In this document: piece by piece, positions 1 to 64,000 of the stretch | Position numbering within the stretch: the first letter of the stretch is position 1 | Layout: each line of letters begins with the position of its first letter | NCBI RefSeq assembly: GCF_988243305.1 | Contig: NZ_OZ547136.1 | Length of the DNA stretch: 64,000 nucleotides | Strand: one strand, 5' to 3' | Translations under genes and position numbers: made by a program | The notes under the pieces: generated by a model | What the model was told of the DNA's origin: nothing | What the model saw: only the letters and a program-made list of their open reading frames with translations | The model's database searches: none

Positions 1-1202
1 AAATCCAGCTCAAAACCCGCGCACGCGATAAAGGCTTGCTGGTGATGGGGCCGGACTGCGGTACGTCGATGATTGCCGCCACGCCGCTGGCTTTTGCTAA
101 CGTGATGCCGGAAGGCAATATTGGCGTCATTGGCGCTTCCGGTACCGGGATTCAGGAGCTGTGTTCGCAGATTGCGCTGGCAGGTGAGGGAATTACCCAC
201 GCGATTGGTCTTGGCGGGCGCGACCTCAGCCGTGAAGTGGGCGGCATCAGTGCGCTAACGGCGCTGGAAATGTTAAGCGCCGACGCGAAAAGCGAAGTGC
301 TGGCATTTGTTTCAAAACCACCTGCCGAAGCTGTGCGTCTGAAAATTGTTAATTCCATGAAAGCAACCGGCAAACCGACGGTGGCGCTGTTTTTAGGTTA
401 TACCCCGGCGGTGGCCCGCGACGAGAATGTCTGGTTTGCCTCCTCGCTTGATGAGGCCGCACGCCTGGCTTGCCTGCTTTCACGCGTCACGGCGCGACGT
501 AACGCAATAGCACCTGTCAGCAGCGGATTTATTTGCGGTTTGTATACCGGCGGTACGCTGGCCGCCGAAGCGGCGGGATTACTTGCCGGACAGCTTGGCG
601 TGGAAGCCGATGATGCCCATCATCACGGCATGATGCTCGACGCCGATGGTCACCAGATTATTGACCTCGGCGATGATTTCTACACCGTCGGGCGTCCCCA
701 TCCGATGATCGACCCGACCTTACGCAACCTGTTAATTGCCGATCTCGGCGCTAAACCGCAAGTGCGCGTGTTGCTGCTTGATGTCGTGATTGGCTTCGGT
801 GCGACCGCCGATCCTGCCGCCTCGCTGGTGAGCGCCTGGCAAAAAGCCTGTGCCGCGCGTTCTGACAGCCAACCGCTGTACGCCATTGCCACGGTGACAG
901 GCACTGAACGTGACCCGCAATGCCGCTCGCAGCAAATCGCCACGCTGGAAGATGCGGGGATTGCGGTAGTGAGTTCGCTGCCGGAAGCCACCTTGCTGGC
1001 GGCGGCGCTGATTCATCCGCTCTCGTCTGCCACACAGCCACATACACCGTCATTACTGGAAAACGTCGCCGTGATTAACATTGGATTACGCAGCTTTGCG
1101 CTGGAGCTACAAAGCGCCAGCAAACCGGTTGTGCATTACCAATGGTCGCCAGTCGCCGGCGGCAATAAAAAACTGGCTCGTTTATTAGAACGTTTGCAAT
1201 AA
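1..1202 (+). CDS. fdrA: FdrA-like acyl-CoA synthetase family protein, C-terminal ~400 aa (5' end outside window)
   Basis: Reading frame is open from position 3 to the stop at 1200-1202; succinyl-CoA synthetase alpha-like Gly-rich segments (GVIGASGTG, GLGGRD); lies upstream of ylbE-ylbF-ybcF. Confidence 0.8.
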   Translation, partial: IQLKTRARDKGLLVMGPDCGTSMIAATPLAFANVMPEGNIGVIGASGTGIQELCSQIALAGEGITHAIGLGGRDLSREVGGISALTALEMLSADAKSEVLAFVSKPPAEAVRLKIVNSMKATGKPTVALFLGYTPAVARDENVWFASSLDEAARLACLLSRVTARRNAIAPVSSGFICGLYTGGTLAAEAAGLLAGQLGVEADDAHHHGMMLDADGHQIIDLGDDFYTVGRPHPMIDPTLRNLLIADLGAKPQVRVLLLDVVIGFGATADPAASLVSAWQKACAARSDSQPLYAIATVTGTERDPQCRSQQIATLEDAGIAVVSSLPEATLLAAALIHPLSSATQPHTPSLLENVAVINIGLRSFALELQSASKPVVHYQWSPVAGGNKKLARLLERLQ

Positions 1203-1211
1203 GGGGTTCCC

Positions 1212-2471
1212 ATGTTTACATCAGTGGCGCAAGCCAATGCTGCGGTTATCGAACAAATTCGTCGCGCTCGTCCACACTGGCTGGATGTGCAACCGGCTTC
1301 TTCACTTATCAGCGAACTAAACGAGGGCAAAACACTGCTTCACGCCGGGCCGCCAATGCGCTGGCAGGAGATGACCGGACCCATGAAAGGGGCATGTGTG
1401 GGCGCATGTCTGTTTGAAGGCTGGGCGAAAGATGAAGCGCAGGCGCTGGCAATACTGGAGCAGGGGGAAGTGAACTTCATTCCTTGTCACCATGTGAATG
1501 CCGTCGGGCCAATGGGCGGCATTACTTCTGCCAGTATGCCGATGCTGGTGGTCGAGAACGTGACCGACGGCAACCGGGCGTACTGCAACCTCAACGAAGG
1601 TATCGGCAAAGTGATGCGTTTTGGCGCTTACGGCGAAGATGTCCTGACTCGCCATCGCTGGATGCGCGATGTGTTAATGCCGGTATTAAGCGCGGCGCTG
1701 GGGCGCATGGAGCACGGTATCGATCTCACGGCAATGATGGCGCAGGGCATTACCATGGGCGATGAGTTCCATCAACGCAATATTGCTTCCTCAGCACTGT
1801 TAATGCGTACGCTGGCCCCACAAATTGCTCGCCTCGATCATGATAAACAGCACATTGCGGAAGTGATGGATTTCCTCAGCGTGACCGATCAGTTCTTCCT
1901 CAACCTCGCGATGGCTTACTGCAAGGCGGCGATGGATGCTGGCGCGATGATCCGCGCAGGCAGCATCGTCACGGCAATGACCCGCAACGGCAATATGTTC
2001 GGGATTCGGGTAAGCGGGCTGGGCGAACGCTGGTTTACTGCGCCTGTAAACACTCCGCAAGGTCTGTTTTTCACCGGCTTCTCGCAGGATCTGGCGAACC
2101 CGGATATGGGCGATAGCGCGATTACCGAAACCTTTGGTATTGGCGGAGCCGCAATGATCGCAGCGCCTGGCGTAACGCGCTTTGTCGGTGCGGGTGGCAT
2201 GGAAGCGGCCAGAACCGTTTCTGAAGAGATGGCGGAAATTTACCTTGAGCGCAATATGCAGTTGCAGATCCCAAGCTGGGATTTTCAGGGCGCGTGCCTG
2301 GGGCTGGATATTCGTCGCGTGGTAGAAACCGGCATTACGCCACTCATCAATACCGGTATCGCCCATAAAGAGGCGGGGATCGGGCAGATTGGCGCAGGCA
2401 CTGTGCGGGCACCGCTGGCGTGCTTTGAACAGGCGCTGGAAGCACTGGCTGAAAGCATGGGGATTGGTTGA
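1212..2471 (+). CDS. ylbE: DUF1116-family protein YlbE, uninterrupted 419 aa
   Basis: Single 419-aa ORF starting 10 nt after the fdrA stop; no internal frameshift or stop; gene-order context. Confidence 0.8.
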
Positions 2472-2481
2472 GGAACGCACA

Positions 2482-3297
2482 ATGACGATCATCCATCCTC
2501 TGCTTGCCAGCCGTAGTGCACCGAATTATCGCCAGTCCTGGCGGTTAGCGGGCGTGTGGCGGCGGGCGATTAACCTGATGACGGAAAGCTGTGAATTGTT
2601 AACACTACATCGTCAGGGTAGTGGTTTCGGCCCCGGAGGATGGGTGCTTCGCCGCGCGCAATTCGATGCGTTATGCGGTGGATTATGCGGCAATGAACAA
2701 CCGCAGGTTGTGGCACAAGGGATTCGCCTCGGGCGTTTCACGGTTAAACAGCCACAGCGTTATTGTTTGCTGCGTATTACGCCGCCTGCGCATCCTCAAC
2801 CGCTTGCAGCTGCATGGATGCAACGCGCGGAGGAAACCGGGCTTTTCGGGCCACTGGCGTTGGCGGCAGGCGATCCGCTTCCTGCTGAATTACGCCAGTT
2901 TCGCCACTGTTTTCAGGCCGCGCTCAATGGCGTGAAGACTGACTGGCGGCACTGGCTGGGTAAAGGTCCGGGATTAACGCCAAGTCATGATGACACGCTG
3001 AGCGGAATGCTGCTGGCGGCCTGGTATTATGGCGCTTTAGATGCGCGCTCCGGTCGCCCGTTTTTTGCCTGTTCCGACAATCTTCAACTCGTTACCACAG
3101 CGGTGAGCGTCAGTTATTTACGTTATGCCGCGCAAGGATATTTCGCCTCGCCACTCCTGCACTTTGTCCATGCTCTGAGTTGCCCGAAACGTACCGCTGT
3201 TGCGATTGATTCGCTGCTGGCGCTGGGGCATACGTCAGGGGCAGATACGCTGCTGGGGTTCTGGCTTGGTCAACAATTATTACAAGGAAAACCATGA
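2482..3297 (+). CDS. ylbF: YlbF (DUF2877) protein, 271 aa
   Basis: ATG at 2482 preceded by GAGGAA RBS 10 nt after the ylbE stop; the ORF-track start at 2389 overlaps ylbE and is rejected; stop overlaps the ybcF start (ATGA). Confidence 0.75.
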
Positions 3298-4187
3298 AAA
3301 CACTGGTTGTAGCTCTTGGGGGCAATGCCTTGCTTCAGCGCGGTGAGGCGCTGACGGCAGAAAATCAATATCGCAATATCGCCAGCGCTGTACCCGCACT
3401 GGCGCGCCTGGCCCGTTCTTATCGGCTGGCGATTGTTCACGGCAACGGGCCACAGGTGGGGCTGTTGGCGTTACAGAATCTGGCGTGGAAAGAGGTAGAA
3501 CCGTATCCGCTGGATGTGCTGGTGGCGGAAAGCCAGGGGATGATTGGCTATATGCTGGCGCAGAGCTTGAGCGCACAGCCGCAGATGCCGCCTGTCACGA
3601 CGGTGCTGACGCGCATTGAGGTTTCGCCTGATGATCCGGCGTTTTTGCAGCCAGAGAAGTTTATCGGTCCGGTTTATCAGCCAGAAGAACAAGAGGCACT
3701 GGAAGCGGCTTACGGCTGGCAGATGAAACGTGATGGTAAATATTTGCGCCGGGTGGTGGCGTCTCCGCAACCGCGTAAAATTCTCGACAGCGAAGCCATC
3801 GAGTTGTTGCTCAAAGAGGGGCATGTGGTGATTTGCAGTGGCGGCGGCGGTGTGCCTGTGACGGATGACGGAGCAGGGAGTGAAGCAGTGATTGATAAAG
3901 ATCTCGCCGCTGCGTTGCTCGCCGAGCAGATTAATGCCGATGGGCTGGTGATCCTCACCGATGCTGATGCGGTATATGAAAACTGGGGAACGCCGCAGCA
4001 ACGTGCCATTCGCCATGCCACACCGGATGAGTTAGCGCCATTTGCCAAAGTCGATGGTTCGATGGGGCCGAAGGTAACGGCGGTGAGTGGCTATGTCAGA
4101 AGCCGTGGTAAACCCGCGTGGATTGGGGCGTTATCGCGGATTGAAGAGACGCTAGCGGGCGAAGCGGGGACCTGTATTTCGCTGTAG
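3294..4187 (+). CDS. ybcF: carbamate kinase-like protein, 297 aa
   Basis: N-terminus [18 protein letters not shown] is a typical carbamate kinase / amino-acid kinase start; translationally coupled to ylbF. Confidence 0.85.
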
Positions 4188-4218
4188 TGATGAGAGCATC
4201 CGGCAATCGGCGCACCAT

Positions 4219-4305
4219 GCCTGATGCGACGCTTGACGCGTCTTATCAGGCCTACAATGGGTACCGGAGCGGTAAGCCGGATAAGGCGTTCACGCCGAAT
4301 CCGGC
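4219..4305. repeat. REP/BIME palindromic units (two inverted REP copies)
   Basis: gcctgatgcgacgcttgacgcgtcttatcaggcctac and gccggataaggcgttcacgccgaatccggc match the enterobacterial REP consensus; sits between convergent ybcF and purK. Confidence 0.7.
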
Positions 4306-4323
4306 AAGAATATGAGCACCAGG

Positions 4324-5391
4324 TTAATTGAACTTACTCTGCGCCCAAATCACGCCGCTGGCATACTCCGGCGGCAGAAGCGGGATTAAGGCTTCCAGCG
4401 TTGCGGTCAGACGCGATGTGTCGCTGTCGGTCAAATTCAGATGCCCCACTTTACGGCCCGGACGGACTTCTTTGTCGTACCAGTGCAGATGCACCAGCGG
4501 CAGTTTCAGCCAGTCATAATTCACATCGCTACCAATCAGGTTGATCATCACCGACGGACTATTCACTACCGGTTGCGGTAACGGCAGATCGGTAATCGCC
4601 CGCAGATGCAGCTCAAACTGGCTGATGCTGGCACCGTTTTGTGTCCAGTGACCGCTGTTATGCACACGAGGAGCCAGTTCGTTGATCAACAGACCTTGCG
4701 GGGTGACAAAACACTCCATTGCCATCACGCCTACATAGCCCAGCTCCTGCATAATCGCCGACAACATCTCTTCGGCTTGTGTTTGTTGCTGTGCGTTGGC
4801 CTGCGGAAAAGCGACGCTGGTGCGCAAAATGCCTTCCTGATGCAGGTTATGCGTCAGCGGATAAAACACGGTGCTGCCATCAAAACCGCGCGCGCCAACC
4901 AGCGACACTTCACCAGAGAAGTTAATGCCCTGCTCGACAATACATTCGCCGTAACACTCTGCCGGTAACTGTTCGGTTTCATCGGCGCGTAAACGCCATT
5001 GACCGCGTCCGTCATAGCCACCAGTGCGACGCTTAACAATCGCCAGCTCACCTAAACGATCAAACACCGCAGGCCACTCGCTGCGATCGGCAAGTAACTG
5101 CCACGGTGCGGTCGGCAGGTGAAGCTTGTCGAAAAGCAGCTTCTGAGTCAGACGGTCAGCAATAATCGGGAATACATCGCGGTTCACAAAGGCCGGATGG
5201 CGCGCCAGCTCGCGGGTTAATGCGGTTTCCGGCCAGCGTTCGATCTCAGCGGTAATCACGCTTTGTTGAAAAGGCACCGCCGCCGGTTCAGCGTCCAGTC
5301 CGACCGGCCAGACAGCAATGCCTAACGGTTCGCCTGCCTGACGCAGCATACGGCCTAACTGCCCGTTACCGAGGACGCAAACCTGTTTCAT
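4324..5391 (-). CDS. purK: N5-carboxyaminoimidazole ribonucleotide synthase, 355 aa
   Basis: 355-aa ATP-grasp protein; start overlaps the purE stop (ATGA); purEK operon context. Confidence 0.95.
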
Positions 5392-5897
5392 GCCGCACCT
5401 CGCGGGTCCGGGTTTTCCAGCACTTCATCAGTTTGTGCTTTGCGCCAGTCATTCAGACGCTGGTGCAGTTCTTTATCATGAGTCGCAAGAATTTGTGCTG
5501 CCAGTAATGCCGCGTTTGCCGCGCCAGCTTTACCAATCGCCAGCGTACCCACCGGAATGCCGCGTGGCATTTGTACGATGGAGTAGAGGCTATCGACACC
5601 GCTCAGTGCGGCGCTCTGTACTGGCACGCCCAGCACCGGCACCAGCGTTTTGGCGGCAATCATACCTGGCAGGTGCGCTGCGCCGCCTGCGCCCGCAATA
5701 ATCACCTGATAACCGTTCTCTTCGGCACTTTCGGCGAAGCTGAACAGTTTATCGGGGGTGCGGTGAGCAGAAACCACTTCAACGTGGTGTGGGACATTCA
5801 GGATTTCGAAGATTTCGGCGGCGAACTGCATGGTAGCCCAGTCGCTTTTGGACCCCATCACGATGGCGACACGCGCCGGATTATTGCGGGAAGACAT
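5388..5897 (-). CDS. purE: N5-CAIR mutase, 169 aa
   Basis: PurE signature [15 protein letters not shown]; start re-picked at the ATG with AGGAG RBS (ORF track is 9 codons longer). Confidence 0.95.
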
Positions 5898-5965
5898 GCG
5901 TCTTAAAACTCCTGTGGTGCACAACTCTCGGCTTTAGAGGGCACAGAGAATAGCACGGAAAGAGA

Positions 5966-5984
5966 GCAAGGAAAACGGTTGCGT
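5966..5984 (-). promoter_or_regulatory. PurR operator (PUR box) in the purEK promoter
   Basis: Minus-strand sequence ACGCAACCGTTTTCCTTGC matches the PurR box consensus ACGCAAACGTTTTCNT, about 70 bp upstream of the purE start. Confidence 0.6.
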
Positions 5985-6014
5985 GGCTGTGAAATCAGCA
6001 AAGTTGCGGGTTTT

Positions 6015-6737
6015 TTAAAACGGGAAATGAATTAGCTCAACGTCATCCGCCGTGACTTTCACCATTGAACCTTCCGTATGCCAGGCACCCAGCACGACGC
6101 GGAAAGCAGGTTGCTGATTGGCGATAAGTTCATGTACTGCCGGGCGATGGGTATGCCCGTGAATCAGCCATTGCACCTGATGTTTTTCCATCGCACTGAC
6201 CACCGCGTTTTGGTTAACGTCCATGATCGCCAGCGATTTACTGCTGTTGGCTTCTTTGCTGTTCGCTCGCATTCGCGCGGCAATGCGTTTGCGCACAAAC
6301 AACGGCAGGGCGAGGAATAGCGTCTGCAGCCACGGCTTGTGGACTTTGGCGCGAAAAGCCTGATAACCCGCGTCATCGGTGCACAGCGTGTCGCCATGCA
6401 TAATCAACACCCGACGACCATACAGTTCGAGCACCTTTTCTTCCGGCAATAACGTCATGCCGCTTTCACGGGCAAAGCGTTTGCCGAGCAGAAAATCACG
6501 GTTGCCATGAATGAAATAACAGGGAACGCCGGAATCGGACACCGCTTTGATCGCTGCCGCCATCTGGCGATGGAGTGGGTTGGGATCGTCGTCGCCAATC
6601 CACGCTTCAAACAGATCGCCAAGAATATACAGCGCGTCGGCCTTGCGGGCTTCCCCCGCTAAAAAACGCAGAAAACCGGCGGTGATCGCCGGTTCTTCCG
6701 CGCAGAGATGAAGATCTGCAATAAAGAGTGTCGCCAC
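6015..6737 (-). CDS. lpxH: UDP-2,3-diacylglucosamine pyrophosphatase, 240 aa
   Basis: Metallophosphoesterase motifs DLHL, GDLFE, GNRD, GHTH; start codon is GTG (MATLF...). Confidence 0.9.
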
Positions 6738-6739
6738 GA

Positions 6740-7234
6740 TTACTCGCTAACGGTCACGCTTTCAATGATAACGTCTTCTTTTGGCACGTCCTGGTGCATA
6801 CCGCTACGACCGGTTGCAACACCTTTGATTTTGTCTACCACGTCCATGCCTTCAACCACTTCAGCAAACACGCAGTAACCCCAACCTTGCAGGCTTTCGC
6901 CAGAGAAGTTCAGGAAGTCGTTATCAACCACGTTGATGAAGAACTGTGCAGTTGCAGAGTGCGGTGCCTGAGTACGGGCCATTGCCAGCGTACCACGGGT
7001 ATTTTTCAGACCGTTGTTGGCTTCGTTTTTGATCGGGTCTTTGGTGGTTTTTTGCTTCATGCCCGGTTCAAAACCGCCGCCCTGAATCATAAAGCCGTTG
7101 ATTACACGGTGGAAAATGGTGTTGTTGTAAAAACCTTCGCGGCAGTAGTCCAGGAAGTTTTTAACTGTTTCAGGTGCTTTATCGTCAAAAGTTTTGATGA
7201 CAATATCGCCGTGATTGGTGTGGAAAGTAACCAT
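6740..7234 (-). CDS. ppiB: peptidyl-prolyl cis-trans isomerase B (cyclophilin), 164 aa
   Basis: Cyclophilin-type sequence; sits 2 nt upstream of lpxH on the same strand. Confidence 0.95.
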
Positions 7235-7407
7235 TTTTGCATCCTGTTCCGTTTGATTGGTGCTTCAACCCGGTTCGGGTCATATATAGGGTGGTGTTAT
7301 AGCATAACCGCACGATCGGATCATCACGCAATGTATGCTGATTCGCGCGGGAAATATGGGTATTATACGCAACTCAATTACCCACACATGTCTAAACGGA
7401 ATCTTCG

Positions 7408-8793
7408 ATGCTAAAAATCTTCAATACTCTGACACGCCAAAAAGAGGAATTTAAGCCTATTCACGCCGGGGAAGTCGGCATGTACGTGTGTGGAATCACC
7501 GTTTACGATCTCTGTCATATCGGACACGGGCGTACCTTTGTTGCCTTTGACGTGGTTGCGCGTTACCTGCGTTTCCTCGGCTATAAGCTGAAGTATGTGC
7601 GTAACATTACCGATATCGATGACAAAATCATCAAACGCGCCAATGAAAATGGCGAAAGCTTTGTGGCGCTGGTGGATCGCATGATCGCCGAAATGCACAA
7701 AGATTTTGATGCTTTGAACATTCTGCGCCCGGATATGGAGCCGCGCGCGACGCACCATATCGCAGAAATTATTGAACTCACTGAACAACTGATCGCCAAA
7801 GGTCACGCTTATGTGGCGGACAACGGCGACGTGATGTTTGACGTACCGACCGATCCGACATATGGCGTGCTGTCGCGTCAGGATCTCGACCAGCTGCAGG
7901 CAGGCGCGCGCGTTGACGTGGTCGACGACAAACGCAACCCGATGGACTTCGTTCTGTGGAAGATGTCGAAAGAGGGCGAACCGAGCTGGCCGTCTCCGTG
8001 GGGCGCGGGCCGTCCAGGCTGGCACATTGAATGTTCGGCAATGAACTGCAAGCAGCTGGGTAACCACTTTGATATCCACGGCGGCGGTTCTGACCTGATG
8101 TTCCCGCACCACGAGAATGAAATCGCGCAGTCCACCTGTGCCCATGATGGTCAGTATGTAAACTACTGGATGCACTCCGGGATGGTGATGGTTGACCGCG
8201 AGAAGATGTCCAAATCGCTGGGTAACTTCTTTACCGTGCGCGATGTGCTGAAATACTACGACGCGGAAACCGTGCGTTACTTCCTGATGTCAGGCCACTA
8301 TCGCAGCCAGCTGAACTACAGCGAAGAGAACCTGAAGCAGGCACGCGCGGCGCTGGAGCGTCTCTACACTGCGCTGCGCGGCACAGATAAAACCGTTGCG
8401 CCTGCGGGTGGCGAAGCGTTTGAAGCGCGCTTTATTGAAGCGATGGATGACGATTTCAACACCCCGGAAGCCTATTCCGTGCTGTTTGATATGGCCCGTG
8501 AAGTGAACCGTCTGAAAGCAGAAGATATGGCAGCGGCGAACGCGATGGCGTCTCATCTGCGTAAACTTTCCGCCGTATTGGGCCTGCTGGAGCAAGAACC
8601 GGAAGCGTTCCTGCAAAGCGGCGCGCAGGCAGACGACAGCGAAGTGGCTGAGATTGAAGCGTTAATTCAACAGCGTCTGGATGCCCGTAAAGCGAAAGAC
8701 TGGGCGGCGGCAGATGCGGCGCGTGACCGTCTTAACGAGATGGGGATCGTGCTGGAAGATGGCCCGCAAGGGACCACCTGGCGTCGTAAGTAA
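7408..8793 (+). CDS. cysS: cysteinyl-tRNA synthetase, 461 aa
   Basis: Class I aaRS HIGH motif (CHIGHGRT) and KMSKS motif ([10 protein letters not shown]). Confidence 0.95.
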
Positions 8794-8804
8794 TTGCGCA
8801 ATTG

Positions 8805-8828
8805 CCGGATGCGAGTTTTCGCATCCGG
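8805..8828. terminator. hairpin between convergent cysS and ybcI (candidate bidirectional terminator)
   Basis: ccggatgcg-agtttt-cgcatccgg, 9-bp stem, directly after the cysS stop and abutting the ybcI stop; weak U-tract. Confidence 0.45.
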
Positions 8829-9350
8829 TTATCGTCTGCGCCACCACAACATTCCCATCAGTAGCATCCCCGGCAACCACACCCACATCAATTCGGAAAT
8901 AATCACCTGATGCCCGTACGCTGTGGTGTAACGAGACAATGCAAACGGCGCGACTTTAATCACCTGCCAGGGAGCGAAAAAGCGTTCATCTGACCACGGC
9001 CATAGCCAGCCAACGCCTTTACCACCAGTGGTTACCGAATCCAGCAAGCTGTGCGATAGCAATGAGACGGTTAAAAACAGCCAGCAGCGAATCAGCCCAG
9101 CCCTGAACCATCGACGCCCAATCAGCACACATAACAGCGGGACAACAAACGCAAACACCAGCGAATGGGTAAACCCGCGATGACCAAAAACATTGCCGTA
9201 AGCAACGCCAAATTTAAACGACAACACGTCGGCATCGGGCAGCATCGCCAGGATGATTCCGGCAAATAACAGACGCGGAGGGATGACTTTCGAACCCAAC
9301 CCTAAACCAATGCAAAGGGGAACGGCGGCGTGCGTAATAACGGTTGGCAT
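8829..9350 (-). CDS. ybcI: inner-membrane metal-dependent hydrolase-like protein (DUF457), 173 aa
   Basis: Hydrophobic 173-aa ORF; gene-order context. Confidence 0.8.
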   Translation of the reverse strand: MPTVITHAAVPLCIGLGLGSKVIPPRLLFAGIILAMLPDADVLSFKFGVAYGNVFGHRGFTHSLVFAFVVPLLCVLIGRRWFRAGLIRCWLFLTVSLLSHSLLDSVTTGGKGVGWLWPWSDERFFAPWQVIKVAPFALSRYTTAYGHQVIISELMWVWLPGMLLMGMLWWRRR

Positions 9351-9457
9351 GATGGTCGCTTCGGCAAAATGTCGATGCTATCAGCATGGATGAACGGGGC
9401 GTAGAGGGCAAAAGTCTGAAAAGAGAACCGGCCTGTTGATACAGGCCGGGAAAGGGA

Positions 9458-9670
9458 TCAGGCAACAACCTGTACGCTGTGACCTGCAAAACTCACTGTC
9501 TGACCGGCGACGATTTTGCAGCGTTTGCGCGTTTCAACCGCGCCGTCGACTTTCACCTGGCCTTCGGCAATCGCGATTTTCGCCTGCGCGCCGCTTTCGC
9601 TCCAGCCTTCCAGTTTCAGCAAGTCGCACAGCTCAACGTGCGGATGTTTACCTAAAGAAAATGTCGCCAT
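9458..9670 (-). CDS. ybcJ: S4-like RNA-binding protein, 70 aa
   Basis: Start re-picked at MATFSLGKHP (ORF track is 18 codons longer and would overlap folD); start codon abuts the folD stop. Confidence 0.75.
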   Translation of the reverse strand: MATFSLGKHPHVELCDLLKLEGWSESGAQAKIAIAEGQVKVDGAVETRKRCKIVAGQTVSFAGHSVQVVA

Positions 9671-9671
9671 G

Positions 9672-10538
9672 TTACTCACCCTGTGGATCATGATATTCAA
9701 CGCACGCCTGTAGCGTGTTTTCAATCAGCGTGGCAACCGTCATTGGGCCAACGCCGCCGGGAACAGGCGTAATGTATGAGGCGCGTTTAGCCGCGTCTTC
9801 AAACACGACGTCGCCCACAACTTTGCCATTTTCCAGACGGTTGATGCCAACATCAATCACAATTGCGCCTTCTTTGATCCAGTCACCAGGAATAAAGCCC
9901 GGCTTGCCGACGGCAACGATCAACAGATCGGCATTTTCTACGTGGTGACGCAGATTTTTAGTGAAACGGTGAGTCACGGTGGTGGTGCAACCTGCCAGCA
10001 GCAGTTCCATGCTCATTGGGCGACCGACGATATTCGATGCGCCAATCACCACGGCGTTAAGGCCGAAGGTATCAATGTTGTAACGCTCAAGCAGCGTGAC
10101 GATACCGCGCGGGGTGCAGGGACGCAGACGTGGCGCGCGCTGGCACAGACGACCGACGTTGTAAGGATGGAAACCGTCCACGTCTTTGTCCGGATGAATA
10201 CGTTCCAGCACTTTGACGTTATCAATACCCGCCGGTAACGGCAGTTGAACCAGAATGCCATCGATGGTGTTGTCGGCATTCAGCGCATCGATAAGCTCCA
10301 ACAGCTCCGCTTCGCTGGTGGTTTCCGGGAGGTCATAAGAGCGGGAGACGAACCCGACTTCTTCACAAGCCTTGCGTTTGCTTGCGACATAAATTTGCGA
10401 TGCAGGGTTACTACCCACCAGCACAACGGCCAGTCCTGGTGCCCGCAGTCCGGCTGCAATACGCGCCTGAACTTTTTGAGCAACTTCAGAGCGCACCTGC
10501 TGCGCAATCGTTTTACCGTCAATAATCTTTGCTGCCAT
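9672..10538 (-). CDS. folD: bifunctional methylene-THF dehydrogenase / methenyl-THF cyclohydrolase, 288 aa
   Basis: 288-aa FolD-like sequence with Rossmann-type NAD(P) region ([12 protein letters not shown]). Confidence 0.95.
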
Positions 10539-11017
10539 CAGAGAGAGGATTCCATCTGTTACGTAGGTCGAAGGGGATGCGCCTATTTTGTCAGAAGCGG
10601 GGCGCGCTGTCAGGTTTCGTTTCAGATTTATCGCGTGAAGCGACCTCTTGCGAAGGTTAGGCGCACCGTCGCTGAGGTCGCTGAGATTGAAAGCTTCATT
10701 TTTCGTCCATGATGGCGTTGTAAATCTGGAACTGACTTATTTCCTTGTCAAAGGATTAAGATAATTTAAGAAATACCTGACAATATAAAAAGAATTTTCA
10801 GCCTGGTAATTTACCGCTTCAGGTCTATATTTGTGTTGAATATATTTTGCGCGGAAGTATTCATCTAACGGGGCTCTCTATTTTTTAGAATAGAGTGCAT
10901 ATTTTCAATTAAGACATTCTTAGAGGATAAAAAGGAATTTACTACTATCAGTGTCTTAAATAAAGTAATCGGTTATATACGGATGTGGAGTCGATAAATG
11001 AGATTGAAGGAATATAT

Positions 11018-11560
11018 ATGAAATTAAGATTTATTTCGTCTGCGCTGGCCGCCGCACTATTCGCCGCTACGGGTAGTTATGCTGCCGTTGTAGATGGCGG
11101 TACAATTCACTTTGAAGGCGAACTGGTGAATGCTGCCTGTTCAGTGAATACTGACTCGGCAGACCAGGTTGTCACACTCGGTCAATATCGTACCGATATT
11201 TTCAATGCTGTTGGTAATACCTCTGCATTAATTCCATTCACTATACAGTTGAACGACTGCGATCCTGTCGTTGCCGCTAATGCTGCCGTTGCATTTTCTG
11301 GTCAGGCGGATGCAATCAATGATAATTTATTGGCCATTGCATCCAGTACTAATACAACAACAGCAACGGGTGTCGGTATTGAAATACTTGATAATACATC
11401 CGCAATTCTCAAACCTGATGGGAATAGCTTCTCAACCAACCAGAACTTGATCCCCGGGACCAACGTTCTTCATTTTTCTGCACGTTATAAAGGCACCGGT
11501 ACAAGTGCATCAGCAGGGCAAGCAAATGCTGACGCGACTTTTATTATGAGATACGAATAA
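11018..11560 (+). CDS. sfmA: type 1-like fimbrial major subunit, 180 aa
   Basis: Signal peptide then fimbrillin-like sequence; ATG at 11018 with GAAGGA RBS; AT-rich 480-bp upstream region. Confidence 0.85.
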
Positions 11561-11778
11561 TCAAAACCACGTTGTTTTGAATTATATATCACGTCTTATA
11601 ACAAAGTAATGTACCGGTTGTCTGAAGCGGTATGGTGGCAATGTAAATCGAAATCACGTTCACTTTGTATCATGCCGCTTTATTAAATGAAAAGGGAATG
11701 ATGTGTGTAAGAAACCAAAGCAATCATTTCTTTATACTCCTTATTTTTGCCGTCAGGAATACACAAGGCGTATTAACT

Positions 11779-22463: not shown

Positions 22464-24687
22464 TTTCGGACTCCAGTTGCGCAACCTTTTCTGTGTTTAA
22501 ACCTGCTTTGAGTAATAGTGATTGCATCGAAACTTGTAATTCGCGTTGAATTGTCAGGACGCGATCCAACGTTTCCTGGCTGATAACGCCTTCGGTGACC
22601 AAAAACTTGCCGAGCGGCAGAGAACTGCGTTCATGGCGCAATAACAACACGTTAATTGCTGAACGATTAATATGACCGAGCGTAGTCAGTATTTCGGCGA
22701 ACAGGAACTGATGCGGCACATATTGCCGCCAGATTTCACCGGCCTGCTGTTCCGTGAGCCACTGATGCTGAACTGCATTGTACAACATTGCCCGCGGATC
22801 GTGACCGCGTCGGCGTGCATACCAGTGGCGTAATCCGGTGACAATTTGTCCCCGCAGAACAATGACGTAACGCACTTTGCGTCCGACTTTACGCGTCAGG
22901 GCCGCCAGCGAAACCGGGTCAATACCATCTTCACTGCCGACAATTAACTCATCATTGTCCAGACGCAGCGGCAGTACCGCATAATGCAGCGCCACGGAGG
23001 CCGGCATTTCGGCAATCAGCGAGGAAGGGATCTGCCAGGCATCGATGGATTCCCACGCCACGCCGTTTTGCTCTGCCAGCGCCTGTGCCAGTTGCTCGGC
23101 GCTAATCAGCCCCTGCATCAGCATTGAACCGCCCAGGCGTAGACCTTCGACGCGATTACGCAGTGCTGTATCGAGTTGTTCTTCAGTGATGACCTGATTT
23201 TCCAGCAGGATTTGACCTAACGGGCGCAACGAGCGGGTATCGCCAGTCACGCTGGGGAAGTCATGCGTTGTTTTATCCCACGCCACTCGACGCGGATCGC
23301 CGTGTTGAAGTACCTGTTTTAACGCGCGCCAGTTGGCCATGAAGTTAATCAGGTTACCCCAGAAAAGACGCAGGACAGATAGCAGCCCCTGCGTCAGACC
23401 GTAGTAGCCAGTGACAAAAATCACCCGCTGCACGATGCGGTTAACCATCAAACCAAAGTTTAGCCACAGCAGGGTCATTAACCATGCGCTGCCGCTGAAA
23501 ATAGAAAGGAAATGCCAGGCATCGGGCCACAAACTTTCATACGCCAGTAACAGCAAAAGCTGGATCATCACCAGCATCGCGAGGAAGCTGACAAAGTTAC
23601 TGATTGCCCCTTTGCGGTCGCGCCAGAGAAAGTAGTTCAGCGTCAGGCTGGAGGTCCATTTGTGGGTTTTAAAGCCCTGGAAAACAATGCCGATGATCCA
23701 CCGAGATTTTTGTCGAACCGCAGTCGAAAAGGTATCGGGGAAATATTCGCGCACGCAGATCATGTTTGACGTCCGCGCATGCTGTAAAAATTTACGCTGC
23801 TCGCGTTCTTTGGCTTCGTCCACCACCGGAAAACGGACAAAAATTTCCGTCATACCTTTCTCTTTCAGGCGGAAGCCAATGTCGTAATCTTCAGTCAGAC
23901 TCTGCACGTCGAAAGCAATACCGTCACCGTCAGCTAACAGTGCGGTCACGGCGCGACGGCTGAAACAGGTACCGACGCCTGCGCTGGGCACCTGTCCGGC
24001 GAGGGCTTCACGCACCGGAACATCTTTGCCATGCAGTTCTGAAAACTCATCAATGTAGGTCATGCTGGTGAAGTGAGTCCATTCGCGTTCGAACGGATAC
24101 ACTGGGATCTGAATCAGATCTTTACGCTCGACCAGATAGTTGAACAGACGCAATTCCATCGGTGAAATCACATCTTCGGCGTCATGCAGAATAAAACCAG
24201 CAAAAGCGAAATTGGCGCTACGTTCAAATTGGGTGATGGCGTCCAGCACGTTGTTCAGACAGTCGGCTTTGCTGGTGGGGCCAGGACGCGCGCAGACTAC
24301 CTTATGCACGTTCGGGAAGCGAGCGCACACTTCGTCAACATCACGCTGAGTATCGGGGTCGTTGGGGTAGGTGCCAACAAAGATATGATAGTTTTCGTAG
24401 TCGAGCGTGGTCGCCGCCAGCTCGGCCATATTGCCGATGACGCCCGTTTCATTCCACGCCGGAACCATAATCGCTAACGGTTTTTCATCTGGTTTATACA
24501 GTTCGCGGTAACTCATTCGCGGGTAGCGGCGATAAACACTCAACTTGCGTTTAATGCGGCGTACCCAGTAGAAGACATCAATAAAAAAATCGTCCAGCCC
24601 GCTGATGAACATGATGACCGCTAACGTTATCGCGATTACTTTTAAGCCGTAGAGCCAGGTAGCAAAAACATCAAGAAGCCAGTCCAC
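22450..24687 (-). CDS. nfrB: inner-membrane family-2 glycosyltransferase NfrB (phage N4 adsorption protein B), 745 aa
   Basis: GT2 motifs DAED (HDAEDVISP) and QxxRW (QKSRW); transmembrane segments; 14-nt overlap with the nfrA start. Confidence 0.9.
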   Translation of the reverse strand: MDWLLDVFATWLYGLKVIAITLAVIMFISGLDDFFIDVFYWVRRIKRKLSVYRRYPRMSYRELYKPDEKPLAIMVPAWNETGVIGNMAELAATTLDYENYHIFVGTYPNDPDTQRDVDEVCARFPNVHKVVCARPGPTSKADCLNNVLDAITQFERSANFAFAGFILHDAEDVISPMELRLFNYLVERKDLIQIPVYPFEREWTHFTSMTYIDEFSELHGKDVPVREALAGQVPSAGVGTCFSRRAVTALLADGDGIAFDVQSLTEDYDIGFRLKEKGMTEIFVRFPVVDEAKEREQRKFLQHARTSNMICVREYFPDTFSTAVRQKSRWIIGIVFQGFKTHKWTSSLTLNYFLWRDRKGAISNFVSFLAMLVMIQLLLLLAYESLWPDAWHFLSIFSGSAWLMTLLWLNFGLMVNRIVQRVIFVTGYYGLTQGLLSVLRLFWGNLINFMANWRALKQVLQHGDPRRVAWDKTTHDFPSVTGDTRSLRPLGQILLENQVITEEQLDTALRNRVEGLRLGGSMLMQGLISAEQLAQALAEQNGVAWESIDAWQIPSSLIAEMPASVALHYAVLPLRLDNDELIVGSEDGIDPVSLAALTRKVGRKVRYVIVLRGQIVTGLRHWYARRRGHDPRAMLYNAVQHQWLTEQQAGEIWRQYVPHQFLFAEILTTLGHINRSAINVLLLRHERSSLPLGKFLVTEGVISQETLDRVLTIQRELQVSMQSLLLKAGLNTEKVAQLESENEGE

Positions 24688-24836
24688 ACAAAAACCTTAC
24701 ATTAACGCTGGTTATGTTTAGGGTGGCGTATATTAAGGTTTTTTATGAATTGTGACAGCTTTTTACCATTAATAGGTATGACTATTGCGGCACGTTATTT
24801 TTACACTGGTTATAAAAGTTGCCGTTTGCTGAATAA

Positions 24837-26279
24837 TTAAGCGGGTAATGTGATAACAAACCTTGTCCCCCGAGCATCTGACGTTACTGCAACCGTGCCT
24901 TTATGCGCGACAACAATCGATTTCACTATCGCCAGACCAATGCCGCTACCTTCGCCTTTTCGCTGGCGGGAGGGGTCAACGCGGTAGAAACGGTCAAACA
25001 ATCGCGGTAAGTGTTCGGGCGCAATGGGCGTACCGGGGTTTTCGACGGAAACTTGCACCTGGTGATCGACCGTCTGGCAGCGCACAACAATTGTCTCTCC
25101 GGTTGGCGTATAACGCAGGGCATTAGAAAGTAGGTTGCTTAACGCCCGACGCAGCATCAGCGGATCACCCGCAACCTGACACTCGTCGCCAACAAACCGC
25201 AGCTCCACGCCGCGATCTTCTGCTAACGCCTCGAAAAAATCGAACACTTTGCCGACTTCATCCGCCAGGTTGAGCATTTTCTTTTCGGGGATTAGCTGGT
25301 TGTTATCGGCCTGAGCGAGAAACAGCATATCGCTGACCATTTTCGCCATTCGCGTCAGCTCTTCGAGATTAGAGTAGAGCACATCTTCCAGCTCCTTCTG
25401 GCTGCGCGACTGGCTGAGGGCGATTTCCGTTTGCGTTATGAGATTCGTAATTGGTGTGCGAATTTCGTGGGCGATATCCGCTGAGAAATTGGACTGGCGG
25501 GTAAAGACATCCTCAATACGCTCGATCATATGGTTGAACGACAGCACCAGTTGTTCGAGTTCAATGGGCACGGTCTGTGGATCGAGGCGAACGTCGAGAT
25601 CTTTCGAGGTGATATTCTGGATTTGACGGCTGACGCTGCGGATCGGCGCGTGACCTTTATGTACCGCCAACAGCACGATAAAGACGATCAGGATGCTGAT
25701 TACCGATGCGGTCATAATAAGTTTATTCATCAAATCATTTATGTAATGAAGATGAAAATCGATCGACAGCGCGATGTAGAGCGTATAAATCGGTTTGCCG
25801 TCAACCAGCGGGCCAACCGGCAAGTTAATCATCCGCCAGTTGCTGTGTTCCATATGCCCGTGACCGTGCCCTGGCATCATCATCGTCGGGCCGGAAAGGA
25901 GATACACCTCGCCGCCCCGAGCGTCTTTATCGGGTATGGCATCACGTGCAAACTCGCGGATATCGGGCGCGTCGGGGGAGTGATACACCGTTTTACCCTG
26001 GCTATCTGCCAGGGAAATCAACACGTTGGAATAACCACTGACGATATCTTCCAGCGTCATTAAGCGTCGGGCTTGTGTCTCTTCGGGATGATTAAGAACG
26101 CGCTTGAGTGTGGCGCTAATCTCTTTTAAATCATTAATATCCTGCTCGGCAAAATGCACTTTTACTGAGTGGATCATGATCCATGCAAAGGCGAAAAACG
26201 CCGCGATGGTGGCCAGGCTGATAAAAAAGGTCAGGCGGGTTGCCAGCGAAAACGGGCGCTGAAATGGCTTATTGACCAT
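24837..26279 (-). CDS. cusS: copper/silver-sensing histidine kinase, 480 aa
   Basis: H-box [12 protein letters not shown] plus ATPase domain; start re-picked at MVNKPFQRP; overlaps the cusR stop. Confidence 0.9.
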
Positions 26280-26952
26280 CCGGCACCTCAAGCATGTAAC
26301 CCACGCCGCGCACGGTTTGAATCAGCTTCGGCTCAAAGTCGTTGTCGATTTTGCCGCGTAGCCGCTTCACCGCCACATCAATGGCGTTAGTGTCGCTGTC
26401 GAAATTCATGTCCCATACCTGCGAGGCGATAAGCGAGCGGGGCAGCACTTCGCCCTGATGGCGAAGGAAAAACTCCAGCAGAGTAAATTCTTTACTGGTC
26501 AGAGTGATGCGCGTGCCGCTGCGGGTGACTTTGCGGCTGACGAGATCGACCATCAGATCGGCAACCTGAAACTGACTTTCGATAATCACCGCCGCCCCGC
26601 GCCGCAGGAGAGTGCGCACCCGCGCCAGCAGTTCAGCAAAAGCGAACGGCTTCACCAGATAGTCATCGGCCCCCAACTCCAGCCCCTTGACGCGATGTTC
26701 AATGGTGCCAAGCGCGGTAAGCAACAGAATCGGCATCCCTTTATTGGCGGAGCGCAACATGCGCACGATATCCCAGCCGTTCACGTCCGGCAGCATAATA
26801 TCGAGGATTATCAGGTCATAATCACCGGTCATCGCCAGATGGTAGCCATTCAGCCCATTGTCGGCCAAATCGACCACAAAACCGGCTTCGGTTAACCCTT
26901 TGGTCAAGTATTCTCCGGTTTTCTTTTCATCTTCGACAATCAACAGTTTCAT
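26269..26952 (-). CDS. cusR: OmpR-family response regulator, 227 aa
   Basis: Receiver domain ([20 protein letters not shown]) plus winged-helix output domain. Confidence 0.95.
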
Positions 26953-27017
26953 ATTTCCTCCGCATGTTGCCCGGGCAATTCTAGAGTAGCGGGATCAGAT
27001 GGCAATCGCTTATTGGC

Positions 27018-27039
27018 AAAATGACAATTTTGTCATTTT
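27018..27039. promoter_or_regulatory. CusR box in the cusR-cusC divergent promoter
   Basis: Perfect palindrome AAAATGACAA-TT-TTGTCATTTT centred between cusR and cusC. Confidence 0.7.
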
Positions 27040-27108
27040 CCTGTCACCGGAAAATCAGAGCCTGGCGAGTAAAGTTGGCGGCATAAAATCACCAGAAATT
27101 ATGAGCCT

Positions 27109-28491
27109 ATGTCTCCTTGTAAACTTCTGCCATTTTGTGTGGCCCTTGCGCTAACCGGTTGTTCACTGGCACCGGATTATCAGCGCCCGGCAATGCCCGT
27201 GCCGCAGCAGTTCTCACTCAGCCAGAACGGCCTCGTTAACGCAGCAGATAACTATCAGAACGCGGGCTGGCGCACCTTTTTTGTTGATAATCAGGTGAAG
27301 ACGCTGATTAGCGAGGCGCTGGTGAATAACCGGGATTTGCGCATGGCGACGCTGAAAGTGCAGGAAGCGCGGGCGCAATATCGTCTGACCGATGCCGACC
27401 GCTACCCACAGCTCAATGGCGAGGGCAGCGGCAGCTGGAGCGGCAATCTTAAAGGCGATTCAGCCACGACGCGGGAGTTCTCGACTGGCCTTAACGCCAG
27501 CTTTGATCTCGATTTTTTCGGTCGCTTAAAGAACATGAGCGAAGCCGAGCGCCAAAATTATTTAGCCACTGAGGAAGCCCAGCGCGCGGTGCATATTCTG
27601 CTGGTTTCTAATGTCGCGCAAAGCTATTTCAATCAGCAGCTGGTGTATGCGCAATTGCAAATCGCCGAAGAAACGCTGCGTAATTATCAGCAGTCATATG
27701 CGTTTGTCGAAAAACAACTGTTGACCGGTAGCAGCAATGTTCTGGCGCTGGAACAGGCTCGCGGGGTGATTGAAAGTACCCGCAGCGACATCGCTAAACG
27801 TCAGGGGGAACTGGCGCAGGCGAATAATGCATTGCAACTGTTATTGGGAAGCTACGGCAAGCTGCCGCAAGCGCAGACAGTAAACAGCGACAGCCTGCAA
27901 AGCGTTAAATTACCGGCGGGCTTGTCGTCGCAAATCTTATTGCAGCGCCCGGATATTATGGAAGCTGAACATGCGTTAATAGCGGCTAATGCCAATATTG
28001 GTGCTGCACGCGCGGCATTTTTCCCGTCTATCAGCCTGACCAGCGGAATATCAACCGCCAGCAGCGATCTGTCGTCATTATTTAACGCCAGCAGCGGGAT
28101 GTGGAATTTTATACCCAAAATTGAGCTCCCCATTTTTAATGCCGGACGTAACCAGGCCAATCTGGATATCGCCGAAATTCGCCAGCAGCAGTCGGTGGTG
28201 AATTATGAACAGAAAATCCAGAACGCCTTTAAAGAAGTGGCAGATGCGCTGGCATTACGTCAAAGCCTGAACGATCAAATTAGCGCCCAGCAGCGTTATC
28301 TGGCGTCGCTGCAAATTACTTTGCAACGGGCGCGGGCATTATATCAGCACGGCGCGGTAAGTTATCTGGAAGTGCTGGATGCTGAGCGTTCTTTATTTGC
28401 AACCCGACAAACTTTACTTGACCTGAATTATGCCCGTCAGGTTAATGAAATTTCTTTATATACCGCCTTAGGCGGCGGTTGGCAGCAATAA
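27109..28491 (+). CDS. cusC: outer-membrane efflux lipoprotein of the Cu/Ag efflux system, 460 aa
   Basis: Lipoprotein signal with lipobox LTGC; OMF-family sequence; first gene of cusCFBA. Confidence 0.9.
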   Translation: MSPCKLLPFCVALALTGCSLAPDYQRPAMPVPQQFSLSQNGLVNAADNYQNAGWRTFFVDNQVKTLISEALVNNRDLRMATLKVQEARAQYRLTDADRYPQLNGEGSGSWSGNLKGDSATTREFSTGLNASFDLDFFGRLKNMSEAERQNYLATEEAQRAVHILLVSNVAQSYFNQQLVYAQLQIAEETLRNYQQSYAFVEKQLLTGSSNVLALEQARGVIESTRSDIAKRQGELAQANNALQLLLGSYGKLPQAQTVNSDSLQSVKLPAGLSSQILLQRPDIMEAEHALIAANANIGAARAAFFPSISLTSGISTASSDLSSLFNASSGMWNFIPKIELPIFNAGRNQANLDIAEIRQQQSVVNYEQKIQNAFKEVADALALRQSLNDQISAQQRYLASLQITLQRARALYQHGAVSYLEVLDAERSLFATRQTLLDLNYARQVNEISLYTALGGGWQQ

Positions 28492-28514
28492 TTTTTAACT
28501 CCAGGAGAGAATAA

Positions 28515-28847
28515 ATGAAAAAAGCACTGCAAGTCGCAATGTTTAGTCTGTTTACCGTTATTGGCTTTAATGCCCAGGCTAACGAACATCATCATGAAAC
28601 CATGAGCGAAGTACAACCGCAGGTTATTAGCGCCACTGGCGTGGTAAAAGGTATTGATCTGGAAAGCAAAAAAATCACCATCCATCACGATCCGATTGCA
28701 GCCGTGAACTGGCCGGAGATGACCATGCGCTTTACCATCACCCCGCAGACGAAAATGAGTGAAATTAAAACCGGCGACAAAGTGGCGTTTAATTTTGTCC
28801 AGCAGGGCAACCTTTCTTTATTACAGGATATTAAAGTCAGCCAGTAA
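28515..28847 (+). CDS. cusF: periplasmic copper chaperone, 110 aa
   Basis: Small periplasmic protein with signal peptide and His/Met-rich N-terminus; AGGAGAGAA RBS. Confidence 0.9.
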   Translation: MKKALQVAMFSLFTVIGFNAQANEHHHETMSEVQPQVISATGVVKGIDLESKKITIHHDPIAAVNWPEMTMRFTITPQTKMSEIKTGDKVAFNFVQQGNLSLLQDIKVSQ

Positions 28848-28862
28848 CCCAGGTTTAATGAG

Positions 28863-30086
28863 ATGAAAAAAATCGCGCTTATTATCGGCAGCATGATCGC
28901 GGGCGGTATTATTTCTGCGGCAGGTATTACCTGGTTTGCAAAGGCTGAACCGCCCGCAGAAAAAACGCCGACCGCAGAACGTAAAATCTTATTCTGGTAC
29001 GACCCGATGTATCCCAATACGCGGTTCGATAAACCAGGTAAATCGCCGTTTATGGATATGGATCTGGTGCCGAAATATGCCGATGAAGAGAGTTCTGCGT
29101 CTGGTGTACGCATTGACCCGACCCAGACGCAGAATCTGGGGGTGAAAACGGCTACCGTTACGCGCGGGCCGCTGACTTTTGCCCAGAGTTTCCCGGCGAA
29201 TGTCAGTTACAACGAGTATCAGTATGCCATTGTGCAGGCTCGCGCTGCCGGGTTTATCGATAAGGTGTATCCGCTTACCGTGGGCGATAAAGTACAAAAG
29301 GGCACACCGCTTCTCGACCTGACCATTCCCGACTGGGTGGAAGCGCAGAGTGAGTATTTACTGCTGCGCGAAACCGGCGGTACGGCGACCCAGACTGAAG
29401 GCATTCTTGAGCGACTGCGACTGGCGGGAATGCCGGAGGCTGATATTCGCCGCCTGATCGCCACGCAAAAAATCCAGACTCGCTTTACGCTCAAATCGCC
29501 CATTGATGGCGTTATCACCGCGTTTGATCTGCGCGCGGGAATGAATATCGCCAAAGATAACGTGGTCGCGAAAATTCAGGGTATGGACCCGGTGTGGGTC
29601 ACTGCTGCGATCCCGGAGTCCATCGCCTGGCTGGTGAAAGATGCCTCGCAGTTTACGCTCACCGTTCCGGCGCGACCGGATAAAACACTCACCATCCGCA
29701 AATGGACGCTGCTACCCGGCGTGGATGCCGCGACCCGCACCTTGCAACTGCGTCTGGAAGTCGACAACGCCGACGAGGCGCTAAAACCGGGAATGAACGC
29801 CTGGTTGCAACTCAACACCGCCAGCGAACCGATGCTGCTCATTCCGTCACAGGCGCTGATTGATACCGGCAACGAACAGCGGGTGATTACCGTTGATGCC
29901 GACGGGCGCTTTGTACCGAAACGCGTTGCCGTTTTCCAGGCATCGCAAGGCGTCACCGCGTTACGCTCTGGTCTGGCGGAAGGTGAAAAGGTGGTTTCCA
30001 GCGGCCTGTTCCTGATTGATTCCGAAGCCAATATTTCTGGCGCACTGGAGCGGATGCGCTCTGAAAGTGCTACCCATGCGCATTGA
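28863..30086 (+). CDS. cusB: membrane fusion protein of the Cu/Ag efflux system, 407 aa
   Basis: MFP-like sequence between cusF and cusA. Confidence 0.9.
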   Translation: MKKIALIIGSMIAGGIISAAGITWFAKAEPPAEKTPTAERKILFWYDPMYPNTRFDKPGKSPFMDMDLVPKYADEESSASGVRIDPTQTQNLGVKTATVTRGPLTFAQSFPANVSYNEYQYAIVQARAAGFIDKVYPLTVGDKVQKGTPLLDLTIPDWVEAQSEYLLLRETGGTATQTEGILERLRLAGMPEADIRRLIATQKIQTRFTLKSPIDGVITAFDLRAGMNIAKDNVVAKIQGMDPVWVTAAIPESIAWLVKDASQFTLTVPARPDKTLTIRKWTLLPGVDAATRTLQLRLEVDNADEALKPGMNAWLQLNTASEPMLLIPSQALIDTGNEQRVITVDADGRFVPKRVAVFQASQGVTALRSGLAEGEKVVSSGLFLIDSEANISGALERMRSESATHAH

Positions 30087-30097
30087 GGGAATAACCA

Positions 30098-33000
30098 ATG
30101 ATTGAATGGATTATTCGTCGCTCGGTGGCGAACCGTTTTCTGGTGCTGATGGGCGCGTTGTTTCTGAGTATCTGGGGCACCTGGACCATCATTAACACGC
30201 CAGTGGATGCGCTGCCGGATCTCTCCGATGTGCAGGTGATTATTAAAACCAGCTATCCCGGTCAGGCACCGCAAATCGTTGAAAATCAGGTGACTTATCC
30301 GCTAACTACCACCATGTTGTCGGTGCCTGGCGCGAAGACTGTGCGCGGTTTCTCGCAGTTTGGCGACTCTTATGTGTATGTCATTTTCGAAGATGGCACC
30401 GATCCATACTGGGCGCGCTCGCGGGTGCTGGAGTACCTCAACCAGGTACAGGGTAAGCTGCCTGCGGGAGTCAGCGCCGAGCTGGGGCCAGATGCCACGG
30501 GTGTTGGCTGGATCTATGAATATGCACTGGTGGATCGCAGCGGTAAGCACGATCTTGCCGATTTACGCTCATTGCAGGACTGGTTTCTCAAATATGAGCT
30601 GAAAACCATTCCTGACGTTGCGGAAGTGGCGTCGGTAGGCGGTGTGGTGAAAGAGTATCAGGTGGTTATCGATCCTCAGCGCCTGGCGCAATATGGCATC
30701 AGTCTCGCCGAAGTAAAAAGCGCGCTGGATGCTTCAAACCAGGAAGCGGGCGGTTCGTCGATCGAACTGGCGGAAGCGGAATATATGGTGCGCGCCAGCG
30801 GCTATCTGCAAACGCTCGACGACTTTAATCACATCGTTTTAAAAGCCAGTGAAAATGGCGTGCCCGTTTATCTGCGTGATGTTGCGAAGGTCCAGATTGG
30901 CCCGGAGATGCGCCGGGGCATTGCCGAACTGAACGGCGAAGGCGAAGTGGCGGGCGGAGTGGTGATCCTGCGCTCCGGCAAAAACGCCCGTGAAGTGATC
31001 GCCGCCGTGAAGGACAAACTGGAAACGCTGAAAAGCAGTCTGCCGGAAGGCGTGGAGATAGTTACAACATACGATCGCAGCCAGCTCATTGACCGCGCCA
31101 TCGACAACCTCAGCGGCAAGTTGCTGGAAGAGTTTATTGTGGTGGCGGTAGTCTGTGCGCTGTTTCTCTGGCATGTGCGCTCGGCGCTGGTGGCGATTAT
31201 TTCGTTGCCGCTGGGGTTGTGTATTGCTTTTATTGTCATGCACTTTCAGGGACTGAACGCCAATATTATGTCGCTGGGCGGCATTGCGATTGCCGTCGGG
31301 GCGATGGTCGATGCCGCTATCGTCATGATCGAGAATGCGCATAAACGGCTGGAAGAGTGGCAGCACCAGCATCCTGACGCCACGCTGGATAATAAAACGC
31401 GCTGGCAGGTGATTACCGATGCGTCTGTTGAAGTGGGGCCGGCGCTGTTTATCAGTCTGCTGATTATCACGTTGTCGTTTATCCCAATCTTCACCCTGGA
31501 AGGGCAGGAAGGGCGTCTGTTTGGCCCGCTGGCGTTCACCAAAACGTATGCGATGGCGGGTGCGGCGCTGCTGGCGATCGTAGTGATCCCTATCCTGATG
31601 GGCTACTGGATCCGTGGCAAAATTCCGCCGGAAAGCAGTAACCCGCTCAATCGCTTTTTGATTCGTGTTTATCATCCGCTGTTGCTGAAAGTACTGCACT
31701 GGCCGAAAACCACGCTGCTGGTGGCGGCGCTTTCGGTGCTGACGGTTCTCTGGCCGCTCAATAAAGTTGGCGGGGAATTTTTACCGCAGATCAATGAAGG
31801 CGACTTGTTGTATATGCCATCGACGCTGCCGGGGATTTCCGCAGCAGAGGCGGCGAGTATGCTGCAAAAAACCGACAAGCTGATTATGAGCGTACCTGAA
31901 GTGGCGCGGGTATTTGGCAAAACCGGGAAAGCGGAAACCGCCACCGATTCTGCTCCGCTGGAGATGGTAGAAACGACCATCCAGCTTAAGCCGCAGGATC
32001 AGTGGCGGCCAGGCATGACGATGGACAAAATCATTGAGGAACTGGATAACACCGTGCGTCTGCCGGGGCTGGCGAATCTGTGGGTGCCGCCAATTCGTAA
32101 CCGTATCGATATGCTCTCAACCGGCATTAAAAGCCCCATCGGCATTAAAGTTTCCGGCACTGTGCTGGCGGATATCGACGCGATGGCGGAGCAAATTGAA
32201 GAAGTGGCGCGAACGGTGCCAGGCGTAGCTTCTGCGCTTGCCGAGCGTCTGGAAGGTGGGCGCTATATCAACGTTGAGATTAACCGTGAAAAAGCCGCGC
32301 GTTACGGTATGACGGTGGCGGATGTGCAATTGTTTGTGACATCTGCGGTGGGCGGGGCGATGGTTGGCGAAACGGTGGAAGGGATTGCCCGTTATCCAAT
32401 TAATCTGCGTTATCCGCAAAGCTGGCGCGATAGTCCGCAGGCGCTGCGCCAGTTGCCGATTCTGACGCCGATGAAGCAGCAAATCACCCTGGCAGACGTG
32501 GCTGACGTTAAAGTCTCTACCGGACCGTCGATGCTGAAAACCGAGAATGCGCGCCCGACGAGCTGGATTTATATCGATGCCCGCGATCGTGACATGGTGT
32601 CGGTGGTTCACGATCTGCAAAAAGCGATAGCTGAAAAAGTACAGTTAAAACCGGGCACCAGCGTGGCATTCTCCGGGCAGTTCGAGCTACTGGAACGCGC
32701 CAACCATAAGCTGAAACTCATGGTGCCGATGACGCTGATGATCATCTTCGTGCTGTTATATCTGGCGTTCCGTCGGGTGGGCGAAGCGTTGCTGATTATC
32801 AGCAGCGTACCGTTTGCGCTGGTGGGCGGCATCTGGTTGCTGTGGTGGATGGGCTTTCATCTTTCCGTGGCGACGGGCACCGGTTTTATTGCCCTCGCCG
32901 GGGTTGCCGCCGAATTTGGCGTGGTGATGCTGATGTATTTACGTCACGCCATAGAGGCCGAGCCGTCGTTGAATAATCCGCAAACATTCAGCGAGCAGAA

Positions 33001-33241
33001 GCTGGATGAGGCGTTGTATCACGGCGCGGTCCTGCGCGTGCGCCCGAAAGCGATGACGGTGGCGGTGATTATCGCTGGTCTGCTGCCGATTCTGTGGGGA
33101 ACGGGAGCAGGTTCAGAGGTGATGAGCCGGATTGCCGCGCCGATGATTGGCGGCATGATCACCGCGCCTTTGCTATCGCTGTTTATTATCCCGGCGGCAT
33201 ATAAGCTGATGTGGCTGCACCGACATCGGGTACGGAAATAA
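30098..33241 (+). CDS. cusA: RND heavy-metal efflux pump, 1047 aa
   Basis: 1047-aa 12-TM RND transporter with two large periplasmic loops. Confidence 0.95.
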
Positions 33242-33342
33242 AAGCAGGATACCCGGTTTAACCGTGTGGATTGTGTCTTGCGACGATGGGCACTAAATGT
33301 TAAAAGGTGCCCCTCAACAAAAAAGACACACAGGGGAAAGGC

Positions 33343-34719
33343 GTGAAAAACGCGTCAACCGTATCGGAAGATACTGCGTCGAATCAAGAGCCGACGCTTC
33401 ATCGCGGATTACATAACCGTCATATTCAACTGATTGCGCTGGGTGGCGCAATTGGTACTGGTCTGTTTCTTGGCATTGGCCCGGCGATTCAGATGGCGGG
33501 TCCGGCTGTATTGCTGGGCTACGGCGTCGCCGGGATCATCGCTTTCCTGATTATGCGCCAGCTCGGCGAGATGGTGGTCGAAGAGCCGGTATCCGGTTCA
33601 TTTGCCCACTTTGCCTATAAATACTGGGGACCGTTTGCGGGCTTCCTCTCTGGCTGGAACTACTGGGTGATGTTCGTGCTGGTGGGAATGGCAGAGCTGA
33701 CCGCTGCGGGCATCTATATGCAGTACTGGTTCCCGGATGTTCCAACGTGGATTTGGGCTGCCGCCTTCTTTATTATCATCAACGCCGTTAACCTGGTGAA
33801 CGTGCGCTTATATGGCGAAACCGAGTTCTGGTTTGCGCTGATAAAAGTGCTGGCAATCATCGGTATGATCGGCTTTGGCCTGTGGCTGCTGTTTTCTGGT
33901 CACGGCGGCGAGAAAGCCAGTATCGACAACCTCTGGCGCTACGGTGGTTTCTTTGCCACCGGCTGGAATGGGCTGATTTTGTCGCTGGCGGTGATTATGT
34001 TCTCCTTCGGCGGTCTGGAGCTGATTGGGATTACTGCCGCTGAAGCGCGCGATCCGGAAAAAAGCATTCCGAAAGCGGTAAATCAGGTGGTGTATCGCAT
34101 CCTGCTGTTTTATATCGGTTCACTGGTAGTTTTACTGGCACTCTATCCGTGGGTGGAAGTGAAATCCAACAGTAGCCCGTTTGTGATGATTTTCCATAAT
34201 CTCGACAGCAACGTGGTAGCTTCTGCGCTGAACTTCGTCATTCTGGTAGCATCGCTGTCAGTGTATAACAGCGGGGTTTACTCTAACAGCCGCATGCTGT
34301 TTGGCCTTTCTGTGCAGGGTAATGCGCCGAAGTTTTTGACTCGCGTCAGCCGTCGCGGCGTGCCGATTAACTCGCTGATGCTTTCCGGAGCGATCACTTC
34401 GCTGGTGGTGTTAATCAACTATCTGCTGCCGCAAAAAGCGTTTGGTCTGCTGATGGCGCTGGTGGTAGCAACGCTGCTGTTGAACTGGATTATGATCTGC
34501 CTGGCGCATCTGCGTTTTCGCGCGGCGATGCGACGTCAGGGACGTGAAACACAGTTTAAGGCGCTGCTCTATCCGTTCGGCAACTATCTCTGCATCGCCT
34601 TCCTCGGCATGATTTTGCTGCTGATGTGCACGATGGATGATATGCGCTTGTCAGCGATTCTGCTGCCAGTGTGGATTGTATTCCTGTTTGTAGCGTTTAA
34701 AACGCTGCGTCGGAAATAA
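33343..34719 (+). CDS. pheP: phenylalanine-specific APC-family permease, 458 aa
   Basis: APC permease sequence; start re-picked at GTG 33343 (MKNASTVSEDTAS) with AGGGGAAAGG RBS. Confidence 0.85.
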   Translation: MKNASTVSEDTASNQEPTLHRGLHNRHIQLIALGGAIGTGLFLGIGPAIQMAGPAVLLGYGVAGIIAFLIMRQLGEMVVEEPVSGSFAHFAYKYWGPFAGFLSGWNYWVMFVLVGMAELTAAGIYMQYWFPDVPTWIWAAAFFIIINAVNLVNVRLYGETEFWFALIKVLAIIGMIGFGLWLLFSGHGGEKASIDNLWRYGGFFATGWNGLILSLAVIMFSFGGLELIGITAAEARDPEKSIPKAVNQVVYRILLFYIGSLVVLLALYPWVEVKSNSSPFVMIFHNLDSNVVASALNFVILVASLSVYNSGVYSNSRMLFGLSVQGNAPKFLTRVSRRGVPINSLMLSGAITSLVVLINYLLPQKAFGLLMALVVATLLLNWIMICLAHLRFRAAMRRQGRETQFKALLYPFGNYLCIAFLGMILLLMCTMDDMRLSAILLPVWIVFLFVAFKTLRRK

Positions 34720-34750
34720 GGCATTCACGCTACATCCGACAAAACGATGT

Positions 34751-34784
34751 CCGCTCTCATCCATTCGATGAGAGCGGTTTTTTT
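34751..34784. terminator. rho-independent bidirectional terminator between pheP and ybdG
   Basis: ccgctctcatc-cattc-gatgagagcgg (11-bp stem) followed by TTTTTTT; an A-run on the other side serves the convergent ybdG transcript. Confidence 0.75.
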
Positions 34785-34786
34785 AA

Positions 34787-36082
<1,296 letters not shown>

Positions 36083-36141
36083 TTATGCAAATCAGGAGAA
36101 TCTGAGGGGAAATAGCCGGGCAGATGCCCGGCAAGAGAGAA

Positions 36142-36795
36142 TTACACTTCGGTTAAGGTGATGTTTTGCGGCAGACGAGATTTCGGCAGCGTAGCGTTAA
36201 AATCTTCAACGCTGTGATGACCTACCGGAACAACCACCAGACTGGTGTAGCCTTTCTCTTTCAGACCAAATTCTTCATCGAGGATGGCGGCGTCAAAACC
36301 TTCGATGGGTACCGCGTCCAGACCCAGAGCCGCCACGCCGAGCAGGAAGTTACCGACGTTGAGATAAACCTGTTTTGCCATCCACTGCGCATCATCATGC
36401 AGATCTTTACGGTGCATATCGGCGAAGAACTTGCGACCTTTATCGTTCGCGGCTTTCGCTTCCGGCGTGGCAAAGCGGCCATCGGCATCTTCCTGGTCAA
36501 CAACCAGCTTCAGCCAGGCATCGTCCATCGCGGTTTTTGCACAGAACACCACAACGTGCGAGGCATCAAGCATTTTACGCTCGTTGAACACGTAATTACC
36601 GGCAGCGGATTTGGCAACACGCGCTTTACCTTCTTCCGTGCTGGCAACAATAAAATGCCACGGCTGGGAGTTGGTGCTGGATGGGCTGTATTGCAGGAGA
36701 GTTTTGATCTGCTCGGCCTGTTCCGGGGTTAGTTTTTTGCTGGCATCAAATGCCTTAGTGGAATGACGCTTTAAGGCGACAGAAATGATATCCAT
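36142..36795 (-). CDS. nfsB: oxygen-insensitive NAD(P)H nitroreductase, 217 aa
   Basis: Nitroreductase-family sequence; start re-picked at [16 protein letters not shown] with GGAG RBS. Confidence 0.9.
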
Positions 36796-36888
36796 AAAGA
36801 CTCCATGTGAAAGTAATTTTGCGTGCCAGCAGATTACAAGGTTCAACGAGAAATGGTAAGCGAGAAAAATGCGCTATAGATTTCCGCT

Positions 36889-37257
36889 TTAGCCTGGACG
36901 CACTCTTTTTTGATCGCGTTTAGCCAGACCATCAACCACCAGATTCCACGAATCGTTGATCAGATCGCGAAGTAACGCTTCGGAGATTTCCTCGCCGGGA
37001 TACACTGAAATCCAGTGCTTTTTATTCATGTGATATCCTGGCTTAATGCTCGGGTATATCTGCTGATTTAACAGGGATTTTTGTGGATCGGACTTCAAAT
37101 TGATAAAGGGAACGCCGCGCAGCTCTGACGACAACATAAAAATCTTGCCGCCAATTTTAAAAACATCGAACTCCGGCCCAAAAGGCCAGCAAAGCTCGAC
37201 AAAGGGTAACTCAAGGGCCAGGCGTTTCGCCGTTTCGTGCAGTGATTGCTTATCCAT
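36889..37257 (-). CDS. ybdF: DUF419-family protein YbdF, 122 aa
   Basis: Start re-picked at [15 protein letters not shown] with AGGA RBS (ORF track is 40 codons longer). Confidence 0.7.
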
Positions 37258-37321
37258 AAACGTTCCTTTAGGCGAAGGAGAATAAGCAAAGTATGCCGCG
37301 AAGTTCGGCGATAATCGACGT

Positions 37322-37570
37322 TTAATCCGCCAGCGAGAACCAGCGTCGCCAGATAAAGCGCAGAACAAAATACTCAATAGCGCCCAGCACTAAAAACCAC
37401 AGACAAAACAATAAAGTGTAAAGCTGGCTAAGATCCATCAGATGGAACGTGGTCACCAGTTTTTGTGCCAGCGTCAGCCCCAATGCGGGGGCGGGAAGCA
37501 GCAGGCAAGAGAGGAAAGCCATCAGCAAAATGCCTGCTGCGGTGGTCAAGGTTTCTAAAGGGTGTTTCAT
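37322..37570 (-). CDS. ybdJ: small inner-membrane protein YbdJ, 82 aa
   Basis: 82-aa ORF with two hydrophobic segments between ybdF and ybdK. Confidence 0.7.
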
Positions 37571-37635
37571 AACATTGTTAAATGTAAGTTAAAACACCAT
37601 TGTCAGGGATATTCTTCTGTAAGGCAATTCCCGAC

Positions 37636-38763
<1,128 letters not shown>

Positions 38764-39093
38764 TTATGTTGGCGTTTTCTATTCAGTATAGAAGTGGGAG
38801 CGACTGGGCGAGATGCGGAAGTTCTGGAATGTTTTTTTTTGATGATGGTGACTGAAGCAAATTGGCTACATTTTGCAATATGACAAGTTATGGCAGTGCG
38901 GACTGGTGGCGAAGAATTTTGACGATTGAGGCATGCAGAAAAAACGGGTTCAGCTTCAGTTGATCAAATGAGGATTGAGAAGTCCGAAACAGGACTTACT
39001 GTATAAATAAACAGCTATTTTGCTAAGGAAGGGTAAGATAACGGCGGGTGCCTGAAGCTTTCCGGTTTCAGGTTTACTCTGAGGTCTGGAAAG

Positions 39094-39282
39094 ATGAAGC
39101 CCCAGGACGATATTTCTATCAACCCTGGGGCTGCCACTCCAAACCCAAACAATTTGGATGGTAGTCCCTTCTTCGCATGGAGGCAATATAAACATGCTGA
39201 CGAAATATGCCCTTGCGGCAGTCATAGTGCTGTGTTTGACGGTGCTGGGATTTACGCTTCTGGTCGGAGACTCGCTGTGTGA
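39094..39282 (+). CDS. Mok-like overlapping reading frame, 62 aa, copy 1
   Basis: ORF starts 100 nt upstream of hok and overlaps it out of frame, as in hok/sok systems. Confidence 0.5.
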
Positions 39283-39346
39283 GTTTACGGTGAAGGAACG
39301 TAATATTGAGTTTAAGGCTGTTCTCGCTTACGAACCGAAGAAGTAG
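39194..39346 (+). CDS. hokE: Hok-family membrane toxin, 50 aa, copy 1
   Basis: [50 protein letters not shown] is a typical Hok sequence; GGAGG RBS 11 nt upstream. Confidence 0.85.
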
Positions 39347-39597
39347 CCGTTGTGCGGGGAGTAATCCCCGCATATCCGGTTGTCAGGTCAGGGTGGTAAG
39401 GCACCTGCTTTACACTTTCGCCCGCGGTCAGCAATGGCTGCGGGCGATGTCGTTTTAAGGGCAATGATCAGTTTTGCCAACAGAAGTCCGAAACAGGATT
39501 CACTGTATAAATAAACAGCTATTTTGCTGAGGAAGGGTAAGATAACGGCGGGTGCCTGAAGCTTTCCGGTTTCAGGTTAACTCTGAGGTCTGGAAAG

Positions 39598-39786
39598 ATG
39601 AAGCCCCAGGACGATATTTCTATCAACCCTGGGGCTACCTACCCAAACCTGAACAATTTGGATGGTAGTCCCTTCTTCGCATGGAGGCAATATAAACATG
39701 CTGACGAAATATGCCCTTGTGGCAGTCATAGTGCTGTGTTTAACGGTGCTGGGATTTACGCTTCTGGTCGGAGACTCGCTGTGTGA
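39598..39786 (+). CDS. Mok-like overlapping reading frame, 62 aa, copy 2
   Basis: Paralog of copy-1 mok with a few substitutions (AATPNPN to ATYPNLN, D49N). Confidence 0.5.
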
Positions 39787-39850
39787 GTTTACGGTGAAGG
39801 AACGTAATATTGAGTTTAAGGCTGTTCTCGCTTACGAACCGAAGAAGTAG
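39698..39850 (+). CDS. hokE: Hok-family membrane toxin, 50 aa, copy 2
   Basis: Same as copy 1 with one substitution (A8V); intact ORF and RBS. Confidence 0.85.
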
Positions 39851-39999
39851 CCGTTGTGCGGGGAGTAATCCCTTAAGTTAGCGCTTATGGGAGTAATCCC
39901 CGCATATCCGGTTGTCAGGTCAGGGTGGTAAGGCACCTGCTTTACACTTTCGCCCGCAGTCAGCATTGGCTGCGGGCGAATCGCTCCGGGTATTGTCAA

Positions 40000-40620
40000 T
40001 TAATCGTGTTGGCACAGCGTTATGACTATCTTTTCTTTTATCTGCCAGTGCACAGCAAACTGCTCATCCTCTAGTCGAATGATGATCTGCTGTTTATTCA
40101 AGCTAATTATCTGATAATCCAGAAATCCTGCATCAGTTTGTCTCTCCGATGCCTTAAATGCGCTCTCTTTGGCGGAAAATGCCAGTGTTAGCGCCAGAGA
40201 AAAGGTTAAACCGCATTCTGCGAGTCGCTCGTGTTCTGCTGGTGTAATAATGTTGTCTGTCAATTCTCTTGCGGTTTGTACAGAGAAAATCTCTTCGATA
40301 TCAATGCCAATCGGTTGACGAGATACCACGGCTAATGCCGTAGTCCCGCAGTGGCTAATACTGCCGTATACCTCCGCAGGCCACACAGGTTGGCGTAGCT
40401 CGCCGATAGCGGGCACATATTTATAGCCATATTCCCGCAAGGCATAAACAGCAGCGATTCGTCCAGCTAAATGCTCTGTTTTACGTTTACGTCCAGCGTG
40501 TTGCAGTTGTGCGTAGTGTGGCAGCCAGAGTAAATCCTGCTCGCGAAAACTCGCCGGATCGAACTTAACAAAATGCAGCGTATTTCCGGCAAAGGGGAGG
40601 GCGGTATGCGTAGTTTTCAT
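40000..40620 (-). CDS. entD: 4'-phosphopantetheinyl transferase for enterobactin synthesis, 206 aa
   Basis: PPTase-like sequence; start re-picked at MKTTHTALPFAG (an ATG 9 nt upstream, MVDMKTT, is an alternative). Confidence 0.8.
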   Translation of the reverse strand: MKTTHTALPFAGNTLHFVKFDPASFREQDLLWLPHYAQLQHAGRKRKTEHLAGRIAAVYALREYGYKYVPAIGELRQPVWPAEVYGSISHCGTTALAVVSRQPIGIDIEEIFSVQTARELTDNIITPAEHERLAECGLTFSLALTLAFSAKESAFKASERQTDAGFLDYQIISLNKQQIIIRLEDEQFAVHWQIKEKIVITLCQHD

Positions 40621-40657
40621 GTCGACCATATTAGAGACTGATGACAAACGCAAAACT

Positions 40658-40755
40658 GCCTGATGCGCTACGCTTATCAGGCCTACGTGGTCCTGCAATA
40701 TATTGAATTGGCAAGATTTTTGTAGGCCGGATAAGGCGTTCACGCCGCATCCGGC
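40658..40755. repeat. REP/BIME palindromic units between entD and fepA
   Basis: gcctgatgcgctacgcttatcaggcctac and gtaggccggataaggcgttcacgccgcatccggc match the REP consensus. Confidence 0.7.
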
Positions 40756-40794
40756 ATGAACTACGCGCACTTTGTCAACAATCTGACGTTAGCA

Positions 40795-43035
40795 TCAGAA
40801 GTGAGTATTAATGCTCATATACCACGTACGTCCCGGCTCGTTATAGGTATATGCCCCGGCACCGGCGATATAGTTGGCTCCTGCCAGATCGCCTGTGGTC
40901 TGGGCATTACCCGCACGCCACAAACGTTTGTCGAACAGGTTGTCCACGCCGCCGGTCAGACTGACATTCTTCGTTACATCCCAGGTCGCGCTCAGGCCAA
41001 CAATGCTGTACGGGCTGATTTCTTTGGTTTCCGGTCCAACCGCTGGCTGACCTTTATAGTTGTACTTCTTCGGCTGCTGCTTGCCGTACCAGGTGAAGGT
41101 TGTTTGCATCGACAAATCTTCCCGTGCCTGCCAGCTCAGCGTTGAGTTCAACGTATACTCCGGGATGATCGACAAACGGTCGCCCGTGGTTTTGTTTTCA
41201 CTCTTCAGCATATAAGTGATGTTATTGGTCCACATCACCGTTTCGCTAACCGGTACGTTTAACGATCCTTCCAGACCTTCAACCACCGCTTTCGGTACGT
41301 TATCCCACTGATAGAGATCGGTGCCGACTGCGTTTTGCCCTACAGCCACATAGCCCGCTTCAATCTTATTGCGATAATCGTTACGGAACCAGGTGACGCC
41401 CGCCAGCCAGCCGTCGCGTTTGAACTCCAGACCAATCTCTTTGTTGATGCTGGTTTCTGCTTTCAGGTCATCATTACCTTGCAGATAGCAGCCGCCCGCG
41501 CTGGCATAGCAGCCCTGACCTTTACTGTAGAGAATGTAGTTCGGGTTAGTCTGGTACAGACTCGGCGCTTTATAAGCACGGGCAATGCCCATTTTCAGCG
41601 TGAAGTCATCGCCTAAACCTTGCGAGATGTTCAGCGCCGGACTCCAGTTATTGCCAACAATGCTGTGATGATCGAAACGCAGCCCCGGCGTTACGATGGT
41701 GCTGTCAGTCAGCTCCATATTGTTTTCGGCAAATAGCGAGAAAATTTCTGCTTTTGAATACGGGCTACGGTCGGTGGCACTCACGCCATCAATAGCACCG
41801 CCGGTATTCGTCCCAGTGAGCGCCTGGGTGTTGGAACTTAAATCCTTCATCCGCTGCTGATTCCACTCCGTACCCAGCGTCAGCGTCTGGTTAACGAGGA
41901 AATCAATCGGCAGGTTAACTTCGCTGTGCAGCATCACGTCATCGAGATCGATATCGACGAAATCCTGTGTCGCTTTTTCGTTAAATTTCCCTTCGGTACC
42001 GCCCGCCAGACCTTCCGGAATACGCGAGTTACGGGTGTGTTCGTACTGCACCCAGTTGCTGGTGGTCACGCCGTTATCCCAGCCGCCGTTCCATGTCAGC
42101 GAGTAGTTCTGGCGATACAGACGGTTGGTTTCATCGCCATATTTCGAGCGGGTATAGGAGTCAGAGTTGGTGTTCTGGGTGTCGCCCGCATACAGGTTAC
42201 CCTGGCGGCTGTAGCCCGCTTCCAGTTCGAGTGATTGCAGAGGCGCGAAGTCCCAGCGCACTACGCCATTAATATCTTTGTTAATTACCCCTTCGCGCCC
42301 GGCTGGTAACGTCGTGGCATACGTTCCGGCACGCGCGGACTGATGGCCCTGGTTGATATCCCACGCGTCAGCCTGGGTTTTGTCGAGGTTGCCATACAAG
42401 CGGAAGCTGAATTCGTCGCCCAGCGGACCGGTCAGGCTGAAGTTGGTGCGTTTAGTGGCACCTTCCTCTTTATGTTCTGGCGCATTGAAATAAGCGTCCC
42501 AGGAGCCGTGCCACTCACCGCTGCCTTTTTTGGTAATGATGTTAACCACGCCGCCCGCCGCGCCGTTGCCATAACGCGCAGCTGCCGGACCACGCAGAAC
42601 TTCAATACGTTCAATCATTTCAGGTGGCACCCAGGAAGTATCACCACGGGTATCGCGCTCGCCACGCCAGCCCTGACGCACCGAGTTACGGCTGCTTACC
42701 GGTTTGCCGTCAATCAAAATCAGCGTGTTTTCCGGACCCATGCCGCGAATATCAATCTGGCGGTTATTACCACGCTGACCACTGGTGGAGTTGCCGGTCA
42801 GGTTAACGCCTGGCATGGTACGGATGATCTCCGACACATCGCGGGCAACCGGGTTTTTGCGGATTTCATCTGCGGTGATGGTCGAAACGCCAGGTGCCTG
42901 CAAGTTCTGCTCGGCGGCGGTAACGACAATGGTATCGTCATGTGAAACAGGAGTATCGGTCGGCTCTTGTGCCTGTGCTACCCCATAAATCCCCAGATTG
43001 ACCAACAAGGCCAGGGAATGAATCTTCTTGTTCAT
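40795..43035 (-). CDS. fepA: TonB-dependent ferric enterobactin outer-membrane receptor, 746 aa
   Basis: Signal peptide, plug and beta-barrel, C-terminal TonB-dependent receptor ending ...SINTHF; start re-picked at MNKKIHSLALL with AGGA RBS. Confidence 0.95.
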   Translation of the reverse strand: MNKKIHSLALLVNLGIYGVAQAQEPTDTPVSHDDTIVVTAAEQNLQAPGVSTITADEIRKNPVARDVSEIIRTMPGVNLTGNSTSGQRGNNRQIDIRGMGPENTLILIDGKPVSSRNSVRQGWRGERDTRGDTSWVPPEMIERIEVLRGPAAARYGNGAAGGVVNIITKKGSGEWHGSWDAYFNAPEHKEEGATKRTNFSLTGPLGDEFSFRLYGNLDKTQADAWDINQGHQSARAGTYATTLPAGREGVINKDINGVVRWDFAPLQSLELEAGYSRQGNLYAGDTQNTNSDSYTRSKYGDETNRLYRQNYSLTWNGGWDNGVTTSNWVQYEHTRNSRIPEGLAGGTEGKFNEKATQDFVDIDLDDVMLHSEVNLPIDFLVNQTLTLGTEWNQQRMKDLSSNTQALTGTNTGGAIDGVSATDRSPYSKAEIFSLFAENNMELTDSTIVTPGLRFDHHSIVGNNWSPALNISQGLGDDFTLKMGIARAYKAPSLYQTNPNYILYSKGQGCYASAGGCYLQGNDDLKAETSINKEIGLEFKRDGWLAGVTWFRNDYRNKIEAGYVAVGQNAVGTDLYQWDNVPKAVVEGLEGSLNVPVSETVMWTNNITYMLKSENKTTGDRLSIIPEYTLNSTLSWQAREDLSMQTTFTWYGKQQPKKYNYKGQPAVGPETKEISPYSIVGLSATWDVTKNVSLTGGVDNLFDKRLWRAGNAQTTGDLAGANYIAGAGAYTYNEPGRTWYMSINTHF

Positions 43036-43203
43036 TGTTTTATTCCTGCATTTTTGCCACGAATTGCAACTGTCGGGCATGGTCGTCATCAATACGACGC
43101 ACCCCGCTACCGCGAAAACCTTTGATCCTGAAAGACACGCAGTGCAGTTGGTTAATTAATGTCCGCGCTTCCCACGGCGCGCCATTACGCTATTGCAAAT
43201 GCA

Positions 43204-43233
43204 AATAGTTATCAATAATATTATCAATATATT
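43204..43233. promoter_or_regulatory. Fur-box-like AT-rich hexamer repeats in the fepA-fes divergent promoter
   Basis: aatagttatcaataatattatcaatatatt contains overlapping GATAAT / ATTATC-like hexamers in a divergent iron-uptake promoter. Confidence 0.55.
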
Positions 43234-43277
43234 TCTGCAATCAATGAAAAATTGCACAGTAAACATGGGGTTATGGT

Positions 43278-44480
43278 GTGACGGCGTTAAAAGTAGGAAG
43301 TGAGAGCTGGTGGCAGTCGAAACATGGCCCGGAATGGCAGCGTCTGAATGACGAAATGTTTGAGGTCACTTTCTGGTGGCGTGATCCCCAAGGTTCTGAA
43401 GAATACTCGACGATAAAGCGCGTATGGGTCTACATCACTGGTGTGACCGATCACCATCAGAACAGCCAGCCCCAGTCGATGCAGCGAATTGCAGGTACCA
43501 ACGTCTGGCAGTGGACGACACAACTTAATGCCAACTGGCGCGGCAGCTACTGTTTTATTCCCACCGAACGCGATGACATTTTTTCTGCACCATCCCCCGA
43601 TCGCCTCGAATTACGTGAAGGCTGGCGAAAACTATTACCCCAGGCGATAGCCGATCCGCTGAATCCACAAAGCTGGAAAGGCGGGCGAGGGCACGCTGTT
43701 TCTGCACTCGAAATGCCGCAAGCGCCTCTGCAACCGGGATGGGATTGTCCGCAAGCGCCAGAAATACCTGTCAAAGAAATTATCTGGAAAAGTGAACAGT
43801 TGAAAAATTCACGCCGTGTATGGATTTTTACCACCGGCGATGCAACAGCAGAAGAACGCCCGCTGGCAGTTTTGCTTGATGGCGAATTTTGGGCGCAGAG
43901 TATGCCCGTCTGGCCTGCGCTGACTTCGCTGACCCATCGTCGGCAACTTCCTCCCGCCGTGTATGTGTTGATCGACGCTATCGACACCACGCACCGCGCT
44001 CACGAACTGCCGTGTAATGCGGATTTCTGGCTGGCAGTACAGCAAGAGTTATTACCCCTGGTGAAAGCTATTGCCCCTTTTAGCGATCGCGCCGATCGCA
44101 CCGTGGTCGCCGGGCAGAGTTTTGGTGGGCTTTCCGCGCTGTATGCCGGACTGCACTGGCCTGAACGCTTTGGCTGTGTATTAAGCCAGTCAGGATCGTA
44201 CTGGTGGCCGCATCGGGGCGGGCAGCAAGAAGGTGTTTTACTTGAGCAACTTAAAGCTGGTCAAGTTAGTGCCGAAGGTCTGCGCATTGTGCTGGAAGCG
44301 GGTATTCGCGAGCCGATGATCATGCAGGCCAATCAGGCGCTGTATGCGCAATTACACCCCATAAAAGAATCCATTTTCTGGCGTCAGGTTGACGGCGGAC
44401 ATGATGCGCTTTGTTGGCGCGGTGGCTTGATGCAGGGGCTAATCGACCTCTGGCAACCACTTTTCCATGACAGGAGTTGA
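43278..44480 (+). CDS. fes: enterochelin esterase, 400 aa (GTG start; a shorter internal-ATG form is possible)
   Basis: Esterase GxSxG motif (GQSFGG); ORF begins with GTG at 43278. Confidence 0.85.
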   Translation: MTALKVGSESWWQSKHGPEWQRLNDEMFEVTFWWRDPQGSEEYSTIKRVWVYITGVTDHHQNSQPQSMQRIAGTNVWQWTTQLNANWRGSYCFIPTERDDIFSAPSPDRLELREGWRKLLPQAIADPLNPQSWKGGRGHAVSALEMPQAPLQPGWDCPQAPEIPVKEIIWKSEQLKNSRRVWIFTTGDATAEERPLAVLLDGEFWAQSMPVWPALTSLTHRRQLPPAVYVLIDAIDTTHRAHELPCNADFWLAVQQELLPLVKAIAPFSDRADRTVVAGQSFGGLSALYAGLHWPERFGCVLSQSGSYWWPHRGGQQEGVLLEQLKAGQVSAEGLRIVLEAGIREPMIMQANQALYAQLHPIKESIFWRQVDGGHDALCWRGGLMQGLIDLWQPLFHDRS

Positions 44481-44482
44481 AT

Positions 44483-44701
44483 ATGGCATTCAGTAATCCC
44501 TTCGATGATCCGCAGGGAGCGTTTTACATTTTGCGCAATGCGCAGGGGCAATTCAGTCTGTGGCCGCAACAATGCGCCTTACCGGCAGGCTGGGACGTTG
44601 TGTGTCAGCCGCAGTCACAGGCGTCCTGCCAGCAGTGGCTTGAAGCCCACTGGCGTACTCTGACACCGGCGAATTTCACCCAGTTGCAGGAGGCACAATG
44701 A
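44483..44701 (+). CDS. ybdZ: MbtH-like protein, 72 aa
   Basis: Small ORF (MAFSNPFDDPQGAFYILRN...) directly upstream of the NRPS gene; stop overlaps the entF start (ATGA). Confidence 0.85.
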   Translation: MAFSNPFDDPQGAFYILRNAQGQFSLWPQQCALPAGWDVVCQPQSQASCQQWLEAHWRTLTPANFTQLQEAQ

Positions 44702-47700
44702 GCCAGCATTTACCTTTGGTCGCCGCACAGCCCGGCATCTGGATGGCAGAAAAACTGTCGGATTTACCCTCCGCCTGGAGCGTGGCGCATTACGTTGAGT
44801 TAACCGGAGAGGTTGATGCGCCATTACTGGCCCGCGCGGTGGTTGCCGGATTAGCGCAAGCAGATACGCTGCGGATGCGTTTTACGGAAGATAACGGCGA
44901 AGTCTGGCAGTGGGTCGATGATGCGCTGACGTTCGAACTGCCAGAAATTATCGATCTGCGTACCAACATTGATCCGCACGGTACTGCGCAGGCATTAATG
45001 CAGGCGGATTTACAGCAAAATCTACGTGCCGACAGCGGCAAACCGCTGGTCTTTCATCAGCTCATTCAGGTGGCAGATAACCGCTGGTATTGGTATCAGC
45101 GTTATCACCATTTGTTGGTCGATGGCTTCAGTTTCCCGGCAATTACCCGCCAGATCGCCAATATTTACTGCGCATGGCTGCGTGGCGAACCAACGCCTGC
45201 TTCGCCGTTTACGCCTTTCGCTGATGTCGTGGAAGAGTACCAGCAATACCGCGAAAGCGAAGCCTGGCAGCGAGATGCGGCATTCTGGACGGAACAGCGT
45301 CGTCAACTGCCGCCGCCCGCGTCACTTTCTCCGGCACCTTTACCGGGGCGCAGCGTCTCGGCAGATATTCTGCGCCTGAAACTGGAGTTTACCGACGGGG
45401 AATTCCGCCAGCTGGCTATGCAACTTTCAGGTGTGCAGCGTACCGATTTAGCCCTTGCGCTGGCGGCTTTGTGGCTGGGGCGATTGTGCAATCGCATGGA
45501 CTACGCCGCCGGATTTATCTTTATGCGTCGACTGGGCTCGGCGGCGCTGACGGCTACCGGACCCGTGCTCAACGTTTTGCCGTTGGGGATTCACATTGCG
45601 GCACAAGAAACGCTGCCGGAACTGGCAACCCGACTGGCAGCACAACTGAAAAAAATGCGTCGTCATCAACGTTACGATGCCGAACAAATTGTCCGTGACA
45701 GCGGGCGAGCGGCAGGAGAGGAACCGCTGTTCGGTCCGGTACTCAATATCAAGGTATTTGATTACCAACTGGATATTCCTGGTGTTCAGACGCAAACCCA
45801 TACCCTGGCAACCGGTCCGGTTAATGACCTTGAACTGGCCCTGTTCCCGGATGAACACGGTGATTTGAGTATTGAGATCCTCGCCAATAAACAGCGTTAC
45901 GATGAGCCAACGTTAATTCAACACGCTGAACGCCTGAAAATGCTGATTGCCCAGTTCGCCGCGGATCCGGCGCTGTTGTGCGGCGATGTCGATATTATGC
46001 TGCCAGGTGAATATGCGCAGCTGGCGCAGATCAACGCCACTCAGGTTGAGATTCCAGAAACCACGCTGAGCGCGCTGGTGGCAGAACAAGCGGCAAAAAC
46101 GCCGCATGCTCCGGCGCTGGCAGATGCGCGTTACCAGTTCAGCTATCGGGAAATGCGCGAGCAGGTGGTGGCGCTGGCGAATCTGCTGCGTGAGCGCGGC
46201 GTTAAACCAGGGGACAGCGTGGCGGTGGCATTACCGCGCTCGGTCTTTTTGACCCTGGCGCTACATGCGATAGTTGAAGCTGGCGCGGCCTGGCTACCGC
46301 TGGATACCGGTTATCCGGACGATCGCCTGAAAATGATGCTGGAAGATGCGCGTCCGTCGCTGTTAATCACCACCGACGATCAACTGCCGCGCTTTGCCGA
46401 TGTTCCAGATTTAACCAACCTTTGCTATAACGCCCCGCTTACACCGCAGGGCAGTGCGCCGCTGCAGCTTTCACAACCGCACCACACGGCTTATATCATC
46501 TTCACCTCAGGTTCCACCGGCAGACCAAAAGGGGTAATGGTCGGGCAGACGGCTATCGTTAACCGCCTGCTTTGGATGCAAAACCACTACCCGCTTACAG
46601 GCGAAGATGTCGTTGCCCAAAAAACGCCGTGCAGTTTTGATGTCTCGGTGTGGGAGTTTTTCTGGCCGTTTATTGCCGGGGCTAAACTGGTGATGGCTGA
46701 ACCGGAAGCGCACCGCGACCCGCTCGCTATGCAGCAATTCTTTGCCGAATATGGTGTAACGACCACGCACTTTGTGCCGTCGATGCTGGCGGCATTTGTT
46801 GCATCGCTGACTCCGCAAACCGCTCGCCAGAATTGCGCGACGTTGAAACAGGTTTTCTGTAGTGGTGAGGCCTTACCCGCTGATTTATGCCGCGAATGGC
46901 AACAGTTAACCAGCGTGCCGTTGCATAATTTATATGGCCCGACGGAAGCGGTGGTAGATGTCAGCTGGTATCCGGCTTTTGGCGAGGAACTGGCACAGGT
47001 ACGCGGCAGCAGTGTGCCGATTGGTTATCCGGTGTGGAACACGGGCCTGCGTATTCTTGATGCAATGATGCATCCGGTGCCGCCGGGTGTGGCGGGAGAT
47101 CTCTATCTCACCGGTATTCAACTGGCGCAGGGGTATCTTGGACGACCCGATCTGACCGCCAGCCGCTTTATTGCCGATCCTTTTGCCCCAGGTGAAAGGA
47201 TGTACCGTACCGGAGACGTTGCCCGCTGGCTGGATAACGGCGCGGTGGAGTACCTCGGGCGCAGTGACGATCAGCTAAAAATTCGCGGGCAGCGTATTGA
47301 ACTGGGCGAAATCGATCGCGTGATGCAGGCACTGCCGGATGTCGAACAGGCCGTTACCCACGCCTGTGTGATTAACCAGGCGGCAGCCACTGGTGGTGAT
47401 GCGCGTCAGTTGGTGGGCTATCTGGTGTCGCAATCGGGCCTGCCGTTGGATACCAGCGCATTACAGGCGCAGCTTCGCGAAACATTGCCACCACATATGG
47501 TGCCAGTGGTTCTGCTGCAACTTCCACAGTTACCTCTTAGCGCCAACGGCAAGCTGGATCGCAAAGCCTTACCGTTGCCTGAACTGAAAGCACAAGCGCC
47601 GGGGCGTGCGCCGAAAGCGGGCAGTGAAACGATTATCGCCGCGGCATTCTCGTCGTTGCTGGGTTGTGACGTGCAGGATGCCGATGCTGATTTCTTTGCG

Positions 47701-48579
47701 CTTGGCGGTCATTCGCTACTGGCAATGAAACTGGCTGCGCAGTTAAGTCGGCAGTTTACCCGCCAGGTGACGCCGGGGCAGGTGATGGTCGCGTCAACTG
47801 TCGCCAAACTGGCAACGATTATTGATGGTGAAGAAGACAGCACCCAGCGCATGGGATTCGAAACCATTCTGCCGTTGCGTGAAGGTAATGGCCCGACGCT
47901 GTTTTGTTTCCATCCGGCATCCGGTTTTGCCTGGCAGTTTAGCGTGCTTTCGCGTTATCTCGATCCACAATGGTCGATTATCGGCATTCAGTCGCCGCGC
48001 CCTCATGGCCCCATGCAGACGGCGGCAAACCTGGATGAAGTCTGCGAAGCGCATCTGGCAACGTTACTTGAACAACAACCGCACGGCCCTTATTACCTGC
48101 TGGGGTATTCGCTGGGCGGTACGCTGGCGCAGGGCATTGCGGCGCGACTGCGTGCCCGTGGCGAACAGGTGGCATTTCTTGGCTTGCTGGATACCTGGCC
48201 GCCAGAAACGCAAAACTGGCAGGAAAAAGAGGCTAATGGTCTGGACCCGGAAGTGCTGGCGGAGATTAACCGCGAGCGCGAGGCCTTCCTGGCGGCACAA
48301 CAGGGAAGTACTTCAACGGATTTGTTTACCACCATTGAAGGCAACTACGCTGATGCTGTGCGCCTGCTGACGACTGCTCATAGCGTACCGTTTGAAGGTA
48401 AAGCGACGCTGTTTGTTGCTGAACGCACACTTCAGGAAGGTATGAATCCCGAACGCGCCTGGTCGCCGTGGATTGCGGAGCTGGATATCTATCGTCAGGA
48501 TTGTGCGCATGTGGATATTATCTCTCCAGGGGCGTTTGAAAAAATTGGGCCGATTATTCGCGCTACGCTAAACAGGTAA
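44698..48579 (+). CDS. entF: enterobactin non-ribosomal peptide synthetase component F (C-A-T-TE), 1293 aa
   Basis: Condensation HHxxxDG (HHLLVDGFS), adenylation core FTSGSTGRPKGV, thiolation LGGHSL, thioesterase GYSLGG. Confidence 0.95.
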   Translation: MSQHLPLVAAQPGIWMAEKLSDLPSAWSVAHYVELTGEVDAPLLARAVVAGLAQADTLRMRFTEDNGEVWQWVDDALTFELPEIIDLRTNIDPHGTAQALMQADLQQNLRADSGKPLVFHQLIQVADNRWYWYQRYHHLLVDGFSFPAITRQIANIYCAWLRGEPTPASPFTPFADVVEEYQQYRESEAWQRDAAFWTEQRRQLPPPASLSPAPLPGRSVSADILRLKLEFTDGEFRQLAMQLSGVQRTDLALALAALWLGRLCNRMDYAAGFIFMRRLGSAALTATGPVLNVLPLGIHIAAQETLPELATRLAAQLKKMRRHQRYDAEQIVRDSGRAAGEEPLFGPVLNIKVFDYQLDIPGVQTQTHTLATGPVNDLELALFPDEHGDLSIEILANKQRYDEPTLIQHAERLKMLIAQFAADPALLCGDVDIMLPGEYAQLAQINATQVEIPETTLSALVAEQAAKTPHAPALADARYQFSYREMREQVVALANLLRERGVKPGDSVAVALPRSVFLTLALHAIVEAGAAWLPLDTGYPDDRLKMMLEDARPSLLITTDDQLPRFADVPDLTNLCYNAPLTPQGSAPLQLSQPHHTAYIIFTSGSTGRPKGVMVGQTAIVNRLLWMQNHYPLTGEDVVAQKTPCSFDVSVWEFFWPFIAGAKLVMAEPEAHRDPLAMQQFFAEYGVTTTHFVPSMLAAFVASLTPQTARQNCATLKQVFCSGEALPADLCREWQQLTSVPLHNLYGPTEAVVDVSWYPAFGEELAQVRGSSVPIGYPVWNTGLRILDAMMHPVPPGVAGDLYLTGIQLAQGYLGRPDLTASRFIADPFAPGERMYRTGDVARWLDNGAVEYLGRSDDQLKIRGQRIELGEIDRVMQALPDVEQAVTHACVINQAAATGGDARQLVGYLVSQSGLPLDTSALQAQLRETLPPHMVPVVLLQLPQLPLSANGKLDRKALPLPELKAQAPGRAPKAGSETIIAAAFSSLLGCDVQDADADFFALGGHSLLAMKLAAQLSRQFTRQVTPGQVMVASTVAKLATIIDGEEDSTQRMGFETILPLREGNGPTLFCFHPASGFAWQFSVLSRYLDPQWSIIGIQSPRPHGPMQTAANLDEVCEAHLATLLEQQPHGPYYLLGYSLGGTLAQGIAARLRARGEQVAFLGLLDTWPPETQNWQEKEANGLDPEVLAEINREREAFLAAQQGSTSTDLFTTIEGNYADAVRLLTTAHSVPFEGKATLFVAERTLQEGMNPERAWSPWIAELDIYRQDCAHVDIISPGAFEKIGPIIRATLNR

Positions 48580-48592
48580 ATTAATATTATCC

Positions 48593-48629
48593 ATAAACCC
48601 ATAATTACAGGAAATGATTATGGGTTTAT
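48593..48629 (+). terminator. perfect 13-bp inverted repeat hairpin downstream of entF (candidate terminator)
   Basis: ataaacccataat-N11-attatgggtttat followed by catttatttgattt; starts 14 nt after the entF stop. Confidence 0.5.
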
Positions 48630-48794
48630 CATTTATTTGATTTATAAGTTTGGTGGATATTTCTCTTAAATAGAGTGAATGTTGCATTCAGTGGAAGGAA
48701 TTTACAAACTTCAGCTTCGGATAATTCTCACCAACTGGTAAAGTGAGCGCCGTGGAGATTTCCCCCTATTGGACTCATTTTCAGGTTATACCCC

Positions 48795-49928
48795 ATGTCA
48801 TCACTGAATATTAAACAGGGAAGTGACGCTCATTTTCCCGAGTATCCTCTGGCGTCGCCCAGTAATAATGAAATTGATTTACTTAATCTAATCGCAGTTT
48901 TATGGCGGGCCAAAAAAACGGTCATGGCGGTCATTTTTGCATTTGCCTGCGCAGGTTTACTGATCTCTTTCATCCTGCCGCAAAAATGGACCAGCGCGGC
49001 GGTTGTCACGCCTCCAGAACCTGTTCAGTGGCAAGAGCTGGAGAAAACATTCACTAAGCTTCGAGTGCTGGATCTGGATATCAAAATTGATCGTACAGAA
49101 GCATTTAACCTGTTTATCAAGAAGTTTCAGTCGGTTAGCTTGCTGGAAGAGTACCTGCGTTCATCACCTTATGTGATGGACCAATTAAAAGAGGCGAAAA
49201 TCGACGAACTGGATTTGCATCGCGCAATTGTCGCATTGAGCGAAAAAATGAAAGCGGTTGATGACAATGCCAGTAAGAAAAAAGATGAACCGTCACTTTA
49301 TACCTCCTGGACGCTAAGTTTTACCGCGCCAACCAATGAAGAGGCGCAAACCGTTTTGAGCGGGTATATCGATTATATCTCTGCTCTGGTGGTGAAAGAG
49401 TCGATAGAAAATGAGCGCAATAGACTGGAGCTTAAAACCCAGTTTGAAAAAGAAAAACTGGCTCAGGACCGCATTAAAATGAAAAATCAACTTGATGCAA
49501 ACATTCAGCGCCTCAATTATTCACTCGACATTGCCAACGCGGCAGGAATTAAAAAGCCCGTTTACAGTAATGGTCAGGCCGTTAAAGATGACCCCGATTT
49601 CTCTATTTCTCTCGGCGCAGACGGTATTGAACGCAAACTGGAAATTGAAAAAGCGGTTACTGACGTTGCGGAACTGAACGGTGAATTACGTAATCGTCAG
49701 TATCTTGTCGAGCAATTAACAAAAGCAAATATCAACGATGTGAATTTTACGCCGTTTAAATATCAGTTAAGCCCGTCATTGCCAGTGAAAAAAGACGGTC
49801 CGGGTAAGGCGATTATTGTGATCCTTTCTGCGATGGTCGGCGGGATGGTGGCTTGTGGTGGCGTGCTGTTGCGCTATGCGATGGCATCCAGAAAACAGGA
49901 TGCCGTGATGGAAGAGCACTTAGTTTAA
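48795..49928 (+). CDS. fepE: polysaccharide co-polymerase (Wzz-like) protein FepE, 377 aa
   Basis: N- and C-terminal TM segments flanking a coiled-coil periplasmic domain; position after entF. Confidence 0.9.
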   Translation: MSSLNIKQGSDAHFPEYPLASPSNNEIDLLNLIAVLWRAKKTVMAVIFAFACAGLLISFILPQKWTSAAVVTPPEPVQWQELEKTFTKLRVLDLDIKIDRTEAFNLFIKKFQSVSLLEEYLRSSPYVMDQLKEAKIDELDLHRAIVALSEKMKAVDDNASKKKDEPSLYTSWTLSFTAPTNEEAQTVLSGYIDYISALVVKESIENERNRLELKTQFEKEKLAQDRIKMKNQLDANIQRLNYSLDIANAAGIKKPVYSNGQAVKDDPDFSISLGADGIERKLEIEKAVTDVAELNGELRNRQYLVEQLTKANINDVNFTPFKYQLSPSLPVKKDGPGKAIIVILSAMVGGMVACGGVLLRYAMASRKQDAVMEEHLV

Positions 49929-50740
49929 ATCTTGGCAGTTGAAGGTGCCGTTCGTCCGAGCGGCACCACGAGCGGAGTTCCGGCTACCGGATCGTCAATA
50001 ATCATGCAGCGCAGACCATAAATGCGCTCGATCAATTCAGCAGTGACAATCTCCTTCGGCGCTCCCTGAGCAACAATTTTCCCTTCCCGCAATGCAATCA
50101 AATGGCTGGCGTAACGACAGGCCTGATTAAGATCGTGCAGCACCGCCGCCAGGGTATAGCCTTTCTCGCGGTTCAGTTCGCTTAACAGTTCCAGCAAATC
50201 AATCTGATGACTGATATCCAGCCAGGTCGTTGGTTCATCGAGCAGCATAATTGCCGTTTCCTGGGCCAGCACCATTGCTATCCACGCTCGCTGGCGTTGT
50301 CCGCCAGAAAGGGTATCCACGCTTTGATCCGCCAGATGGGTGATTCCCGTGGCCTGCATCGCTTTTGTGACGGCCTCTTCATCTTCTTTGCGCCAGCGGG
50401 TAAACAGCGGTTGATGCGGGTAACGCCCACGCGCCACCAGCTCCTGCACGGTGATATCTCCCGGCGTGGTGGCGTTTTGCGCCAACAGGCCAATCCGGCG
50501 TGCAACCTCTTTACTGGCGTAATGTTGAATGTGCTCACCATCCAGCCAGACATGCCCGTGAGCAGGCGTCATCAGGCGGCTTAAGGTACGCAGTAACGTG
50601 GATTTACCGCAGCCATTTGGCCCGATAATTGCCGTGAAGTGACCATCAGGTATTTCTACAGTCAGATTTTCTGCAACGGTATATTTGCCATATCCGAGGG
50701 TTAACTGTTCGCCGCGCAAACGGGCTACTGATTCGGTCAT
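49925..50740 (-). CDS. fepC: ferric enterobactin ABC transporter ATP-binding protein, 271 aa
   Basis: Walker A GPNGCGKST, ABC signature LSGGQRQR, Walker B LLDEPTT; start re-picked at MTESVARLRGEQ. Confidence 0.9.
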   Translation of the reverse strand: MTESVARLRGEQLTLGYGKYTVAENLTVEIPDGHFTAIIGPNGCGKSTLLRTLSRLMTPAHGHVWLDGEHIQHYASKEVARRIGLLAQNATTPGDITVQELVARGRYPHQPLFTRWRKEDEEAVTKAMQATGITHLADQSVDTLSGGQRQRAWIAMVLAQETAIMLLDEPTTWLDISHQIDLLELLSELNREKGYTLAAVLHDLNQACRYASHLIALREGKIVAQGAPKEIVTAELIERIYGLRCMIIDDPVAGTPLVVPLGRTAPSTAKI

Positions 50741-51729
50741 TTTTTGCGAGACTCCTGAATTAACAAGACGATAAGGTAAATACCACCGAGGCTGACGGTA
50801 ACGACGCCAACCGGAAGTTGATACGGCATAAACAGTTGTTGGGCGCATAGATCGGCCGCCAGCAGTAACAACGCCCCGCACAGCGCCGCCTGGGTCAGCC
50901 CCCAGCGAGCGGTGCCGCTAATGCGCCGGGCAATGTGTGGCGCGACTAAAGCAATAAAGGAAATCGGCCCGGCAAGCGCCGTTGCCGCAGCGGTGAGCAC
51001 CACTGCCACCAGCATCATTAACAGCCGCGAACGTTCGACGCTGACGCCCAACGCACACGCGGTATCATCGCCCATTTCCAGCAAGCGCATCCGGCGTACC
51101 AGTAAGGCGGCGGCAATGAGCATCAATATAATGATGGGCGCGGAAGGCGAGGTTTTTGCCCACGTCAGGCCGTTGAGCGATCCGGCATTCCACAAACCCG
51201 CTGTTAGCGCCGTTTCTAAAGACGCTTTCAGCAACAACCAGGTATTAAAGGCCACCAGCATGGCGCGAACACCGATACCGATAATAATCAACCGAAAGGT
51301 GTCGATACCGTTACGCCAGGCAAGCAGCCAGACCAGCAGCGAGGTGACAATGCCGCCCACCATTGCTGCCAGGGCGATAGCCGTCAGGTCCTGACCAAAC
51401 AGCACCATCGCCACCAGCACGCCGCTCCACGCCCCGGTGTTAAAGCCCATTACGTCAGGGCTGCCGAGCGGGTTACGCATCAGCGACTGAAAAATCGCGC
51501 CGCTGACGCCCAGAGCCGCGCCAATTAACAGCGCCATCAGCACGCGTGGTAAACGCCATTCGGTGACCACCATCGTCATACTGCGCGGCGCATCGCCCAT
51601 CAGCGCGGCGAATATCTGCGAGGTTTCCAGCGTGACGGCACCGCTGCGTAATCCCCAGATACCTGCAACCACACAGGCGGTAATTAGCAGCAAACAGGTG
51701 ATGATTAATCGGCGAGAGACGTAAATCAT
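50737..51729 (-). CDS. fepG: ferric enterobactin ABC transporter permease, 330 aa
   Basis: FecCD-family permease; 4-nt overlaps with fepC and fepD. Confidence 0.9.
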   Translation of the reverse strand: MIYVSRRLIITCLLLITACVVAGIWGLRSGAVTLETSQIFAALMGDAPRSMTMVVTEWRLPRVLMALLIGAALGVSGAIFQSLMRNPLGSPDVMGFNTGAWSGVLVAMVLFGQDLTAIALAAMVGGIVTSLLVWLLAWRNGIDTFRLIIIGIGVRAMLVAFNTWLLLKASLETALTAGLWNAGSLNGLTWAKTSPSAPIIILMLIAAALLVRRMRLLEMGDDTACALGVSVERSRLLMMLVAVVLTAAATALAGPISFIALVAPHIARRISGTARWGLTQAALCGALLLLAADLCAQQLFMPYQLPVGVVTVSLGGIYLIVLLIQESRKK

Positions 51730-52730
51730 GCGCCACCTCGCGTTTTACGTCGCACGAGGAAGATCAGCACCGGTGCGCCAATAAAGGCACTGACTACAGA
51801 AACGCGCAGTTCGCCGGGCACAATCACCCGTCCGATGATATCGGCAAACAGCAGCAGGGCAGGGGTAGCAAGCAGCGTGACGGGCAGCGACCAGCGATGA
51901 TCGGCACCCACCAACCAACGTGCCATATGCGGCATCATCAGGCCAATAAAGGCAATCGGGCCAACTACCGCCGTCGCACTACCACAAAGCACGGTAATCG
52001 CCAGCAGACCAATCAACTGTGTGCGCGCCACGCGACTACCCAGCGCCGTCGCGGTGTCACTGCCGAGGCTTAAACTGTTCAGCGCGCGGCTCAGTAATAG
52101 CGCGGTTGCTCCGGCGATCAGCACCGGGATCAGCACCACTTTTAAGGTATGTAGATTGCGAATATCCAGCGAACCGGCTTGCCAGAAACGCAACTGATCG
52201 TAGACGTCAGGATTAAGCAGGGCGATGCCGCTGGTCAGCCCTTCCAGCACCGCCGCCAGTGCCACGCCCGCCAGGGTTAAACGCACCGGACTTAACTGCC
52301 CGCCGCCCTGGCTGCCGGTAAAGGCAACAATCAATGAGGCCACCAGCGCCCCGGCGAAGGCCATCGCCAGTTGTTCCTGTGCGGAAGAGTAACCAAACAG
52401 CGCCGCACCCAGCACAATGGCAAAGCTGGCTCCGGCGTTCACGCCAAGCAAGCCGGGGTCGGCAAGTGGGTTTCGGGTGAGGGTTTGCATCAGCGCCCCG
52501 GCAAGCCCAAGCGCACCGCCTGCCAGTAAACCGGCAAGGGTGCGCGGCAGACGGGCGTCGAGCACAATGGTGCAGTCGGCGCTCTGGCAGGTGCCGGAGA
52601 GCGCCTCCAGCACTACGGAAGCGGGGAGTGATTTTGCCCCAATGAGCAGGCTTAATGCCGTCGCGATAATCAGTAATAACAGCAATCCGGGCACGGCAAT
52701 GGCGCGTGTCACGGCAACAGAACCAGACAT
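51726..52730 (-). CDS. fepD: ferric enterobactin ABC transporter permease, 334 aa
   Basis: FecCD-family permease; start re-picked at MSGSVAVTRAIAV. Confidence 0.9.
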   Translation of the reverse strand: MSGSVAVTRAIAVPGLLLLLIIATALSLLIGAKSLPASVVLEALSGTCQSADCTIVLDARLPRTLAGLLAGGALGLAGALMQTLTRNPLADPGLLGVNAGASFAIVLGAALFGYSSAQEQLAMAFAGALVASLIVAFTGSQGGGQLSPVRLTLAGVALAAVLEGLTSGIALLNPDVYDQLRFWQAGSLDIRNLHTLKVVLIPVLIAGATALLLSRALNSLSLGSDTATALGSRVARTQLIGLLAITVLCGSATAVVGPIAFIGLMMPHMARWLVGADHRWSLPVTLLATPALLLFADIIGRVIVPGELRVSVVSAFIGAPVLIFLVRRKTRGGA

Positions 52731-52742
52731 ACGAACTTCCAT

Positions 52743-52767
52743 GATAATGAAATTAATTATCGTTATC
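52743..52767. promoter_or_regulatory. Fur-box-like element in the fepD-entS divergent promoter
   Basis: gataatgaaattaattatcgttatc (GATAAT...ATTATC arrangement). Confidence 0.55.
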
Positions 52768-52840
52768 GATCTTATTTGGATATGTTAGCATGTGCAGCCT
52801 AAGAATAGGTATTTAAAATATTTGATGGCAAGGCATTGTA

Positions 52841-54091
52841 ATGAATAAACAATCCTGGCTGCTTAACCTCAGCCTGTTGAAAACGCACCCGGCGTTTCGC
52901 GCAGTATTCCTCGCTCGTTTTATCTCAATTGTGTCTCTGGGTTTGCTCGGCGTCGCGGTGCCGGTGCAGATCCAGATGATGACGCATTCTACCTGGCAGG
53001 TGGGGCTTTCGGTAACGCTGACCGGCGGGGCGATGTTTGTTGGCCTGATGGTCGGCGGTGTGCTGGCGGATCGCTATGAGCGCAAAAAAGTGATTTTGCT
53101 GGCGCGCGGCACCTGTGGCATTGGCTTCATTGGACTGTGCCTGAACGCGCTGCTGCCGGAGCCATCTTTGCTGGCAATCTATTTACTCGGATTATGGGAT
53201 GGTTTTTTCGCATCGCTTGGCGTTACGGCGCTACTGGCGGCGACACCTGCACTGGTAGGGCGTGAAAACTTAATGCAGGCCGGGGCGATCACCATGTTGA
53301 CTGTGCGCCTGGGATCGGTGATTTCGCCTATGATTGGTGGTTTACTGCTGGCGACTGGCGGCGTAGCCTGGAACTACGGGCTGGCGGCGGCGGGCACGTT
53401 TATTACCTTGCTACCGTTGTTAAGCCTTCCGGCGTTACCACCACCACCGCAGCCGCGTGAGCATCCGTTGAAATCATTACTGGCAGGATTTCGTTTTCTA
53501 CTCGCCAGCCCGCTGGTAGGAGGGATTGCGCTGTTGGGGGGGTTATTGACGATGGCGAGCGCGGTGCGGGTACTGTATCCGGCGCTGGCTGACAACTGGC
53601 AGATGTCGGCGGCACAGATTGGTTTTCTCTATGCGGCGATCCCGCTCGGCGCGGCTATTGGCGCGTTAACCAGCGGGAAGCTGGCGCATAGCGCGCGACC
53701 AGGGTTATTGATGCTGCTCTCCACGCTGGGATCGTTCCTCGCCATTGGTCTGTTTGGCCTGATGCCGATGTGGATTTTAGGCGTGGTTTGTCTGGCGCTA
53801 TTCGGCTGGCTGAGCGCGGTCAGCTCGTTGCTGCAATACACAATGCTGCAAACGCAAACCCCGGAAGCGATGTTAGGGCGGATTAACGGTTTGTGGACGG
53901 CGCAAAACGTGACGGGCGATGCCATAGGCGCGGCGCTGCTGGGCGGTTTGGGCGCGATGATGACACCGGTTACTTCCGCAAGCGCGAGCGGTTTTGGATT
54001 GTTGATTATCGGCGTGTTGTTGTTGCTGGTGCTGGTGGAGTTGCGACGTTTTCGCCAGACGCCGCCGCAGGTGACAGCGTCCGACAGTTAA
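52841..54091 (+). CDS. entS: MFS enterobactin exporter, 416 aa
   Basis: 12-TM MFS-like sequence; divergent from fepD. Confidence 0.9.
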
Positions 54092-54094
54092 TGC

Positions 54095-55051
54095 TTAAAA
54101 CAGCGCCTTAAGTCGTTCCAGCACTTGCATGGCGCTGTAGTAATCCAGTCGGAACGTCTCGGTTCCCAGCGCATAAACCTGCTTGTTTTGTACTGCGGGC
54201 AGGTGCGCGAGCAGTGGATTGGCATAAATAGCATCGGCATCTTTCTGATCACCGGCGAACAGGAATAGTGACTCGCCATTTAACCCTGCAGCCAGATTTT
54301 CTCCACCAAGCTGAATGATGTCATGGCGTTTGCCCTGGCTTTGGCTGGCGTTTAACCCTGCTGGCAACTTCGCCAGCGTAAAGCCGAGTTGTTCCAGCAT
54401 CTGCCCTTGTGCTGATTCCGGCGTCCAGAGATTGGCACTGTGCGCGGCGGCGGTATAGACAATGGCAGTGACCGGCTGCGGCGGTAATTTGATTTGCTCT
54501 TTCGCCGCTGCCAGTTGCTTATCAAACTGTGCAATCCGCTCTGCCGCTTGTTTCTCATGCCCGGTAATTTCGCCAAGTTGCGTTAACAGCGACTGCCAGC
54601 TTTTGTCGTCGTAATTGATGATTAATGTCGGGGCGATGGTGGAAAGCTGATCGTATAGCGCCAGCGCCGAATCGCCGCCGGTCGCGCTAATTAAAATCAG
54701 ATCCGGCATTTGCGCGGCAACGGCTTCGGCACTTGGTTCACCGATATAGAGTCGTTGCAATTTGCGTTCTTTCGCTACCTTGCTCCACTGGCGTAAAAAG
54801 CCCTGGTCATCCGCGACGCGGTTATTTGGCGTGGTCGCGCCGCTGGCAATCACCGGAGCATCAATCGCCAGCAGTGAGCCAGTCAGGGTGATGCTGGTGG
54901 AAACAATACGCTGCGGCTGGCTTTCCAGGGTATGAGTGCCCCGGCTGTCAGTAATCTGACGCGGCCAGTCGGCGGCCTGAACTGCGACTATTCCTGAAAG
55001 CAAAAGTCCTGTTAATAGAAGGGCGTTGCGGTAGAGCGAGGCGAGTCTCAC
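54095..55051 (-). CDS. fepB: periplasmic ferric enterobactin-binding protein, 318 aa (GTG start)
   Basis: Signal peptide plus siderophore-binding protein sequence; start codon is GTG with GGAAG RBS. Confidence 0.9.
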
Positions 55052-55191
55052 AAATCAGCTTCCTGTTATTAATGAAGTTAATGCTTCTCATTTTCATTGT
55101 AACCACAACCAGATGCAACCCCGAGTTGCAGATTGCGTTACCTCAAGAGTTGACATAGTGCGCGTTTGCTTTTAGGTTAGCGACCGAAAAT

Positions 55192-55210
55192 ATAAATGAT
55201 AATCATTATT
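55192..55210. promoter_or_regulatory. Fur box in the fepB-entC divergent promoter
   Basis: ATAAATGATAATCATTATT matches the 19-bp Fur consensus GATAATGATAATCATTATC at 17 of 19 positions. Confidence 0.7.
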
Positions 55211-55239
55211 AAAGCCTTTATCATTTTGTGGAGGATGAT

Positions 55240-56415
55240 ATGGATACGTCACTGGCTGAGGAAGTACAGCAGACCATGGCAACACTTGCGCCCAATCGCT
55301 TTTTCTTTATGTCGCCGTACCGCAGTTTTACGACGTCAGGATGTTTCGCCCGCTTCGATGAACCGGCTGTGAACGGGGATTCGCCCGACAGTCCCTTCCA
55401 GCAAAAACTCGCCGCGCTGTTTGCCGATGCCAAAGCGAAGGGCATCAAAAATCCGGTGATGGTCGGGGCGATTCCCTTCGATCCACGTCAGCCTTCATCG
55501 CTGTATATTCCTGAATCCTGGCAGTCGTTCTCCCGCCAGGAAAAACAAGCTTCCGCACGCCGTTTCACCCGCAGCCAGTCGCTGAACGTGGTGGAACGTC
55601 AGGCAATTCCGGATCAAACCACGTTTGAACAGATGGTTGCTCGCGCCGCCGCACTTACCGCCACGCCGCAGGTCGACAAAGTGGTGTTGTCACGGTTGAT
55701 TGATATCACCACTGACGCCGCCATTGATAGTGGCGTATTGCTGGAACGGTTGATTGCGCAAAACCCGGTTAGTTACAACTTCCATGTCCCGCTGGCTGAT
55801 GGTGGCGTTCTGCTGGGGGCCAGCCCGGAACTGCTGCTACGTAAAGACGGCGAGCGTTTTAGCTCCATTCCGTTAGCCGGTTCCGCGCGTCGTCAGCCGG
55901 ATGAAGTGCTCGATCGCGAAGCGGGTAATCGTCTGCTGGCGTCAGAAAAAGATCGCCATGAACATGAACTGGTGACTCAGGCGATGAAAGAGGTACTGCG
56001 AGAACGCAGCAGTGAGTTAAACGTTCCTTCCTCTCCACAATTGATTACCACGCCGACGCTGTGGCATCTCGCAACTCCCTTTGAAGGTAAAGCGAATTCG
56101 CAAGAAAACGCACTGACTCTGGCCTGTCTACTGCATCCGACCCCCGCGCTGAGCGGTTTCCCGCATCAGGCCGCGACTCAGGTTATTGCTGAACTGGAGC
56201 CGTTCGACCGCGAACTGTTTGGCGGCATTGTGGGTTGGTGTGACAGCGAAGGTAACGGTGAATGGGTGGTGACCATCCGCTGCGCGAAGCTGCGGGAAAA
56301 TCAGGTGCGTCTGTTTGCCGGAGCGGGGATTGTGCCTGCGTCCTCACCGTTGGGTGAGTGGCGCGAAACAGGCGTCAAACTTTCTACCATGTTGAACGTT
56401 TTTGGATTGCATTAA
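55240..56415 (+). CDS. entC: isochorismate synthase, 391 aa
   Basis: Chorismate-binding enzyme sequence; ATG at 55240 with GGAGGA RBS (ORF track starts at an upstream GTG). Confidence 0.9.
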
Positions 56416-56424
56416 GGAGTGAGG

Positions 56425-58035
56425 ATGAGCATTCCATTCACCCGCTGGCCGGAAGAGTTTGCCCGTCGCTATCGGGAAAAAGGCTACTGGCAGGATTTGC
56501 CGCTGACCGACATTCTGACCCGTCATGCCGCAAGCGACAGCATCGCGGTCATCGACGGCGAGCGGCAGTTGAGTTACCGGGAGCTGAATCAGGCGGCGGA
56601 TAACCTCGCGTGTAGTTTGCGCCGTCAGGGCATTAAACCTGGTGAAACTGCGCTGGTACAACTGGGTAACGTCGCTGAACTTTACATTACTTTTTTCGCG
56701 CTGCTGAAACTGGGCGTTGCGCCGGTGCTGGCGCTGTTCAGCCATCAGCGTAGTGAACTGAACGCCTATGCCAGCCAGATTGAACCGGCGTTACTGATTG
56801 CCGATCGCCAGCATGCGCTGTTTAGCGGAGATGATTTCCTCAATACATTTGTTGCAGAGCATTCCTCCATTCGCGTGGTGCAACTGCACAACGACAGCGG
56901 TGAGCATAATTTGCAGGATGCGATTAACCATCCGGCTGAGGATTTTACTGCCACGCCGTCACCTGCTGATGAAGTGGCCTATTTCCAGCTTTCCGGCGGC
57001 ACCACCGGCACACCGAAACTGATCCCGCGCACTCATAACGACTATTACTACAGCGTGCGTCGTAGCGTCGAGATTTGTCAGTTCACACAACAGACACGCT
57101 ACCTGTGCGCGATCCCGGCGGCTCATAACTACGCCATGAGTTCGCCAGGATCGCTGGGCGTATTTCTCGCTGGCGGCACTGTCGTTCTGGCTGCCGACCC
57201 CAGCGCCACGCTCTGCGTCCCATTGATTGAAAAACATCAGGTGAACGTCACCGCGCTGGTGCCACCCGCAGTCAGCCTGTGGTTACAGGCGCTGACCGAA
57301 GGCGAAAGCCGGGCGCAGCTTGCCTCGCTGAAACTGTTACAGGTCGGTGGTGCACGTCTTTCTGCCACGCTTGCGGCGCGTATTCCCGCAGAGATTGGCT
57401 GCCAGTTACAGCAGGTATTCGGCATGGCGGAAGGACTGGTGAACTACACCCGACTTGATGATAGCGCGGAGAAAATAATCCATACCCAGGGCTATCCAAT
57501 GTGTCCGGACGATGAAGTGTGGGTTGCCGATGCCGAAGGAAATCCACTGCCGCAAGGGGAAGTCGGACGCCTGATGACGCGCGGTCCGTACACCTTCCGC
57601 GGCTATTACAAAAGCCCGCAGCACAATGCCAGCGCCTTTGATGCCAACGGTTTTTACTGTTCTGGCGATCTGATCTCTATTGATCCAGAGGGGTACATCA
57701 CCGTGCAGGGGCGCGAGAAAGATCAGATCAACCGTGGCGGCGAGAAGATCGCTGCCGAAGAGATCGAAAACCTGCTGCTGCGCCATCCGGCGGTGATCTA
57801 CGCCGCACTGGTGAGTATGGAAGATGAGCTGATGGGCGAAAAAAGCTGTGCTTATCTGGTGGTAAAAGAGCCTCTACGCGCGGTGCAGGTGCGTCGTTTC
57901 CTGCGTGAACAGGGTATTGCCGAATTTAAATTACCGGATCGCGTGGAGTGTGTGGATTCACTTCCGCTGACGGCGGTCGGGAAAGTCGATAAAAAACAAT
58001 TACGTCAGTGGCTGGCGTCACGCGCATCAGCCTGA
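56425..58035 (+). CDS. entE: 2,3-dihydroxybenzoate-AMP ligase, 536 aa
   Basis: Adenylation motif [19 protein letters not shown] at 56425 with AAGGAG RBS. Confidence 0.95.
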
Positions 58036-58048
58036 AGGAGAGAACACG

Positions 58049-58906
58049 ATGGCTATTCCAAAATTACAGGCTTACGCACTGCCGGAGTCTCACGATATTC
58101 CGCAGAATAAAGTTGACTGGGCCTTTGAACCGCAACGTGCCGCGTTGTTAATCCATGATATGCAGGACTATTTTGTCAGCTTCTGGGGCGAGAACTGCCC
58201 AATGATGGAGCAGGTGATCGCGAATATTGCGGCACTACGCGACTACTGCAAACAGCACAATATCCCGGTTTATTACACCGCCCAGCCGAAAGAGCAGAGC
58301 GATGAAGATCGGGCGCTGTTGAATGATATGTGGGGGCCTGGCCTGACCCGTTCGCCGGAACAGCAAAAGGTGGTGGATCGCCTGACGCCAGATGCCGACG
58401 ACACGGTGCTGGTGAAGTGGCGCTACAGCGCGTTTCATCGTTCTCCGCTGGAGCAAATGCTCAAAGAGAGTGGACGTAACCAGCTGATTATTACCGGGGT
58501 ATATGCCCACATTGGCTGTATGACCACCGCAACCGACGCATTTATGCGCGATATTAAACCGTTTATGGTGGCGGATGCGCTGGCCGATTTCAGCCGTGAC
58601 GAGCATTTGATGTCGCTGAAATATGTGGCCGGACGTTCTGGCCGGGTGGTGATGACCGAAGAATTACTGCCAGCACCTATCCCCGCCAGCAAAGCGGCGC
58701 TGCGTGAGGTGATCCTGCCGTTGCTGGACGAGTCCGATGAACCGTTCGATGACGACAACCTGATCGACTACGGTCTGGATTCGGTGCGCATGATGGCGCT
58801 GGCGGCGCGCTGGCGCAAAGTGCATGGCGATATCGACTTTGTCATGCTGGCGAAAAACCCGACCATCGACGCCTGGTGGAAGCTACTTTCCCGCGAGGTG
58901 AAATAA
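58049..58906 (+). CDS. entB: isochorismatase / aryl carrier protein, 285 aa
   Basis: N-terminal isochorismatase domain and C-terminal carrier domain (LIDYGLDSVRMMAL); stop overlaps the entA start (TAATG). Confidence 0.95.
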   Translation: MAIPKLQAYALPESHDIPQNKVDWAFEPQRAALLIHDMQDYFVSFWGENCPMMEQVIANIAALRDYCKQHNIPVYYTAQPKEQSDEDRALLNDMWGPGLTRSPEQQKVVDRLTPDADDTVLVKWRYSAFHRSPLEQMLKESGRNQLIITGVYAHIGCMTTATDAFMRDIKPFMVADALADFSRDEHLMSLKYVAGRSGRVVMTEELLPAPIPASKAALREVILPLLDESDEPFDDDNLIDYGLDSVRMMALAARWRKVHGDIDFVMLAKNPTIDAWWKLLSREVK

Positions 58907-59652
58907 TGGATTTCAGCGGTAAAAATGTCTGGGTAACTGGCGCAGGGAAAGGTATCGGCTACGCCACGGCGCTGGCGTTTGTTGAGGCGGGAGCGAAAGT
59001 CACTGGTTTTGATCAAGCGTTCGCTCAGGAGCAATATCCCTTTGCGACCGAAGTGATGGATGTTGCCGATGCTGCGCAGGTGGCGCAGGTATGTCAGCGA
59101 CTGTTAGCTGAAACGGAGCGACTGGACGTGCTGGTCAATGCGGCGGGAATTTTGCGCATGGGCGCGACCGATCAGCTCAGTAAGGAGGACTGGCAGCAGA
59201 CTTTTGCGGTCAATGTCGGTGGTGCGTTTAACCTGTTCCAGCAGACCATGAACCAGTTTCGCCGTCAGCGGGGCGGGGCGATTGTTACTGTTGCGTCCGA
59301 CGCCGCACACACGCCGCGCATTGGTATGAGTGCTTATGGCGCGTCGAAAGCGGCGCTGAAAAGCCTGGCGTTGAGCGTTGGGCTGGAACTGGCGGGTAGC
59401 GGCGTGCGCTGTAATGTGGTTTCGCCGGGTTCCACCGACACCGATATGCAACGCACGCTGTGGGTGAGCGATGACGCCGAAGAGCAGCGTATTCGCGGCT
59501 TTGGCGAGCAGTTTAAACTCGGCATTCCGCTGGGGAAAATCGCCCGTCCACAGGAGATCGCCAATACGATTTTGTTCCTCGCCTCTGATCTCGCCAGCCA
59601 TATCACCCTACAGGATATTGTGGTCGATGGCGGCTCAACGCTGGGGGCATAA
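58906..59652 (+). CDS. entA: 2,3-dihydro-2,3-dihydroxybenzoate dehydrogenase (SDR), 248 aa
   Basis: SDR Rossmann motif VTGAGKGIG and catalytic YGASK. Confidence 0.95.
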
Positions 59653-59654
59653 GC

Positions 59655-60068
59655 ATGATCTGGAAACGCCATTTAACGCTCGACGAGCTGAACGCCACCA
59701 GCGATAACACAATGGTGGCGCATCTGGGAATCGTTTACACCCGTCTGGACGATGATGTGCTGGAAGCCGAAATGCCGGTTGATACCCGTACTCATCAGCC
59801 GTTTGGCCTGCTGCATGGCGGCGCGTCGGCGGCGCTGGCGGAAACGCTGGGATCGATGGCCGGATTTATGATGACCTGCGACGGACAGTGTGTGGTGGGC
59901 ACGGAACTTAACGCCACCCATCATCGCCCGGTGTCTGAAGGCAAGGTACGTGGCGTCTGCCAGCCGCTGCATCTTGGGCGGCAAAATCAGAGTTGGGAAA
60001 TTGTTGTTTTCGATGAACAGGGGCGGCGTTGCTGCACCTGTCGGCTGGGTACGGCAGTTTTGGGATGA
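59655..60068 (+). CDS. entH: hotdog-fold proofreading thioesterase, 137 aa
   Basis: PaaI/YbdB-type hotdog sequence directly after entA. Confidence 0.9.
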
Positions 60069-60248
60069 GCCCGACAGAATTAAATGAGATTGCAGGAAAA
60101 CTCGGTTAACGGAGTGATCGAGTTAACATTGTTAAGTTAAATATTGGTTTCAACTCCGATTTACATGGTTGCTGTGTTGTTAAATTGCACAAAGATGTTA
60201 TAGAAACAAAATGTAACATCTCTATGGACACGCACACGGATAACAACT

Positions 60249-62354
60249 ATGAACAAATCAGGGAAATACCTCGTCTGGACAGTGCTCTCTGTAATGGGAG
60301 CATTTGCTCTGGGATATATTGCTTTAAATCGTGGGGAACAGATCAATGCGCTGTGGATTGTGGTGGCGTCGGTCTGTATCTATCTGATCGCTTACCGTTT
60401 TTATGGTCTGTATATCGCCAAAAATGTGCTGGCGGTTGACCCGACGCGTATGACGCCCGCGGTGCGCCATAACGACGGGCTGGACTATGTGCCGACGGAC
60501 AAGAAAGTGCTGTTCGGTCACCATTTTGCGGCCATCGCCGGAGCAGGTCCATTGGTGGGGCCGGTGCTGGCAGCGCAAATGGGCTACCTGCCGGGGATGA
60601 TCTGGCTGCTCGCTGGGGTGGTTCTCGCCGGTGCGGTGCAAGATTTCATGGTGCTGTTTGTTTCTACGCGCCGCGATGGTCGCTCGCTGGGTGAGTTGGT
60701 CAAAGAAGAGATGGGGCCAACCGCCGGGGTGATTGCGCTGGTGGCCTGCTTTATGATCATGGTCATTATCCTTGCCGTGCTGGCGATGATCGTGGTGAAA
60801 GCCCTGACTCATAGCCCGTGGGGAACGTATACCGTTGCGTTCACCATTCCGCTGGCGCTGTTCATGGGGATCTACCTGCGCTATTTGCGTCCGGGGCGTA
60901 TTGGCGAAGTGTCGGTGATTGGTCTGGTGTTCCTGATTTTCGCCATTATCTCTGGCGGCTGGGTGGCAGAAAGTCCGACCTGGGCACCGTACTTTGACTT
61001 TACCGGCGTGCAGCTGACCTGGATGCTGGTGGGTTACGGTTTTGTGGCGGCGGTGCTGCCGGTGTGGTTGCTGCTGGCTCCGCGTGACTACCTCTCTACC
61101 TTCCTGAAAATCGGGACTATCGTCGGTCTGGCGGTGGGCATTTTGATTATGCGCCCGACGCTGACCATGCCTGCGCTAACTAAATTTGTCGATGGCACTG
61201 GCCCGGTATGGACCGGTAACCTGTTCCCGTTCCTGTTTATCACCATCGCCTGTGGCGCGGTGTCTGGCTTCCATGCGCTGATCTCTTCCGGCACCACGCC
61301 GAAGATGCTGGCGAACGAAGGGCAGGCGTGCTTTATCGGCTACGGTGGGATGTTGATGGAATCCTTCGTGGCGATTATGGCGCTGGTTTCCGCCTGTATC
61401 ATCGATCCAGGTGTGTACTTCGCCATGAACAGCCCGATGGCGGTGCTGGCTCCTGCAGGGACGGCGGATGTAGTCGCTTCTGCCGCGCAGGTGGTGAGTA
61501 GCTGGGGCTTTAGCATTACACCAGATACGCTCAACCAGATTGCCAGCGAAGTGGGTGAACAGTCGATCATTTCCCGTGCGGGCGGTGCGCCGACGCTGGC
61601 GGTGGGGATGGCCTACATTCTGCACGGCGCGCTGGGCGGCATGATGGATGTGGCGTTCTGGTATCACTTCGCCATTTTGTTTGAAGCACTGTTTATTCTG
61701 ACGGCGGTGGATGCAGGTACGCGTGCTGCGCGCTTTATGTTGCAGGATCTGCTGGGCGTGGTGTCTCCGGGCCTGAAACGGACCGATTCACTGCCTGCTA
61801 ACCTGCTGGCAACGGCGCTGTGCGTACTGGCGTGGGGCTATTTCCTCCATCAGGGTGTGGTCGATCCGCTGGGCGGTATTAACACCTTGTGGCCGCTGTT
61901 TGGTATTGCCAACCAGATGCTGGCAGGGATGGCGCTGATGCTCTGTGCTGTGGTGCTGTTCAAAATGAAACGTCAACGTTACGCCTGGGTGGCGCTGGTA
62001 CCAACGGCCTGGCTGCTGATTTGTACCCTGACCGCAGGCTGGCAGAAAGCGTTTAGCCCGGATGCGAAAGTCGGCTTCCTGGCCATTGCTAATAAGTTCC
62101 AGGCAATGATCGACAGCGGCAATATTCCGTCGCAGTATACTGAGTCACAGCTGGCGCAACTGGTGTTCAACAACCGTCTGGATGCCGGGTTAACCATCTT
62201 CTTTATGGTGGTCGTGGTGGTTCTGGCGCTGTTCTCGATTAAGACGGCACTGGCGGCATTGAAAGAGCCGAAGCCAACGGCGAAAGAAACGCCGTATGAG
62301 CCAATGCCGGAAAATGTCGAGGAGATCGTGGCGCAGGCGAAAGGCGCGCACTAA
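60249..62354 (+). CDS. cstA: carbon starvation protein A (CstA-family transporter), 701 aa
   Basis: 701-aa polytopic membrane protein of CstA type. Confidence 0.95.
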   Translation: MNKSGKYLVWTVLSVMGAFALGYIALNRGEQINALWIVVASVCIYLIAYRFYGLYIAKNVLAVDPTRMTPAVRHNDGLDYVPTDKKVLFGHHFAAIAGAGPLVGPVLAAQMGYLPGMIWLLAGVVLAGAVQDFMVLFVSTRRDGRSLGELVKEEMGPTAGVIALVACFMIMVIILAVLAMIVVKALTHSPWGTYTVAFTIPLALFMGIYLRYLRPGRIGEVSVIGLVFLIFAIISGGWVAESPTWAPYFDFTGVQLTWMLVGYGFVAAVLPVWLLLAPRDYLSTFLKIGTIVGLAVGILIMRPTLTMPALTKFVDGTGPVWTGNLFPFLFITIACGAVSGFHALISSGTTPKMLANEGQACFIGYGGMLMESFVAIMALVSACIIDPGVYFAMNSPMAVLAPAGTADVVASAAQVVSSWGFSITPDTLNQIASEVGEQSIISRAGGAPTLAVGMAYILHGALGGMMDVAFWYHFAILFEALFILTAVDAGTRAARFMLQDLLGVVSPGLKRTDSLPANLLATALCVLAWGYFLHQGVVDPLGGINTLWPLFGIANQMLAGMALMLCAVVLFKMKRQRYAWVALVPTAWLLICTLTAGWQKAFSPDAKVGFLAIANKFQAMIDSGNIPSQYTESQLAQLVFNNRLDAGLTIFFMVVVVVLALFSIKTALAALKEPKPTAKETPYEPMPENVEEIVAQAKGAH

Positions 62355-62466
62355 AGTCAGAGTGAGGGGGGATGTGCTGAGCGTTCCCCTTACTCTCAGC
62401 CCGAGCGTGTTGATAGCAATTAAGCCCTCTTAATTCAGGAGGGCATTTGTATTACCGGAGGTTTAG

Positions 62467-62664
62467 ATGTTTGATTCACTGGCAAAAGCCGGAAAATATT
62501 TAGGTCAGGCGGCGAAACTGATGATTGGTATGCCTGATTACGACAACTATGTCGAACATATGCGGGTTAACCATCCCGATCAAACGCCGATGACCTACGA
62601 GGAGTTTTTCCGTGAGCGGCAGGACGCGCGCTACGGTGGAAAAGGCGGCGCGCGCTGCTGCTAA
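62467..62664 (+). CDS. ybdD: small DUF466-family protein, 65 aa
   Basis: 65-aa ORF with GGAGG RBS 112 nt after cstA. Confidence 0.8.
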
Positions 62665-62673
62665 ATATGTACG

Positions 62674-63762
62674 TCAGGCTTTAAACGATTCCACTTTTTC
62701 GAACGCTGCACGCAACGTATCCGGTGTCAGCGTGACCGGCAGGTAATGAATGGATTCCACCGGACGCAAGGTGTGGGCAATCACTTTGTCGATCTCCGCC
62801 TGATTATTGATATCCACTTCCAGCTCCGCCAGCGTAGTCGGCAGATGAAAACGCTGATACGCTCCAGTTAATTGCGCCAGCACATCATCCTGACCCAGCA
62901 AGGCGCTTTGCACCAGAATTCCGTAGGCGACTTTGGTGCCGTGAAGAAACTTCTCGGTTTGCGGCAGCACGGTTAGACCGTTATGCACGGCATGGGCCGC
63001 CGCCACACGCGTAAAACGATCGCCCAGACCACCGACCATTCCACCTCCGGCGATAATCGCATCCACCACATCGCAAAATGATTGCGTTAACTGGTGATTT
63101 TGCTGATCGCTCAGCGCCTGTTCGCTACTGTTTAACAAGACGTCGCGAATAGCCTGCGCATTATTGATCCCTAGCCGCACGGTTAGCGGCAACGTTTCTG
63201 GTTGCGGAGCCAGCACCACCGCTTCATACCATTTCGCCAGCGTGTCACCGATCCCCGCCAGCAGATATTCTTGCGGCGCATTGAGGATAATCTCCGGTTC
63301 CACCAGCACCATAAAATTGGCGTCGTCGAAAATCTCATAATGCAGCGCCTGTCCGGCATCGTTATACCAGACGGAGAGCGGTGTCCAGGCGGCGCAGGTG
63401 GCGGCGATCGTCGGAACGGCAACAAACGGCAGACCGAGACGGCGGGCGAGGGCTTTCGCGGTGTCGAGCAGTGCGCCGCCGCCGACGCCAATCACCACGC
63501 TGCGATCGTCACCGGACTCAGCCGCCAGTTGTTGTACATCGCTTTCGCTGCAATGGCCGCGAAACAAAATATGCTTTGCCCCTGGCAGTTCAAACGCTGG
63601 CGGAAGTTTTGTTTGCGCCGCAGCAATGGCGCGTTCGCCGTAGATCCACACCGCGCGAGAAAGTTGTTCATCAGTGAAAAAATCGTGCAGGTGATTGAAA
63701 CTTCCTGGATGTGAAAAGTAGTTAGCCGGGCCGACGACCACGCGGATAGGATTGTGAGGCAT
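62674..63762 (-). CDS. ybdH: iron-containing alcohol dehydrogenase-family oxidoreductase, 362 aa
   Basis: Fe-ADH / glycerol-DH-like motif VIGVGGGALLDTAKA. Confidence 0.85.
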   Translation of the reverse strand: MPHNPIRVVVGPANYFSHPGSFNHLHDFFTDEQLSRAVWIYGERAIAAAQTKLPPAFELPGAKHILFRGHCSESDVQQLAAESGDDRSVVIGVGGGALLDTAKALARRLGLPFVAVPTIAATCAAWTPLSVWYNDAGQALHYEIFDDANFMVLVEPEIILNAPQEYLLAGIGDTLAKWYEAVVLAPQPETLPLTVRLGINNAQAIRDVLLNSSEQALSDQQNHQLTQSFCDVVDAIIAGGGMVGGLGDRFTRVAAAHAVHNGLTVLPQTEKFLHGTKVAYGILVQSALLGQDDVLAQLTGAYQRFHLPTTLAELEVDINNQAEIDKVIAHTLRPVESIHYLPVTLTPDTLRAAFEKVESFKA

Positions 63763-63871
63763 GTTGTGTTGTCCCTATTGTTTTATTTAGACATCTAAAC
63801 GTCTTGATTGCCAAATACTAGCATCGTGTTATAGTGCCTTCAACACGCAACTTCGTCAGGCACAATAAAAA

Positions 63872-64000
63872 ATGACAAATAACCCTCTGATTCCACAAAG
63901 CAAACTTCCACAACTTGGCACCACTATTTTCACCCAGATGAGCGCGCTGGCGCAGCAACACCAGGCGATTAACCTGTCGCAAGGCTTTCCTGATTTTGAT
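63872..64000 (+). CDS. ybdL: PLP-dependent aminotransferase, N-terminal 43 aa (3' end outside window)
   Basis: MTNNPLIPQSKLPQLGTTIFTQMSALAQQHQAINLSQGFPDFD is an aminotransferase class I/II N-terminus; ORF runs to the window edge. Confidence 0.8.
   Translation, partial: MTNNPLIPQSKLPQLGTTIFTQMSALAQQHQAINLSQGFPDFD

Follow-up and report, generated by a model that had tools for sequence, protein, structure and literature searches.

Organization of the allFGHK Locus

The DNA analyzed here (the window) is a stretch of 64,000 nt from contig NZ_OZ547136.1 of assembly GCF_988243305.1, and its first 4187 nt carry fdrA-ylbE-ylbF-ybcF (allFGHK), followed by a spacer and the convergent gene purK. Gene integrity, orthology, operon layout and population frequency were established for this region. 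The following features were located:

1..1202, plus strand: 3' part of fdrA/allF (codons 157-555 and stop), oxamic transcarbamylase large subunit; gene cut by the window start
1203..1211, plus strand: fdrA-ylbE spacer, 9 nt, reading TAAGGGGTTCCCATG, with a Shine-Dalgarno-like AAGGGG
1212..2471, plus strand: ylbE/allG, intact 419-aa ORF with ATG start, oxamic transcarbamylase subunit
1463..1467, plus strand: G5 homopolymer in ylbE (gene nt 252-256), the frameshift site of the old K-12 record (G4)
2472-2481, plus strand: ylbE-ylbF spacer, 10 nt, with a Shine-Dalgarno GAGGAA
2482..3297, plus strand: ylbF/allH, intact, 271 aa, start placed as in K-12, oxamic transcarbamylase subunit
3294-3297, plus strand: ylbF/ybcF overlap, 4-nt ATGA
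3294..4187, plus strand: ybcF/allK, intact 297-aa catabolic carbamate kinase, its ATG overlapping the ylbF stop (ATGA)
4188..4323, no strand assigned: ybcF-purK spacer, 136 nt between convergent genes, with imperfect palindromes at 4219-4251 and 4276-4305

Gene content, order and strand are shared with the allFGHK operon of K-12 MG1655 (fdrA b0518, ylbE b4572, ylbF b0520, ybcF b0521; NC_000913.3 546680-551332), as are the lengths of ylbE, ylbF and ybcF and the presence of convergent purK as the downstream neighbor. The four genes were 96.0-97.8% identical to those of K-12 in nucleotides and 96.5-99.3% identical in amino acids with zero indels, fdrA being compared over the part inside the window, and 130 nucleotide differences were counted across the 4187 nt. 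These amounted to 14 amino acid differences in FdrA (in 399 aa), five in YlbE, four in YlbF and two in YbcF. The dN/dS values against K-12 were 0.155, 0.063, 0.051 and 0.027, respectively, and this range of 0.027-0.155 in all four genes therefore indicates purifying selection.

The final 1202 of the 1668 nt of fdrA lie inside the window, where nothing interrupts the frame between nt 3 and the terminal stop codon at 1200-1202, and the first 466 nt lie before its start. The encoded fragment matched the NCBIfam model NF004760, “acyl-CoA synthetase FdrA,” with 726 bits (cutoff 433) over profile positions 157-555 of 555, and also PDB entry 3dmy, “Protein fdrA” (E=3e-249). YlbE matched Pfam PF06545 AllG (E=9.7e-97) and PDB 3clq, an AllG homolog (E=1e-110). 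YlbF, with 267 of its 271 residues identical to K-12, matched Pfam PF11392 AllH (E=7e-29); a search of the PDB with its sequence gave no match, and no family model in NCBIfam release 20 matched either YlbE or YlbF. A longer, TTG-started ORF at 2389..3297 was set aside as a mechanical listing, and the start of ylbF was taken to be that of K-12. YbcF matched over its full length both the NCBIfam equivalog NF006926 carbamate kinase (619 bits, cutoff 416) and TIGR00746 arcC (424.2 bits, cutoff 358.25).

The initial annotation had described the spacing as a 10-nt gap followed by ATGA-type overlaps; what was found is a 9-nt gap, a 10-nt gap and a single 4-nt ATGA overlap, and the spacing in K-12 is identical. 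Its proposal of a single operon was borne out by the tight spacing, by the lack of any internal promoter- or terminator-like site, and by RT-PCR in MG1655, where fdrA-ylbE-ylbF-ybcF are co-transcribed (PMC9843812). A simple consensus scan of 1..4400 on both strands found no promoter-like or terminator-like site and no canonical T-tract terminator, a result that fits a single transcription unit and offers no positive mark of where the transcript ends. One mRNA would be translated into all four proteins, from a promoter expected upstream of allF and outside the window.

The transcript probably ends in the ybcF-purK spacer (4188..4323). We take the two palindromes in this spacer to be REP-type elements. 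The K-12 spacer measures 194 nt and contains an extra GCCTGATGCGACGC...CAGGCCTAC palindromic unit, whereas that of the window is 58 nt shorter and has one unit fewer.

We conclude that the region is, almost certainly, the ordinary E. coli allFGHK operon. Its products, the oxamic transcarbamylase AllFGH and the carbamate kinase AllK, perform the final two reactions when allantoin is degraded anaerobically through the oxamate branch.

Completeness of the Operon and Lineage-Specific Alleles

The cluster had initially been described as complete. This was confirmed for ylbE, ylbF and ybcF, which are intact in the window, but not for fdrA, which is truncated at the window start; the completeness of the cluster therefore cannot be read from the window. 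Three near-identical public assemblies (L003-L005) carry a full 555-aa fdrA, codons 1-156 included and intact, preceded by allD-allC-allE. Their alignments with the window, 4.2-12.5 kb long, contained 0-1 mismatches, and the third assembly is identical up to an indel near window position 11,707. Because the window covers neither the promoter nor the first 466 nt of allF, the statements on completeness and regulation in the source genome rest on these assemblies. In their contigs, the divergent allD lies 316 nt upstream of allF, as in K-12.

In K-12, the allFGHK promoter upstream of allF is activated by AllS and ArcA, and EMSA fragments place AllS binding at -203/-144 and ArcA binding at -142/-83 (PMC12535856). 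The allD-allF control region of contig L003 differs from K-12 by 12 substitutions located between -195 and -73, and these overlap the fragments bound by both regulators. AllF is, in addition, the most diverged of the four proteins; its substitutions within the window include the cluster P498S/A500T/Q502P, and a fifteenth substitution, N119S, was found in L003 upstream of the window start. One substitution in AllF, D296Y, has a known effect on flux. These observations raise the alternative that this lineage has intact genes but a silent or modified module, owing to the changes in AllF or in the AllS/ArcA control region, with ureidoglycolate passing into the glyoxylate/glycerate branch. This is highly unlikely. 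The dN/dS values are well below 1 in all four genes, D296Y was looked for in the window allele and not found, D296 being unchanged, and no gene carries a disrupting indel in the 41-kb stretch that has the same gene order as another E. coli chromosome. Only six small indels, intergenic or compensating, were detected in that stretch, and neither IS elements nor gene-disrupting indels were found in it. Moreover, many independent public contigs encode exactly this YlbE protein, which marks it as the product of an allele that is maintained in nature and is not in decay.

The lineage may be poorly represented among complete RefSeq genomes. The best identity to any of the 5,426 complete E. coli genomes was 97.8% in the operon and 98.8% over the 24.6 kb that follow it, and none reached 99% over multi-kb window queries. 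A lineage-specific 36-mer (window 1004-1039) had no match among the GTDB species representatives. A Shigella source was considered in view of these identities and is unlikely, given the 41 kb of collinearity with an E. coli chromosome, the small number of indels and the lack of IS elements in that stretch. There is a slim chance that the AllF allele with its 15 substitutions, together with the diverged control region, might shift the split between oxamate and glyoxylate quantitatively. The alleles of this strain would be expected to be active.

The ylbE Reading Frame and the K-12 Frameshift Allele

As first noticed in the initial annotation, ylbE is uninterrupted: 1212..2471 on the plus strand encodes 419 aa with zero internal stops. 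An open frame of 419 codons is far beyond chance, since (61/64)^419 is ~2e-9. The pairwise alignment with K-12 ylbE was gap-free over all 1260 nt (97.8% identity), and 414 of the 419 residues were identical.

The frame is intact because the run at 1463-1467 is G5 and not G4. The window and NC_000913.3 have the G-run at the matching position of the ylbE gene, and removal of one G from the G5 run produced, when computed, a stop at codon 87. The K-12 frameshift allele of the old MG1655 record and of W3110, identical to the window in the sequence flanking the run, has G4 and hence this early stop. In published work the +G insertion of K-12 ylbE is located at about nt 253, and the frameshift has also been described as variation among MG1655 stocks. 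Elsewhere it is reported to occur in no other sequenced E. coli and to be possibly a sequencing error (PMC3364942). The “K-12 pseudogene” came from a G5 run that the old MG1655 record gave one G short, and the W3110 record still has this allele.

Population data agree with an intact gene as the usual state. At 100% identity and full coverage, the G4 frameshift allele was found, among the matches listed, in four of 5,426 complete E. coli genomes, namely W3110 and three K-12-like records. The gene itself was present at a coverage of at least 80% in 5,417 of these genomes, and a pseudogene frequency below 1% would be expected among its 5,420 hits. An open ylbE frame is the ancestral condition and is nearly universal.

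It had been suggested that this strain is special: its ylbE would be functional and its oxamate-branch module therefore complete, whereas K-12 would lack that module owing to the ylbE frameshift. The premise of this suggestion, that ylbE is a pseudogene in K-12 MG1655, holds for older MG1655 records, and the W3110 RefSeq record (NC_007779.1, Y75_RS02660) still contains a 1259-nt ylbE flagged as “frameshifted”; it does not hold for the current MG1655 reference, NC_000913.3, in which ylbE (b4572) is annotated as an intact 1260-nt CDS. The initial annotation had itself allowed that an intact K-12 ylbE would count against its reading, and MG1655 has one. Furthermore, wild-type MG1655 produced 17.7 mM oxamate from 19.5 mM allantoin, whereas its allG deletion mutant produced none, and the recombinant AllFGH enzyme was cloned from MG1655 DNA (PMC11326118). 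With the rarity of the G4 allele and its suspected origin as a sequencing error added to this, the chance that the strain is special in having a complete module is very remote. An uninterrupted ylbE is the norm in E. coli, and the reference sequence now in use for K-12 MG1655 is no exception; the finding is therefore an ordinary one.

Enzymatic Functions Encoded by the Operon

The enzyme activities and the regulation described in this work are taken from the literature on K-12 and MG1655, not from this DNA. The assignment of the cluster to an oxamate carbamoyltransferase and a carbamate kinase, proposed initially, was right and has now been demonstrated (PMC11326118; PMC9843812). Purified AllF-AllG-AllH is an oxamic transcarbamylase that catalyzes oxamate + carbamoyl phosphate <-> oxalurate + Pi. 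By itself FdrA is inactive, and the production of oxamate is lost in each of the single deletions, that of allG/ylbE among them (PMC11326118). YbcF/AllK is a catabolic carbamate kinase whose activity has been shown (PMC9843812).

The RefSeq labels for the AllG and AllH genes are mostly “DUF1116” and “DUF2877,” and Pfam now names those families AllG and AllH.

Most RefSeq genomes still name the first gene “acyl-CoA synthetase FdrA,” which corresponds to the reading that FdrA is an acyl-CoA synthetase (e.g., an oxamate:CoA ligase), that the roles of YlbE and YlbF are unrelated and unknown, and that the cluster is not a transcarbamylase. The full-length AllF encoded on a near-identical contig has the Pfam domains CoA_binding and Ligase_CoA, and FdrA is weakly similar to the alpha subunit of succinyl-CoA synthetase (E about 1e-5); but the phmmer alignment to this subunit covers only residues 6-134 of the fragment with about 28 bits and stops at “...GRT” (chain residue 245), and the cutoffs of the SucD family are missed by far (NF004230, 31.6 bits vs. 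336; TIGR01019, 27.4 vs. 353). The phosphohistidine loop of the alpha subunit, with its catalytic histidine, presumably lies just past the point where the FdrA alignment ends, and a GHAGA-like motif, sought by eye in FdrA, was not seen. The SucD family can be regarded as a fold relative of AllF, with the similarity confined to the CoA-binding/flavodoxin-like region, whereas what AllF has been shown to do, and only together with AllG and AllH, is to transfer a carbamoyl group by phosphorolysis. Given that the three proteins together were shown to be the oxamic transcarbamylase and that FdrA alone was inactive (PMC11326118), the probability of an acyl-CoA synthetase reading is practically negligible.

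AllFGH performs the same class of chemistry as the classical transcarbamylases (ATCase PyrB, OTCase ArgI/ArgF, YgeW), a carbamoyl transfer in which carbamoyl phosphate is either donor or product, but differs from them in having no sequence similarity (PMC11326118) and in consisting of three different subunits instead of a single catalytic chain. No transcarbamylase family was matched in the NCBIfam and Pfam scans of the operon proteins. AllK, in turn, resembles the ArcC-type carbamate kinases of the arginine deiminase pathway, since it likewise passes the arcC equivalog and converts CP + ADP into ATP + carbamate. Unlike these, it is encoded beside the allantoin genes and not in an arc operon, and its substrate is supplied by oxamic transcarbamylase and not by a catabolic OTCase.

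In the pathway established for K-12, AllD oxidizes ureidoglycolate to oxalurate, and the three-subunit enzyme AllF-AllG-AllH (EC 2.1.3.5) converts oxalurate + phosphate into oxamate + carbamoyl phosphate. AllK (EC 2.7.2.2) then phosphorylates ADP with the latter, so that ATP is formed together with carbamate, which breaks down to NH3 and CO2. Since carbamate gives NH3 and AllK gives ATP, the oxamate branch yields nitrogen and one ATP. The window alleles are predicted to catalyze these same transcarbamylase and kinase steps.

Significance of the Locus

Studies of K-12 published from 2021 to 2025 elucidated the operon, its enzymes and its regulation, and an intact ylbE is usual in E. coli; the significance of the present locus is accordingly small. 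The RefSeq labels “acyl-CoA synthetase FdrA,” “DUF1116” and “DUF2877” lag behind the AllG/AllH naming in Pfam. The “K-12 ylbE pseudogene” belongs to a superseded MG1655 record, and is unfit for use as a difference between K-12 and wild strains.

Organization and Conservation of the allFGHK Operon

[quoted passage not shown] As stated in the initial annotation, ylbE is a continuous ORF of 419 aa without any interruption.

Genes of the operon in the window and their comparison with K-12 MG1655
Open frame between nt 3 and the stop at 1200-1202, + strand: fdrA/allF, partial, codons 157-555; 96.0% nt identity, 14 aa differences in 399 aa
1212..2471, + strand: ylbE/allG, ATG start, uninterrupted 419-aa ORF (ORF list and raw sequence); 97.8% nt identity, 5 aa differences in 419 aa
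2482..3297, + strand: ylbF/allH, ATG at 2482, 271-aa ORF; 96.6% nt identity, 4 aa differences in 271 aa
3294..4187, + strand: ybcF/allK, 297-aa ORF; 97.2% nt identity, 2 aa differences in 297 aa

No indels were observed in the four alignments, and the dN/dS values (Nei-Gojobori) of 0.155 for fdrA, 0.063 for ylbE, 0.051 for ylbF, and 0.027 for ybcF point to purifying selection on all of these genes. The FdrA fragment matched the NCBIfam model NF004760 (726 bits, cutoff 433) and YbcF the carbamate kinase equivalog NF006926 (619 bits, cutoff 416). YlbE and YlbF were assigned to Pfam PF06545 "Oxamate carbamoyltransferase subunit AllG" (E=9.7e-97) and PF11392 "AllH" (E=7e-29); no model matching either was found in NCBIfam release 20. 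A PDB structure is available for FdrA (3dmy, E=3e-249); YlbE matched the structure of a homolog (3clq, E=1e-110), and the sequence search with YlbF gave no match.

The three junctions, TAAGGGGTTCCCATG, TGAGGAACGCACAATG, and AAGGAAAACCATGA, consist of gaps of 9 and 10 nt and a single 4-nt ATGA overlap, and a purine run resembling a Shine-Dalgarno sequence precedes each start. One 10-nt gap followed by ATGA-type overlaps had been described before, but there are two gaps and only one overlap. Neither a sigma-70-like promoter nor an intrinsic-terminator-like site was detected by scanning 1..4400, which is consistent with one transcription unit. The proposal of an operon was right, given these tight junctions and the recovery by RT-PCR in MG1655 of all transcripts spanning two, three, or four genes of the fdrA-ylbE-ylbF-ybcF series (PMC9843812).

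Downstream, ybcF is separated from the convergent purK by a 136-nt spacer (4188-4323) with two imperfect palindromes, which we take to be of REP type. In K-12 this spacer has 194 nt and one more copy of the palindromic (REP-like) unit GCCTGATGCGACGC...CAGGCCTAC.

The fdrA 5′ End and the Upstream Region in Relatives

The cluster had been considered complete, and this stands for ylbE, but the window edge cuts fdrA, of whose 1668 nt the 3′-terminal 1202 are present (codons 157-555); the full cluster was seen in near-identical relatives. The public collection contains the exact YlbE protein in 178 of its blocks, and three contigs were returned for it (GCA_029362355.1, GCA_974490345.1, and GCA_051184515.1). 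Of these contigs, L003 matches the window over 12,471 nt except for 1 mismatch, L005 matches it over 4,234 nt with 0 mismatches, and L004 is identical as far as an indel near window position 11,707. All three carry the full 555-aa fdrA, separated by a 316-nt spacer from the divergent allD-allC-allE, with glxK, ybbY, allB, and the allantoin transporter farther upstream, and the full-length AllF from a near-identical contig contains the Pfam CoA_binding and Ligase_CoA domains. Judging from these relatives, the cluster of the source genome is almost certainly complete.

In K-12 MG1655, AllS and ArcA activate the promoter that lies upstream of allF, and both proteins bind it in EMSA (PMC12535856). 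The allD-allF control region of L003 (8008-8323, outside the window) differs from K-12 by 12 substitutions between -195 and -73 of the allF ATG, in the stretch of the K-12 AllS- and ArcA-binding EMSA fragments (PMC12535856).

Lineage of the Source Strain

The highest identity among 5,426 complete RefSeq E. coli genomes was 97.8% for 1-4400 and 98.8% for 4400-29000; a dog isolate reached 99.6%, in ylbE alone. Three NCBI assemblies (draft or complete) were identical or nearly identical to the window. Despite the low best identities, the window is collinear with E. coli Z1323HEC0462 across 41 kb; the six indels in that stretch are small and either intergenic or compensating, and IS elements are absent from it. 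The source therefore appears to belong to an under-represented, otherwise normal E. coli lineage.

Mismatches to Z1323HEC0462 are unevenly spread around fdrA and ylbE (15 in 601-800 versus 0 in 1201-1400), a pattern that suggests mosaic recombination. A divergence cluster was also observed at fdrA codons ~498-502 (window 1000-1040; P498S, A500T, and Q502P); whether compared with K-12 or with the best complete genome, 6 of 36 nt differ there.

By synteny, the tRNA at 17534-17607 is argU, and envY lies directly next to it in the collinear Z1323HEC0462, so the lineage is predicted to be without a DLP12-type prophage at the argU-envY site; K-12 presumably carries one at argU. Two tandem copies of a hok/sok-type toxin-antitoxin (39046-39202 and 39550-39706; Rfam sok, 82-84 bits) correspond to the two annotated hokE genes of Z1323HEC0462, between which lies an annotated pseudogene with an internal stop. 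One further Rfam match was obtained:

40679-40720, - strand: ES036 (CssrF) sRNA, Rfam, 42.2 bits (gathering score 37.6)

Function of the Operon

The function given in the initial annotation as proposed is correct and now experimental, from assays of AllFGH and YbcF carried out throughout in K-12 MG1655 (PMC11326118; PMC9843812). The wild type converted 19.5 mM allantoin to 17.7 mM oxamate, while deletion of allF or allG abolished oxamate and deletion of allH left 1.2 mM, with oxalate building up in all three mutants; the triple mutant was rescued only by allFGH together (PMC11326118). Purified His-tagged AllF-AllG-AllH formed oxalurate from oxamate and carbamoyl phosphate, with Km values of 36.9 and 1.3 mM, respectively, and FdrA by itself was inactive (PMC11326118). 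Purified YbcF produced ATP from carbamoyl phosphate and ADP (Km ~0.47 mM for carbamoyl phosphate; PMC9843812). In the best-supported mechanism, by analogy with these experiments, AllFGH encoded in the window would split oxalurate phosphorolytically, AllK would then perform substrate-level phosphorylation, and carbamate would finally yield NH3 and CO2.

AllF is distantly related to the succinyl-CoA synthetase alpha subunit, but the scores (~28-32 bits) are far under the family cutoffs and the alignment ends at residue 134 of the fragment; the older acyl-CoA synthetase label thus reflects fold resemblance, not membership. Most RefSeq genomes still carry it for fdrA. RefSeq names are also inconsistent for YlbE ("DUF1116 domain-containing protein" or "YlbE family protein") and YlbF ("DUF2877" or "oxamate carbamoyltransferase subunit AllH family protein").

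ylbE in K-12 and Other E. coli Genomes

The idea that the module is complete here but not in K-12 is outdated. In MG1655 NC_000913.3, ylbE (b4572, 548357..549616) is an intact 1260-nt CDS encoding YP_009029994.1, the very observation that had been named beforehand as refuting that idea. In the literature, the historical frameshift is documented as known variation among MG1655 stocks, and the change in NCM3722 "restored an intact ancestral gene". The alignment proposed for locating the frameshift was gap-free against NC_000913.3. The frameshift site lies in a G5 run at ylbE nt 252-256 (window 1463-1467), present in both sequences; removal of one G brings a stop at codon 87.

When a 69-mer carrying the G4 allele was searched against the 5,426 complete genomes, four of the listed records matched it over the full length at 100% identity, namely W3110 (NC_007779.1), CIT, LIM, and CAR, the last three with matches at K-12 coordinates; the band of at least 99% held 5 records overall. 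In W3110, ylbE (547581-548839) has 1259 nt and is flagged "frameshifted". Other ylbE lesions are rare in these genomes: ECA64 (NZ_OZ392456.1 2781627-2782880) lacks 1 nt close to the 3′ end of the gene, and in AR_0085 (NZ_CP029741.1 3801904-3803569) a deletion fuses fdrA to ylbE. The lesions in W3110, ECA64, and AR_0085 may be either real or assembly-derived.

The intact ylbE and the allFGHK operon are already known. Since ylbE was found at a coverage of at least 80% in 5,417 of the 5,426 complete genomes and its lesions are rare, an uninterrupted ylbE is the default state of E. coli and not special to the source strain.

Follow-up and report, generated by a model that had tools for sequence, protein, structure and literature searches.

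The five genes of the analysed window that begin with GTG, lpxH, nfrB, pheP, fes and fepB, are almost certainly ordinary genes whose translation begins at GUG; they are already annotated as such, and there is nothing new in them. The window, a stretch of 64,000 nt, is a segment of the E. coli chromosome with ~97-99% identity to complete E. coli genomes. Gene models were obtained by projecting the RefSeq and K-12 annotations onto it, which mapped 54 genes, 49 starting with ATG and five with GTG: lpxH (6737, minus strand), nfrB (24687, minus strand), pheP (33343, plus strand), fes (43278, plus strand) and fepB (55051, minus strand). An earlier note on this DNA had claimed GTG initiation for four of them, and the codons of lpxH, pheP, fes and fepB are indeed found at 6737-6735, 33343-33345, 43278-43280 and 55051-55049, respectively; its list was incomplete, nfrB being missing. 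When sfmH (ATG) is added, the window holds 55 complete genes, and GTG starts in 5/55 of these compare with 7.7 expected at a usage of ~14% (P(X≥5)=0.90). Such starts are not enriched in the window, and their number is unremarkable because GTG usually accounts for ~14% of E. coli starts, or about one bacterial gene in seven (PMC9841429).

RefSeq/PGAP places all four claimed starts at the same codons in E. coli 042 and in Z1323HEC0462. Those of pheP, fes, and fepB are also the ones of the curated K-12 MG1655 record, with equal protein lengths, while the starts and lengths of lpxH and nfrB match E. coli 042 RefSeq, and the K-12 start-region sequences of these two genes (INRI-seq oligos) match the window. 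The start contexts are 99-100% identical to those of the closest annotated genomes. In all five genes, the conserved coding region is bounded on its 5' side by an in-frame GTG, and no better start precedes it in that frame; in the genes compared across species (fes, fepB, and lpxH), the protein is conserved from the proposed start itself and not only from further downstream. It had further been claimed that GTG is the only start giving the expected N-terminus together with a sensible ribosome-binding site. The first part stands for lpxH, fepB, and fes, which have no other start upstream of the expected N-terminus, but not for pheP, which has a second in-frame GTG at 33307. The second part holds for pheP, fes, and fepB, whose Shine-Dalgarno (SD) sequences pair at -4.3 to -6.5 kcal/mol with a spacing of 6-7 nt; lpxH has only a GAG and probably relies on its position beside the ppiB stop.

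The start of pheP (33343..33345, plus strand; CDS 33343-34719, 458 aa, placed by sequence, RefSeq mapping, and a candidate scan) is experimentally shown in K-12, whose pheP sequence in the datasets concerned is identical to that of the window. The K-12 N-terminal peptide MKNASTVSEDTASNQEPTLHR begins at this GTG codon (iMet; TRAINSPOTTER Table S1, with Ribo-RET and INRI flags), and the same codon carries an INRI-seq peak of 20.8-29.8 CPM in 5/5 replicates and a Ribo-RET signal of 28.0. It is preceded by a purine-rich SD, AGGGG (33332-33336, plus strand). The scan found in-frame GTGs at both 33307 and 33343, and codon 50 as the first ATG; a start there would remove the beginning of the AA_permease domain of this APC-family amino-acid permease (Pfam PF00324, residues 27-454, E-value 3e-129), the first transmembrane segment lying near residue 27. 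Translation from the upstream GTG (33307..33309, plus strand) would give 470 aa and is the choice of the longest-ORF rule, the codon being in frame and the sequence free of stops up to 33343; we give this start practically no credence. The K-12 peptide carries Met at the 33343 codon, where an internal GTG would give Val, and could not arise if all translation began at 33307. Moreover, the Ribo-RET and INRI peaks are located at 33343, SD pairing is -6.5 kcal/mol there vs -2.4 at 33307, and RefSeq and K-12 both annotate PheP as 458 aa. If the 470-aa form were made, peptides such as PLNKKDTQGKGVK would span 33307-33343. The start of pheP at 33343 also bears on the suggestion that GTG starts affect automated ORF calling: annotation pipelines already call these starts, but a longest-ORF list does overshoot pheP (470 vs 458 aa), so that the rule would mis-start this gene by 12 codons.

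Concerning fes, which encodes enterochelin esterase, comparative and structural evidence points to use of the GTG in vivo, as had been proposed. The codon (43278..43280, plus strand; CDS 43278-44480, 400 aa, from the K-12 record and the scan) is the 3' GTG of a GTGTG motif and the only start upstream of an internal ATG at Met27. It lies 6 nt after the SD GGGGT (43267..43271, plus strand; pairing -5.4 kcal/mol), the pairing of which needs a G-U wobble; Kohl et al. (2022; PMC9841429) found fes to lack a canonical SD of 4 nt or more. A nucleotide comparison of 64 species shows GAGGT or GGGGT at this place in most other genera, and the SD-to-start spacing is conserved. The start falls 4-8 codons upstream of an invariant G7 throughout, and the candidate with the best SD is GTG in 49 species, ATG in nine, and TTG in six, counts which are not independent since the species are phylogenetically related. 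Across 39 orthologues, residues G7, W11, W12, and P18 do not vary, and codons 2-26 show a third-position-biased entropy (0.88/0.92/1.34 bits by codon position) vs flat values of 1.61/1.67/1.62 in the DNA upstream. AlphaFold2 predicts a helix at residues 9-13 and a strand at 19-24, with a block pLDDT of 94-95 over residues 11-30. PDB entry 2b20 carries all 400 residues (near-identical, E-value 8.7e-278); alignment with the Salmonella 3mga chain begins at query residue 3. The Pfam domains PF11806 (Enterochelin_N, residues 29-155) and PF00756 (alpha/beta esterase, 189-390) leave the disputed N-terminal segment uncovered. From the GTG, the N-terminal peptide of Fes is predicted to be (M)TALKVGSESWWQSK. 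An ATG-GTG-TGA mini-ORF overlaps the start (43273..43281, plus strand); we considered it as a conserved reinitiation device and rejected this, and it is probably incidental because only E. coli and Escherichia sp. L006 carry it. Scanning the DNA between fepA and fes for promoters gave only a minus-strand match, on the fepA side, and none for fes.

The internal ATG (43356..43358, plus strand), which the earlier note had offered as an alternative, would give a 374-aa Fes and make the upstream GTG an over-extension of the annotation, a reading that we regard as highly improbable. That the alternative codon is an ATG carries little across species, as Met27 is encoded by ATG in only 3/64 of them, and it is the upstream start that has a conserved SD at fixed spacing, whereas the SD before the internal ATG is poor (-2.4 kcal/mol). 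The start of Enterochelin_N at residue 29 would suit the shorter protein, but residues 7-18 include the four invariant positions, substitutions in codons 2-26 follow the pattern of coding sequence, and in the confidently modelled block the strand 19-24 stands directly before strand 27-35. The K-12 Fes accession has reached version.2, and the earlier K-12 annotation was presumably of 374 aa; the conservation upstream of Met27, together with the non-conservation of Met27 itself, contradicts that historical short model, which should not be revived. Finally, although no INRI-seq or Ribo-RET peak was found at the GTG, INRI-seq Table S3 lists no alternative start for fes either. A compromise in which E. 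coli specifically makes two proteoforms, of 400 aa from the GTG and of 374 aa from Met27, seems to us unlikely as well. E. coli fes does have an ATG at codon 27, and downstream in-frame starts are common in this species, with 101 downstream sites reported in TRAINSPOTTER; however, the INRI-seq table of alternative sites has no initiation peak at fes +78, the internal ATG is lineage-specific and without an SD, and the N-terminal domain of the 374-aa product would be missing one of its predicted strands. The 400-aa Fes beginning at the GTG thus remains our reading of this gene.

The GTG claimed for fepB (55049..55051, minus strand; CDS 54095-55051, 318 aa with a signal peptide, from the sequence, the K-12 record, and the scan) coincides with an in vitro initiation peak (INRI-seq, 16.5-27.0 CPM in 5/5 replicates) and is a GTG in 65/65 Enterobacteriaceae species sampled, a count that phylogenetic relatedness again makes non-independent. 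No other candidate occurs until codon 16, where a TTG falls within the signal peptide, and codon 114, which is an ATG. The SD AGGAAG (55059..55064, minus strand) lies 7 nt before the GTG; across species the ACAGGA core is fixed, while the 7-nt spacer and the codons following the start vary. At the protein level, the signal peptide is conserved from the GTG onward, Pfam PF01497 (Peripla_BP_2) covers residues 55-297, the alignment to the PDB 3tlk chain takes in all 318 residues, and that to the mature-form chain 2m6k begins at query residue 26, where the signal peptide ends. Further upstream lies a Fur-box-like sequence, GAAAATGAGAAGCATTAAC (55077..55095, minus strand), which is conserved across genera and matches the Fur-box consensus GATAATGATAATCATTATC at 15/19 positions. 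An upstream ORF ending on the GTGA of the fepB start was also considered and rejected: the ATGs upstream belong to another frame and fall inside the Fur box.

A single G-to-A change would give fepB a stronger ATG, and elsewhere start codons do turn over, both in fes, as described above, and in fepG (ATG 43, GTG 27). From these sequence comparisons it is possible, although we would put it at somewhat less than an even chance, that the GTG of fepB is kept by selection and not by drift. If so, a deliberately weak or IF3-sensitive start might tune how much of the periplasmic enterobactin-binding protein is made in relation to its partners, which are transcribed divergently. Start-codon identity is generally viewed as being under purifying selection, and the complete conservation in fepB fits this view without extending it.

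For lpxH (GTG at 6735..6737, minus strand; CDS 6015-6737, 240 aa, from the sequence, RefSeq mapping, and the scan), the claimed start is forced by the structure of the ORF and by the domain boundary. The GTG is the sole ATG, GTG or TTG between the upstream stop, at -12 nt, and codon 58. The Metallophos domain (Pfam PF00149) spans residues 2-199, and alignment to the PDB LpxH chains of E. coli, Klebsiella, and Pseudomonas is one-to-one from residue 1, the N-terminus being identical to the E. coli chains 8s7f, 8qjz, and 5wly. The domain includes D8 and H10, the N-terminal D-x-H metal-binding motif of this UDP-2,3-diacylglucosamine diphosphatase, a calcineurin-like phosphoesterase. The TAA stop codon of ppiB (6742-6740, minus strand) ends 2 nt upstream of the GTG, preceded by the GAG (6745-6743, minus strand; pairing -3.0 kcal/mol), a weak remnant of an SD. 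In Klebsiella pneumoniae, too, lpxH has a GTG start, with ppiB and lpxH arranged alike apart from one extra spacer base. These features argue for use of the GTG in vivo, and suggest that lpxH is probably translationally coupled to ppiB.

The overlooked nfrB starts at a GTG in a gtGTG context (24685..24687, minus strand; CDS 22450-24687, 745 aa, from the scan and RefSeq mapping), after the SD TAAGG (24695-24699, minus strand).

N-terminal proteomics and start-site profiling, put forward in the earlier note as a check, bear out pheP (peptide, Ribo-RET, and INRI-seq) and fepB (INRI-seq), whereas INRI-seq and Ribo-RET show no peak at the annotated starts of fes, lpxH or nfrB. The INRI-seq signal at the annotated fes start is 5.1 CPM in one replicate and 0 in the others, which could reflect low efficiency in vitro; the cultures used for ribosome profiling were iron-replete, a state in which Fur represses fes and fepB. 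TRAINSPOTTER N-terminomics confirmed 50 GTG starts, pheP among them, while fes, fepB, lpxH, and nfrB are absent from its Table S1. None of the five genes appears in the TetRP supplements (Nakahigashi, 2016), and a literature search for papers on the GTG starts of fes and pheP returned nothing relevant.

Mechanistically, the 30S subunit would be positioned by the SD 6-7 nt upstream in pheP, fes, fepB, and nfrB, and in lpxH probably by ribosomes terminating at the ppiB stop 2 nt upstream. Initiator fMet-tRNA reads GUG by first-position wobble, so that the protein begins with (formyl-)Met and not Val. The 'M' shown in the ORF track, which had been raised as a concern, is therefore right, and Met is indeed the first residue of the pheP peptide. 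Initiation at GUG is several-fold less efficient than at AUG and may set modest translation rates, and this reduced efficiency is likely to be functionally relevant. The significance of these results is one of bookkeeping: the gene models of the window can be trusted at the five GTG starts.

The counterparts in K-12 MG1655 are lpxH b0524, nfrB b0569, pheP b0576, fes b0585, and fepB b0592. Identity to K-12 is ~97% over the ent/fep region, and the window differs in being without the ~183-bp repeat insertion that K-12 has in the fepB leader and without the IS186 that adjoins hokE. Two of the genes belong to a previously described set: fes and nfrB are among 12 E. coli genes whose annotated start is the 3' GTG of a GTGTG, both being listed in Table 3 of that study as gtGTG starts, nfrB with the SD UAAGG, and no experiments were run on either gene (Kohl et al., 2022; NAR, PMC9841429). 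The window has the same fes and nfrB sequences at these gtGTG/GUGUG sites. In fes, the competing 5' GTG immediately precedes a TGA, which makes an overlapping protein impossible. More generally, these genes resemble other GUG-initiated E. coli genes such as cra and lacI in that the conserved coding region opens with GTG, an SD precedes it by 6-7 nt, and the protein begins with Met; lpxH departs from this usual arrangement, with almost no SD and a start 2 nt after the ppiB stop.

Projecting by BLAST the CDS starts annotated in three RefSeq genomes onto the window, and reading the codon there, we found the reference start codon kept in 54/54 mapped genes, 49 with ATG and five with GTG: lpxH (6737, - strand), nfrB (24687, -), pheP (33343, +), fes (43278, +), and fepB (55051, -). 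The earlier note had placed GTG starts at lpxH, pheP, fes and fepB, and a reading of the sequence bears out all four, although this start-codon mapping adds nfrB, which the list had missed. With sfmH (ATG) included, GTG opens 5 of 55 genes versus 7.7 expected at the usual GUG start usage of ~14% (PMC9841429), and there is no enrichment (P(X>=5)=0.90). The observation is confirmed and its interpretation supported; nothing in either is new.

For each gene, all in-frame ATG, GTG, and TTG codons between the upstream stop and about codon 115 were listed together with their energy of pairing to the 16S 3' end. A GUG start is decoded by fMet-tRNA, and initiation there is several-fold weaker than at AUG; the resulting proteins begin with Met, so that the M in the ORF track is correct. 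In the reporter of Kohl et al. (2022), GUG was about 3.5-fold weaker than AUG (PMC9841429). That such starts disturb automated ORF calling is true only of mechanical lists, which overshoot at pheP (470 aa), whereas RefSeq pipelines already call them. Throughout the window, longest-ORF calls extend beyond the annotated starts of many genes (in aa, pheP 470 vs 458, fepC 318 vs 271, ylbF 302 vs 271, purE 178 vs 169, entC 395 vs 391, and entE 538 vs 536), several of them opened by spurious GTG or TTG codons.

The pheP start (...CAGGGGAAAGGC-GTG-AAAAAC) was, in the earlier note, the GTG that alone gives the expected N-terminus and a sensible RBS. No ATG occurs before codon 50, but two in-frame GTGs are available, at 33307 (Shine-Dalgarno, SD, -2.4 kcal/mol) and 33343 (-6.5 kcal/mol). 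As the Pfam AA_permease domain begins at residue 27, a start at the codon-50 ATG would cut into it. TRAINSPOTTER, which applied deformylation-assisted N-terminomics to E. coli K-12, reports for b0576 the database-annotated start, codon GTG, at NC_000913:601959-601961, with the N-terminal peptide MKNASTVSEDTASNQEPTLHR in a row flagged 'Ribo-RET, INRI' (PMC13245402). Because Met at a GTG codon arises only from initiator tRNA, this Met-initiated K-12 peptide at the 33343 codon shows that read-through from 33307 cannot be the sole source of the protein. Both INRI-seq, which maps initiation in vitro (20.8-29.8 CPM, 5/5 replicates, TRUE), and Ribo-RET, a ribosome-profiling method (28.0, TRUE), agree (Table S2, PMC9825163), and the window is identical here to the K-12 sequence used in INRI-seq. 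The proteomic and profiling checks proposed for these starts therefore demonstrate the GTG start of pheP.

For lpxH (...GAGTAATC-GTG-GCGACACTC), the GTG is forced, with an upstream stop 12 nt before it and the next start codon at codon 58. Pfam Metallophos matches the protein from residue 2, which pairs with profile position 2, and the LpxH structures from E. coli, Klebsiella, and Pseudomonas align from residue 1. The 11 N-terminal residues include the D-x-H metal ligands of the enzyme family. In the Klebsiella pneumoniae gene, retrieved by exact protein look-up, a GTG likewise opens lpxH directly behind the ppiB stop (...GAGTAATTC-GTG-GCGACA). Given its weak SD (-3.0 kcal/mol) and a ppiB TAA only 2 nt ahead of the GTG, lpxH likely initiates by translational coupling to ppiB. 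At the annotated start INRI-seq gave no peak; one out-of-frame peak was seen at +134 (PMC9825163).

At fepB (...ACAGGAAGCTGATTT-GTG-AGACTC), a stop lies 6 nt ahead of the GTG. The first candidate after it, a TTG at codon 16, falls midway through the signal peptide and is followed by an ATG at codon 114. The protein opens with a typical signal peptide, and its alignment to the mature-form chain of PDB 2m6k starts at query residue 26. INRI-seq detects initiation at the annotated GTG in 5/5 replicates (16.5-27.0 CPM); no Ribo-RET peak was found there in INRI-seq Table S2 (PMC9825163), as expected for a gene that is Fur-repressed in rich medium. A genome-collection scan with FepG returned 80 loci, drawn from different Enterobacteriaceae species and all extending to both fes and fepB. 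In the 65 of these whose FepB N-terminus was usable, the signal peptide is without exception preceded by GTG, 7-9 nt 3' of a conserved ACAGGA SD, with variation in the spacer and in the codons after the start. Together with the INRI-seq peaks, this strongly supports the GTG start.

Neighbours starting with ATG are equally constant (ybdZ 63/63, entS 74/74, entC 72/72, entE 71/72), unlike fepG (50737-51729, -), whose start alternates at the homologous position between ATG (43 species) and GTG (27) among L006-L085, the retrieved species loci. That the fepB GTG does not vary across genera is the one by-product of some interest and may be due to selection for a weak start; a rough Fisher test of its constancy against that of fes gives p about 1e-5, although, the species being related, both counts and test overstate independence. 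A Fur-box-like GAAAATGAGAAGCATTAAC lies 26-44 nt upstream of the fepB start (within 55049-55095, -). Between Fur box and SD, a GC-rich, repeat-like insertion of ~183 bp, GGGGAGAGGGTTAGGGTGAGGGG..., is present in K-12 MG1655 (26541-26723 of its locus, L005), corresponding to about 55079-55081 in the window, hence a fepB-entC spacer of 374 bp in K-12 versus 188 bp here. E. whittamii likewise differs at this point.

Concerning fes (...GGGGTTATGGT-GTG-ACGGCG), the GTG comes 18 nt after the upstream stop and is followed, as next candidate, by the ATG at codon 26 (Met27, 43356-43358), which the earlier note offered as an alternative and which would give 374 aa instead of 400. Pfam Enterochelin_N (PF11806) opens at residue 29, just past Met27, leaving the disputed segment uncovered by the domain model, and the annotated start is detected by neither INRI-seq nor Ribo-RET (5.1 CPM in a single replicate); the INRI-seq listing holds no alternative fes start either (PMC9825163). 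Against Met27, its column is ATG in just 3/64 species, and the residues upstream are conserved and confidently predicted to be folded. The N-terminus is alignable across the 64 species, with G7, W11, W12, and P18 invariant and S8 and G17 almost invariant. Codons 2-26 vary with a third-position bias (entropy 0.88/0.92/1.34 bits) resembling the rest of the gene, whereas the 45 nt upstream of the start are flat (1.61/1.67/1.62). PDB 2b20/3c87 (Shigella) contains all 400 residues, and alignment to the Salmonella enzyme (3mga) starts at query residue 3 and shows 'NY' in place of the E. coli 'EM'. An AlphaFold2 model from a 39-sequence alignment (mean pLDDT 86.4; 94 for residues 11-20, 95 for 21-30) predicts a helix at 9-13 and a strand at 19-24, immediately ahead of a strand at 27-35. 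This comparative and structural evidence supports initiation at the GTG, from which the conserved segment would be translated. Residues 1-28 (43278-43361) fall outside Enterochelin_N, although both conservation and predicted structure extend over residues 7-24; we speculate that the domain boundary may reflect an old truncated gene model.

Nearly all species have a conserved GRGGT SD 4-8 nt before the fes start, and the best-placed codon is GTG in 49, TTG in 6, and ATG in 9, Klebsiella, Raoultella, and Salmonella loci being among those with ATG. Two codons further upstream, Citrobacter offers an in-frame ATG, yet one just 1 nt from the SD. The E. coli start is embedded in ATGGTGTGA, where a competing 5' GTG is directly followed by TGA. 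The ATG-GTG-TGA around it (43273-43281, +) forms a two-codon mini-ORF and a GTG-TGA start-stop that overlap the annotated GTG; of the 64 species compared, just E. coli and one other, close Escherichia species have it. Both fes and nfrB are among the 12 'gtGTG-starting' genes of Kohl et al. (2022) (PMC9841429). The fifth GTG gene, nfrB (22450-24687, -; start codon 24685-24687), has a gtGTG context and a TAAGG SD, and no INRI-seq or Ribo-RET peak was found at its start. Its next in-frame start is an ATG at codon 25, which on inspection of the sequence appears to lie within a hydrophobic N-terminal segment.

The gene order is fdrA-ylbEF-ybcF-purKE-lpxH-ppiB-cysS-ybcIJ-folD-sfm-fimZ-envY-ybcH-nfrAB-cusSRCFBA-pheP-ybdG-nfsB-...-entD-fepA-fes-ybdZ-entF-fepE-fepCGD-entS-fepB-entCEBAH-cstA-ybdD-hcxA. 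By megablast of two stretches, essentially all of 5,426 complete E. coli genomes carry the region at 95-99% identity, the closest match reaching 98.7% across 23 kb. As the nearest genome is only about 98.7-98.8% identical over the stretches tested, the lineage of the source strain is not closely represented in this collection. One retrieved locus labelled 'E. coli SCPM-O-B-8794' (L008) has only 92.5% identity and is probably another Escherichia species. Tandem hokE toxin genes lie at 39194-39346 and 39698-39850 (+), and the annotation of related genomes places a hypothetical ORF antisense to each. K-12 is 97.0% identical to the window over the ent/fep region; it has the DLP12 prophage and IS186, both absent here, and a single hokE followed by IS186, where the window has two copies.

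What the first reader, a model, noticed from the sequence alone, without database searches (positions are those of the whole stretch)
8792..8831. Self-complementary AATTGCGCAATT plus hairpin at the convergent cysS/ybcI junction
The cysS stop codon is embedded in a 12-bp perfect palindrome (aattgcgcaatt, 8792-8803), immediately followed by a 9-bp-stem hairpin that abuts the ybcI stop. The two convergent genes are separated by only 35 bp, so the structures must serve both transcripts.
Basis: seen in the sequence. Interest (0 to 1): 0.15.

Follow-up and report, generated by a model that had tools for sequence, protein, structure and literature searches.

The report
Known REP53 hairpin capping cysS mRNA
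The hairpin between the cysS and ybcI genes is an already catalogued E. coli repeat element (REP53) that marks the stable end of the cysS message while the Rho protein stops transcription just beyond it, and the neighbouring 12-base palindrome is a chance feature of a rare strain variant.

Summary
cysS ends at 8793, ybcI (minus strand) ends at 8829, and the gap is 35 bp. AATTGCGCAATT lies at 8792-8803. A perfect 10-bp stem with a 4-nt loop lies at 8805-8828.

The palindrome is noise. The window holds 7 perfect 12-bp palindromes against about 16-21 expected. The exact sequence occurs in only 10 of 5,424 complete E. coli genomes, and K-12 has AATTGCGCTATT.

The hairpin is real, its stem is identical in all 10 E. 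coli sequences read, and it is already known. It is REP53 of E. coli K-12 (556008-556033), a degenerate REP unit. Citrobacter carries a full REP pair at the same site.

Published K-12 data explain its role:
- The cysS mRNA 3' end lies 5-8 nt past the stem.
- An in vitro Rho-binding site covers the C-rich 80 nt just downstream (C/G 3.4).
- Inhibiting Rho gives about 12-fold more read-through.

So cysS transcription is stopped by Rho downstream, and the hairpin sets the stable 3' end. It is not a classical two-way intrinsic terminator, because neither side has a U-tract. No ybcI 3' end has been mapped here, so service to "both transcripts" is unproven. Interest is low.

The parts
7408..8793 (+). 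cysS coding sequence (cysteine--tRNA ligase); TAA stop at 8791-8793
   Evidence: ORF list. Annotated as cysS in 5,424 E. coli genomes and in K-12.
8792..8803 (.). AATTGCGCAATT, a perfect 12-bp palindrome. It lies in the fast-varying 10-nt spacer between the cysS stop and the hairpin. No function is assigned.
   Evidence: Exact in only 10 of 5,424 genomes. At least 5 alleles of this spacer exist in E. coli. 7 such palindromes are observed against about 16-21 expected.
8805..8830 (.). REP53, a degenerate REP unit. The stem is CCGGATGCGA / TCGCATCCGG (8805-8814 / 8819-8828) and the loop is GTTT. K-12 coordinates are 556008-556033.
   Evidence: Inverted repeat. Hairpin energy -19.7 / -18.8 kcal/mol. 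Listed as 'REP53, Convergent, ybcI/cysS, 556033-556008' in Harris et al. 2026, supplementary Table 15. The first 11 nt, TGCCGGATGCG, are identical to the canonical Y-type REP at window 40755(-).
8833..8836 (+). Steady-state 3' end of cysS mRNA (...CGCAUCCGGUUAUC-3'), transferred from K-12
   Evidence: Term-seq 3' end at 556036 (+), classed 'primary' for cysS, in Adams et al. 2021 supplementary file 1. TRS primary terminus at 556032-556045, peak 556038/9. The coordinate offset of 547203 was checked on the sequence.
8829..8908 (+). C-rich, G-poor tract read as the Rho loading (rut) site for cysS read-through RNA. It is the antisense of the Trp/Gly-rich C-terminal codons of ybcI.
   Evidence: 31 C and 9 G in 80 nt give C/G 3.44, above the 99th percentile (2.19) of 80-nt windows in this window. 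It lies inside the in vitro Rho-binding peak P_N10_489 (NusG plus) at K-12 556001-556112, which is window 8798-8909.
8882..9517 (+). Zone of Rho-dependent termination of cysS read-through, antisense to ybcI. It is the BCM-sensitive transcript region; the Rho-score peak maps to window 9223.
   Evidence: BST at 556085-556720 in Harris Table 15. Rho termination region with peak at 556426 (+), counts 171/16 untreated and 85/93 with BCM, Rho score 11.7, p = 6.7e-21, in Adams supplementary file 2.
8829..9350 (-). ybcI coding sequence (inner-membrane metal-dependent hydrolase family). Its stop codon directly abuts the hairpin.
   Evidence: ORF list; annotation.
9428..9449 (-). Canonical intrinsic terminator after ybcJ, 73 nt upstream of ybcI. 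It limits transcription entering ybcI.
   Evidence: Terminator scan: 9-bp stem with tail TTCTCTTTTC. Term-seq 3' end at 556626 (-), score 72,412. TRS terminus at 556620-556631.

Best explanation
The hairpin is REP53, a short degenerate REP unit sitting exactly between the two stop codons.

For cysS, the proposed sequence of events is:
1. RNA polymerase transcribes through the hairpin into the antisense of ybcI.
2. Once the ribosome leaves at the cysS UAA, the untranslated C-rich, G-poor 80 nt just past the hairpin serves as a NusG-assisted Rho loading site.
3. Rho terminates transcription over the next few hundred nucleotides.
4. 3'-to-5' exonucleases trim the RNA back to the stable stem (about -20 kcal/mol).
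5. This leaves the sharp steady-state 3' end 5-8 nt past the stem.

Shown in K-12, which has the identical hairpin: the 3' end, the Rho dependence of read-through, and the in vitro Rho-binding peak. Shown in this window: the hairpin and the C/G skew. Inferred: exonuclease trimming at this particular site, and transfer of the K-12 data to this strain.

On the minus strand the same stem would cap any ybcI transcript, but this has not been observed. The 12-bp palindrome has no role.
For: - Hairpin geometry and energy.
- REP53 annotation, with an overlapping rut peak and BCM-sensitive transcript.
- cysS 3' end at 556036 by Term-seq and at 556038/9 by TRS in several datasets.
- Rho termination region at 556426 (+) with Rho score 11.7. 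The BCM counts of 85 upstream and 93 downstream imply near-complete read-through when Rho is inhibited.
- C/G of 3.44 in the 80 nt after the stem, above the 99th percentile for the window.
- No U-tract, and the terminator scan does not call the site.
- General model: Rho-dependent transcripts end just 3' of stable stem-loops that lack U-tracts, these structures protect against PNPase and RNase II, and 24% of them are REPs (Dar & Sorek 2018, PMC6061677).
- The stem is identical in the 10 E. coli sequences read, while the adjacent spacer has at least 5 alleles. At least 99.9% of 5,424 genomes differ from the K-12 50-mer by no more than 2 nt.
Against: - All of the transcript data come from K-12, not from this strain.
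- The + tail UUAUCGUCU has 5 U in 9 nt, and the 3' end lies at a distance also compatible with weak intrinsic termination. A mixed mechanism is therefore possible.
- The Rho score uses 800-nt windows, and BCM induces pervasive antisense transcription, so 'complete read-through' is only approximate.
- The rut peak is weak (Log10FE 0.35) and is listed only in the NusG-plus part of the table.
- Exonuclease trimming was not tested at this site.
- Nothing is known about the ybcI side.
Confidence: 0.72

Rival explanations
1. A bidirectional intrinsic (Rho-independent) terminator. This is the first reader's implied reading: the single hairpin terminates both cysS and ybcI transcription by itself.
For: - A stable GC-rich hairpin sits between convergent genes.
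- A cysS 3' end lies 5-8 nt past the stem.
- The + tail has 5 U in 9 nt.
- More distant Enterobacterales carry canonical A-tract/hairpin/T-tract terminators at this position.
Against: - The minus-strand tail CAAUUGCGC has essentially no U-tract (T-score 0.38, against 2.97 for the ybcJ terminator).
- There is no upstream A-tract.
- The consensus scan does not call the site.
- Read-through is strongly Rho-dependent.
- The site is absent from the TERMITe intrinsic-terminator supplements that were searchable.
- No ybcI 3' end is mapped.
Confidence: 0.1
2. A collision-type bidirectional terminator of the kind described by Ju et al. 2019 and Wang et al. 2022. The hairpin only pauses converging polymerases, and head-on plus trailing collisions release them.
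For: The site lies between convergent genes, encodes a hairpin, and has no U-tract. This matches the class description. In that study, 78 REPs lie within the 306 such terminators.
Against: - That class is described as Rho-independent, whereas this site is BCM-sensitive.
- ybcI is weakly expressed (baseMean 98) and lies behind a strong terminator, so converging polymerases should be rare.
- Only one strand shows a 3' end.
- The Ju et al. list could not be consulted.
Confidence: 0.06
3. A translational throttle, which does not exclude the best explanation. A REP hairpin fewer than 16 nt from a stop codon stalls the terminating ribosome and lowers protein yield. Here that would apply to both CysS and YbcI.
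For: The stem starts 10-11 nt after the cysS stop and 0 nt after the ybcI stop. [quoted passage not shown] 2015, as summarised in PMC12306157).
Against: There are no data for this locus. The primary paper could not be read. cysS is an essential housekeeping gene (general knowledge, not from a call), so a strong brake seems unlikely.
Confidence: 0.25
4. The 12-bp palindrome is a functional dimeric protein-binding site or a second RNA structure.
For: It is a perfect dyad located at a gene end.
Against: - It occurs in 10 of 5,424 genomes, one substitution away from the majority allele.
- Its frequency is at chance level.
- It lies in the most variable stretch of the junction.
- As RNA, the palindrome on its own could form only a 4-bp A-U stem around a GCGC loop (my reading of the sequence).
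Confidence: 0.01

Closest known systems
REP / palindromic unit (PU) elements of E. coli; specifically REP53 of K-12 MG1655
   Same: - It is the same locus and the same hairpin sequence as the annotated REP53.
- It shares the REP head TGCCGGATGCG and the lower stem CCGGAT/ATCCGG with Y-type units.
- It is extragenic and lies between convergent genes, as about 60% of REPs do.
- Citrobacter has a full Y-REP plus inverted Z-REP pair at the homologous site.
   Different: - It is only 26 nt long.
- Its stem is perfect, without the conserved mismatch bulge.
- It has no GTAG/CTAC tetranucleotide on either side. Both the bulge and GTAG are required by the E. coli REP transposase (PMC8266576). It is therefore a degenerate, probably immobile relic.
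Protective 3' stem-loops of Rho-dependent transcripts (Peters et al. 2012; Dar & Sorek 2018)
   Same: - The stable stem-loop has no U-tract.
- The steady-state 3' end lies a few nt downstream.
- A C>G tract follows immediately after.
- Read-through is BCM-sensitive.
   Different: Exonuclease trimming was not shown for this transcript. The tail is not entirely U-poor, so weak intrinsic termination may also contribute.
Bidirectional terminators between convergent genes (Ju et al. 2019; Wang et al. 2022)
   Same: A hairpin-encoding element without a canonical U-tract lies in a very short convergent gap.
   Different: This site is Rho-dependent, and a 3' end is seen on only one strand. Its membership in the published list could not be checked.
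Canonical bidirectional intrinsic terminators (A-tract / GC hairpin / T-tract)
   Same: The position after cysS is the same. Many Enterobacterales have such a terminator here, for example L013, L021 and L029.
   Different: E. coli has neither the A-tract nor the T-tract.

Membership tests
REP / PU element (E. coli type) | Palindromic unit of 20-50 nt able to form a hairpin | tested here: met
   10-bp perfect inverted repeat with a 4-nt loop; 26 nt as annotated.
REP / PU element (E. coli type) | Conserved repeated sequence motif (REP head GCCKGATGCG and lower stem) | tested here: met
   GCCGGATGCG is exact at 8804-8813, and its inverted copy has 1 mismatch. The first 11 nt are identical to the Y-type unit at 40755(-).
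REP / PU element (E. coli type) | Flanking conserved tetranucleotide GTAG (CTAC on the other strand) | tested here: not met
   The 3' flanks are TTATC on the + strand and CAATT on the minus strand. There is no CTAC or GTAG. The requirement is described in PMC8266576.
REP / PU element (E. coli type) | Conserved mismatch bulge in the stem | tested here: not met
   The stem is 100% complementary.
REP / PU element (E. coli type) | Extragenic location, typically 3' of genes | tested here: met
   It lies in the 35-bp gap between convergent stop codons.
REP / PU element (E. coli type) | Listed among the 355 curated REP elements of MG1655 | tested here: met
   REP53, 556008-556033, in Harris et al. 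2026 supplementary Table 15. The local RefSeq copy carries no REP features anywhere, so their absence is uninformative.
Intrinsic (Rho-independent) terminator | GC-rich stem-loop | tested here: met
   -19.7 / -18.8 kcal/mol.
Intrinsic (Rho-independent) terminator | U-rich tract of 7-8 nt directly after the stem | tested here: not met
   The + tail is UUAUCGUC (4 U in 8) and the minus tail is CAAUUGCG (2 U in 8). The scan does not call the site.
Intrinsic (Rho-independent) terminator | Termination independent of Rho | tested here: not met
   Published K-12 data give Rho score 11.7, with BCM downstream/upstream counts of 93/85. A BCM-sensitive transcript overlaps.
Rho-dependent terminator with protective stem-loop | Precise steady-state 3' end just downstream of a stable stem-loop lacking a U-tract | tested here: met
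   3' end at 556036 (Term-seq) and 556038/9 (TRS), which is 5-8 nt past the stem.
Rho-dependent terminator with protective stem-loop | C>G (rut-like) sequence downstream, and Rho binding | tested here: met
   C/G of 3.44 over 80 nt, above the 99th percentile. In vitro Rho-binding peak at 556001-556112.
Rho-dependent terminator with protective stem-loop | 3' end generated by exonuclease trimming (longer species in pnp/rnb mutants) | not testable with these tools
   The Dar & Sorek per-gene tables are not held.
Collision-type bidirectional terminator (Ju et al. 2019) | Overlapping 3' ends of both convergent transcripts at one hairpin element | tested here: inconclusive
   Only the plus-strand 3' end is reported. 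ybcI expression is low. The SEnd-seq table is not held.
Collision-type bidirectional terminator (Ju et al. 2019) | Independence from Rho | tested here: not met
Translation-regulating REP (Liang et al. 2015) | Hairpin fewer than 16 nt downstream of the stop codon | tested here: met
   10-11 nt from the cysS stop and 0 nt from the ybcI stop. The criterion is taken from PMC12306157.
Translation-regulating REP (Liang et al. 2015) | Ribosome stalling, mRNA cleavage or tmRNA tagging at the stop codon | not tested
   No data were found for cysS or ybcI.

The most novel reading that the evidence does not exclude
REP53 may be a degenerate, immobile REP relic kept under purifying selection because one 26-nt hairpin does three jobs in a 35-bp gap. 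It would cap the cysS mRNA after Rho termination, cap ybcI transcripts from the other side, and slow ribosome release at both stop codons, since it lies within 16 nt of each.

The pattern that hints at selection is that the stem is unchanged in all 10 E. coli sequences read, while the adjacent 10-nt spacer carries at least five alleles.
Probability: 0.15. Interest if true: 0.25.

Novelty: already known. Interest (0 to 1): 0.08.

Why it matters
It matters little beyond correct annotation. The case illustrates three general points:
- A short perfect palindrome next to a hairpin can be a single-strain coincidence.
- A hairpin between convergent genes in E. coli is often a REP-derived 3'-end cap for a Rho-terminated transcript rather than a true intrinsic terminator.
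- The rut site here is supplied by the antisense of a Trp/Gly-rich protein tail.

If the dual translational effect were real, it would be a compact example of one element tuning two convergent genes. That mechanism is already described for other REPs.

Tried and rejected
- Rfam scan of 8300-9400 at E <= 10: only two chance-level hits elsewhere and nothing at the junction.
- The RefSeq K-12 annotation shows no repeat feature here. I rejected this as evidence after finding that the same copy annotates nothing at the obvious REP pair between ybcF and purK.
- The consensus terminator scan does not call the hairpin.
- Covariation support for the stem: none is possible, because the stem is invariant within E. 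coli and the intergenic region is replaced by unrelated repeats in other genera.
- An idea that the hairpin is the two outer REP heads left after an internal deletion of a REP pair: compatible with the Citrobacter comparison. It cannot be distinguished from decay of a single Y unit with loss of the second REP, so it is left open.
- Literature that could not be reached: Ju et al. 2019, Liang et al. 2015, and the Dar & Sorek supplements.
- Supplements searched without a hit: TERMITe and Wang et al. 2022.
- The Harris et al. supplement is truncated, so its table of REPs within bidirectional terminators could not be checked.

Full report
**1. What is in the sequence**

cysS occupies 7408-8793 on the + strand, with its TAA stop at 8791-8793. 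ybcI occupies 8829-9350 on the minus strand, and its stop is the complement of 8829-8831. The two stops are 35 bp apart.

AATTGCGCAATT at 8792-8803 is a perfect palindrome, but it overlaps the stop codon by only two bases. One base further on, CCGGATGCGA (8805-8814) and TCGCATCCGG (8819-8828) form a perfect 10-bp inverted repeat around a GTTT loop. On the + RNA a G-U pair (8804/8829) adds an eleventh pair. The hairpin alone folds at -19.7 kcal/mol on the + strand and -18.8 on the minus strand. The 81-nt context gives z-scores of -3.2 and -3.5 against shuffles.

**2. Chance and conservation**

The palindrome is not above chance.
- The window holds 7 perfect 12-bp palindromes, against about 16-21 expected.
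- K-12 MG1655 has AATTGCGCTATT.
- The window's 50-mer across the junction is exact in only 10 of 5,424 complete E. coli genomes. The K-12 form is exact in 4,174.
- Sampled minority genomes carry AATTGCGCTGTT, AATTGTTCTTTT or AATTACTCTATT.

So the palindrome is a rare single-substitution allele in the most variable stretch of the junction.

The hairpin behaves differently.
- Its stem is identical in the 10 E. coli sequences I read.
- At least 99.9% of genomes differ from the K-12 50-mer by no more than 2 nt.
- The search for perfect stems of at least 9 bp gives 6 hits in the window, from 4 distinct hairpins because nested registers are counted, against 1.9 hits expected.

**3. What the hairpin is**

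Its first 11 nt, TGCCGGATGCG, are the head of the E. coli REP consensus and match the canonical Y-type unit at window 40755(-) exactly.

At the homologous position, Citrobacter werkmanii and C. youngae share the same left flank (ctctattgccggatg) but carry a full Y-REP, a linker and an inverted Z-REP, in a gap of 89-91 nt. Other Enterobacteriaceae have unrelated GC-rich repeats there. More distant Enterobacterales have plain A-tract/hairpin/T-tract terminators.

The element is already catalogued. Harris et al. 2026 (bioRxiv 10.64898/2026.03.23.713779, supplementary Table 15) list "REP53, Convergent, ybcI/cysS, 556033-556008". With the verified offset of 547203, that is window 8805-8830.

It is a degenerate member of the family. 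It has no GTAG/CTAC tetranucleotide and no stem bulge, and the E. coli REP transposase needs both (PMC8266576). The lack of a repeat feature in the local RefSeq copy means nothing, because that copy annotates no REPs at all.

**4. What it does: published data for the identical K-12 hairpin**

3' end of cysS mRNA:
- Adams et al. 2021 (PMC7815308) report a Term-seq 3' end at 556036 (+), classed as primary for cysS. This is window 8833, giving ...CCGGUUAUC-3', 5 nt past the stem.
- The TRS study (PMC10687069) independently reports a primary cysS terminus at 556032-556045, with its peak at 556038/9, in several datasets.

Rho dependence:
- Adams et al. list a Rho termination region on the + strand with its peak at 556426, antisense to ybcI. 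Counts are 171/16 untreated and 85/93 with bicyclomycin, giving Rho score 11.7 and p = 6.7e-21.
- With Rho inhibited, transcription therefore continues past the hairpin at roughly the upstream level.
- Harris Table 15, taken from the Delaleau et al. 2022 Rho-binding screen, places a NusG-plus rut peak at 556001-556112 on the + strand. It overlaps REP53 and a bicyclomycin-sensitive transcript at 556085-556720.

Sequence support in this window:
- The 80 nt after the stem have 31 C and 9 G (C/G 3.44), above the 99th percentile of the window.
- This C-richness is the antisense of the Trp/Gly-rich C-terminal codons of ybcI.

Evidence against an intrinsic terminator:
- Neither tail is a U-tract. The + tail is UUAUCGUCU and the minus tail is CAAUUGCGC, and the scan does not call the site.

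**5. Mechanism**

This matches the class described by Dar & Sorek 2018 (PMC6061677). In that class, Rho-terminated transcripts end, at steady state, just 3' of a stable stem-loop without a U-tract, and the stem-loop blocks PNPase and RNase II. About a quarter of these structures are REPs.

I therefore read REP53 as the 3'-end cap of cysS mRNA, with Rho terminating on the C-rich tract downstream (confidence 0.72). Exonuclease trimming at this site is inferred, and a minor intrinsic component on the + strand cannot be excluded.

For ybcI there is no evidence either way.
- No minus-strand 3' end is listed between 553868 and 556620.
- ybcI is weakly expressed (baseMean 98).
- It lies behind the strong ybcJ terminator at window 9428-9449. 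That terminator has a Term-seq score of 72,412, against 789 for the cysS end.

**6. Rival explanations**

- A two-way intrinsic terminator (0.10) fails on the U-tract and on Rho independence.
- A collision-type bidirectional terminator (0.06) fits the geometry. It does not fit the Rho dependence or the weak ybcI transcription, and the defining list could not be consulted.
- A translational effect (0.25, not exclusive) is suggested because the stem lies 10-11 nt from the cysS stop and 0 nt from the ybcI stop. That is within the limit of fewer than 16 nt reported for REP-mediated downregulation (PMC12306157 citing Liang et al. 2015). It is untested here.
- A functional palindrome (0.01) is excluded by the population data.

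**7. Verdict**

The object is an already annotated element with published 3'-end and Rho data, so novelty is "already known" and interest is 0.08.

Noticed in passing
window 9428-9449 (-), 3' end about 9423: A strong canonical intrinsic terminator follows ybcJ, only 73 nt upstream of the ybcI ORF. Its K-12 Term-seq score is 72,412. It probably explains why ybcI is weakly transcribed and why no ybcI 3' end is mapped.
   Followed up: partly
window 8829-8908 (+) / ybcI C-terminal codons: The rut-like C-rich tract for cysS read-through is the antisense of the Trp/Gly-rich YbcI tail (...LMWVWLPGMLLMGMLWWRRR). A coding constraint on one strand therefore supplies a Rho loading site on the other.
   Followed up: partly
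window 4195-4305 and 40658-40755: Two canonical REP pairs (BIMEs). The first has a Z1 unit at about 4219(+), a Y unit ending at 4305(-), and an isolated REP head at 4195-4204, and lies between ybcF and purK. The second has a Z2 unit at 40658(+) and a Y unit at 40755(-). I used them only as reference REPs.
   Followed up: partly
L003 (Escherichia albertii), L009 (Pluralibacter gergoviae), L067 (Citrobacter sp. FP75): The cysS-ybcI adjacency is not fixed. E. albertii has a different downstream sequence with a canonical terminator and no ybcI within 3 kb. L009 and L067 have about 1.3 kb of extra sequence, with ORF-like content, inserted between cysS and ybcI.
   Followed up: no
window about 7498 and 8096 (+), K-12 554701 and 555299: Published cysS-internal RNA 3' ends: 554701 in TRS and 555299 in Term-seq. 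Their significance is unknown.
   Followed up: no
window 8794-8836 (cysS 3' UTR); TRS supplementary file 6: In K-12, average read starts per nt are about 5-6 times higher in the 44-nt cysS 3' UTR (2.6-3.3) than in the CDS (0.51-0.56). The authors do not flag it as an outlier. It is compatible with accumulation of a hairpin-protected decay fragment.
   Followed up: no
window 15131-15144 and 26170-26183: The two longest perfect palindromes in the window are TAATCTGCAGATTA and TGGATCATGATCCA, both 14 bp. Overall, 12-bp palindromes are under-represented (7 against about 16-21 expected).
   Followed up: no
E. coli genome hits H30 (NZ_CP178656.1), H84 (NZ_CP028749.1): In strain VTB96929v the 401-bp query splits into two places, with coverage ending near window 8923, which suggests a disruption inside ybcI. 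In strain A26, ybcI is not annotated under the match. Two of the 5,426 genomes lack the locus, and two copies lie on records typed as plasmids.
   Followed up: no
window 8784-8833: The window's junction allele is exact in E. coli strain G3/10 (NZ_CP060075.1) and only nine other complete genomes. The best 401-bp match in the collection is 99.5%, so the source strain is probably not in the collection.
   Followed up: no

Follow-up and report, generated by a model that had tools for sequence, protein, structure and literature searches.

The 64-kb stretch of DNA that we analysed (hereafter the window) carries two hok/mok units in head-to-tail order. Their best explanation, to which we assign a probability of roughly 90%, is a two-copy allele of the chromosomal hokE/mokE/sokE type I toxin-antitoxin (TA) locus of Escherichia, a locus that is copy-number-polymorphic between ybdK and entD. 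As an arrangement, the hokE pair is already known: the locus is a known one, and this copy-number allele of it is common.

Two hokE units lie in tandem between ybdK and entD

Unit 1 (38978-39447, plus strand, 470 bp) and unit 2 (39482-39979, plus strand, 498 bp including a 28-bp insertion) were delimited by direct repeats and pairwise alignment. The alignment also defines the 34-bp spacer between them (39448-39481, plus strand), which forms the diagnostic tandem junction. The flanking genes, ybdK (37636-38754) and entD (from 40000), are both on the minus strand and were assigned from open reading frames (ORFs) and the annotation of a 99.9%-identical genome. Two direct repeats relate the units to each other: 38978-39277 and 39482-39781 are 96% identical at a spacing of 504 nt, and 39357-39447 and 39889-39979 are 98% identical at a spacing of 532 nt. 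The spacing shifts from 504 to 532 nt because the 28-bp insertion, which pairwise alignment places just 3' of the hok stop codon, sits in copy 2. Altogether, 14 substitutions and this 28-bp indel separate the two units. Repeats, ORFs and alignment bear out the original prediction of a head-to-tail hok/mok pair between ybdK and entD, which is structurally intact; the predicted 470-bp unit and 504-bp period apply to unit 1 and to the 5' repeat, with 498 bp for unit 2 and 532 nt for the 3' spacing.

Hok and mok reading frames

Each unit encodes a 50-amino-acid Hok peptide on the plus strand, hok 1 at 39194-39346 and hok 2 at 39698-39850, both taken from the ORF list. The Pfam family PF01848 (Hok/Gef) matches Hok residues 5-46 over the entire model (E = 9e-8), and the NCBIfam Hok models match at 1e-10 to 4e-13, under their curated cut-offs. 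As had been predicted, A8V is the sole difference between Hok 1 and Hok 2, and both copies keep their ribosome-binding site and start codon, the region from the Shine-Dalgarno sequence through the ATG, GGAGGCAATATAAACATG, being the same in the two units. Hok 1, with A8, is identical to K-12 HokE (WP_000956455.1). Hok 2, with V8, is identical to WP_000956465.1, the HokE variant met most often in the sampled units. Both proteins, WP_000956455.1 and WP_000956465.1, occur under the PGAP name HokE in Z1323HEC0462, the genome with 99.9% identity. K-12 HokE, and with it the Hok 1 sequence, is toxic on expression, and hokE mRNA undergoes A-to-I recoding at residue 46 (bioRxiv 10.1101/2025.08.07.668861); the Tyr46 codon of hok 1 stands in the context TACG (39329-39332, plus strand).

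In both units a mok-like frame of 62 codons begins about 100 nt upstream of the hok ORF (39094-39282 in unit 1 and 39598-39786 in unit 2, plus strand). Both frames overlap hok by 86 nt, that of unit 1 in the +1 frame. A search of NCBIfam returned no family match for mok.

Both units carry a LexA box

One CTGT-N8-ACAG site in each unit reads as a LexA (SOS) box, TACTGTATAAATAAACAGCT in unit 1 (38997-39016, plus strand) and CACTGTATAAATAAACAGCT in unit 2 (39501-39520, plus strand). The pattern ACTGTAT-N6-ACAG occurs at exactly two sites in the window, one per unit, where 0.02 would be expected by chance, and all 26 units sampled from 13 genomes share the same core of the box. Scanning with the full 20-nt LexA consensus at up to 3 mismatches gave no match, because both boxes carry 4 mismatches. 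With a LexA box and the ybdK and entD flanks present, both units are members of the hokE subgroup.

This agrees with the listing of hokE among LexA-box genes (PMC2826370) and with a heterology index of 4.9 for its box (PMC11228462). Ciprofloxacin up-regulates one annotated hokE gene in EHEC EDL933 (PMC11125564), and O157:H7 genomes of the collection that we searched carry tandem hokE. AZT did not induce hokE of K-12 in one study (0.47-fold; PMC11228462).

Predicted hok mRNAs and their 3' ends

The Rfam family RF01794 matches both leaders over its full length (model positions 1-157), scoring 82.4 and 84.1 bits where the gathering threshold is 59. Position 1 of the model aligns at 39046, from which we predict a full-length hok mRNA 1 at 39046-39458; the match at 39550-39706 (84.1 bits) likewise predicts hok mRNA 2 at 39550-39985, both on the plus strand and with putative ends. 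A candidate -10 element of hok mRNA 1, TAAGAT, lies at 39034-39039 on the same strand. The hok and Sok promoters were placed only by position and R1 homology, because a generic sigma-70 promoter scan of 38750-40050 called no promoter.

In the predicted fold of mRNA 1, the 5' GGUGCCU (39047-39053) is paired with AGGCACC at 39399-39405 (z = -6.7), and in that of mRNA 2 the same 5' heptamer (39551-39557) is paired with AGGCACC at 39931-39937 (z = -8.0). The z-scores compare the predicted mRNA folds with those of shuffled sequences, and the closure is present in the minimum free energy and centroid structures of both mRNAs. Closure of the 5' end onto the 3' end in the tac/fbi manner is a defining trait of hok mRNAs, and the predicted 5'-3' pairing of both transcripts is a closure of this type. 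At the 3' end of unit 1 we found a terminator hairpin with a T-rich tail (39418-39457, plus strand), the sole terminator-like site called in 38750-40050. The 3' hairpin of unit 2 (39950-39979, plus strand) is without a T-run downstream, and the terminator scan of the same interval called none for copy 2.

Sok-like antisense units

Minus-strand sequence and fold point to a Sok-like antisense unit at 39089-39186 in unit 1, with a counterpart at 39593-39690 in unit 2 that has the same promoter hexamers; both are on the minus strand and their transcripts are putative. The promoter-like elements of Sok 1 are a -35 hexamer TTGCCT (39186-39181) and a -10 hexamer TACCAT (39163-39158), separated by a 17-nt spacer. 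The predicted Sok 1 RNA of about 63 nt would run from about 39151 to 39089 and consist of a 5' tail and a hairpin; its fold (-25.9 kcal/mol for unit 1) leaves the 5' tail single-stranded and forms a GC-rich hairpin. Sok 2 is predicted from about 39655 to 39593, with a 5' tail that differs from that of Sok 1 at 6 positions. Since the Sok-like promoter matches the consensus at 8 of 12 positions, which is below the scan threshold, and went uncalled in the generic scan, we can only infer Sok transcription. The candidate Sok-like RNAs face the start of mok, in the arrangement typical of Sok. Among strains, the Sok-target hairpin shows compensatory changes, CCAAA...TTTGG being replaced by CCGAG...CTCGG, and these support the hairpin.

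A proposed mechanism by analogy with R1 hok/sok

If the units work as hok/sok of plasmid R1 does, a weak promoter overlapped by the LexA box would, in each unit, drive a hok mRNA about 410-435 nt long. This mRNA would be held closed and untranslatable while its 5' end is paired with the 3' box, and slow 3' trimming would lead to refolding, upon which mok would be translated, with hok translation coupled to that of mok. By the same analogy, a short Sok RNA transcribed antisense in cis inside the mok region may pair with the mok initiation region, so that the mRNA would be blocked or destroyed. Hok would act as a 50-amino-acid inner-membrane peptide, and DNA damage would, through the SOS response and LexA cleavage, presumably raise hok mRNA from both units. 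With this scheme we infer the transcripts, their ends and their processing, control of each copy by LexA, a toxic V8 allele, an effect of dosage and a physiological role.

Maintenance and evolution of the array

Copy number at the locus ranges from 1 to at least 3, the mok frame occurs in three states across strains (overlapping, in frame with hok, or a short upstream ORF), and alleles are mosaically shuffled among copy positions in different strains. Such an array probably arises and changes through unequal recombination and gene conversion between units. The freely varying copy number and the unstable mok frame would also suit a pair of inert relics, unexpressed or never activated, that are kept by recombination and drift and whose copy number has no phenotype. 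The failure of AZT to induce K-12 hokE (PMC11228462) speaks for such relics, as does the record of the chromosomal hok loci tested so far, which show no post-segregational killing; hokA, hokB and hokC are without it and without activation by rifampicin, so far as the citation of Pedersen & Gerdes 1999 in bioRxiv 10.1101/2025.08.07.668861 conveys.

We nevertheless consider it improbable that both units are inert. The hok ORF is intact in 34 of 34 sampled units (26 in the 13 E. coli genomes, 8 in the scan of species representatives). Their 13 synonymous and 10 nonsynonymous variants give a pN/pS of about 0.26, which is consistent with purifying selection on the Hok peptide. The LexA-box core, the -10, the region from Shine-Dalgarno sequence to ATG and the 5'-3' helix are invariant or conserved among the sampled units, and the compensatory changes in the Sok-target hairpin likewise argue against decay. 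Moreover, ciprofloxacin induces hokE in EHEC (PMC11125564), a tandem carrier, and expression of HokE is toxic to cells (bioRxiv 10.1101/2025.08.07.668861). A two-copy allele of the hokE/mokE/sokE type I TA locus remains the reading that we prefer.

Variation is concentrated in the Sok tail and its target

Differences between the two units are unevenly spread: 6 of the 14 substitutions fall within 15 nt (39133-39147), a degree of clustering matched by 19 of 100,000 permutations. The 5' tail of Sok is encoded here, as are the loop and 5' arm of the hairpin that it targets. No part of the unit is more diverse among 26 E. coli units than this tail/target segment (pi = 0.167; mean, 0.035). At least four tail alleles are found, at differing copy positions among strains, and recombinant tails also occur. 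Tail-target duplexes have predicted energies of about -40 kcal/mol when cognate and of -22 to -23.5 kcal/mol when crossed.

The packing of substitutions, the peak in diversity and the stronger cognate duplexes would all be expected if the units were diverged, partly orthogonal modules in which each Sok prefers its own hok mRNA by way of its diverged 5' tail. We think this unlikely. The remainder of Sok, about 42 nt, is identical between the units, and full cross duplexes are still predicted at about -113 kcal/mol; in some strains the same tail allele sits at different positions or the tails are recombinant, and the tail segment may vary just because constraint is lowest in this part of the leader. 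That the two Sok RNAs are partly orthogonal is thus possible, if unproven, with the odds against it. We regard as similarly doubtful the broader proposal that a hypervariable segment of 20-25 nt (39133-39157 in unit 1) is under diversifying selection, that the Soks of co-resident units are partly orthogonal and that recombination shuffles a few tail alleles among copy positions. If it were true, hokE arrays would be a natural system of 'addressable' antisense pairs, with the variable state of the mok frame as a second tunable layer.

Copy 2 retains a scar of IS186

The 28-bp insertion in copy 2 belongs to an IS186 scar (39862-39899, plus strand), recognised by its identity to the right IS186 junction of K-12 at the same site. 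The scar reads GGAGTAATCC (39862-39871), then CTTAAGTTAGCGCTTATG (39872-39889), then GGAGTAATCC again (39890-39899). The middle part, CTTAAGTTAGCGCTTATG, is 18 nt of the IS186 terminal inverted repeat and identical at 18 of 18 positions to the right end of K-12 IS186; the 10-nt GGAGTAATCC repeats around it are those that border IS186 in K-12. There, the element lies in the GGGGAGTAATCCCC hairpin 3' of the hokE stop codon, with the GGAGTAATCC duplication on both sides. The K-12 hokE allele assayed with AZT is this one, interrupted by IS186. Because the target duplication encloses the last 18 nt of the terminal repeat, we identify the insertion as the remnant of a lost IS186. A random 28-bp indel was also considered and was rejected, as the sequence equals the K-12 IS186 junction. 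The end-points of the deletion share CCC, which suggests that IS186 was lost by microhomology-mediated, near-precise excision; copy 2 would formerly have carried IS186 in its post-stop hairpin, and the deletion would have left the 28-bp scar.

In the predicted mRNA 2, the scar lengthens only the post-stop hairpin and the 5'-3' closure is retained; on this model it is unlikely to disable unit 2. The scar is found in its full 61-nt context in 3 of 5,426 complete E. coli genomes, and 2012C-4221, like the window, has it in the copy nearest to entD. The original prediction had correctly stated that K-12 has a single hokE followed by IS186 (the annotated IS4-family element is IS186). Its description of a clean pair with no IS element was right in that a full IS186 is missing from the window and wrong in that copy 2 bears an IS186 scar at the K-12 site.

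The tandem allele is common

A locus-wide megablast could not tell single from tandem alleles, as single-copy loci, through joined pieces, also reach 96% coverage of the query, and the frequencies given here therefore rest on junction-specific queries. The junction between copy 1 and copy 2 was represented by 61 nt (39436-39496) and counted when matched nearly full length; by this measure, 44% of complete E. coli genomes have it (2,398 of 5,426). The matches total 2,470 places across the 5,426 genomes, more than the number of genomes that carry them, so some genomes must hold at least three copies; direct inspection showed arrays of three in APEC E12049 and 2012C-4221. The K-12 state of a single hokE with IS186, counted by the left hokE-IS186 junction, is another common allele (1,951 of 5,426 genomes, 36%), and single-copy loci without IS186 also occur. 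What is rare is the combination of alleles in the window (A8 in copy 1 and the tail alleles) together with the IS186 scar: only 4 records are at least 99% identical across the locus.

Outside these genomes, each species was scanned through a single representative genome: Escherichia whittamii, the cryptic-clade genome MOD1-EC7003 and another E. coli-like representative carry the tandem at this locus, and E. albertii and Escherichia sp. E1V33 carry single copies. The pair is also already annotated, RefSeq/PGAP listing 'hokE (x2)' under the match in many genomes, O157:H7 included. In the literature, tandem duplication is described as frequent among type I TA loci (Fozo et al. 2010, PMC2887945); 10% of Hok homologs and 13.5% of Escherichia chromosomal hok genes belong to islets, in which 2-6 duplicated copies are spaced by less than 2 kb (bioRxiv 10.1101/2025.08.07.668861). 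The original prediction had implied that the tandem state is novel, and had proposed BLASTN as a check on its frequency, naming a common, already described arrangement as what would speak against it. With 44% of genomes carrying the pair, its annotation in RefSeq and islets in the literature, the arrangement is common and the implied novelty falls away.

The false expansion of one hokE unit into two during assembly, an alternative that had been named at the outset, has practically no probability and is effectively refuted: the idea draws only on the proneness of repeats of about 500 bp to mis-assembly, with no supporting evidence found, whereas the copies are separated by 14 substitutions and a 28-bp indel, the same junction recurs in the 2,398 independent complete genomes and in other species, and a 99.9%-identical locus is present in an independent complete genome.

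Significance and comparison with known systems

As a discovery the tandem hokE pair matters little, being a frequent and annotated allele of a long-known locus, and the rare IS186 scar and the variation concentrated in the Sok tail are minor additions. The allele frequencies do mean that K-12, whose only copy is interrupted by IS186, does not typify the species at hokE. Work in K-12 on SOS-induced toxins and persistence may miss effects of the intact one- to three-copy hokE arrays of wild strains. The variation in the Sok tail and target, together with the polymorphic mok frame, offers small leads on antisense specificity in type I TA systems.

Lineage-specific tandem duplication within one intergenic region, with copies left intact, is shared with ldr/rdl, ibs/sib and zor/orz (PMC2887945), which differ from the present locus in belonging to toxin and RNA families other than hok. 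With hok/sok (parB) of plasmid R1 the window has in common the PF01848 peptide, an overlapping mok, a putative cis-antisense Sok facing the mok initiation region, the tac/fbi closure and the 3' hairpin, features that on the window's side are partly predicted; the locus differs from the R1 system in its chromosomal location, its LexA box and its tandem duplication. IS186 inserts at G/C-rich palindromic targets, and scars of near-precise IS excision are known; the site in the window is the GGGGAGTAATCCCC hairpin that holds a full IS186 in K-12, here with a remnant only. Also comparable are the islets described by Escalera-Maurer et al. (bioRxiv 10.1101/2025.08.07.668861), which likewise hold duplicated hok copies, and the tandem hokE pairs in RefSeq, for example in O157:H7, which share both the two-unit arrangement and the locus. 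The hokE/sokE locus of K-12 (Pedersen & Gerdes 1999, Mol Microbiol 32:1090) occupies the same position between ybdK and entD and encodes the Hok 1 peptide, and its LexA box, leader, 3' elements and IS186 target site match those of the window. It differs in having one unit with a full IS186, where the window has two units and a scar only in unit 2, and in a 1-nt deletion that sets the mok ATG in frame with hok, where both units of the window keep the overlapping 62-codon frame.

An IS186 scar in the second hok unit

The second of the two tandem hokE units (39482-39979) carries an IS186 scar at window positions 39862-39899, consisting of an 18-nt terminal repeat and a 10-nt target duplication. 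Its position is the exact site at which K-12 carries a full IS186. The scar is rare, occurring in 3 of the 5,426 complete E. coli genomes, and a full IS186 junction at hokE is present in about 36% of the same set.

The 3' ends of the two units also differ. The unit 1 hairpin (39418-39457) is followed by a T-run; the unit 2 hairpin (39950-39979, within 39950-39999) has none, and the stop codon of the convergent entD gene adjoins it (position 40000). It is possible that the hok 2 transcript reads through against entD.

Copy number and surroundings of hokE

We searched the complete genomes with a 61-nt query across the boundary between the two copies (39436-39496), which matched at up to three places per genome. 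Three tandem hokE units occupy the ybdK-entD interval in APEC E12049 (locus L007, 2846-4156) and 2012C-4221 (locus L012, 192-1501). In FDAARGOS_536 (locus L009, 3767-6179), the tandem pair has a divergent inter-unit spacer, and genes for an SDR oxidoreductase and an ABC transporter take the place of entD after it; the downstream context of hokE in this strain is therefore a different one.

Further elements were noted elsewhere in the window. In the entD-fepA intergenic region, an Rfam match to the sRNA ES036 (CssrF) was observed on the minus strand (40679-40761; 42.2 bits, above the gathering threshold), adjoined by a REP-like element that resembles naRNA4 with a score below gathering. The tRNA-Arg(TCT) gene argU (17534-17610) is only about 21.5 kb from hokE. 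Since fimZ and envY directly flank argU in the 99.9%-related genome Z1323HEC0462, the DLP12 prophage, which adjoins argU in K-12, appears to be absent there, and from the window too if the two are collinear.

Reading frames of the hok and mok region

On the minus strand, opposite the hok leader and mok, RefSeq annotates an 89-aa ORF as a "hypothetical protein" (38956-39225 and 39577-39729). This ORF is flagged as a pseudogene, frameshifted or with an internal stop, in many genomes. It overlaps the region of the predicted antisense RNA Sok and probably reflects an annotation artefact.

The TACG context at Tyr46 is kept in both hok copies (39329-39332 and 39833-39836); recoding of this codon in the hokE mRNA to Cys through TadA A-to-I editing has been described (bioRxiv 10.1101/2025.08.07.668861).

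Over 39094-39160 and 39598-39664, the mok frame varies between strains when the window is compared with the hokE loci of other E. coli genomes (L001-L012); the variation stems from 1-nt indels near positions 39108 and 39146. Three states occur: a 62-codon frame overlapping hok, found in both window units; a short ORF of 17-22 codons that stops before hok, found in O157:H7 copy 1 and others; and, in K-12 and O157:H7 copy 2, a mok in frame with hok that yields an 83-codon Mok-Hok fusion frame.

Follow-up and report, generated by a model that had tools for sequence, protein, structure and literature searches.

The ybdK-entD interval of the window (the whole 64-kb stretch of DNA that was analysed) is occupied by two tandem hokE/sok units. 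The surrounding gene order, nfsB-ybdF-ybdJ-ybdK-hokE-hokE-entD-fepA, was taken from the RefSeq record of E. coli Z1323HEC0462, which names both toxin genes hokE and to which the window is 99.95% identical over 6.3 kb (two mismatches and one gap). Direct repeats, alignment and Rfam matches delimit unit 1, proximal to ybdK, at 38980-39447 and unit 2, proximal to entD, at 39484-39979, both on the plus strand and 96-98% identical to each other. Each codes an intact Hok/Gef protein of 50 amino acids, recognized by translation and by the Pfam family HOK_GEF (PF01848; cut-off 22 bits): the ORF of unit 1 (39194-39346, +; WP_000956455-type) scores 32.1 bits and that of unit 2 (39698-39850, +; WP_000956465-type), which carries the substitution A8V relative to unit 1, scores 34 bits. 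Full-length matches to sok (Rfam RF01794; gathering score 59) are found at 39046-39202 (82.4 bits) and 39550-39706 (84.1 bits). The start of each hok ORF is overlapped, in a different frame, by a putative mok-like ORF of 62 amino acids (39094-39282 and 39598-39786).

The units also feature the RNA elements expected to close the hok messenger on itself. In unit 1 a tac-like 5′ element, GCGGGUGCCU (39044-39053, +), is predicted to pair with an fbi-like 3′ element, AGGCACCUGC (39399-39408, +; predicted fold), which is followed by a terminator-like, G+C-rich terminal hairpin (39418-39447, +) identified by terminator scan and folding. Their counterparts in unit 2 are a tac-like element at 39548-39557 (+; predicted fold), an fbi-like element at 39931-39940 (+), still part of the ORF's own transcript and predicted to pair with 39548-39557 with probabilities of 0.93-1.0, and a terminal G+C-rich hairpin at 39950-39979 (+; inverted repeat and fold). 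The tac/fbi mechanism is summarised in PMC9841398.

A linker of ~34-36 bp, TGTCGTTTTAAGGGCAATGATCAGTTTTGCCAAC (39448-39483), joins the two units. Since it is absent upstream of unit 1 and downstream of unit 2, a simple, recent head-to-tail duplication of the present flanks does not account for the array. The number of hokE copies between ybdK and entD ranges from 1 to 3 in the genomes compared (including 200164, 2012C-4221 and K_EC180). Antisense ORFs over the hok leader (38956-39225 and 39577-39729, both on the minus strand) appear in related records as PGAP "hypothetical protein" or pseudogenes, most probably gene calls made in error where the hok/sok RNAs are encoded. The entD-fepA spacer (40679-40785) matches Rfam ES036 (CssrF) with 42.2 bits, above the gathering score, as well as naRNA4 and Ysr224 below threshold, and these matches probably correspond to a REP-type repeat.

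Alignment of the two units reveals a single 28-bp gap just past the hok stop codon, across which the unit-to-unit spacing increases from 504 to 532 bp. The segment 39858-39903 of unit 2 reads gcggggagtaatcccttaagttagcgcttatgggagtaatccccgc, while its unit 1 counterpart (39354-39371, +) reads gcggggagtaatccccgc and forms the intact post-stop hairpin GCGGGGA-GTAA-TCCCCGC (local fold −18.5 kcal/mol, z = −4.8). The additional 28 bp of unit 2 are located at the tip of this hairpin. An earlier note on this DNA had described a 28-bp insertion with a repeated decamer that parts the hairpin arms, and had placed it in the 3′ region of the hok messenger; the strings are found where it reported them, and the insertion does fall in the 3′ region, with the hok ORF on one side and the fold-back element fbi on the other.

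The inserted region can be parsed in three segments, in the order GGAGTAATCC, CTTAAGTTAGCGCTTATG, GGAGTAATCC. The central one (39872-39889; 18 bp) matches exactly the ends of the 1,339-bp insertion sequence IS186/IS421. It corresponds to the outermost 18 of the 23 bp of the terminal inverted repeat of this element (CATAAGCGCTAACTTAAGGGTTG on the other strand), and all 18 bases are identical to the IS ends found in CFSAN051542, in the ET450 plasmid and in strains 300033 and 200164. This match is unique in the window, the 17-mer between the decamers being exact, and 0.02 such matches with up to two mismatches are expected per window by chance. With both terminal repeats identical, the remnant does not tell in which orientation the element had inserted. 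The flanking decamers (39862-39871 and 39890-39899, both +) are the same 10 bp that flank complete IS186 copies at this position, and represent the left and right copies of its target-site duplication. Neither a transposase ORF nor a second IS end is present at the scar, where 1,321 of the 1,339 bp are missing, and it was accordingly classified as a remnant rather than as an IS copy.

IS186 recognizes the target 5′-GGGG(N6/N7)CCCC-3′, a motif deduced from 59 insertions in a study that also reported the use of either orientation (Lee et al. 2016, PMC5009759). The sequence GGGG-AGTAAT-CCCC of unit 1 (39356-39369) fits this motif and represents an unoccupied IS186 target. The same site is found occupied in other strains. 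The K-12-like strain CFSAN051542 carries at this position a 1,339-bp element in plus orientation, annotated "IS4-like element IS421 family transposase", flanked by the same 10-bp duplication (junctions ...GTGCGG-GGAGTAATCC-CATAAGCG... and ...CGCTTATG-GGAGTAATCC-CCGCATATCC...). Strain 300033 has a full IS186 at the identical position in minus orientation, with the same duplication, and in strain 200164 two units of one hokE array hold IS186 in opposite orientations, again with this duplication. Removal in silico of the 1,321 bp between the CCC repeats of the full element generates a string that is present verbatim in the window. Taken together, the 28 bp are very probably the footprint of an insertion of IS186 (IS421, IS4 family) that was later almost wholly deleted. 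An IS excision footprint is a known kind of feature, found here at a known IS186 hotspot within a known toxin-antitoxin locus; our literature search found no published description of this scar.

The frequency of occupied and scarred sites was assessed in 5,426 complete E. coli genomes. The IS186 right junction at hokE is present in ~1,420 of them, including MG1655, C600, ATCC 8739 and strain C, and the left junction, counted independently of orientation, in 1,477. Another count of the left junction, at ≥80% coverage, gave 1,725 records (1,919 genomes) and disagrees with both figures. About one in four E. coli genomes, among them K-12, thus has a full IS186 at the hokE site. A 301-nt query covering 39700-40000 is matched with ≥80% coverage in ~3,600 of the 5,426 genomes, a number that includes genomes with an empty site. 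The scar is rare: its exact 63-bp junction occurs in two of the 5,426 genomes (Z1323HEC0462 and 2012C-4221), not at the frequency of the neutral common polymorphism that the earlier note had considered as an argument against its own reading. A palindromic two-end scar (CATAAGCGCTAACTTAAGTTAGCGCTTATG) was not confirmed in any genome: there were 14 apparent full-coverage matches, each composed of two joined pieces spanning 548 bp, and the one inspected individually consists of two IS186 junctions ~0.5 kb apart due to IS186 copies in adjacent hok units. Inserts of 1-30 bp between two copies of the duplication were not found at the hokE site, either in metagenome contigs, where the power is low as the empty site itself occurs on only 13, or in GTDB species representatives. 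Solo IS186 ends detected in the latter with the pattern BCCCTTAAGTTAGCGCTTATG belong to IS-like elements of unrelated environmental metagenome-assembled genomes (MAGs) and are not E. coli-type scars.

These searches yielded additional observations on IS186 and its ends. The IS186-terminus 20-mer CCCTTAAGTTAGCGCTTATG is found exactly at the ends of IS-like sequences in GTDB MAG contigs (L024-L035) assigned to Bryobacterales/Acidobacteria, Syntrophaceae, WOR-3, Desulfobacteraceae and Caldilineaceae (for example on the minus strand of contig L033 at ~127-147 and of L034 at ~630-650), and in several contigs G/C-rich stretches, for instance GGGGTCCGCCCC, come after it. This distribution reflects either conservation of IS186-type termini between distant phyla or the presence of contaminant or chimeric DNA in the contigs. 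On the minus strand of MAG contig L031 (~5924-5965) two 17-nt IS186-type ends face each other head to head with a 2-nt spacer (TTAAGTTAGCGCTTATG-AA-CATAAGCGCTAACTTAA), an arrangement that might represent an end-to-end junction, a copy in tandem or a scar with two ends. E. coli CFSAN061770 has a second chromosomal hok array between cysH and cas3, next to its CRISPR-Cas I-E system, with IS421/IS186 after each of two hok units; IS186 and a hok/sok system were mentioned at this cysH-cas3 CRISPR-Cas I-E locus (PMC3903273). In the E. coli ET450 plasmid, IS421 (1187-2534) adjoins the plasmid hokD. Its right flank (GGAGTAATCCCCGC) equals the hokE site and its left flank (GGGGATCTCTCC) is mismatched; as the two flanks are unlike, they do not represent one target duplication, and the sequence may have arisen through recombination of IS copies or be chimeric.

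The comparison of empty, occupied and scarred sites shows the first of the events that generated the scar: IS186 inserted in the GGGG-AGTAAT-CCCC hairpin after the hokE stop, duplicating GGAGTAATCC. A full element at this point parts the hok ORF from fbi and from the terminator. Subsequently, 1,321 of the 1,339 bp of the element were lost between two CCC direct repeats, a step whose outcome is visible in the window. One deletion endpoint is the CCC at the boundary between the left duplication and the IS (CCCaTAAG) and the other is a CCC found 18 bp from the right end (CCCtTAAG). The endpoint contexts, AGTAATCCC followed by ATAAG and GTTCAACCC followed by TTAAG, have CCC in common and match at seven of eight bases when the context is included. 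The endpoints adjoin or fall inside the 23-bp perfect inverted repeats, and both copies of the target duplication were kept. Slipped-strand "nearly precise" excision is known for Tn10 and Tn5 in such a configuration of repeats. The most likely route would be a slipped-strand or microhomology deletion of this type, independent of transposase and aided by the 23-bp inverted repeats; we infer the mechanism solely from the endpoint sequences, whose microhomology is short (three bases).

Alternatively, the transposase itself might have cleaved the left end together with a pseudo-end within the right inverted repeat, the break being then resealed by end joining. The pseudo-end CCCTTAAG does resemble the true end with its flank (CCCATAAG), the similarity of the endpoint contexts (7/8 bases) is compatible with such a misrecognition, and cut-and-paste transposition of the IS4 family is established knowledge from IS10 and IS50. 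However, E. coli lacks efficient end joining and a canonical excision would leave no IS base at the site. Neither a mirror-image scar, in which the left end would be kept, nor any other variant scar was found in the 5,426 genomes, and IS excision is very rare in mutation-accumulation lines (one of 857 events; Lee et al. 2016, PMC5009759). Transposase cleavage followed by resealing is the weaker alternative to slipped-strand deletion and we consider it unlikely.

The consequences of the scar for the hokE messenger were investigated by modelling transcripts that begin with GCGGGUGCCU, the tac-like 5′ end, and finish with the terminal hairpin, for unit 1, for unit 2 and for unit 2 without the scar. 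The 10-bp pairing between the tac-like and fbi-like ends is predicted in all three models with a probability of 0.93-1.0 (0.94-1.0 in unit 1), and the global predicted fold is alike in the three. In unit 2 the 18 bp and the second copy of the duplication, placed at the hairpin apex, would extend the post-stop hairpin to an enlarged structure (39855-39906, +), predicted both locally (−30.7 kcal/mol, z = −6.3) and in the full-length fold. It preserves the outer stem of 10 bp and gains an inner one (CCCU.UAAGU / GCUUA.UGGG), built from the duplicated CCC/GGG and from AAGU/GCUU of the inverted-repeat remnant, so that the local stability changes from −18.5 to −30.7 kcal/mol. When the models are truncated before fbi, 317 of the 325 upstream positions keep their pairing partner with or without the scar. 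The scar is thus predicted to merely lengthen the post-stop hairpin, leaving unaffected the control structures of the toxin mRNA, and the unit 2 transcript would be continuous (ORF, hairpin, fbi and terminator) and fold like that of an unscarred unit. A kinetic or processing effect on the hokE mRNA may nevertheless exist.

These predictions bear on a reading in line with the earlier note, in which a local insertion/duplication, a slippage product made of ggagtaatcc and some filler, would break up a regulatory hairpin and bring the two hokE copies under different control. The decamer is directly repeated, the arms of the hairpin are parted in the DNA and the site lies between the ORF and fbi, in agreement with this reading. 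Against it, the supposed filler is an exact IS186 terminus and the repeated decamer is the IS186 target-site duplication of ~1,450 genomes. The description as insertion/duplication therefore holds for the repeat of the decamer but not for a simple local duplication, the 28 bp being composed of an 18-bp remnant of the IS186 repeat and a 10-bp target-site duplication. Different regulation of the two copies finds no support in the models, in which the outer stem still forms, tac and fbi pair with a probability of ~1.0, and both full-length and truncated folds are the same outside the hairpin apex. The earlier note had itself named unaffected fold-back and processing elements as an observation that would speak against it, and this is what is found at the level of prediction. 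We regard a local duplication with regulatory effect as very unlikely.

In this region the two complete genomes that carry the scar, Z1323HEC0462 and 2012C-4221, do not belong to one clone, as there is a difference of ~2% between their flanks and they have two and three hokE units, respectively. The scar is found in the entD-proximal unit in both. The scar-bearing units are mosaics that differ from each other at 20 of 495 positions. The 5′ part of unit 2 of the window is similar to unit 2 of 2012C-4221 and its 3′ part to unit 3 of the same strain, as well as to units with an empty site in pig ETEC strains, EC556 among them. In EC556 and K_EC180, the nearest by 3′ haplotype, the site is empty and there is no full IS186. 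Such mosaic sequences are consistent with unequal crossing-over or gene conversion between units, and the presence of the scar in the two genomes may reflect one event spread by recombination or two identical events. No two-unit array with a full IS186 in the entD-proximal unit on the scar haplotype, which would represent the intermediate, was identified. When a query that includes 36 nt from the left end of IS186 is compared with the Z1323HEC0462 chromosome, the hokE flank is the sole match; this chromosome appears therefore to be devoid of any IS186 whose left end is intact, and the scar to be a fossil in a lineage from which the element has been lost.

IS elements are classic sites of assembly errors, and a collapsed IS186 copy could in principle create a spurious junction. 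The identical 63-bp junction is found, however, in two "complete genome" assemblies of strains from South Korea and the USA whose flanks and hokE copy numbers differ as described above, while the window itself differs from Z1323HEC0462 by the two mismatches and the gap in 6.3 kb. Furthermore, if overlapping ends had collapsed through the palindrome CTTAAG, the junction would be a different one, a 30-bp palindrome, which was not seen. Because the junction is carried by two independent complete assemblies and by the window itself, an artefact is highly improbable. The idea that a MITE-like non-autonomous IS186 derivative transposed as such into the hairpin can be dismissed with near certainty, since despite the target-site duplication and the IS186 end sequence there is one copy in the window and none detected at other sites, the second inverted repeat is absent, and a lone partial end (18/23 bp) is no transposition substrate.

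Textbooks explain the status of several K-12 hok loci, which are counted as dead, by the presence of IS186 just behind their reading frames. The hokE scar indicates that an insertion of IS186 can be reversed almost cleanly in nature. Relative to the full element, the scar is predicted to rejoin the hok ORF to fbi and the terminator in a continuous transcript. Loss of the element would also leave two half-sites, GGGG-N6-CCCT and TGGG-N6-CCCC, each one base off the IS186 motif. We can only tentatively propose, as a rather doubtful extension, that the scar is a natural revertant in which a functional hokE is re-coupled to its fbi and terminator and has become a poorer IS186 target, partly immune to re-insertion. 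If true, the scar would record a conflict, still under way, of IS186 with the conserved hairpin that follows the stop codon in hok loci, and the "inactivation" of chromosomal hok genes by IS186 would be reversible. The scar allele provides a natural construct to ask whether restored continuity between the ORF and fbi restores hokE regulation. The 28-bp signature can serve to recognize sites formerly occupied by IS186 where the intact element is gone and, for annotation purposes, small "insertions" with 10-bp repeats at GGGG-N6-CCCC are worth checking against IS186 ends.

The closest known arrangement is hokE::IS186 of E. coli K-12, which shares with the scar the locus (ybdK-hokE-entD), the insertion point, the 10-bp duplication GGAGTAATCC and the IS terminus. 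The scar differs by retaining only 18 bp of the element, so that ORF, fbi and terminator are contiguous again, and by its location in a two-unit array instead of the single unit of K-12. In the analogous hokC/gef::IS186, the literature regards the downstream element as disrupting fbi and the processing of the mRNA (PMC3562002), and the chromosomal hok loci tested so far were reported to be inactive (bioRxiv 10.1101/2025.08.07.668861). Among the IS186 hotspots at GGGG(N6/N7)CCCC, for example in menC and fimA (PMC5009759), the motif is matched exactly at hokE and both orientations are likewise used; those cases are insertions, whereas the hokE scar is the aftermath of a loss. The hokE units have in common with hok/sok of plasmid R1, a system controlled by tac/fbi fold-back and 3′ processing, the Hok/Gef ORF, the mok-like ORF, the sok match, the 5′-3′ complementarity and the hairpin between the stop codon and fbi, but they are chromosomal and tandemly repeated. 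Finally, the nearly precise excision of Tn10 and Tn5 also leaves a remnant of IS ends between intact target duplications, with endpoints in short direct repeats beside long inverted repeats. The scar at hokE differs from these cases in the element involved (IS186), in a direct repeat of only 3 bp (7/8 bases with its context) and in a remnant that derives from one end only.

Follow-up and report, generated by a model that had tools for sequence, protein, structure and literature searches.

The Fur operators of the enterobactin (ent) cluster of Escherichia coli K-12 are already known, having been footprinted between 1990 and 2002, scored with a position weight matrix (PWM) in 2007 and mapped by ChIP-exo between 2014 and 2023. 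In the K-12 fepB-entC region (Brickman, Ozenberger & McIntosh 1990), two distinct stretches are protected, one per promoter (PMC2189734). In fepA-fes (Hunt, Pettis & McIntosh 1994), one Fur cluster lies across both divergent promoters. In fepDGC-entS (ybdA; Christoffersen et al. 2001; Lavrrar et al. 2002; Lavrrar & McIntosh 2003), an F-F-x-R-R array is reported to take up three Fur dimers, the apparent Kd being ~3 nM (PMC2189734). The information-theory model of Chen et al. 2007, which had already accomplished the PWM scoring proposed for the present DNA in a first-pass annotation, assigned 23.1 bits to entC, 20.1 to fepD-entS, 18.7 to fepA-fes and 16.7 to fepB (PMC2189734). For both MG1655 and W3110, Fur ChIP-exo peaks have been reported at these operators, and all six ent transcription units are members of a core Fur regulon of 36 genes common to nine strains (Gao et al. 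2023, PMC10164565).

The window analysed here, a stretch of 64,000 nucleotides, carries between 40 and 58 kb an enterobactin cluster of E. coli type, with the synteny and gene content of the E. coli ent cluster in the order entD-fepA / fes-ybdZ-entF-fepE / fepCGD / entS / fepB / entCEBA and with three divergent junctions. The corresponding intergenic regions (31-43% GC) lie where the first-pass annotation had placed them, namely fepA-fes at 43036-43277 (minus-strand start codon of fepA at 43033-43035, fes GTG at 43278), fepD-entS at 52731-52840 (fepD ATG at 52728-52730 on the minus strand, entS ATG at 52841) and fepB-entC at 55052-55239 (188 bp here vs 374 bp in K-12). Almost certainly, this span comprises the Fur operators already known for the enterobactin regulon, in four clusters distributed over three bidirectional promoter regions. 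Only three operators had been counted at first; the fepB-entC region holds two separate ones, the fepB-proximal of which had been missed. All operator blocks are base-for-base identical to the footprinted, orthologous K-12 operators, and the K-12 footprints (PMC2189734, Table 3) enclose every PWM site when mapped onto the window. Identity is 100% from the fepB Fur box to the entC start codon and over the whole fepD-entS intergenic region, and extends over the operator block of fepA-fes, where the only two substitutions (43094 and 43103) fall in the fepA leader, outside the operator. The sole operator-level difference is a repeat that K-12 carries at the margin of its fepB site. Fur control of the three regions, as originally proposed, is thus backed by identity to footprinted operators (PMC2189734) together with published ChIP-exo data and core-regulon membership (PMC10164565). 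Binding and Fur-dependent expression are carried over from the literature, where they are described for K-12 and eight other strains with the same sequence; the matrix matches, their statistical excess, the base identity and the deep positional conservation are observed directly in this work.

The 19-bp Fur matrix was built from 17 K-12 Fur sites outside the ent cluster, with loci taken at their published centres; the register of 13 of the 17 traces to the Chen et al. 2007 model, which includes ent sites and hence introduces a mild circularity. Leave-one-out scores of the 17 true training sites range from 10.3 to 27.9 bits. Of all 19-mers in the 64-kb window, the six with the highest scores lie within the three intergenic regions (25.3, 18.5, 18.0, 16.8, 16.6 and 14.8 bits), the best score elsewhere being 14.1 bits. 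Region maxima are 18.0 bits for fepA-fes, 18.5 for fepD-entS and 25.3 for fepB-entC, as compared with means of 3.3-4.7 bits in 5000 dinucleotide shuffles per region (P = 0.001, 0.004 and <0.0002, respectively). The best scores of the four operators (25.3, 18.5, 18.0 and 14.8 bits) lie inside the range of the validated sites, as befits Fur boxes of E. coli type, and in all four clusters overlapping sites are offset by 6 bp, as in multi-dimer operators. The sites start at 43198 (18.0 bits), 43204 (6.2) and 43210 (10.7) in the fepA-fes cluster (43198-43228), at 52740 (7.0), 52746 (18.5) and 52752 (16.8) in fepD-entS (52740-52770), at 55074 (9.3) and 55080 (14.8) in the fepB-proximal operator (55074-55098) and at 55189 (16.6), 55195 (25.3) and 55207 (10.2) in entC (55189-55225). 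The scoring suggested by the first-pass annotation has been run, and Fur-box-like sequences stand well above the shuffled background in all three regions. With respect to Chen et al. 2007, the ent sites are excluded from the present matrix and a cross-species comparison is added; scores differ by at most 2.2 bits, and the ranking (entC > fepD-entS > fepA-fes > fepB) and the 6-bp-spaced clusters are the same.

Such matches could in principle be a by-product of AT-rich promoter DNA, or mark the sites of other AT-binding proteins, instead of specific Fur operators. The low GC content of the three regions would fit this explanation, and other AT-rich stretches of the window, for example the sfm region, do reach 11-14 bits. 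However, dinucleotide shuffles rarely or never attain the observed scores, the boxes themselves stay unchanged from genus to genus as adjoining AT-rich sequence drifts, and in K-12 both footprinting and ChIP-exo detect Fur at these very sequences (PMC2189734; PMC10164565). We regard this explanation as extremely improbable and effectively refuted.

The positional conservation of the Fur operators was followed through 80 Enterobacteriaceae loci, in which the junctions that are present keep the same order. At fepA-fes, all 45 species in which this junction was evaluable have a site of at least 18 bits upstream of fes, at a distance of 65-80 bp (mostly 69-72), and the operator block is invariant in 43 distinct orthologous sequences. 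A strong site is found 25-32 bp from the fepD start in 79/79 species, and a site of at least 15 bits ~35 bp upstream of entC in 77 of 79. The fepB operator block is at least 90% conserved in the cross-species alignment; from genus to genus, the operator is of low or varying strength (median 12.7 bits). The blocks of the alignment that are invariant correspond to the operators and to the candidate promoter hexamers. This agrees with the earlier remark that nothing here looks novel, as the operators are both previously characterised and deeply conserved.

The entC operator is the strongest of the set, as first stated, both with our matrix (25.3 vs 18.5, 18.0 and 14.8 bits) and in the published scores (PMC2189734). 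The centre of its 25.3-bit site lies 36 bp upstream of the ATG of entC, within the mapped K-12 footprint at 55186-55234. The 17/19 consensus match first attributed to this box could not be reproduced: ATAAATGATAATCATTATT (55192-55210) matches the classical consensus GATAATGATAATCATTATC at 15/19 positions, a register shifted by 3 bp (AATGATAATCATTATCATT) gives 16/19, and 16/19 was the maximum over the other registers and strands searched. The box also matches the 7-1-7 motif at 13/14 and the 6-1-6 motif at 11/12 positions. By the classical count, the best box of the window is instead that of fepD-entS, GATAATGAAATTAATTATC (52743-52761), with 16/19. Its description as more degenerate than entC therefore holds under the PWM or the 7-1-7 motif and fails by the classical count (16/19 vs 15/19). 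The fepD-entS array, GATAAT GAAATT A ATTATC GTTATC, follows the F-F-x-R-R pattern, with 27 of its 30 hexamer positions matching, and is enclosed by a K-12 footprint mapping to 52712-52780. In the fepA-fes operator (K-12 footprint at 43186-43233), the box matches the consensus at 13/19 and its hexamers at 4, 4, 5, 5 and 6 of 6 positions, so that its initial description as a degenerate, extended hexamer array is accurate. It is worth noting that such consensus counts mislead, entC scoring 15/19 and fepD-entS higher.

The fepB-proximal operator (15/19 consensus; K-12 footprint at 55071-55101) lies ~115 bp from the entC box and, being weaker here than in K-12 and weak or variable in other genera, is the one whose strength in this strain is least certain. 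An empty target site, TAA, is found at 55079-55081, within both the operator and the 5' leader. This genome is without the 183-bp GC-rich palindromic dispersed repeat that ~51% of complete E. coli genomes, including K-12, carry at this position. In K-12, the repeat and a duplication of the TAA sit inside the left edge of the operator and the leader is 186 bp longer; where the window scores 9.3 bits, this allele has acquired a site of 19.2 bits (ATCAATAATGCTTCTCATT), so that the best fepB site scores 14.8 bits here vs 19.2 in K-12. An intergenic region of at most 196 bp is shared by 65 of 79 other species, which makes the short arrangement the probable ancestral one.

The exact promoter hexamers can only be assigned as candidates, from sequence and alignment. 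Conserved candidate -35 and -10 hexamers overlap or abut the Fur clusters, and a sigma-70 consensus scan found only some of them; the same scan also listed several "promoters" that are the palindromic Fur box itself. A candidate fes promoter on the plus strand (43193-43221; -35 TTGCAA at 43193-43198, 17-bp spacer, -10 TAATAT at 43216-43221), suggested by sequence reading and cross-species invariance, is overlapped over its whole length by the Fur cluster; with only 8/12 consensus positions, it escaped the scan. On the opposite strand, a putative fepA promoter (43215-43244; -35 TTGATT at 43244-43239, -10 TATTAT at 43220-43215; 9/12 consensus), conserved across species, would have its -10 within the cluster. 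A GC-rich conserved block at 43163-43185 was also considered as an RNA hairpin of the fepA leader and was rejected, as it displays no compensatory changes and alifold predicts no hairpin. For entC, the candidate elements on the plus strand (55150-55178; -35 TTGACA at 55150-55155, 17-bp spacer, -10 TAGGTT at 55173-55178) are both invariant or nearly so across genera in the alignment profile; they are absent from the output of the sigma-70 scan, as is the candidate fepB promoter. The latter, on the minus strand (55090-55118; -35 TTGCAT at 55118-55113, 17-bp spacer, -10 GAAAAT at 55095-55090), is proposed on the basis of a conserved GATGCAA block together with the operator block, and its -10 and predicted start fall within the Fur operator of fepB. 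The PWM lends no support to two of the MG1655 ChIP-exo peaks assigned to the cluster, which map to 43046-43079 and 55383-55414; not every reported ChIP-exo peak is explained by a box.

Based on the above data, repression would proceed as follows. When iron is sufficient, Fe2+-Fur dimers would occupy overlapping 19-bp sites at 6-bp offsets and coat 30-50 bp that cover the sigma-70 promoter elements or follow immediately downstream, thereby blocking RNA polymerase. As iron falls, Fur would leave and fepA-entD, fes-ybdZ-entF(-fepE), fepDGC, entS, fepB and entCEBAH would be derepressed. The geometry differs at each junction: a single cluster over both back-to-back promoters at fepA-fes, one F-F-x-R-R array at fepD-entS that would act both ways and lies upstream of the fepD start codon by 16-34 bp, and two operators ~115 bp apart, each presumably serving one promoter, at fepB-entC.

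The quality of the Fur box could set a graded response within this scheme, as first proposed, with repression tightest at entC and looser at the degenerate arrays of fepA-fes and fepD-entS. The PWM scores of the operators do span ~10 bits, the apparent Kd values of the natural sites differ in vitro (3.0 nM for entS with three dimers and 8.6 nM for fepB with two, values of Lavrrar & McIntosh as cited in PMC2189734), and MG1655 RNA-seq reveals two response tiers that match the published split of the cluster between two iModulons, Fur-1 and Fur-2. Fur-dependent derepression is observed in all nine strains, and the log2 ratio of fur deletion to wild type in MG1655 is 6.6 for fepA, 6.0 for entC and 5.4 for fes (~40-100-fold), and 2.7 for entS, 2.6 for fepB and 2.5 for fepD (~6-fold; PMC10164565). 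The tiers, however, do not track operator score. The fepA-fes operator, at 18.0 bits and 13/19, shares the strong tier with entC, whereas fepD-entS, with 18.5 bits, 16/19, three dimers and the lower of the two measured Kd values, is found in the weak one; moreover, the fepD-entS box of most other genera, at 23.0 bits, scores as high as that of entC or higher. In addition, the six genes are all equally low when iron is replete (11-35 units), and it is the derepressed level in the fur deletion, 83-2205 units with a ~25-fold spread, that generates the tiers (PMC10164565), in a comparison that is two-state and hence blind to iron thresholds. Of the proposed grading, the existence of two tiers is retained, whereas their dependence on box quality is possible but unlikely, and we infer that promoter strength and operator position account for the tiers better than the match of the box does.

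In Escherichia, the otherwise invariant fepD-entS box is weakened by a GATAGT to GAAATT change in its second hexamer (52749-52754), from 23.0 to 18.5 bits. There is no difference at this site within Escherichia; the other genera have GATAGT. The short fepB leader and this change might measurably retune Fur control of the transport genes with respect to K-12-type strains and other genera. The insertion point of the repeat inside the fepB operator, the 19.2 bits of the K-12 allele vs 9.3 in the window, the polymorphism of the allele at roughly 50% and the 4.5-bit deficit of the Escherichia fepD-entS box relative to all 75 other evaluable species loci speak in favor of such an effect. The main 14.8-bit fepB site and the predicted promoter are nevertheless unchanged, and the log2 fold-changes of fepB over the nine strains, unsorted by allele, range from 2.2 to 5.9 with no obvious two-class pattern (PMC10164565), which makes measurable retuning rather improbable. 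More speculatively still, the presence or absence of the fepB repeat and the Escherichia-wide two-base weakening of fepD-entS might give rise to lineage-specific iron thresholds for the transport genes, the biosynthesis promoters remaining untouched.

For the enterobactin regulon, box score does not predict fold-derepression in the ent cluster, and the fepB repeat polymorphism and the genus-specific fepD-entS change provide small natural experiments on operator strength.

Four Fur operators in the enterobactin (ent) cluster of the window are real, significant, deeply conserved and already fully characterised. An ORF listing and a megablast comparison with 5,426 complete E. coli genomes show that the cluster, at 40-58 kb, is canonical, with the order entD-fepA (-), fes-ybdZ-entF-fepE (+), fepCGD (-), entS (+), fepB (-) and entCEB... 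(+). Its divergent junctions are fepA-fes (43036-43277), fepD-entS (52731-52840) and fepB-entC (55052-55239), and the span given by the first-pass annotation, which begins at the start of fepA and ends at that of entC, is correct. The three Fur-controlled regions proposed there are all real, but they contain four operators, not three, with a separate fepB-proximal one.

The best matches of the window among the 5,426 genomes share 98.0-98.9% identity with it, and the ent region is more distant from other Escherichia (~94% for Escherichia sp. MOD1-EC7003, 90-93% for E. whittamii, 91% for E. albertii), which places the window in E. coli in the broad sense; the sequence points to a lineage that complete E. 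coli genomes cover poorly. Several of the top E. coli matches are isolates from the environment (outdoor, sediment, gull). Just upstream of entD lie two tandem hokE/sok toxin-antitoxin copies (39046-39202 and 39550-39706; sok Rfam scores 82-84 bits), where K-12 instead has IS186. The short entD-fepA spacer has a match to the ES036 (CssrF) sRNA family (40679-40720, minus strand; 42.2 bits, gathering score 37.6).

Matrix scoring of the three junctions had been set beforehand as the test of the proposed boxes. Chen et al. 2007 (PMC2189734), who give the centre and the gene distance of K-12 Fur sites shown by footprint or gel shift, served as the training source. Seventeen non-ent sites (fhuA, gpmA, fiu, fur, efeU, tonB, ydiE, cirA, mntH, exbB, nfeF, bfd, ryhB, sodA, fecI, fecA and fhuF) were taken from NC_000913.3 and, once their register was confirmed, built into a strand-symmetric 19-bp log-odds matrix; true sites score 10.3-27.9 bits in leave-one-out, the register of the gel-shift-confirmed ones having first been set by a model for which ent sites were also used. 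The top six 19-mers of the 64 kb all fall within the three junctions: entC 55195 (25.3 bits), fepD-entS 52746 (18.5), fepA-fes 43198 (18.0), fepD-entS 52752 (16.8), entC 55189 (16.6) and fepB 55080 (14.8), against at most 14.1 bits elsewhere. Among 5000 dinucleotide-preserving shuffles per junction, the observed maximum was reached at a frequency of 0.001 for fepA-fes, 0.004 for fepD-entS and 0/5000 for fepB-entC. Given these frequencies and the placement of the top six, the boxes score above background. Inside each cluster the sites are staggered by 6 bp, as described by Chen et al. 2007 (PMC2189734).

The AT-rich sfmH/sfmF/fimZ region holds the next-best matches (11.5-14.1 bits; 15397-15415, 16141-16159 and 16643-16664); an MG1655 Fur ChIP-exo peak, "sfmF intragenic" (Gao 2023, PMC10164565), maps to ~16075-16096, close to these matches and not on them. 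The 5' end of fepE contains two weak overlapping Fur-like sites (48861-48885; 8.1 and 7.6 bits, 13/19 classical). Deleting fur in MG1655 raises fepE by 3.3 log2, a rise that read-through from entF could equally explain.

The ranking of the operators varies with the scoring model used. When both strands were scanned with the classical 19-bp consensus GATAATGATAATCATTATC, the window's best site was fepD-entS (52743, GATAATGAAATTAATTATC, 16/19), followed by entC (55192, ATAAATGATAATCATTATT, 15/19), the fepB-proximal site (55077, GTTAATGCTTCTCATTTTC, 15/19) and fepA-fes (43195, GCAAATGCAAATAGTTATC, 13/19). The 17/19 previously attributed to the entC box was not reached in any register on either strand with this consensus; the actual count is 15/19, or at most 16/19 against the shifted consensus AATGATAATCATTATCATT. 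"Near-consensus" is nevertheless a fair description of its palindromic core, with 13/14 matches to the 7-1-7 motif and 11/12 to the 6-1-6 motif, even though the match number was wrong. The box is the unique window best for the shifted consensus and for both motifs.

The operators are those of K-12. The fepD-entS junction is 100% identical in the two, fepA-fes differs at 2 bases, both outside the operator, and fepB-entC shows no difference over the stretch that runs from the fepB box to the entC ATG inclusive. Published footprints (PMC2189734, Table 3), converted to NC_000913.3 by adding 777 and checked on gpmA, fiu and stated gene distances, map to 43186-43233 (fepA-fes), 52712-52780 (fepD-entS), 55071-55101 (fepB) and 55186-55234 (entC), and enclose all matrix sites of the junctions. 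The earlier interpretation was right in kind. Our operator order reproduces that of the published information-theory scores (entC 23.1, fepD-entS 20.1, fepA-fes 18.7, fepB 16.7; PMC2189734). Fur ChIP-exo peaks of MG1655 and W3110 fall on the same four positions (Gao et al. 2023, PMC10164565, Dataset 2), on the assumption of the older coordinate system, with which their numbers agree. Two more MG1655 peaks, at 43046-43079 (assigned fepA-entD) and 55383-55414 (entC coding region), have no Fur box by the matrix (best score < -6 bits).

Conservation was followed in 80 loci, one genome per species, retrieved with an EntS query (Escherichia, Salmonella, Citrobacter, Enterobacter, Klebsiella, Raoultella, Kluyvera, Kosakonia, Leclercia and others); gene starts were placed by tblastn and the junctions matrix-scanned. 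A site of at least 18 bits lies 65-80 bp (mostly 69-72) upstream of fes in 45/45 evaluable species, the fepD-entS site (median 23.0 bits) 25-32 bp from the fepD start in 79/79, and an entC site of at least 15 bits ~35 bp upstream of entC in 77/79. The fepB site is variable (median 12.7 bits; ~28-39 bp from the fepB start in most). Only Intestinirhabdus alba and Klebsiella indica are without the strong entC site; their fepB-entC junctions are enlarged (344 and 453 bp, respectively) and in its place carry a 19-bit site ~150 bp from the fepB start. Across MAFFT alignments of 43-77 distinct sequences, invariance is confined to the operators and plausible promoter hexamers (entC TTGACA/TAGGTT, fepB TTGCAT, fes TTGCAA/TAATAT), and the leader around them drifts. 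A GC-rich block on the fepA-leader strand (43163-43185, GCGC-N8-GCGCG), just outside the Fur footprint and upstream of the probable fes -35, is also conserved across genera; a hairpin there has no support from compensatory base changes. The second hexamer of the fepD-entS box (52749-52754) is GAAATT in K-12 and all four Escherichia of the set, versus GATAGT or a close variant in 75/75 evaluable loci of other species (GATACT in one), a ~4.5-bit cost (18.5 versus 23.0 bits).

The fepB-entC spacing is 374 bp in K-12 versus 188 bp in the window. K-12 owes the extra length to a GC-rich, internally palindromic element of 183 bp with a flanking TAA duplication (15542-15724 in comparison locus L018). 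The element is one of a family of dispersed repeats, of which a genome has a median of 14 partial copies. Its insertion point is the empty TAA target at window 55079-55081, within the left edge of the fepB operator. The site is filled in 2755/5426 complete E. coli genomes (~51%; 2721 when counted by the insert itself), and about half of a spread sample of E. coli genomes has the short form, which is probably ancestral because the junction is at most 196 bp in 65/79 other species. With the insertion, the fepB leader is 186 bp longer and a 19.2-bit Fur site (ATCAATAATGCTTCTCATT) arises, the window counterpart of which scores 9.3 bits. Literature footprints and Kd values for fepB come from this long allele and carry over to the window genome only partly.

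Fe2+-Fur dimers occupy overlapping sites on different helix faces, coating the operator. Transferring such established knowledge to the anatomy seen here, with promoters assigned from conservation and hexamer matches, we infer that the fepA-fes cluster spans the fes -35/-10 and the fepA -10, so that one array would shut both promoters. At fepB-entC each promoter has its own operator, over the putative fepB -10 and start and directly downstream of the putative entC -10, respectively. According to Chen et al. 2007 (PMC2189734), the fepD-entS array is located between the promoter and the start codon, and it is bound by three Fur dimers with a Kd of 3 nM (Lavrrar & McIntosh data quoted in PMC2189734).

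Control graded by box quality had also been proposed. In iron-replete MG1655 RNA-seq (PMC10164565), a two-state comparison that places iron thresholds outside its reach, log2(fur deletion/wild type) is 6.6 for fepA, 6.0 for entC and 5.4 for fes, versus 2.7 for entS, 2.6 for fepB and 2.5 for fepD, and these two tiers recur in all nine strains. A gradation thus exists, but it is not ordered by operator score: the high tier includes fepA-fes (18.0 bits) and the low one fepD-entS (18.5 bits). The earlier account of its cause is only partly right. Wild-type levels of the six genes in MG1655 are alike (11-35 units), and fur-deletion levels range over 83-2205 units (PMC10164565). Uniform repressed and spread derepressed levels indicate that the tiers reflect derepressed promoter output, not leaky weak operators.

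Follow-up and report, generated by a model that had tools for sequence, protein, structure and literature searches.

A conserved hairpin between entF and fepE as a likely intrinsic terminator of the Escherichia coli fes-ybdZ-entF transcript

The spacer between the enterobactin gene entF and the downstream gene fepE holds a perfect, AT-rich inverted repeat, raising the question of whether this palindrome ends the entF transcript, serves as a protein-binding site for the control of fepE, or has no present function. We addressed this question in a 64-kb window (the whole stretch of DNA analysed) and in related genomes. The window is E. coli DNA: its region 48480-48900 matches 5,410 of 5,426 complete E. 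coli genomes, in which the flanking genes are annotated as entF and wzz(fepE) in RefSeq, and the gene names used here were taken from the annotation of these near-identical genomes. K-12 has an identical gene layout, with a spacer of 215 bp. The coordinates of the features discussed below are collected in Table 1.

Table 1. Features of the entF-fepE region, in window coordinates
Feature	Position	Strand	Basis
entF CDS, 1293 aa	44698-48579	+	ORF list; annotated entF in 5,410 matching E. coli genomes and K-12
Whole hairpin: left arm 48593-48607, loop 48608-48614 (CAGGAAA), right arm 48615-48629	48593-48629	+	Sequence, fold, covariation
Core stem-loop of the candidate terminator, CCCAUAAUUA-CAGGAAA-UGAUUAUGGG	48598-48624	+	Sequence; 10-bp core alone folds at -9.5 kcal/mol
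U-rich tract TTTATCATTTATTTGATTTAT	48625-48645	+	Sequence; K-12 counterpart TTTTTTATTTGTTTGATTTAT
Putative counterpart of H-NS footprint, TTTGGTGGATATT	48649-48661	.	Positional alignment with O157 sequence; homology
RcsB-box-like motif TCGGATAATTCTCA, overlapping putative fepE -35	48717-48730	+	Likeness to Salmonella box
Putative fepE -10 TAAAGT (48739-48744) and TSS (~48751-48754)	48739-48753	+	Transfer of Salmonella SalCom TSS; conserved CTGGTA(A/G)A block
fepE / wzz(fepE) CDS, 377 aa, low-GC	48795-49928	+	ORF list; E. coli genome annotation, K-12

The inverted repeat downstream of entF

A first-pass annotation had pointed to a perfect 13-bp AT-rich inverted repeat in the entF-fepE spacer, and this was borne out: the repeat, ATAAACCCATAAT-N11-ATTATGGGTTTAT, has arms at 48593-48605 and 48617-48629 that are 100% complementary. 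It starts 14 nt past the entF stop codon and ends 166 nt ahead of the fepE ATG (48795), and when one U·G pair is allowed, the stem grows to 15 pairs with a 7-nt loop. No other perfect inverted repeat of 13 nt or longer (loop 3-20 nt) exists in the 64-kb window, where a mean of 0.02 is expected by chance (100 dinucleotide shuffles). Similarly, a pattern search for the palindrome gave one match in the window and none in 100 shuffles, and when the AT-rich spacer itself was shuffled, a perfect inverted repeat of 10 nt arose in only 135 of 20,000 shuffles (0.7%). The search for further copies that had been proposed with the first annotation likewise found a single-copy element, with one match in the window and a median of one place per E. 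coli genome (maximum two; 4,889 genomes, word-11 blastn).

An 86-nt region around the repeat folds at -21.1 kcal/mol (z = -2.66), and none of 200 shuffles folded as well. On the minus strand, the corresponding fold has a z of -1.75, is equalled by 13 of 200 shuffles and is followed by no T-run past the stem. The 15-pair stem with its 7-nt loop has an energy of -15.4 kcal/mol, or about -0.4 kcal/mol per nt. Rho-independent terminators typically have a G+C-rich stem of 5-14 bp and a loop of 3-8 nt; the stem studied here is AT-rich, with 3 G-C in 15 pairs, which is unusual for this class. All three G-C pairs lie at the base of the core stem, adjoining the U-tract, and the outer 5 pairs (AUAAA/UUUAU) are the usual complementarity between A-tract and U-tract and no separate feature. 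Directly 3' of the hairpin, the plus strand reads CATTTATTTGATTTAT, and a scan with a terminator consensus found a terminator-like site on this strand only, comprising a 15-pair stem, a loop of 7 nt and the tail CATTTATTTG.

Conservation of pairing and the strand on which it acts

To follow the element among relatives, we scanned one genome per species for FepE, which yielded 75 loci, 22 of them with the entF C-terminus directly upstream. These 22 syntenic loci come from Escherichia, Salmonella, Citrobacter and Intestinirhabdus and, with four E. coli strains, make up a set of 26. A hairpin followed by a T-tract lies within 2-50 nt of the entF stop in 25 of the 26 loci, and conservation in related genomes, on which the first-pass annotation had made its reading depend, is therefore present; the exception is Citrobacter sp. 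MGH106 (L015), where the hairpin has decayed.

Across the syntenic loci, the bases of the stem differ while their pairing is preserved. E. coli has CCC/GGG, Escherichia sp. MOD1 has GCC/GGC, Escherichia sp. E1V33 has UCC/GGA and E. coli TO60 has ACC/GGU; the Citrobacter freundii group shows CUCC/GGAG and CCUC/GGGG, S. arizonae shows CCUC/GAGG and Intestinirhabdus shows CCCUUAAUAAU/AUUAUUAAGGG. In an alignment of 22 sequences, 94.2% of the helix cells are paired, a share that drops to 38-60% once the 3' side is shifted by 1-3 columns. Double-sided changes (CG, UA, AU, GC) occur at 7 of the 15 pairs, the observed covariation score was reached by none of 500 shuffles, and RNAalifold, unaided, predicts the same helix. 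Within the core, 100% of the pairs are kept, with CG exchanged for UA, AU or GC at alignment columns 16-18; the sequence of the core CCATAAT/ATTATGG is more conserved than pairing alone strictly requires.

In the Citrobacter amalonaticus group (L018, L020, L024 and L075), the first ~60 nt after the entF stop instead hold a GC-rich hairpin of unrelated sequence, CCCCCGTAAC...GTTACGGGGG, with a T-run behind it. An unrelated hairpin and T-run at the same place suggests that the function was replaced without sequence homology and, together with the compensatory changes, shows ongoing selection. The region upstream of fepE has diverged in these four loci as well.

The alignment also distinguishes between selection on an RNA and selection on double-stranded DNA. 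Its 327 pair cells include 270 Watson-Crick pairs, 38 that are G·U when read on the plus strand and only two that are A·C, an A·C cell on the plus strand being a G·U on the minus strand. Pairing accordingly amounts to 94.2% as plus-strand RNA, 83.2% as minus-strand RNA and 82.6% as a symmetric DNA site. The excess of G·U over A·C cells indicates selection on the plus-strand RNA, not on a DNA palindrome, and selection on the pairing of this RNA is, like the hairpin, its tail and their position, shown here directly. The tail is itself asymmetric, with a mean of 8.6 T in the 12 positions 3' of the G-C core compared with 5.2 A in the 12 positions on the 5' side (22 sequences). A minus-strand or bidirectional terminator was rejected: the minus-strand fold is weaker, it lacks a T-rich sequence downstream, and its stem would contain A·C mismatches.

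At the exceptional L015 locus, an ERIC-like palindromic insert (positions 1157-1330; core AAGTGACTGGGGT, forming a -27 kcal/mol hairpin) lies between the entF stop and the terminator position. The G-C pairs of the terminator have been lost there (GTTATTAATTT for GTTATGGAGTT), the T-run is still in place, and the terminator scan is negative.

Proposed termination after entF and competing readings

We propose, with a probability of roughly 85%, that the fes-ybdZ-entF transcript, which is Fur-regulated, ends at this palindrome as its Rho-independent (intrinsic) terminator. A terminator of entF was one of the two roles first suggested for the repeat, singly or together, and it is well supported by the plus-strand U-tail, the compensatory stem changes, the G·U wobbles, which only a plus-strand RNA could tolerate, and the replacement in the C. 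amalonaticus group. The properties of a terminator found at this site are a stable stem-loop, a U-rich tract 3' of it, a same-strand position soon after the stop codon, and compensatory changes. According to this model, once RNA polymerase has passed the entF stop, the nascent RNA would fold into a hairpin of 10-15 bp (CCCAUAAUUA/UGAUUAUGGG) whose three G-C pairs would abut the U-tract, the U-rich stretch would weaken the RNA-DNA hybrid, and the transcript would be released at ~48630-48640. Most fepE transcription would start ~125-160 nt downstream of the hairpin, at the gene's own promoter under H-NS and RcsB control. That transcripts actually end at the hairpin, and how efficiently they do so, we infer from these properties.

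Like other intrinsic terminators of Enterobacteriaceae, the element consists of a stem-loop and a U-rich tract on the coding strand a few nt past a stop codon, with G-C pairs at the base, compensatory substitutions, and an A-tract that extends the stem against the U-tract. It differs from them in its long AT-rich stem (3 G-C in 15 pairs) with a 7-nt loop and, in the window, in an interrupted U-tract and a marginal predicted efficiency. The window allele reads UUUAUCAUUUAUUUG at this tract, compared with a much cleaner U-run, UUUUUUAUUUGUUUG, in K-12. A d'Aubenton-Carafa-type score, computed with Turner energies and only indicative, came out above zero for K-12 (+13.6), C. koseri (+12.5) and S. 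diarizonae (+2.5) alone and ranged from -22 to -52 for the window allele. Given the interrupted U-tract, termination may be partial or leaky in this strain.

Published expression data are in line with such a terminator. When an ExPEC strain is exposed to inactivated serum, fes, ybdZ and entF are induced and fepE is not, fepE responding instead to complement (PMC4145685); induction of entF but not of fepE is what a terminator between the two genes predicts. Several papers name a single fes-ybdZ-entF-fepE operon (PMC4145685 among them). This naming implies that the field assumes some read-through, and partial termination would fit it. As for mapped 3' ends, the Term-seq supplements of Adams 2021 contain no entry for the entF region, SMRT-Cappable-seq reads end before the end of entF and contain only a shorter fes-ybdZ product, and usable entF 3'-end data were found neither in the supplements of Conway 2014, Dar & Sorek 2018 and Yan 2018 nor in Thomason 2015. 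A full-text literature search that joined entF with terminator, Term-seq, RIL-seq or rho-independent returned nothing relevant.

A more elaborate role has an outside chance: the hairpin may be either a leaky terminator whose strength is set by the U-tract alleles and which couples fepE to iron starvation, or the end of an Hfq-bound sRNA derived from the 3' part of entF.

The other role first suggested for the repeat, a protein-binding site controlling fepE, is not supported. According to this reading, the palindrome would be a double-stranded DNA operator for a dimeric regulator such as Fur, for H-NS nucleation or for another factor. In its favour, the repeat is perfectly palindromic, the spacer ahead of fepE is AT-rich, the core (CCATAAT/ATTATGG) is nearly invariant in many lineages, and H-NS binds the fepE upstream region in EHEC (PMC8669466). 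However, the half-sites CCATAAT and ATTATGG are separated by 4, 8, 10 or 11 nt depending on the species, a variation that an RNA loop can tolerate and a dimeric DNA-binding protein cannot, and the 38 G·T cells break the symmetry of the DNA (leaving only 82.6% Watson-Crick) yet keep the RNA paired. A Fur box was specifically rejected: the best match of the hairpin to the 19-bp consensus is 12/19, a background score also attained at 73 other window positions, whereas the true ent and fep boxes in the window score 15-16. What the hairpin shares with the Fur boxes and operators of the ent-fep genes is that it is an AT-rich palindrome inside the enterobactin cluster, and it differs from them in its 12/19 match, its variable half-site spacing and its symmetry-breaking G·T pairs. 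The H-NS footprint counterpart and the RcsB box both lie downstream of the hairpin, which is itself ~125-160 nt upstream of the putative fepE TSS and at a varying distance from the ATG, unlike the fixed promoter module, and the motif is missing upstream of 48 fepE homologues in other contexts. We therefore regard an operator as very unlikely.

It is also conceivable, if distinctly unlikely, that the hairpin is real and that its main role is not termination: it might protect the mRNA from 3' exonucleases or form the Hfq-binding end of an sRNA that stems from the 3' region of entF, the 3' ends being generated further downstream by Rho or by processing. Hairpins followed by U's are also a module of 3'-UTR-derived sRNAs, the AT-rich stem and the marginal terminator score of the window allele would suit such a role, and the entF-fepC spacers of other genomes hold GC-rich REP-like palindromes, a known type of mRNA stabiliser. 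However, the stem is directly followed in all lineages by a conserved U-tract, a feature specific to intrinsic termination; the Rfam search gave no matching family, literature linking entF to RIL-seq or sRNA data was not found, and a conserved upstream seed region finds no support here. Of the Rfam 15 hits, the best was NrrF on the minus strand (48593-48738), at 23.3 bits against a gathering threshold of 60 (E = 0.05), and all others were below 20 bits. We took the match to NrrF, a Fur-regulated sRNA of Neisseria, as a chance hit driven by the hairpin, as it comes with neither a minus-strand promoter nor a U-tail. A stabilising or sRNA role can in any case coexist with termination. Least probable of all is that the palindrome arose by chance or is left over from the fepE insertion (e.g., an old insertion boundary) and now has no function. 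The position at the left edge of a low-GC insert, and the absence of the hairpin after entF or before fepE in other gene contexts, would agree with a relic, but only 0.02 such repeats are expected by chance, the stem has undergone compensatory changes and replacement by a different terminator, and the element is retained in ~4,900 E. coli genomes.

Several narrower candidates were rejected alongside these. A dispersed repeat (REP, BIME or ERIC) was ruled out by the single-copy status in the window and in E. coli genomes. Such repeats are, like the entF hairpin, intergenic palindromes that follow stop codons, and they occur in the entF-fepC spacers of Klebsiella, Leclercia and a third assembly; unlike it, they are GC-rich, multicopy and devoid of a U-tract, whereas the entF hairpin is single-copy, AT-rich and followed by U's. 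A promoter-like site, ATTACA-17-TATCAT (48604-48632), was rejected as the fepE promoter: its -10 is replaced by TTTTTT in K-12, and 1.5 such sites are expected by chance. Finally, an antiterminator formed by the long-range UCCAU-GUGGAU pairing of the MFE fold was dismissed, this pairing not being kept among E. coli alleles.

fepE as a separate unit and allelic variation

Base composition suggests that fepE and the spacer form a horizontally acquired low-GC insert with the hairpin at its left edge: G+C is 53-63% in entF, ~35% in the spacer, 41-47% in fepE and 50-61% in the convergent fepC. The location at this edge accounts for the low G+C of the hairpin. At 49925-49928, the fepE stop region shares 4 nt with the end of the convergent fepC ORF (49925-50881, minus strand), an arrangement that leaves no space for a terminator belonging to fepE itself and places the right edge of the insert flush with fepC.

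In four assemblies, including Klebsiella and Leclercia, no fepE follows entF, which converges directly on fepC. The AT-rich hairpin is absent from their entF-fepC spacers (three distinct sequences), which hold GC-rich REP-like palindromes instead. Conversely, 48 loci from other genera have a fepE homologue in a different gene context, and none of these non-syntenic homologues has the CCATAAT/ATTATGG core within 400 nt upstream. The hairpin thus travels with neither fepE nor entF and is specific to the entF-fepE junction. These observations, together with the low-GC character of the insert, fit the initial remark that the link of fepE to the enterobactin genes is positional only. As to the fepC-side palindromes, the spacer of Leclercia adecarboxylata (L088, 2320-2650) holds about six tandem GC-rich units of ~60 nt (…TTTTCACCCTCGCCCTTTGGGGAAGAGGGCACGGAGC…), L089 has one or two units related to these, and Klebsiella (L087, L090) carries a REP-like palindrome of another kind.

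A conserved RcsB box, a TSS mapped in Salmonella and an H-NS footprint suggest that fepE has its own promoter module, ~90-160 nt downstream of the hairpin. In EHEC, the H-NS DNase I footprint in the fepE promoter region is TTTGCTGGTTATT (PMC8669466), and E. coli fepE promoter fusions are active and are regulated by H-NS and SdiA (PMC8669466 among the sources). In Salmonella, RcsB-P binds and protects the fepE box TCGGATAATTCTGA at -79 from the ATG, and the SalCom TSS is located 43 nt upstream of the ATG and 36 nt past the start of the box (PMC7913699). Among 27 syntenic sequences, 23 carry an RcsB-box-like motif at -73 to -79. The promoter module keeps a fixed distance from the fepE ATG, and the distance between hairpin and ATG varies, with spacers of 211-344 nt.

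In K-12 MG1655 (L001 ~475-488, corresponding to window 48717-48730), the RcsB-like motif reads TCGGATAATTATCA, in which a C-to-A change breaks the TC(T/C) half of the box consensus; this half is intact in other E. coli alleles and in other genera. K-12 is O-antigen-negative, and the regulation of fepE may for this reason be relaxed in it. A further block, CTCTTAAATAGAGTGAATGTTGCATTCAGTGG (48663-48694), is conserved in most E. coli alleles; it includes a short palindrome (CTCT-N6-AGAG) and weakly resembles PmrA/BasR half-sites (CTTAAA…TGAATG).

If the hairpin is indeed a terminator, the 'fes-ybdZ-entF-fepE operon' would be two units, i.e., a Fur-regulated fes-ybdZ-entF transcript and a horizontally acquired fepE with an H-NS/RcsB promoter. 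Such a division would be useful in reading transcriptomes where fepE departs from the iron regulon, and in engineering the ent cluster or fepE (O-antigen chain length). Beyond annotation, the significance is small, and the element is most probably an ordinary terminator. The differences between U-tract alleles would, in addition, provide a small natural test set for terminator strength.

Within E. coli, the stem is preserved across alleles: a C-to-U change in the ST131-type allele gives U·G, TO60 has A-U in place of C-G, and the loop-proximal pair is U·G, U-A or G·U. Exact matches over 60 nt number 1,425 genomes for the K-12 type, 545 for the B2 type and 392 for the O157 type, and the exact allele of the window occurs in 0 of 5,426 genomes (best match 98.3%). 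The U-tract reads GGGUUUUUUAUUU in the K-12 type (1,425 genomes) and GGGUUUAUCAUUU in the window, B2 and O157 types.

E. coli TO60 (L002, 601-846) carries a strongly diverged entF-fepE spacer of 246 nt within an otherwise E. coli locus; its alignment with the 421-nt query covers only 46% of the query at 91% identity, and the hairpin (with A-U for C-G) and the RcsB-like box are retained. This spacer is probably a recombinant segment from another Escherichia lineage. Some other E. coli genomes match in the entF part only. In E. coli LR-58-1 (NZ_AP027553.1; L086, 85-122), foreign DNA starts right after the GGGTTTTTT of the terminator (GTGCACAGAAAACCCCCAGCTAGGCTGGGGGTTCCGG), and it looks like the end of an insertion element, with fepE displaced or disrupted.
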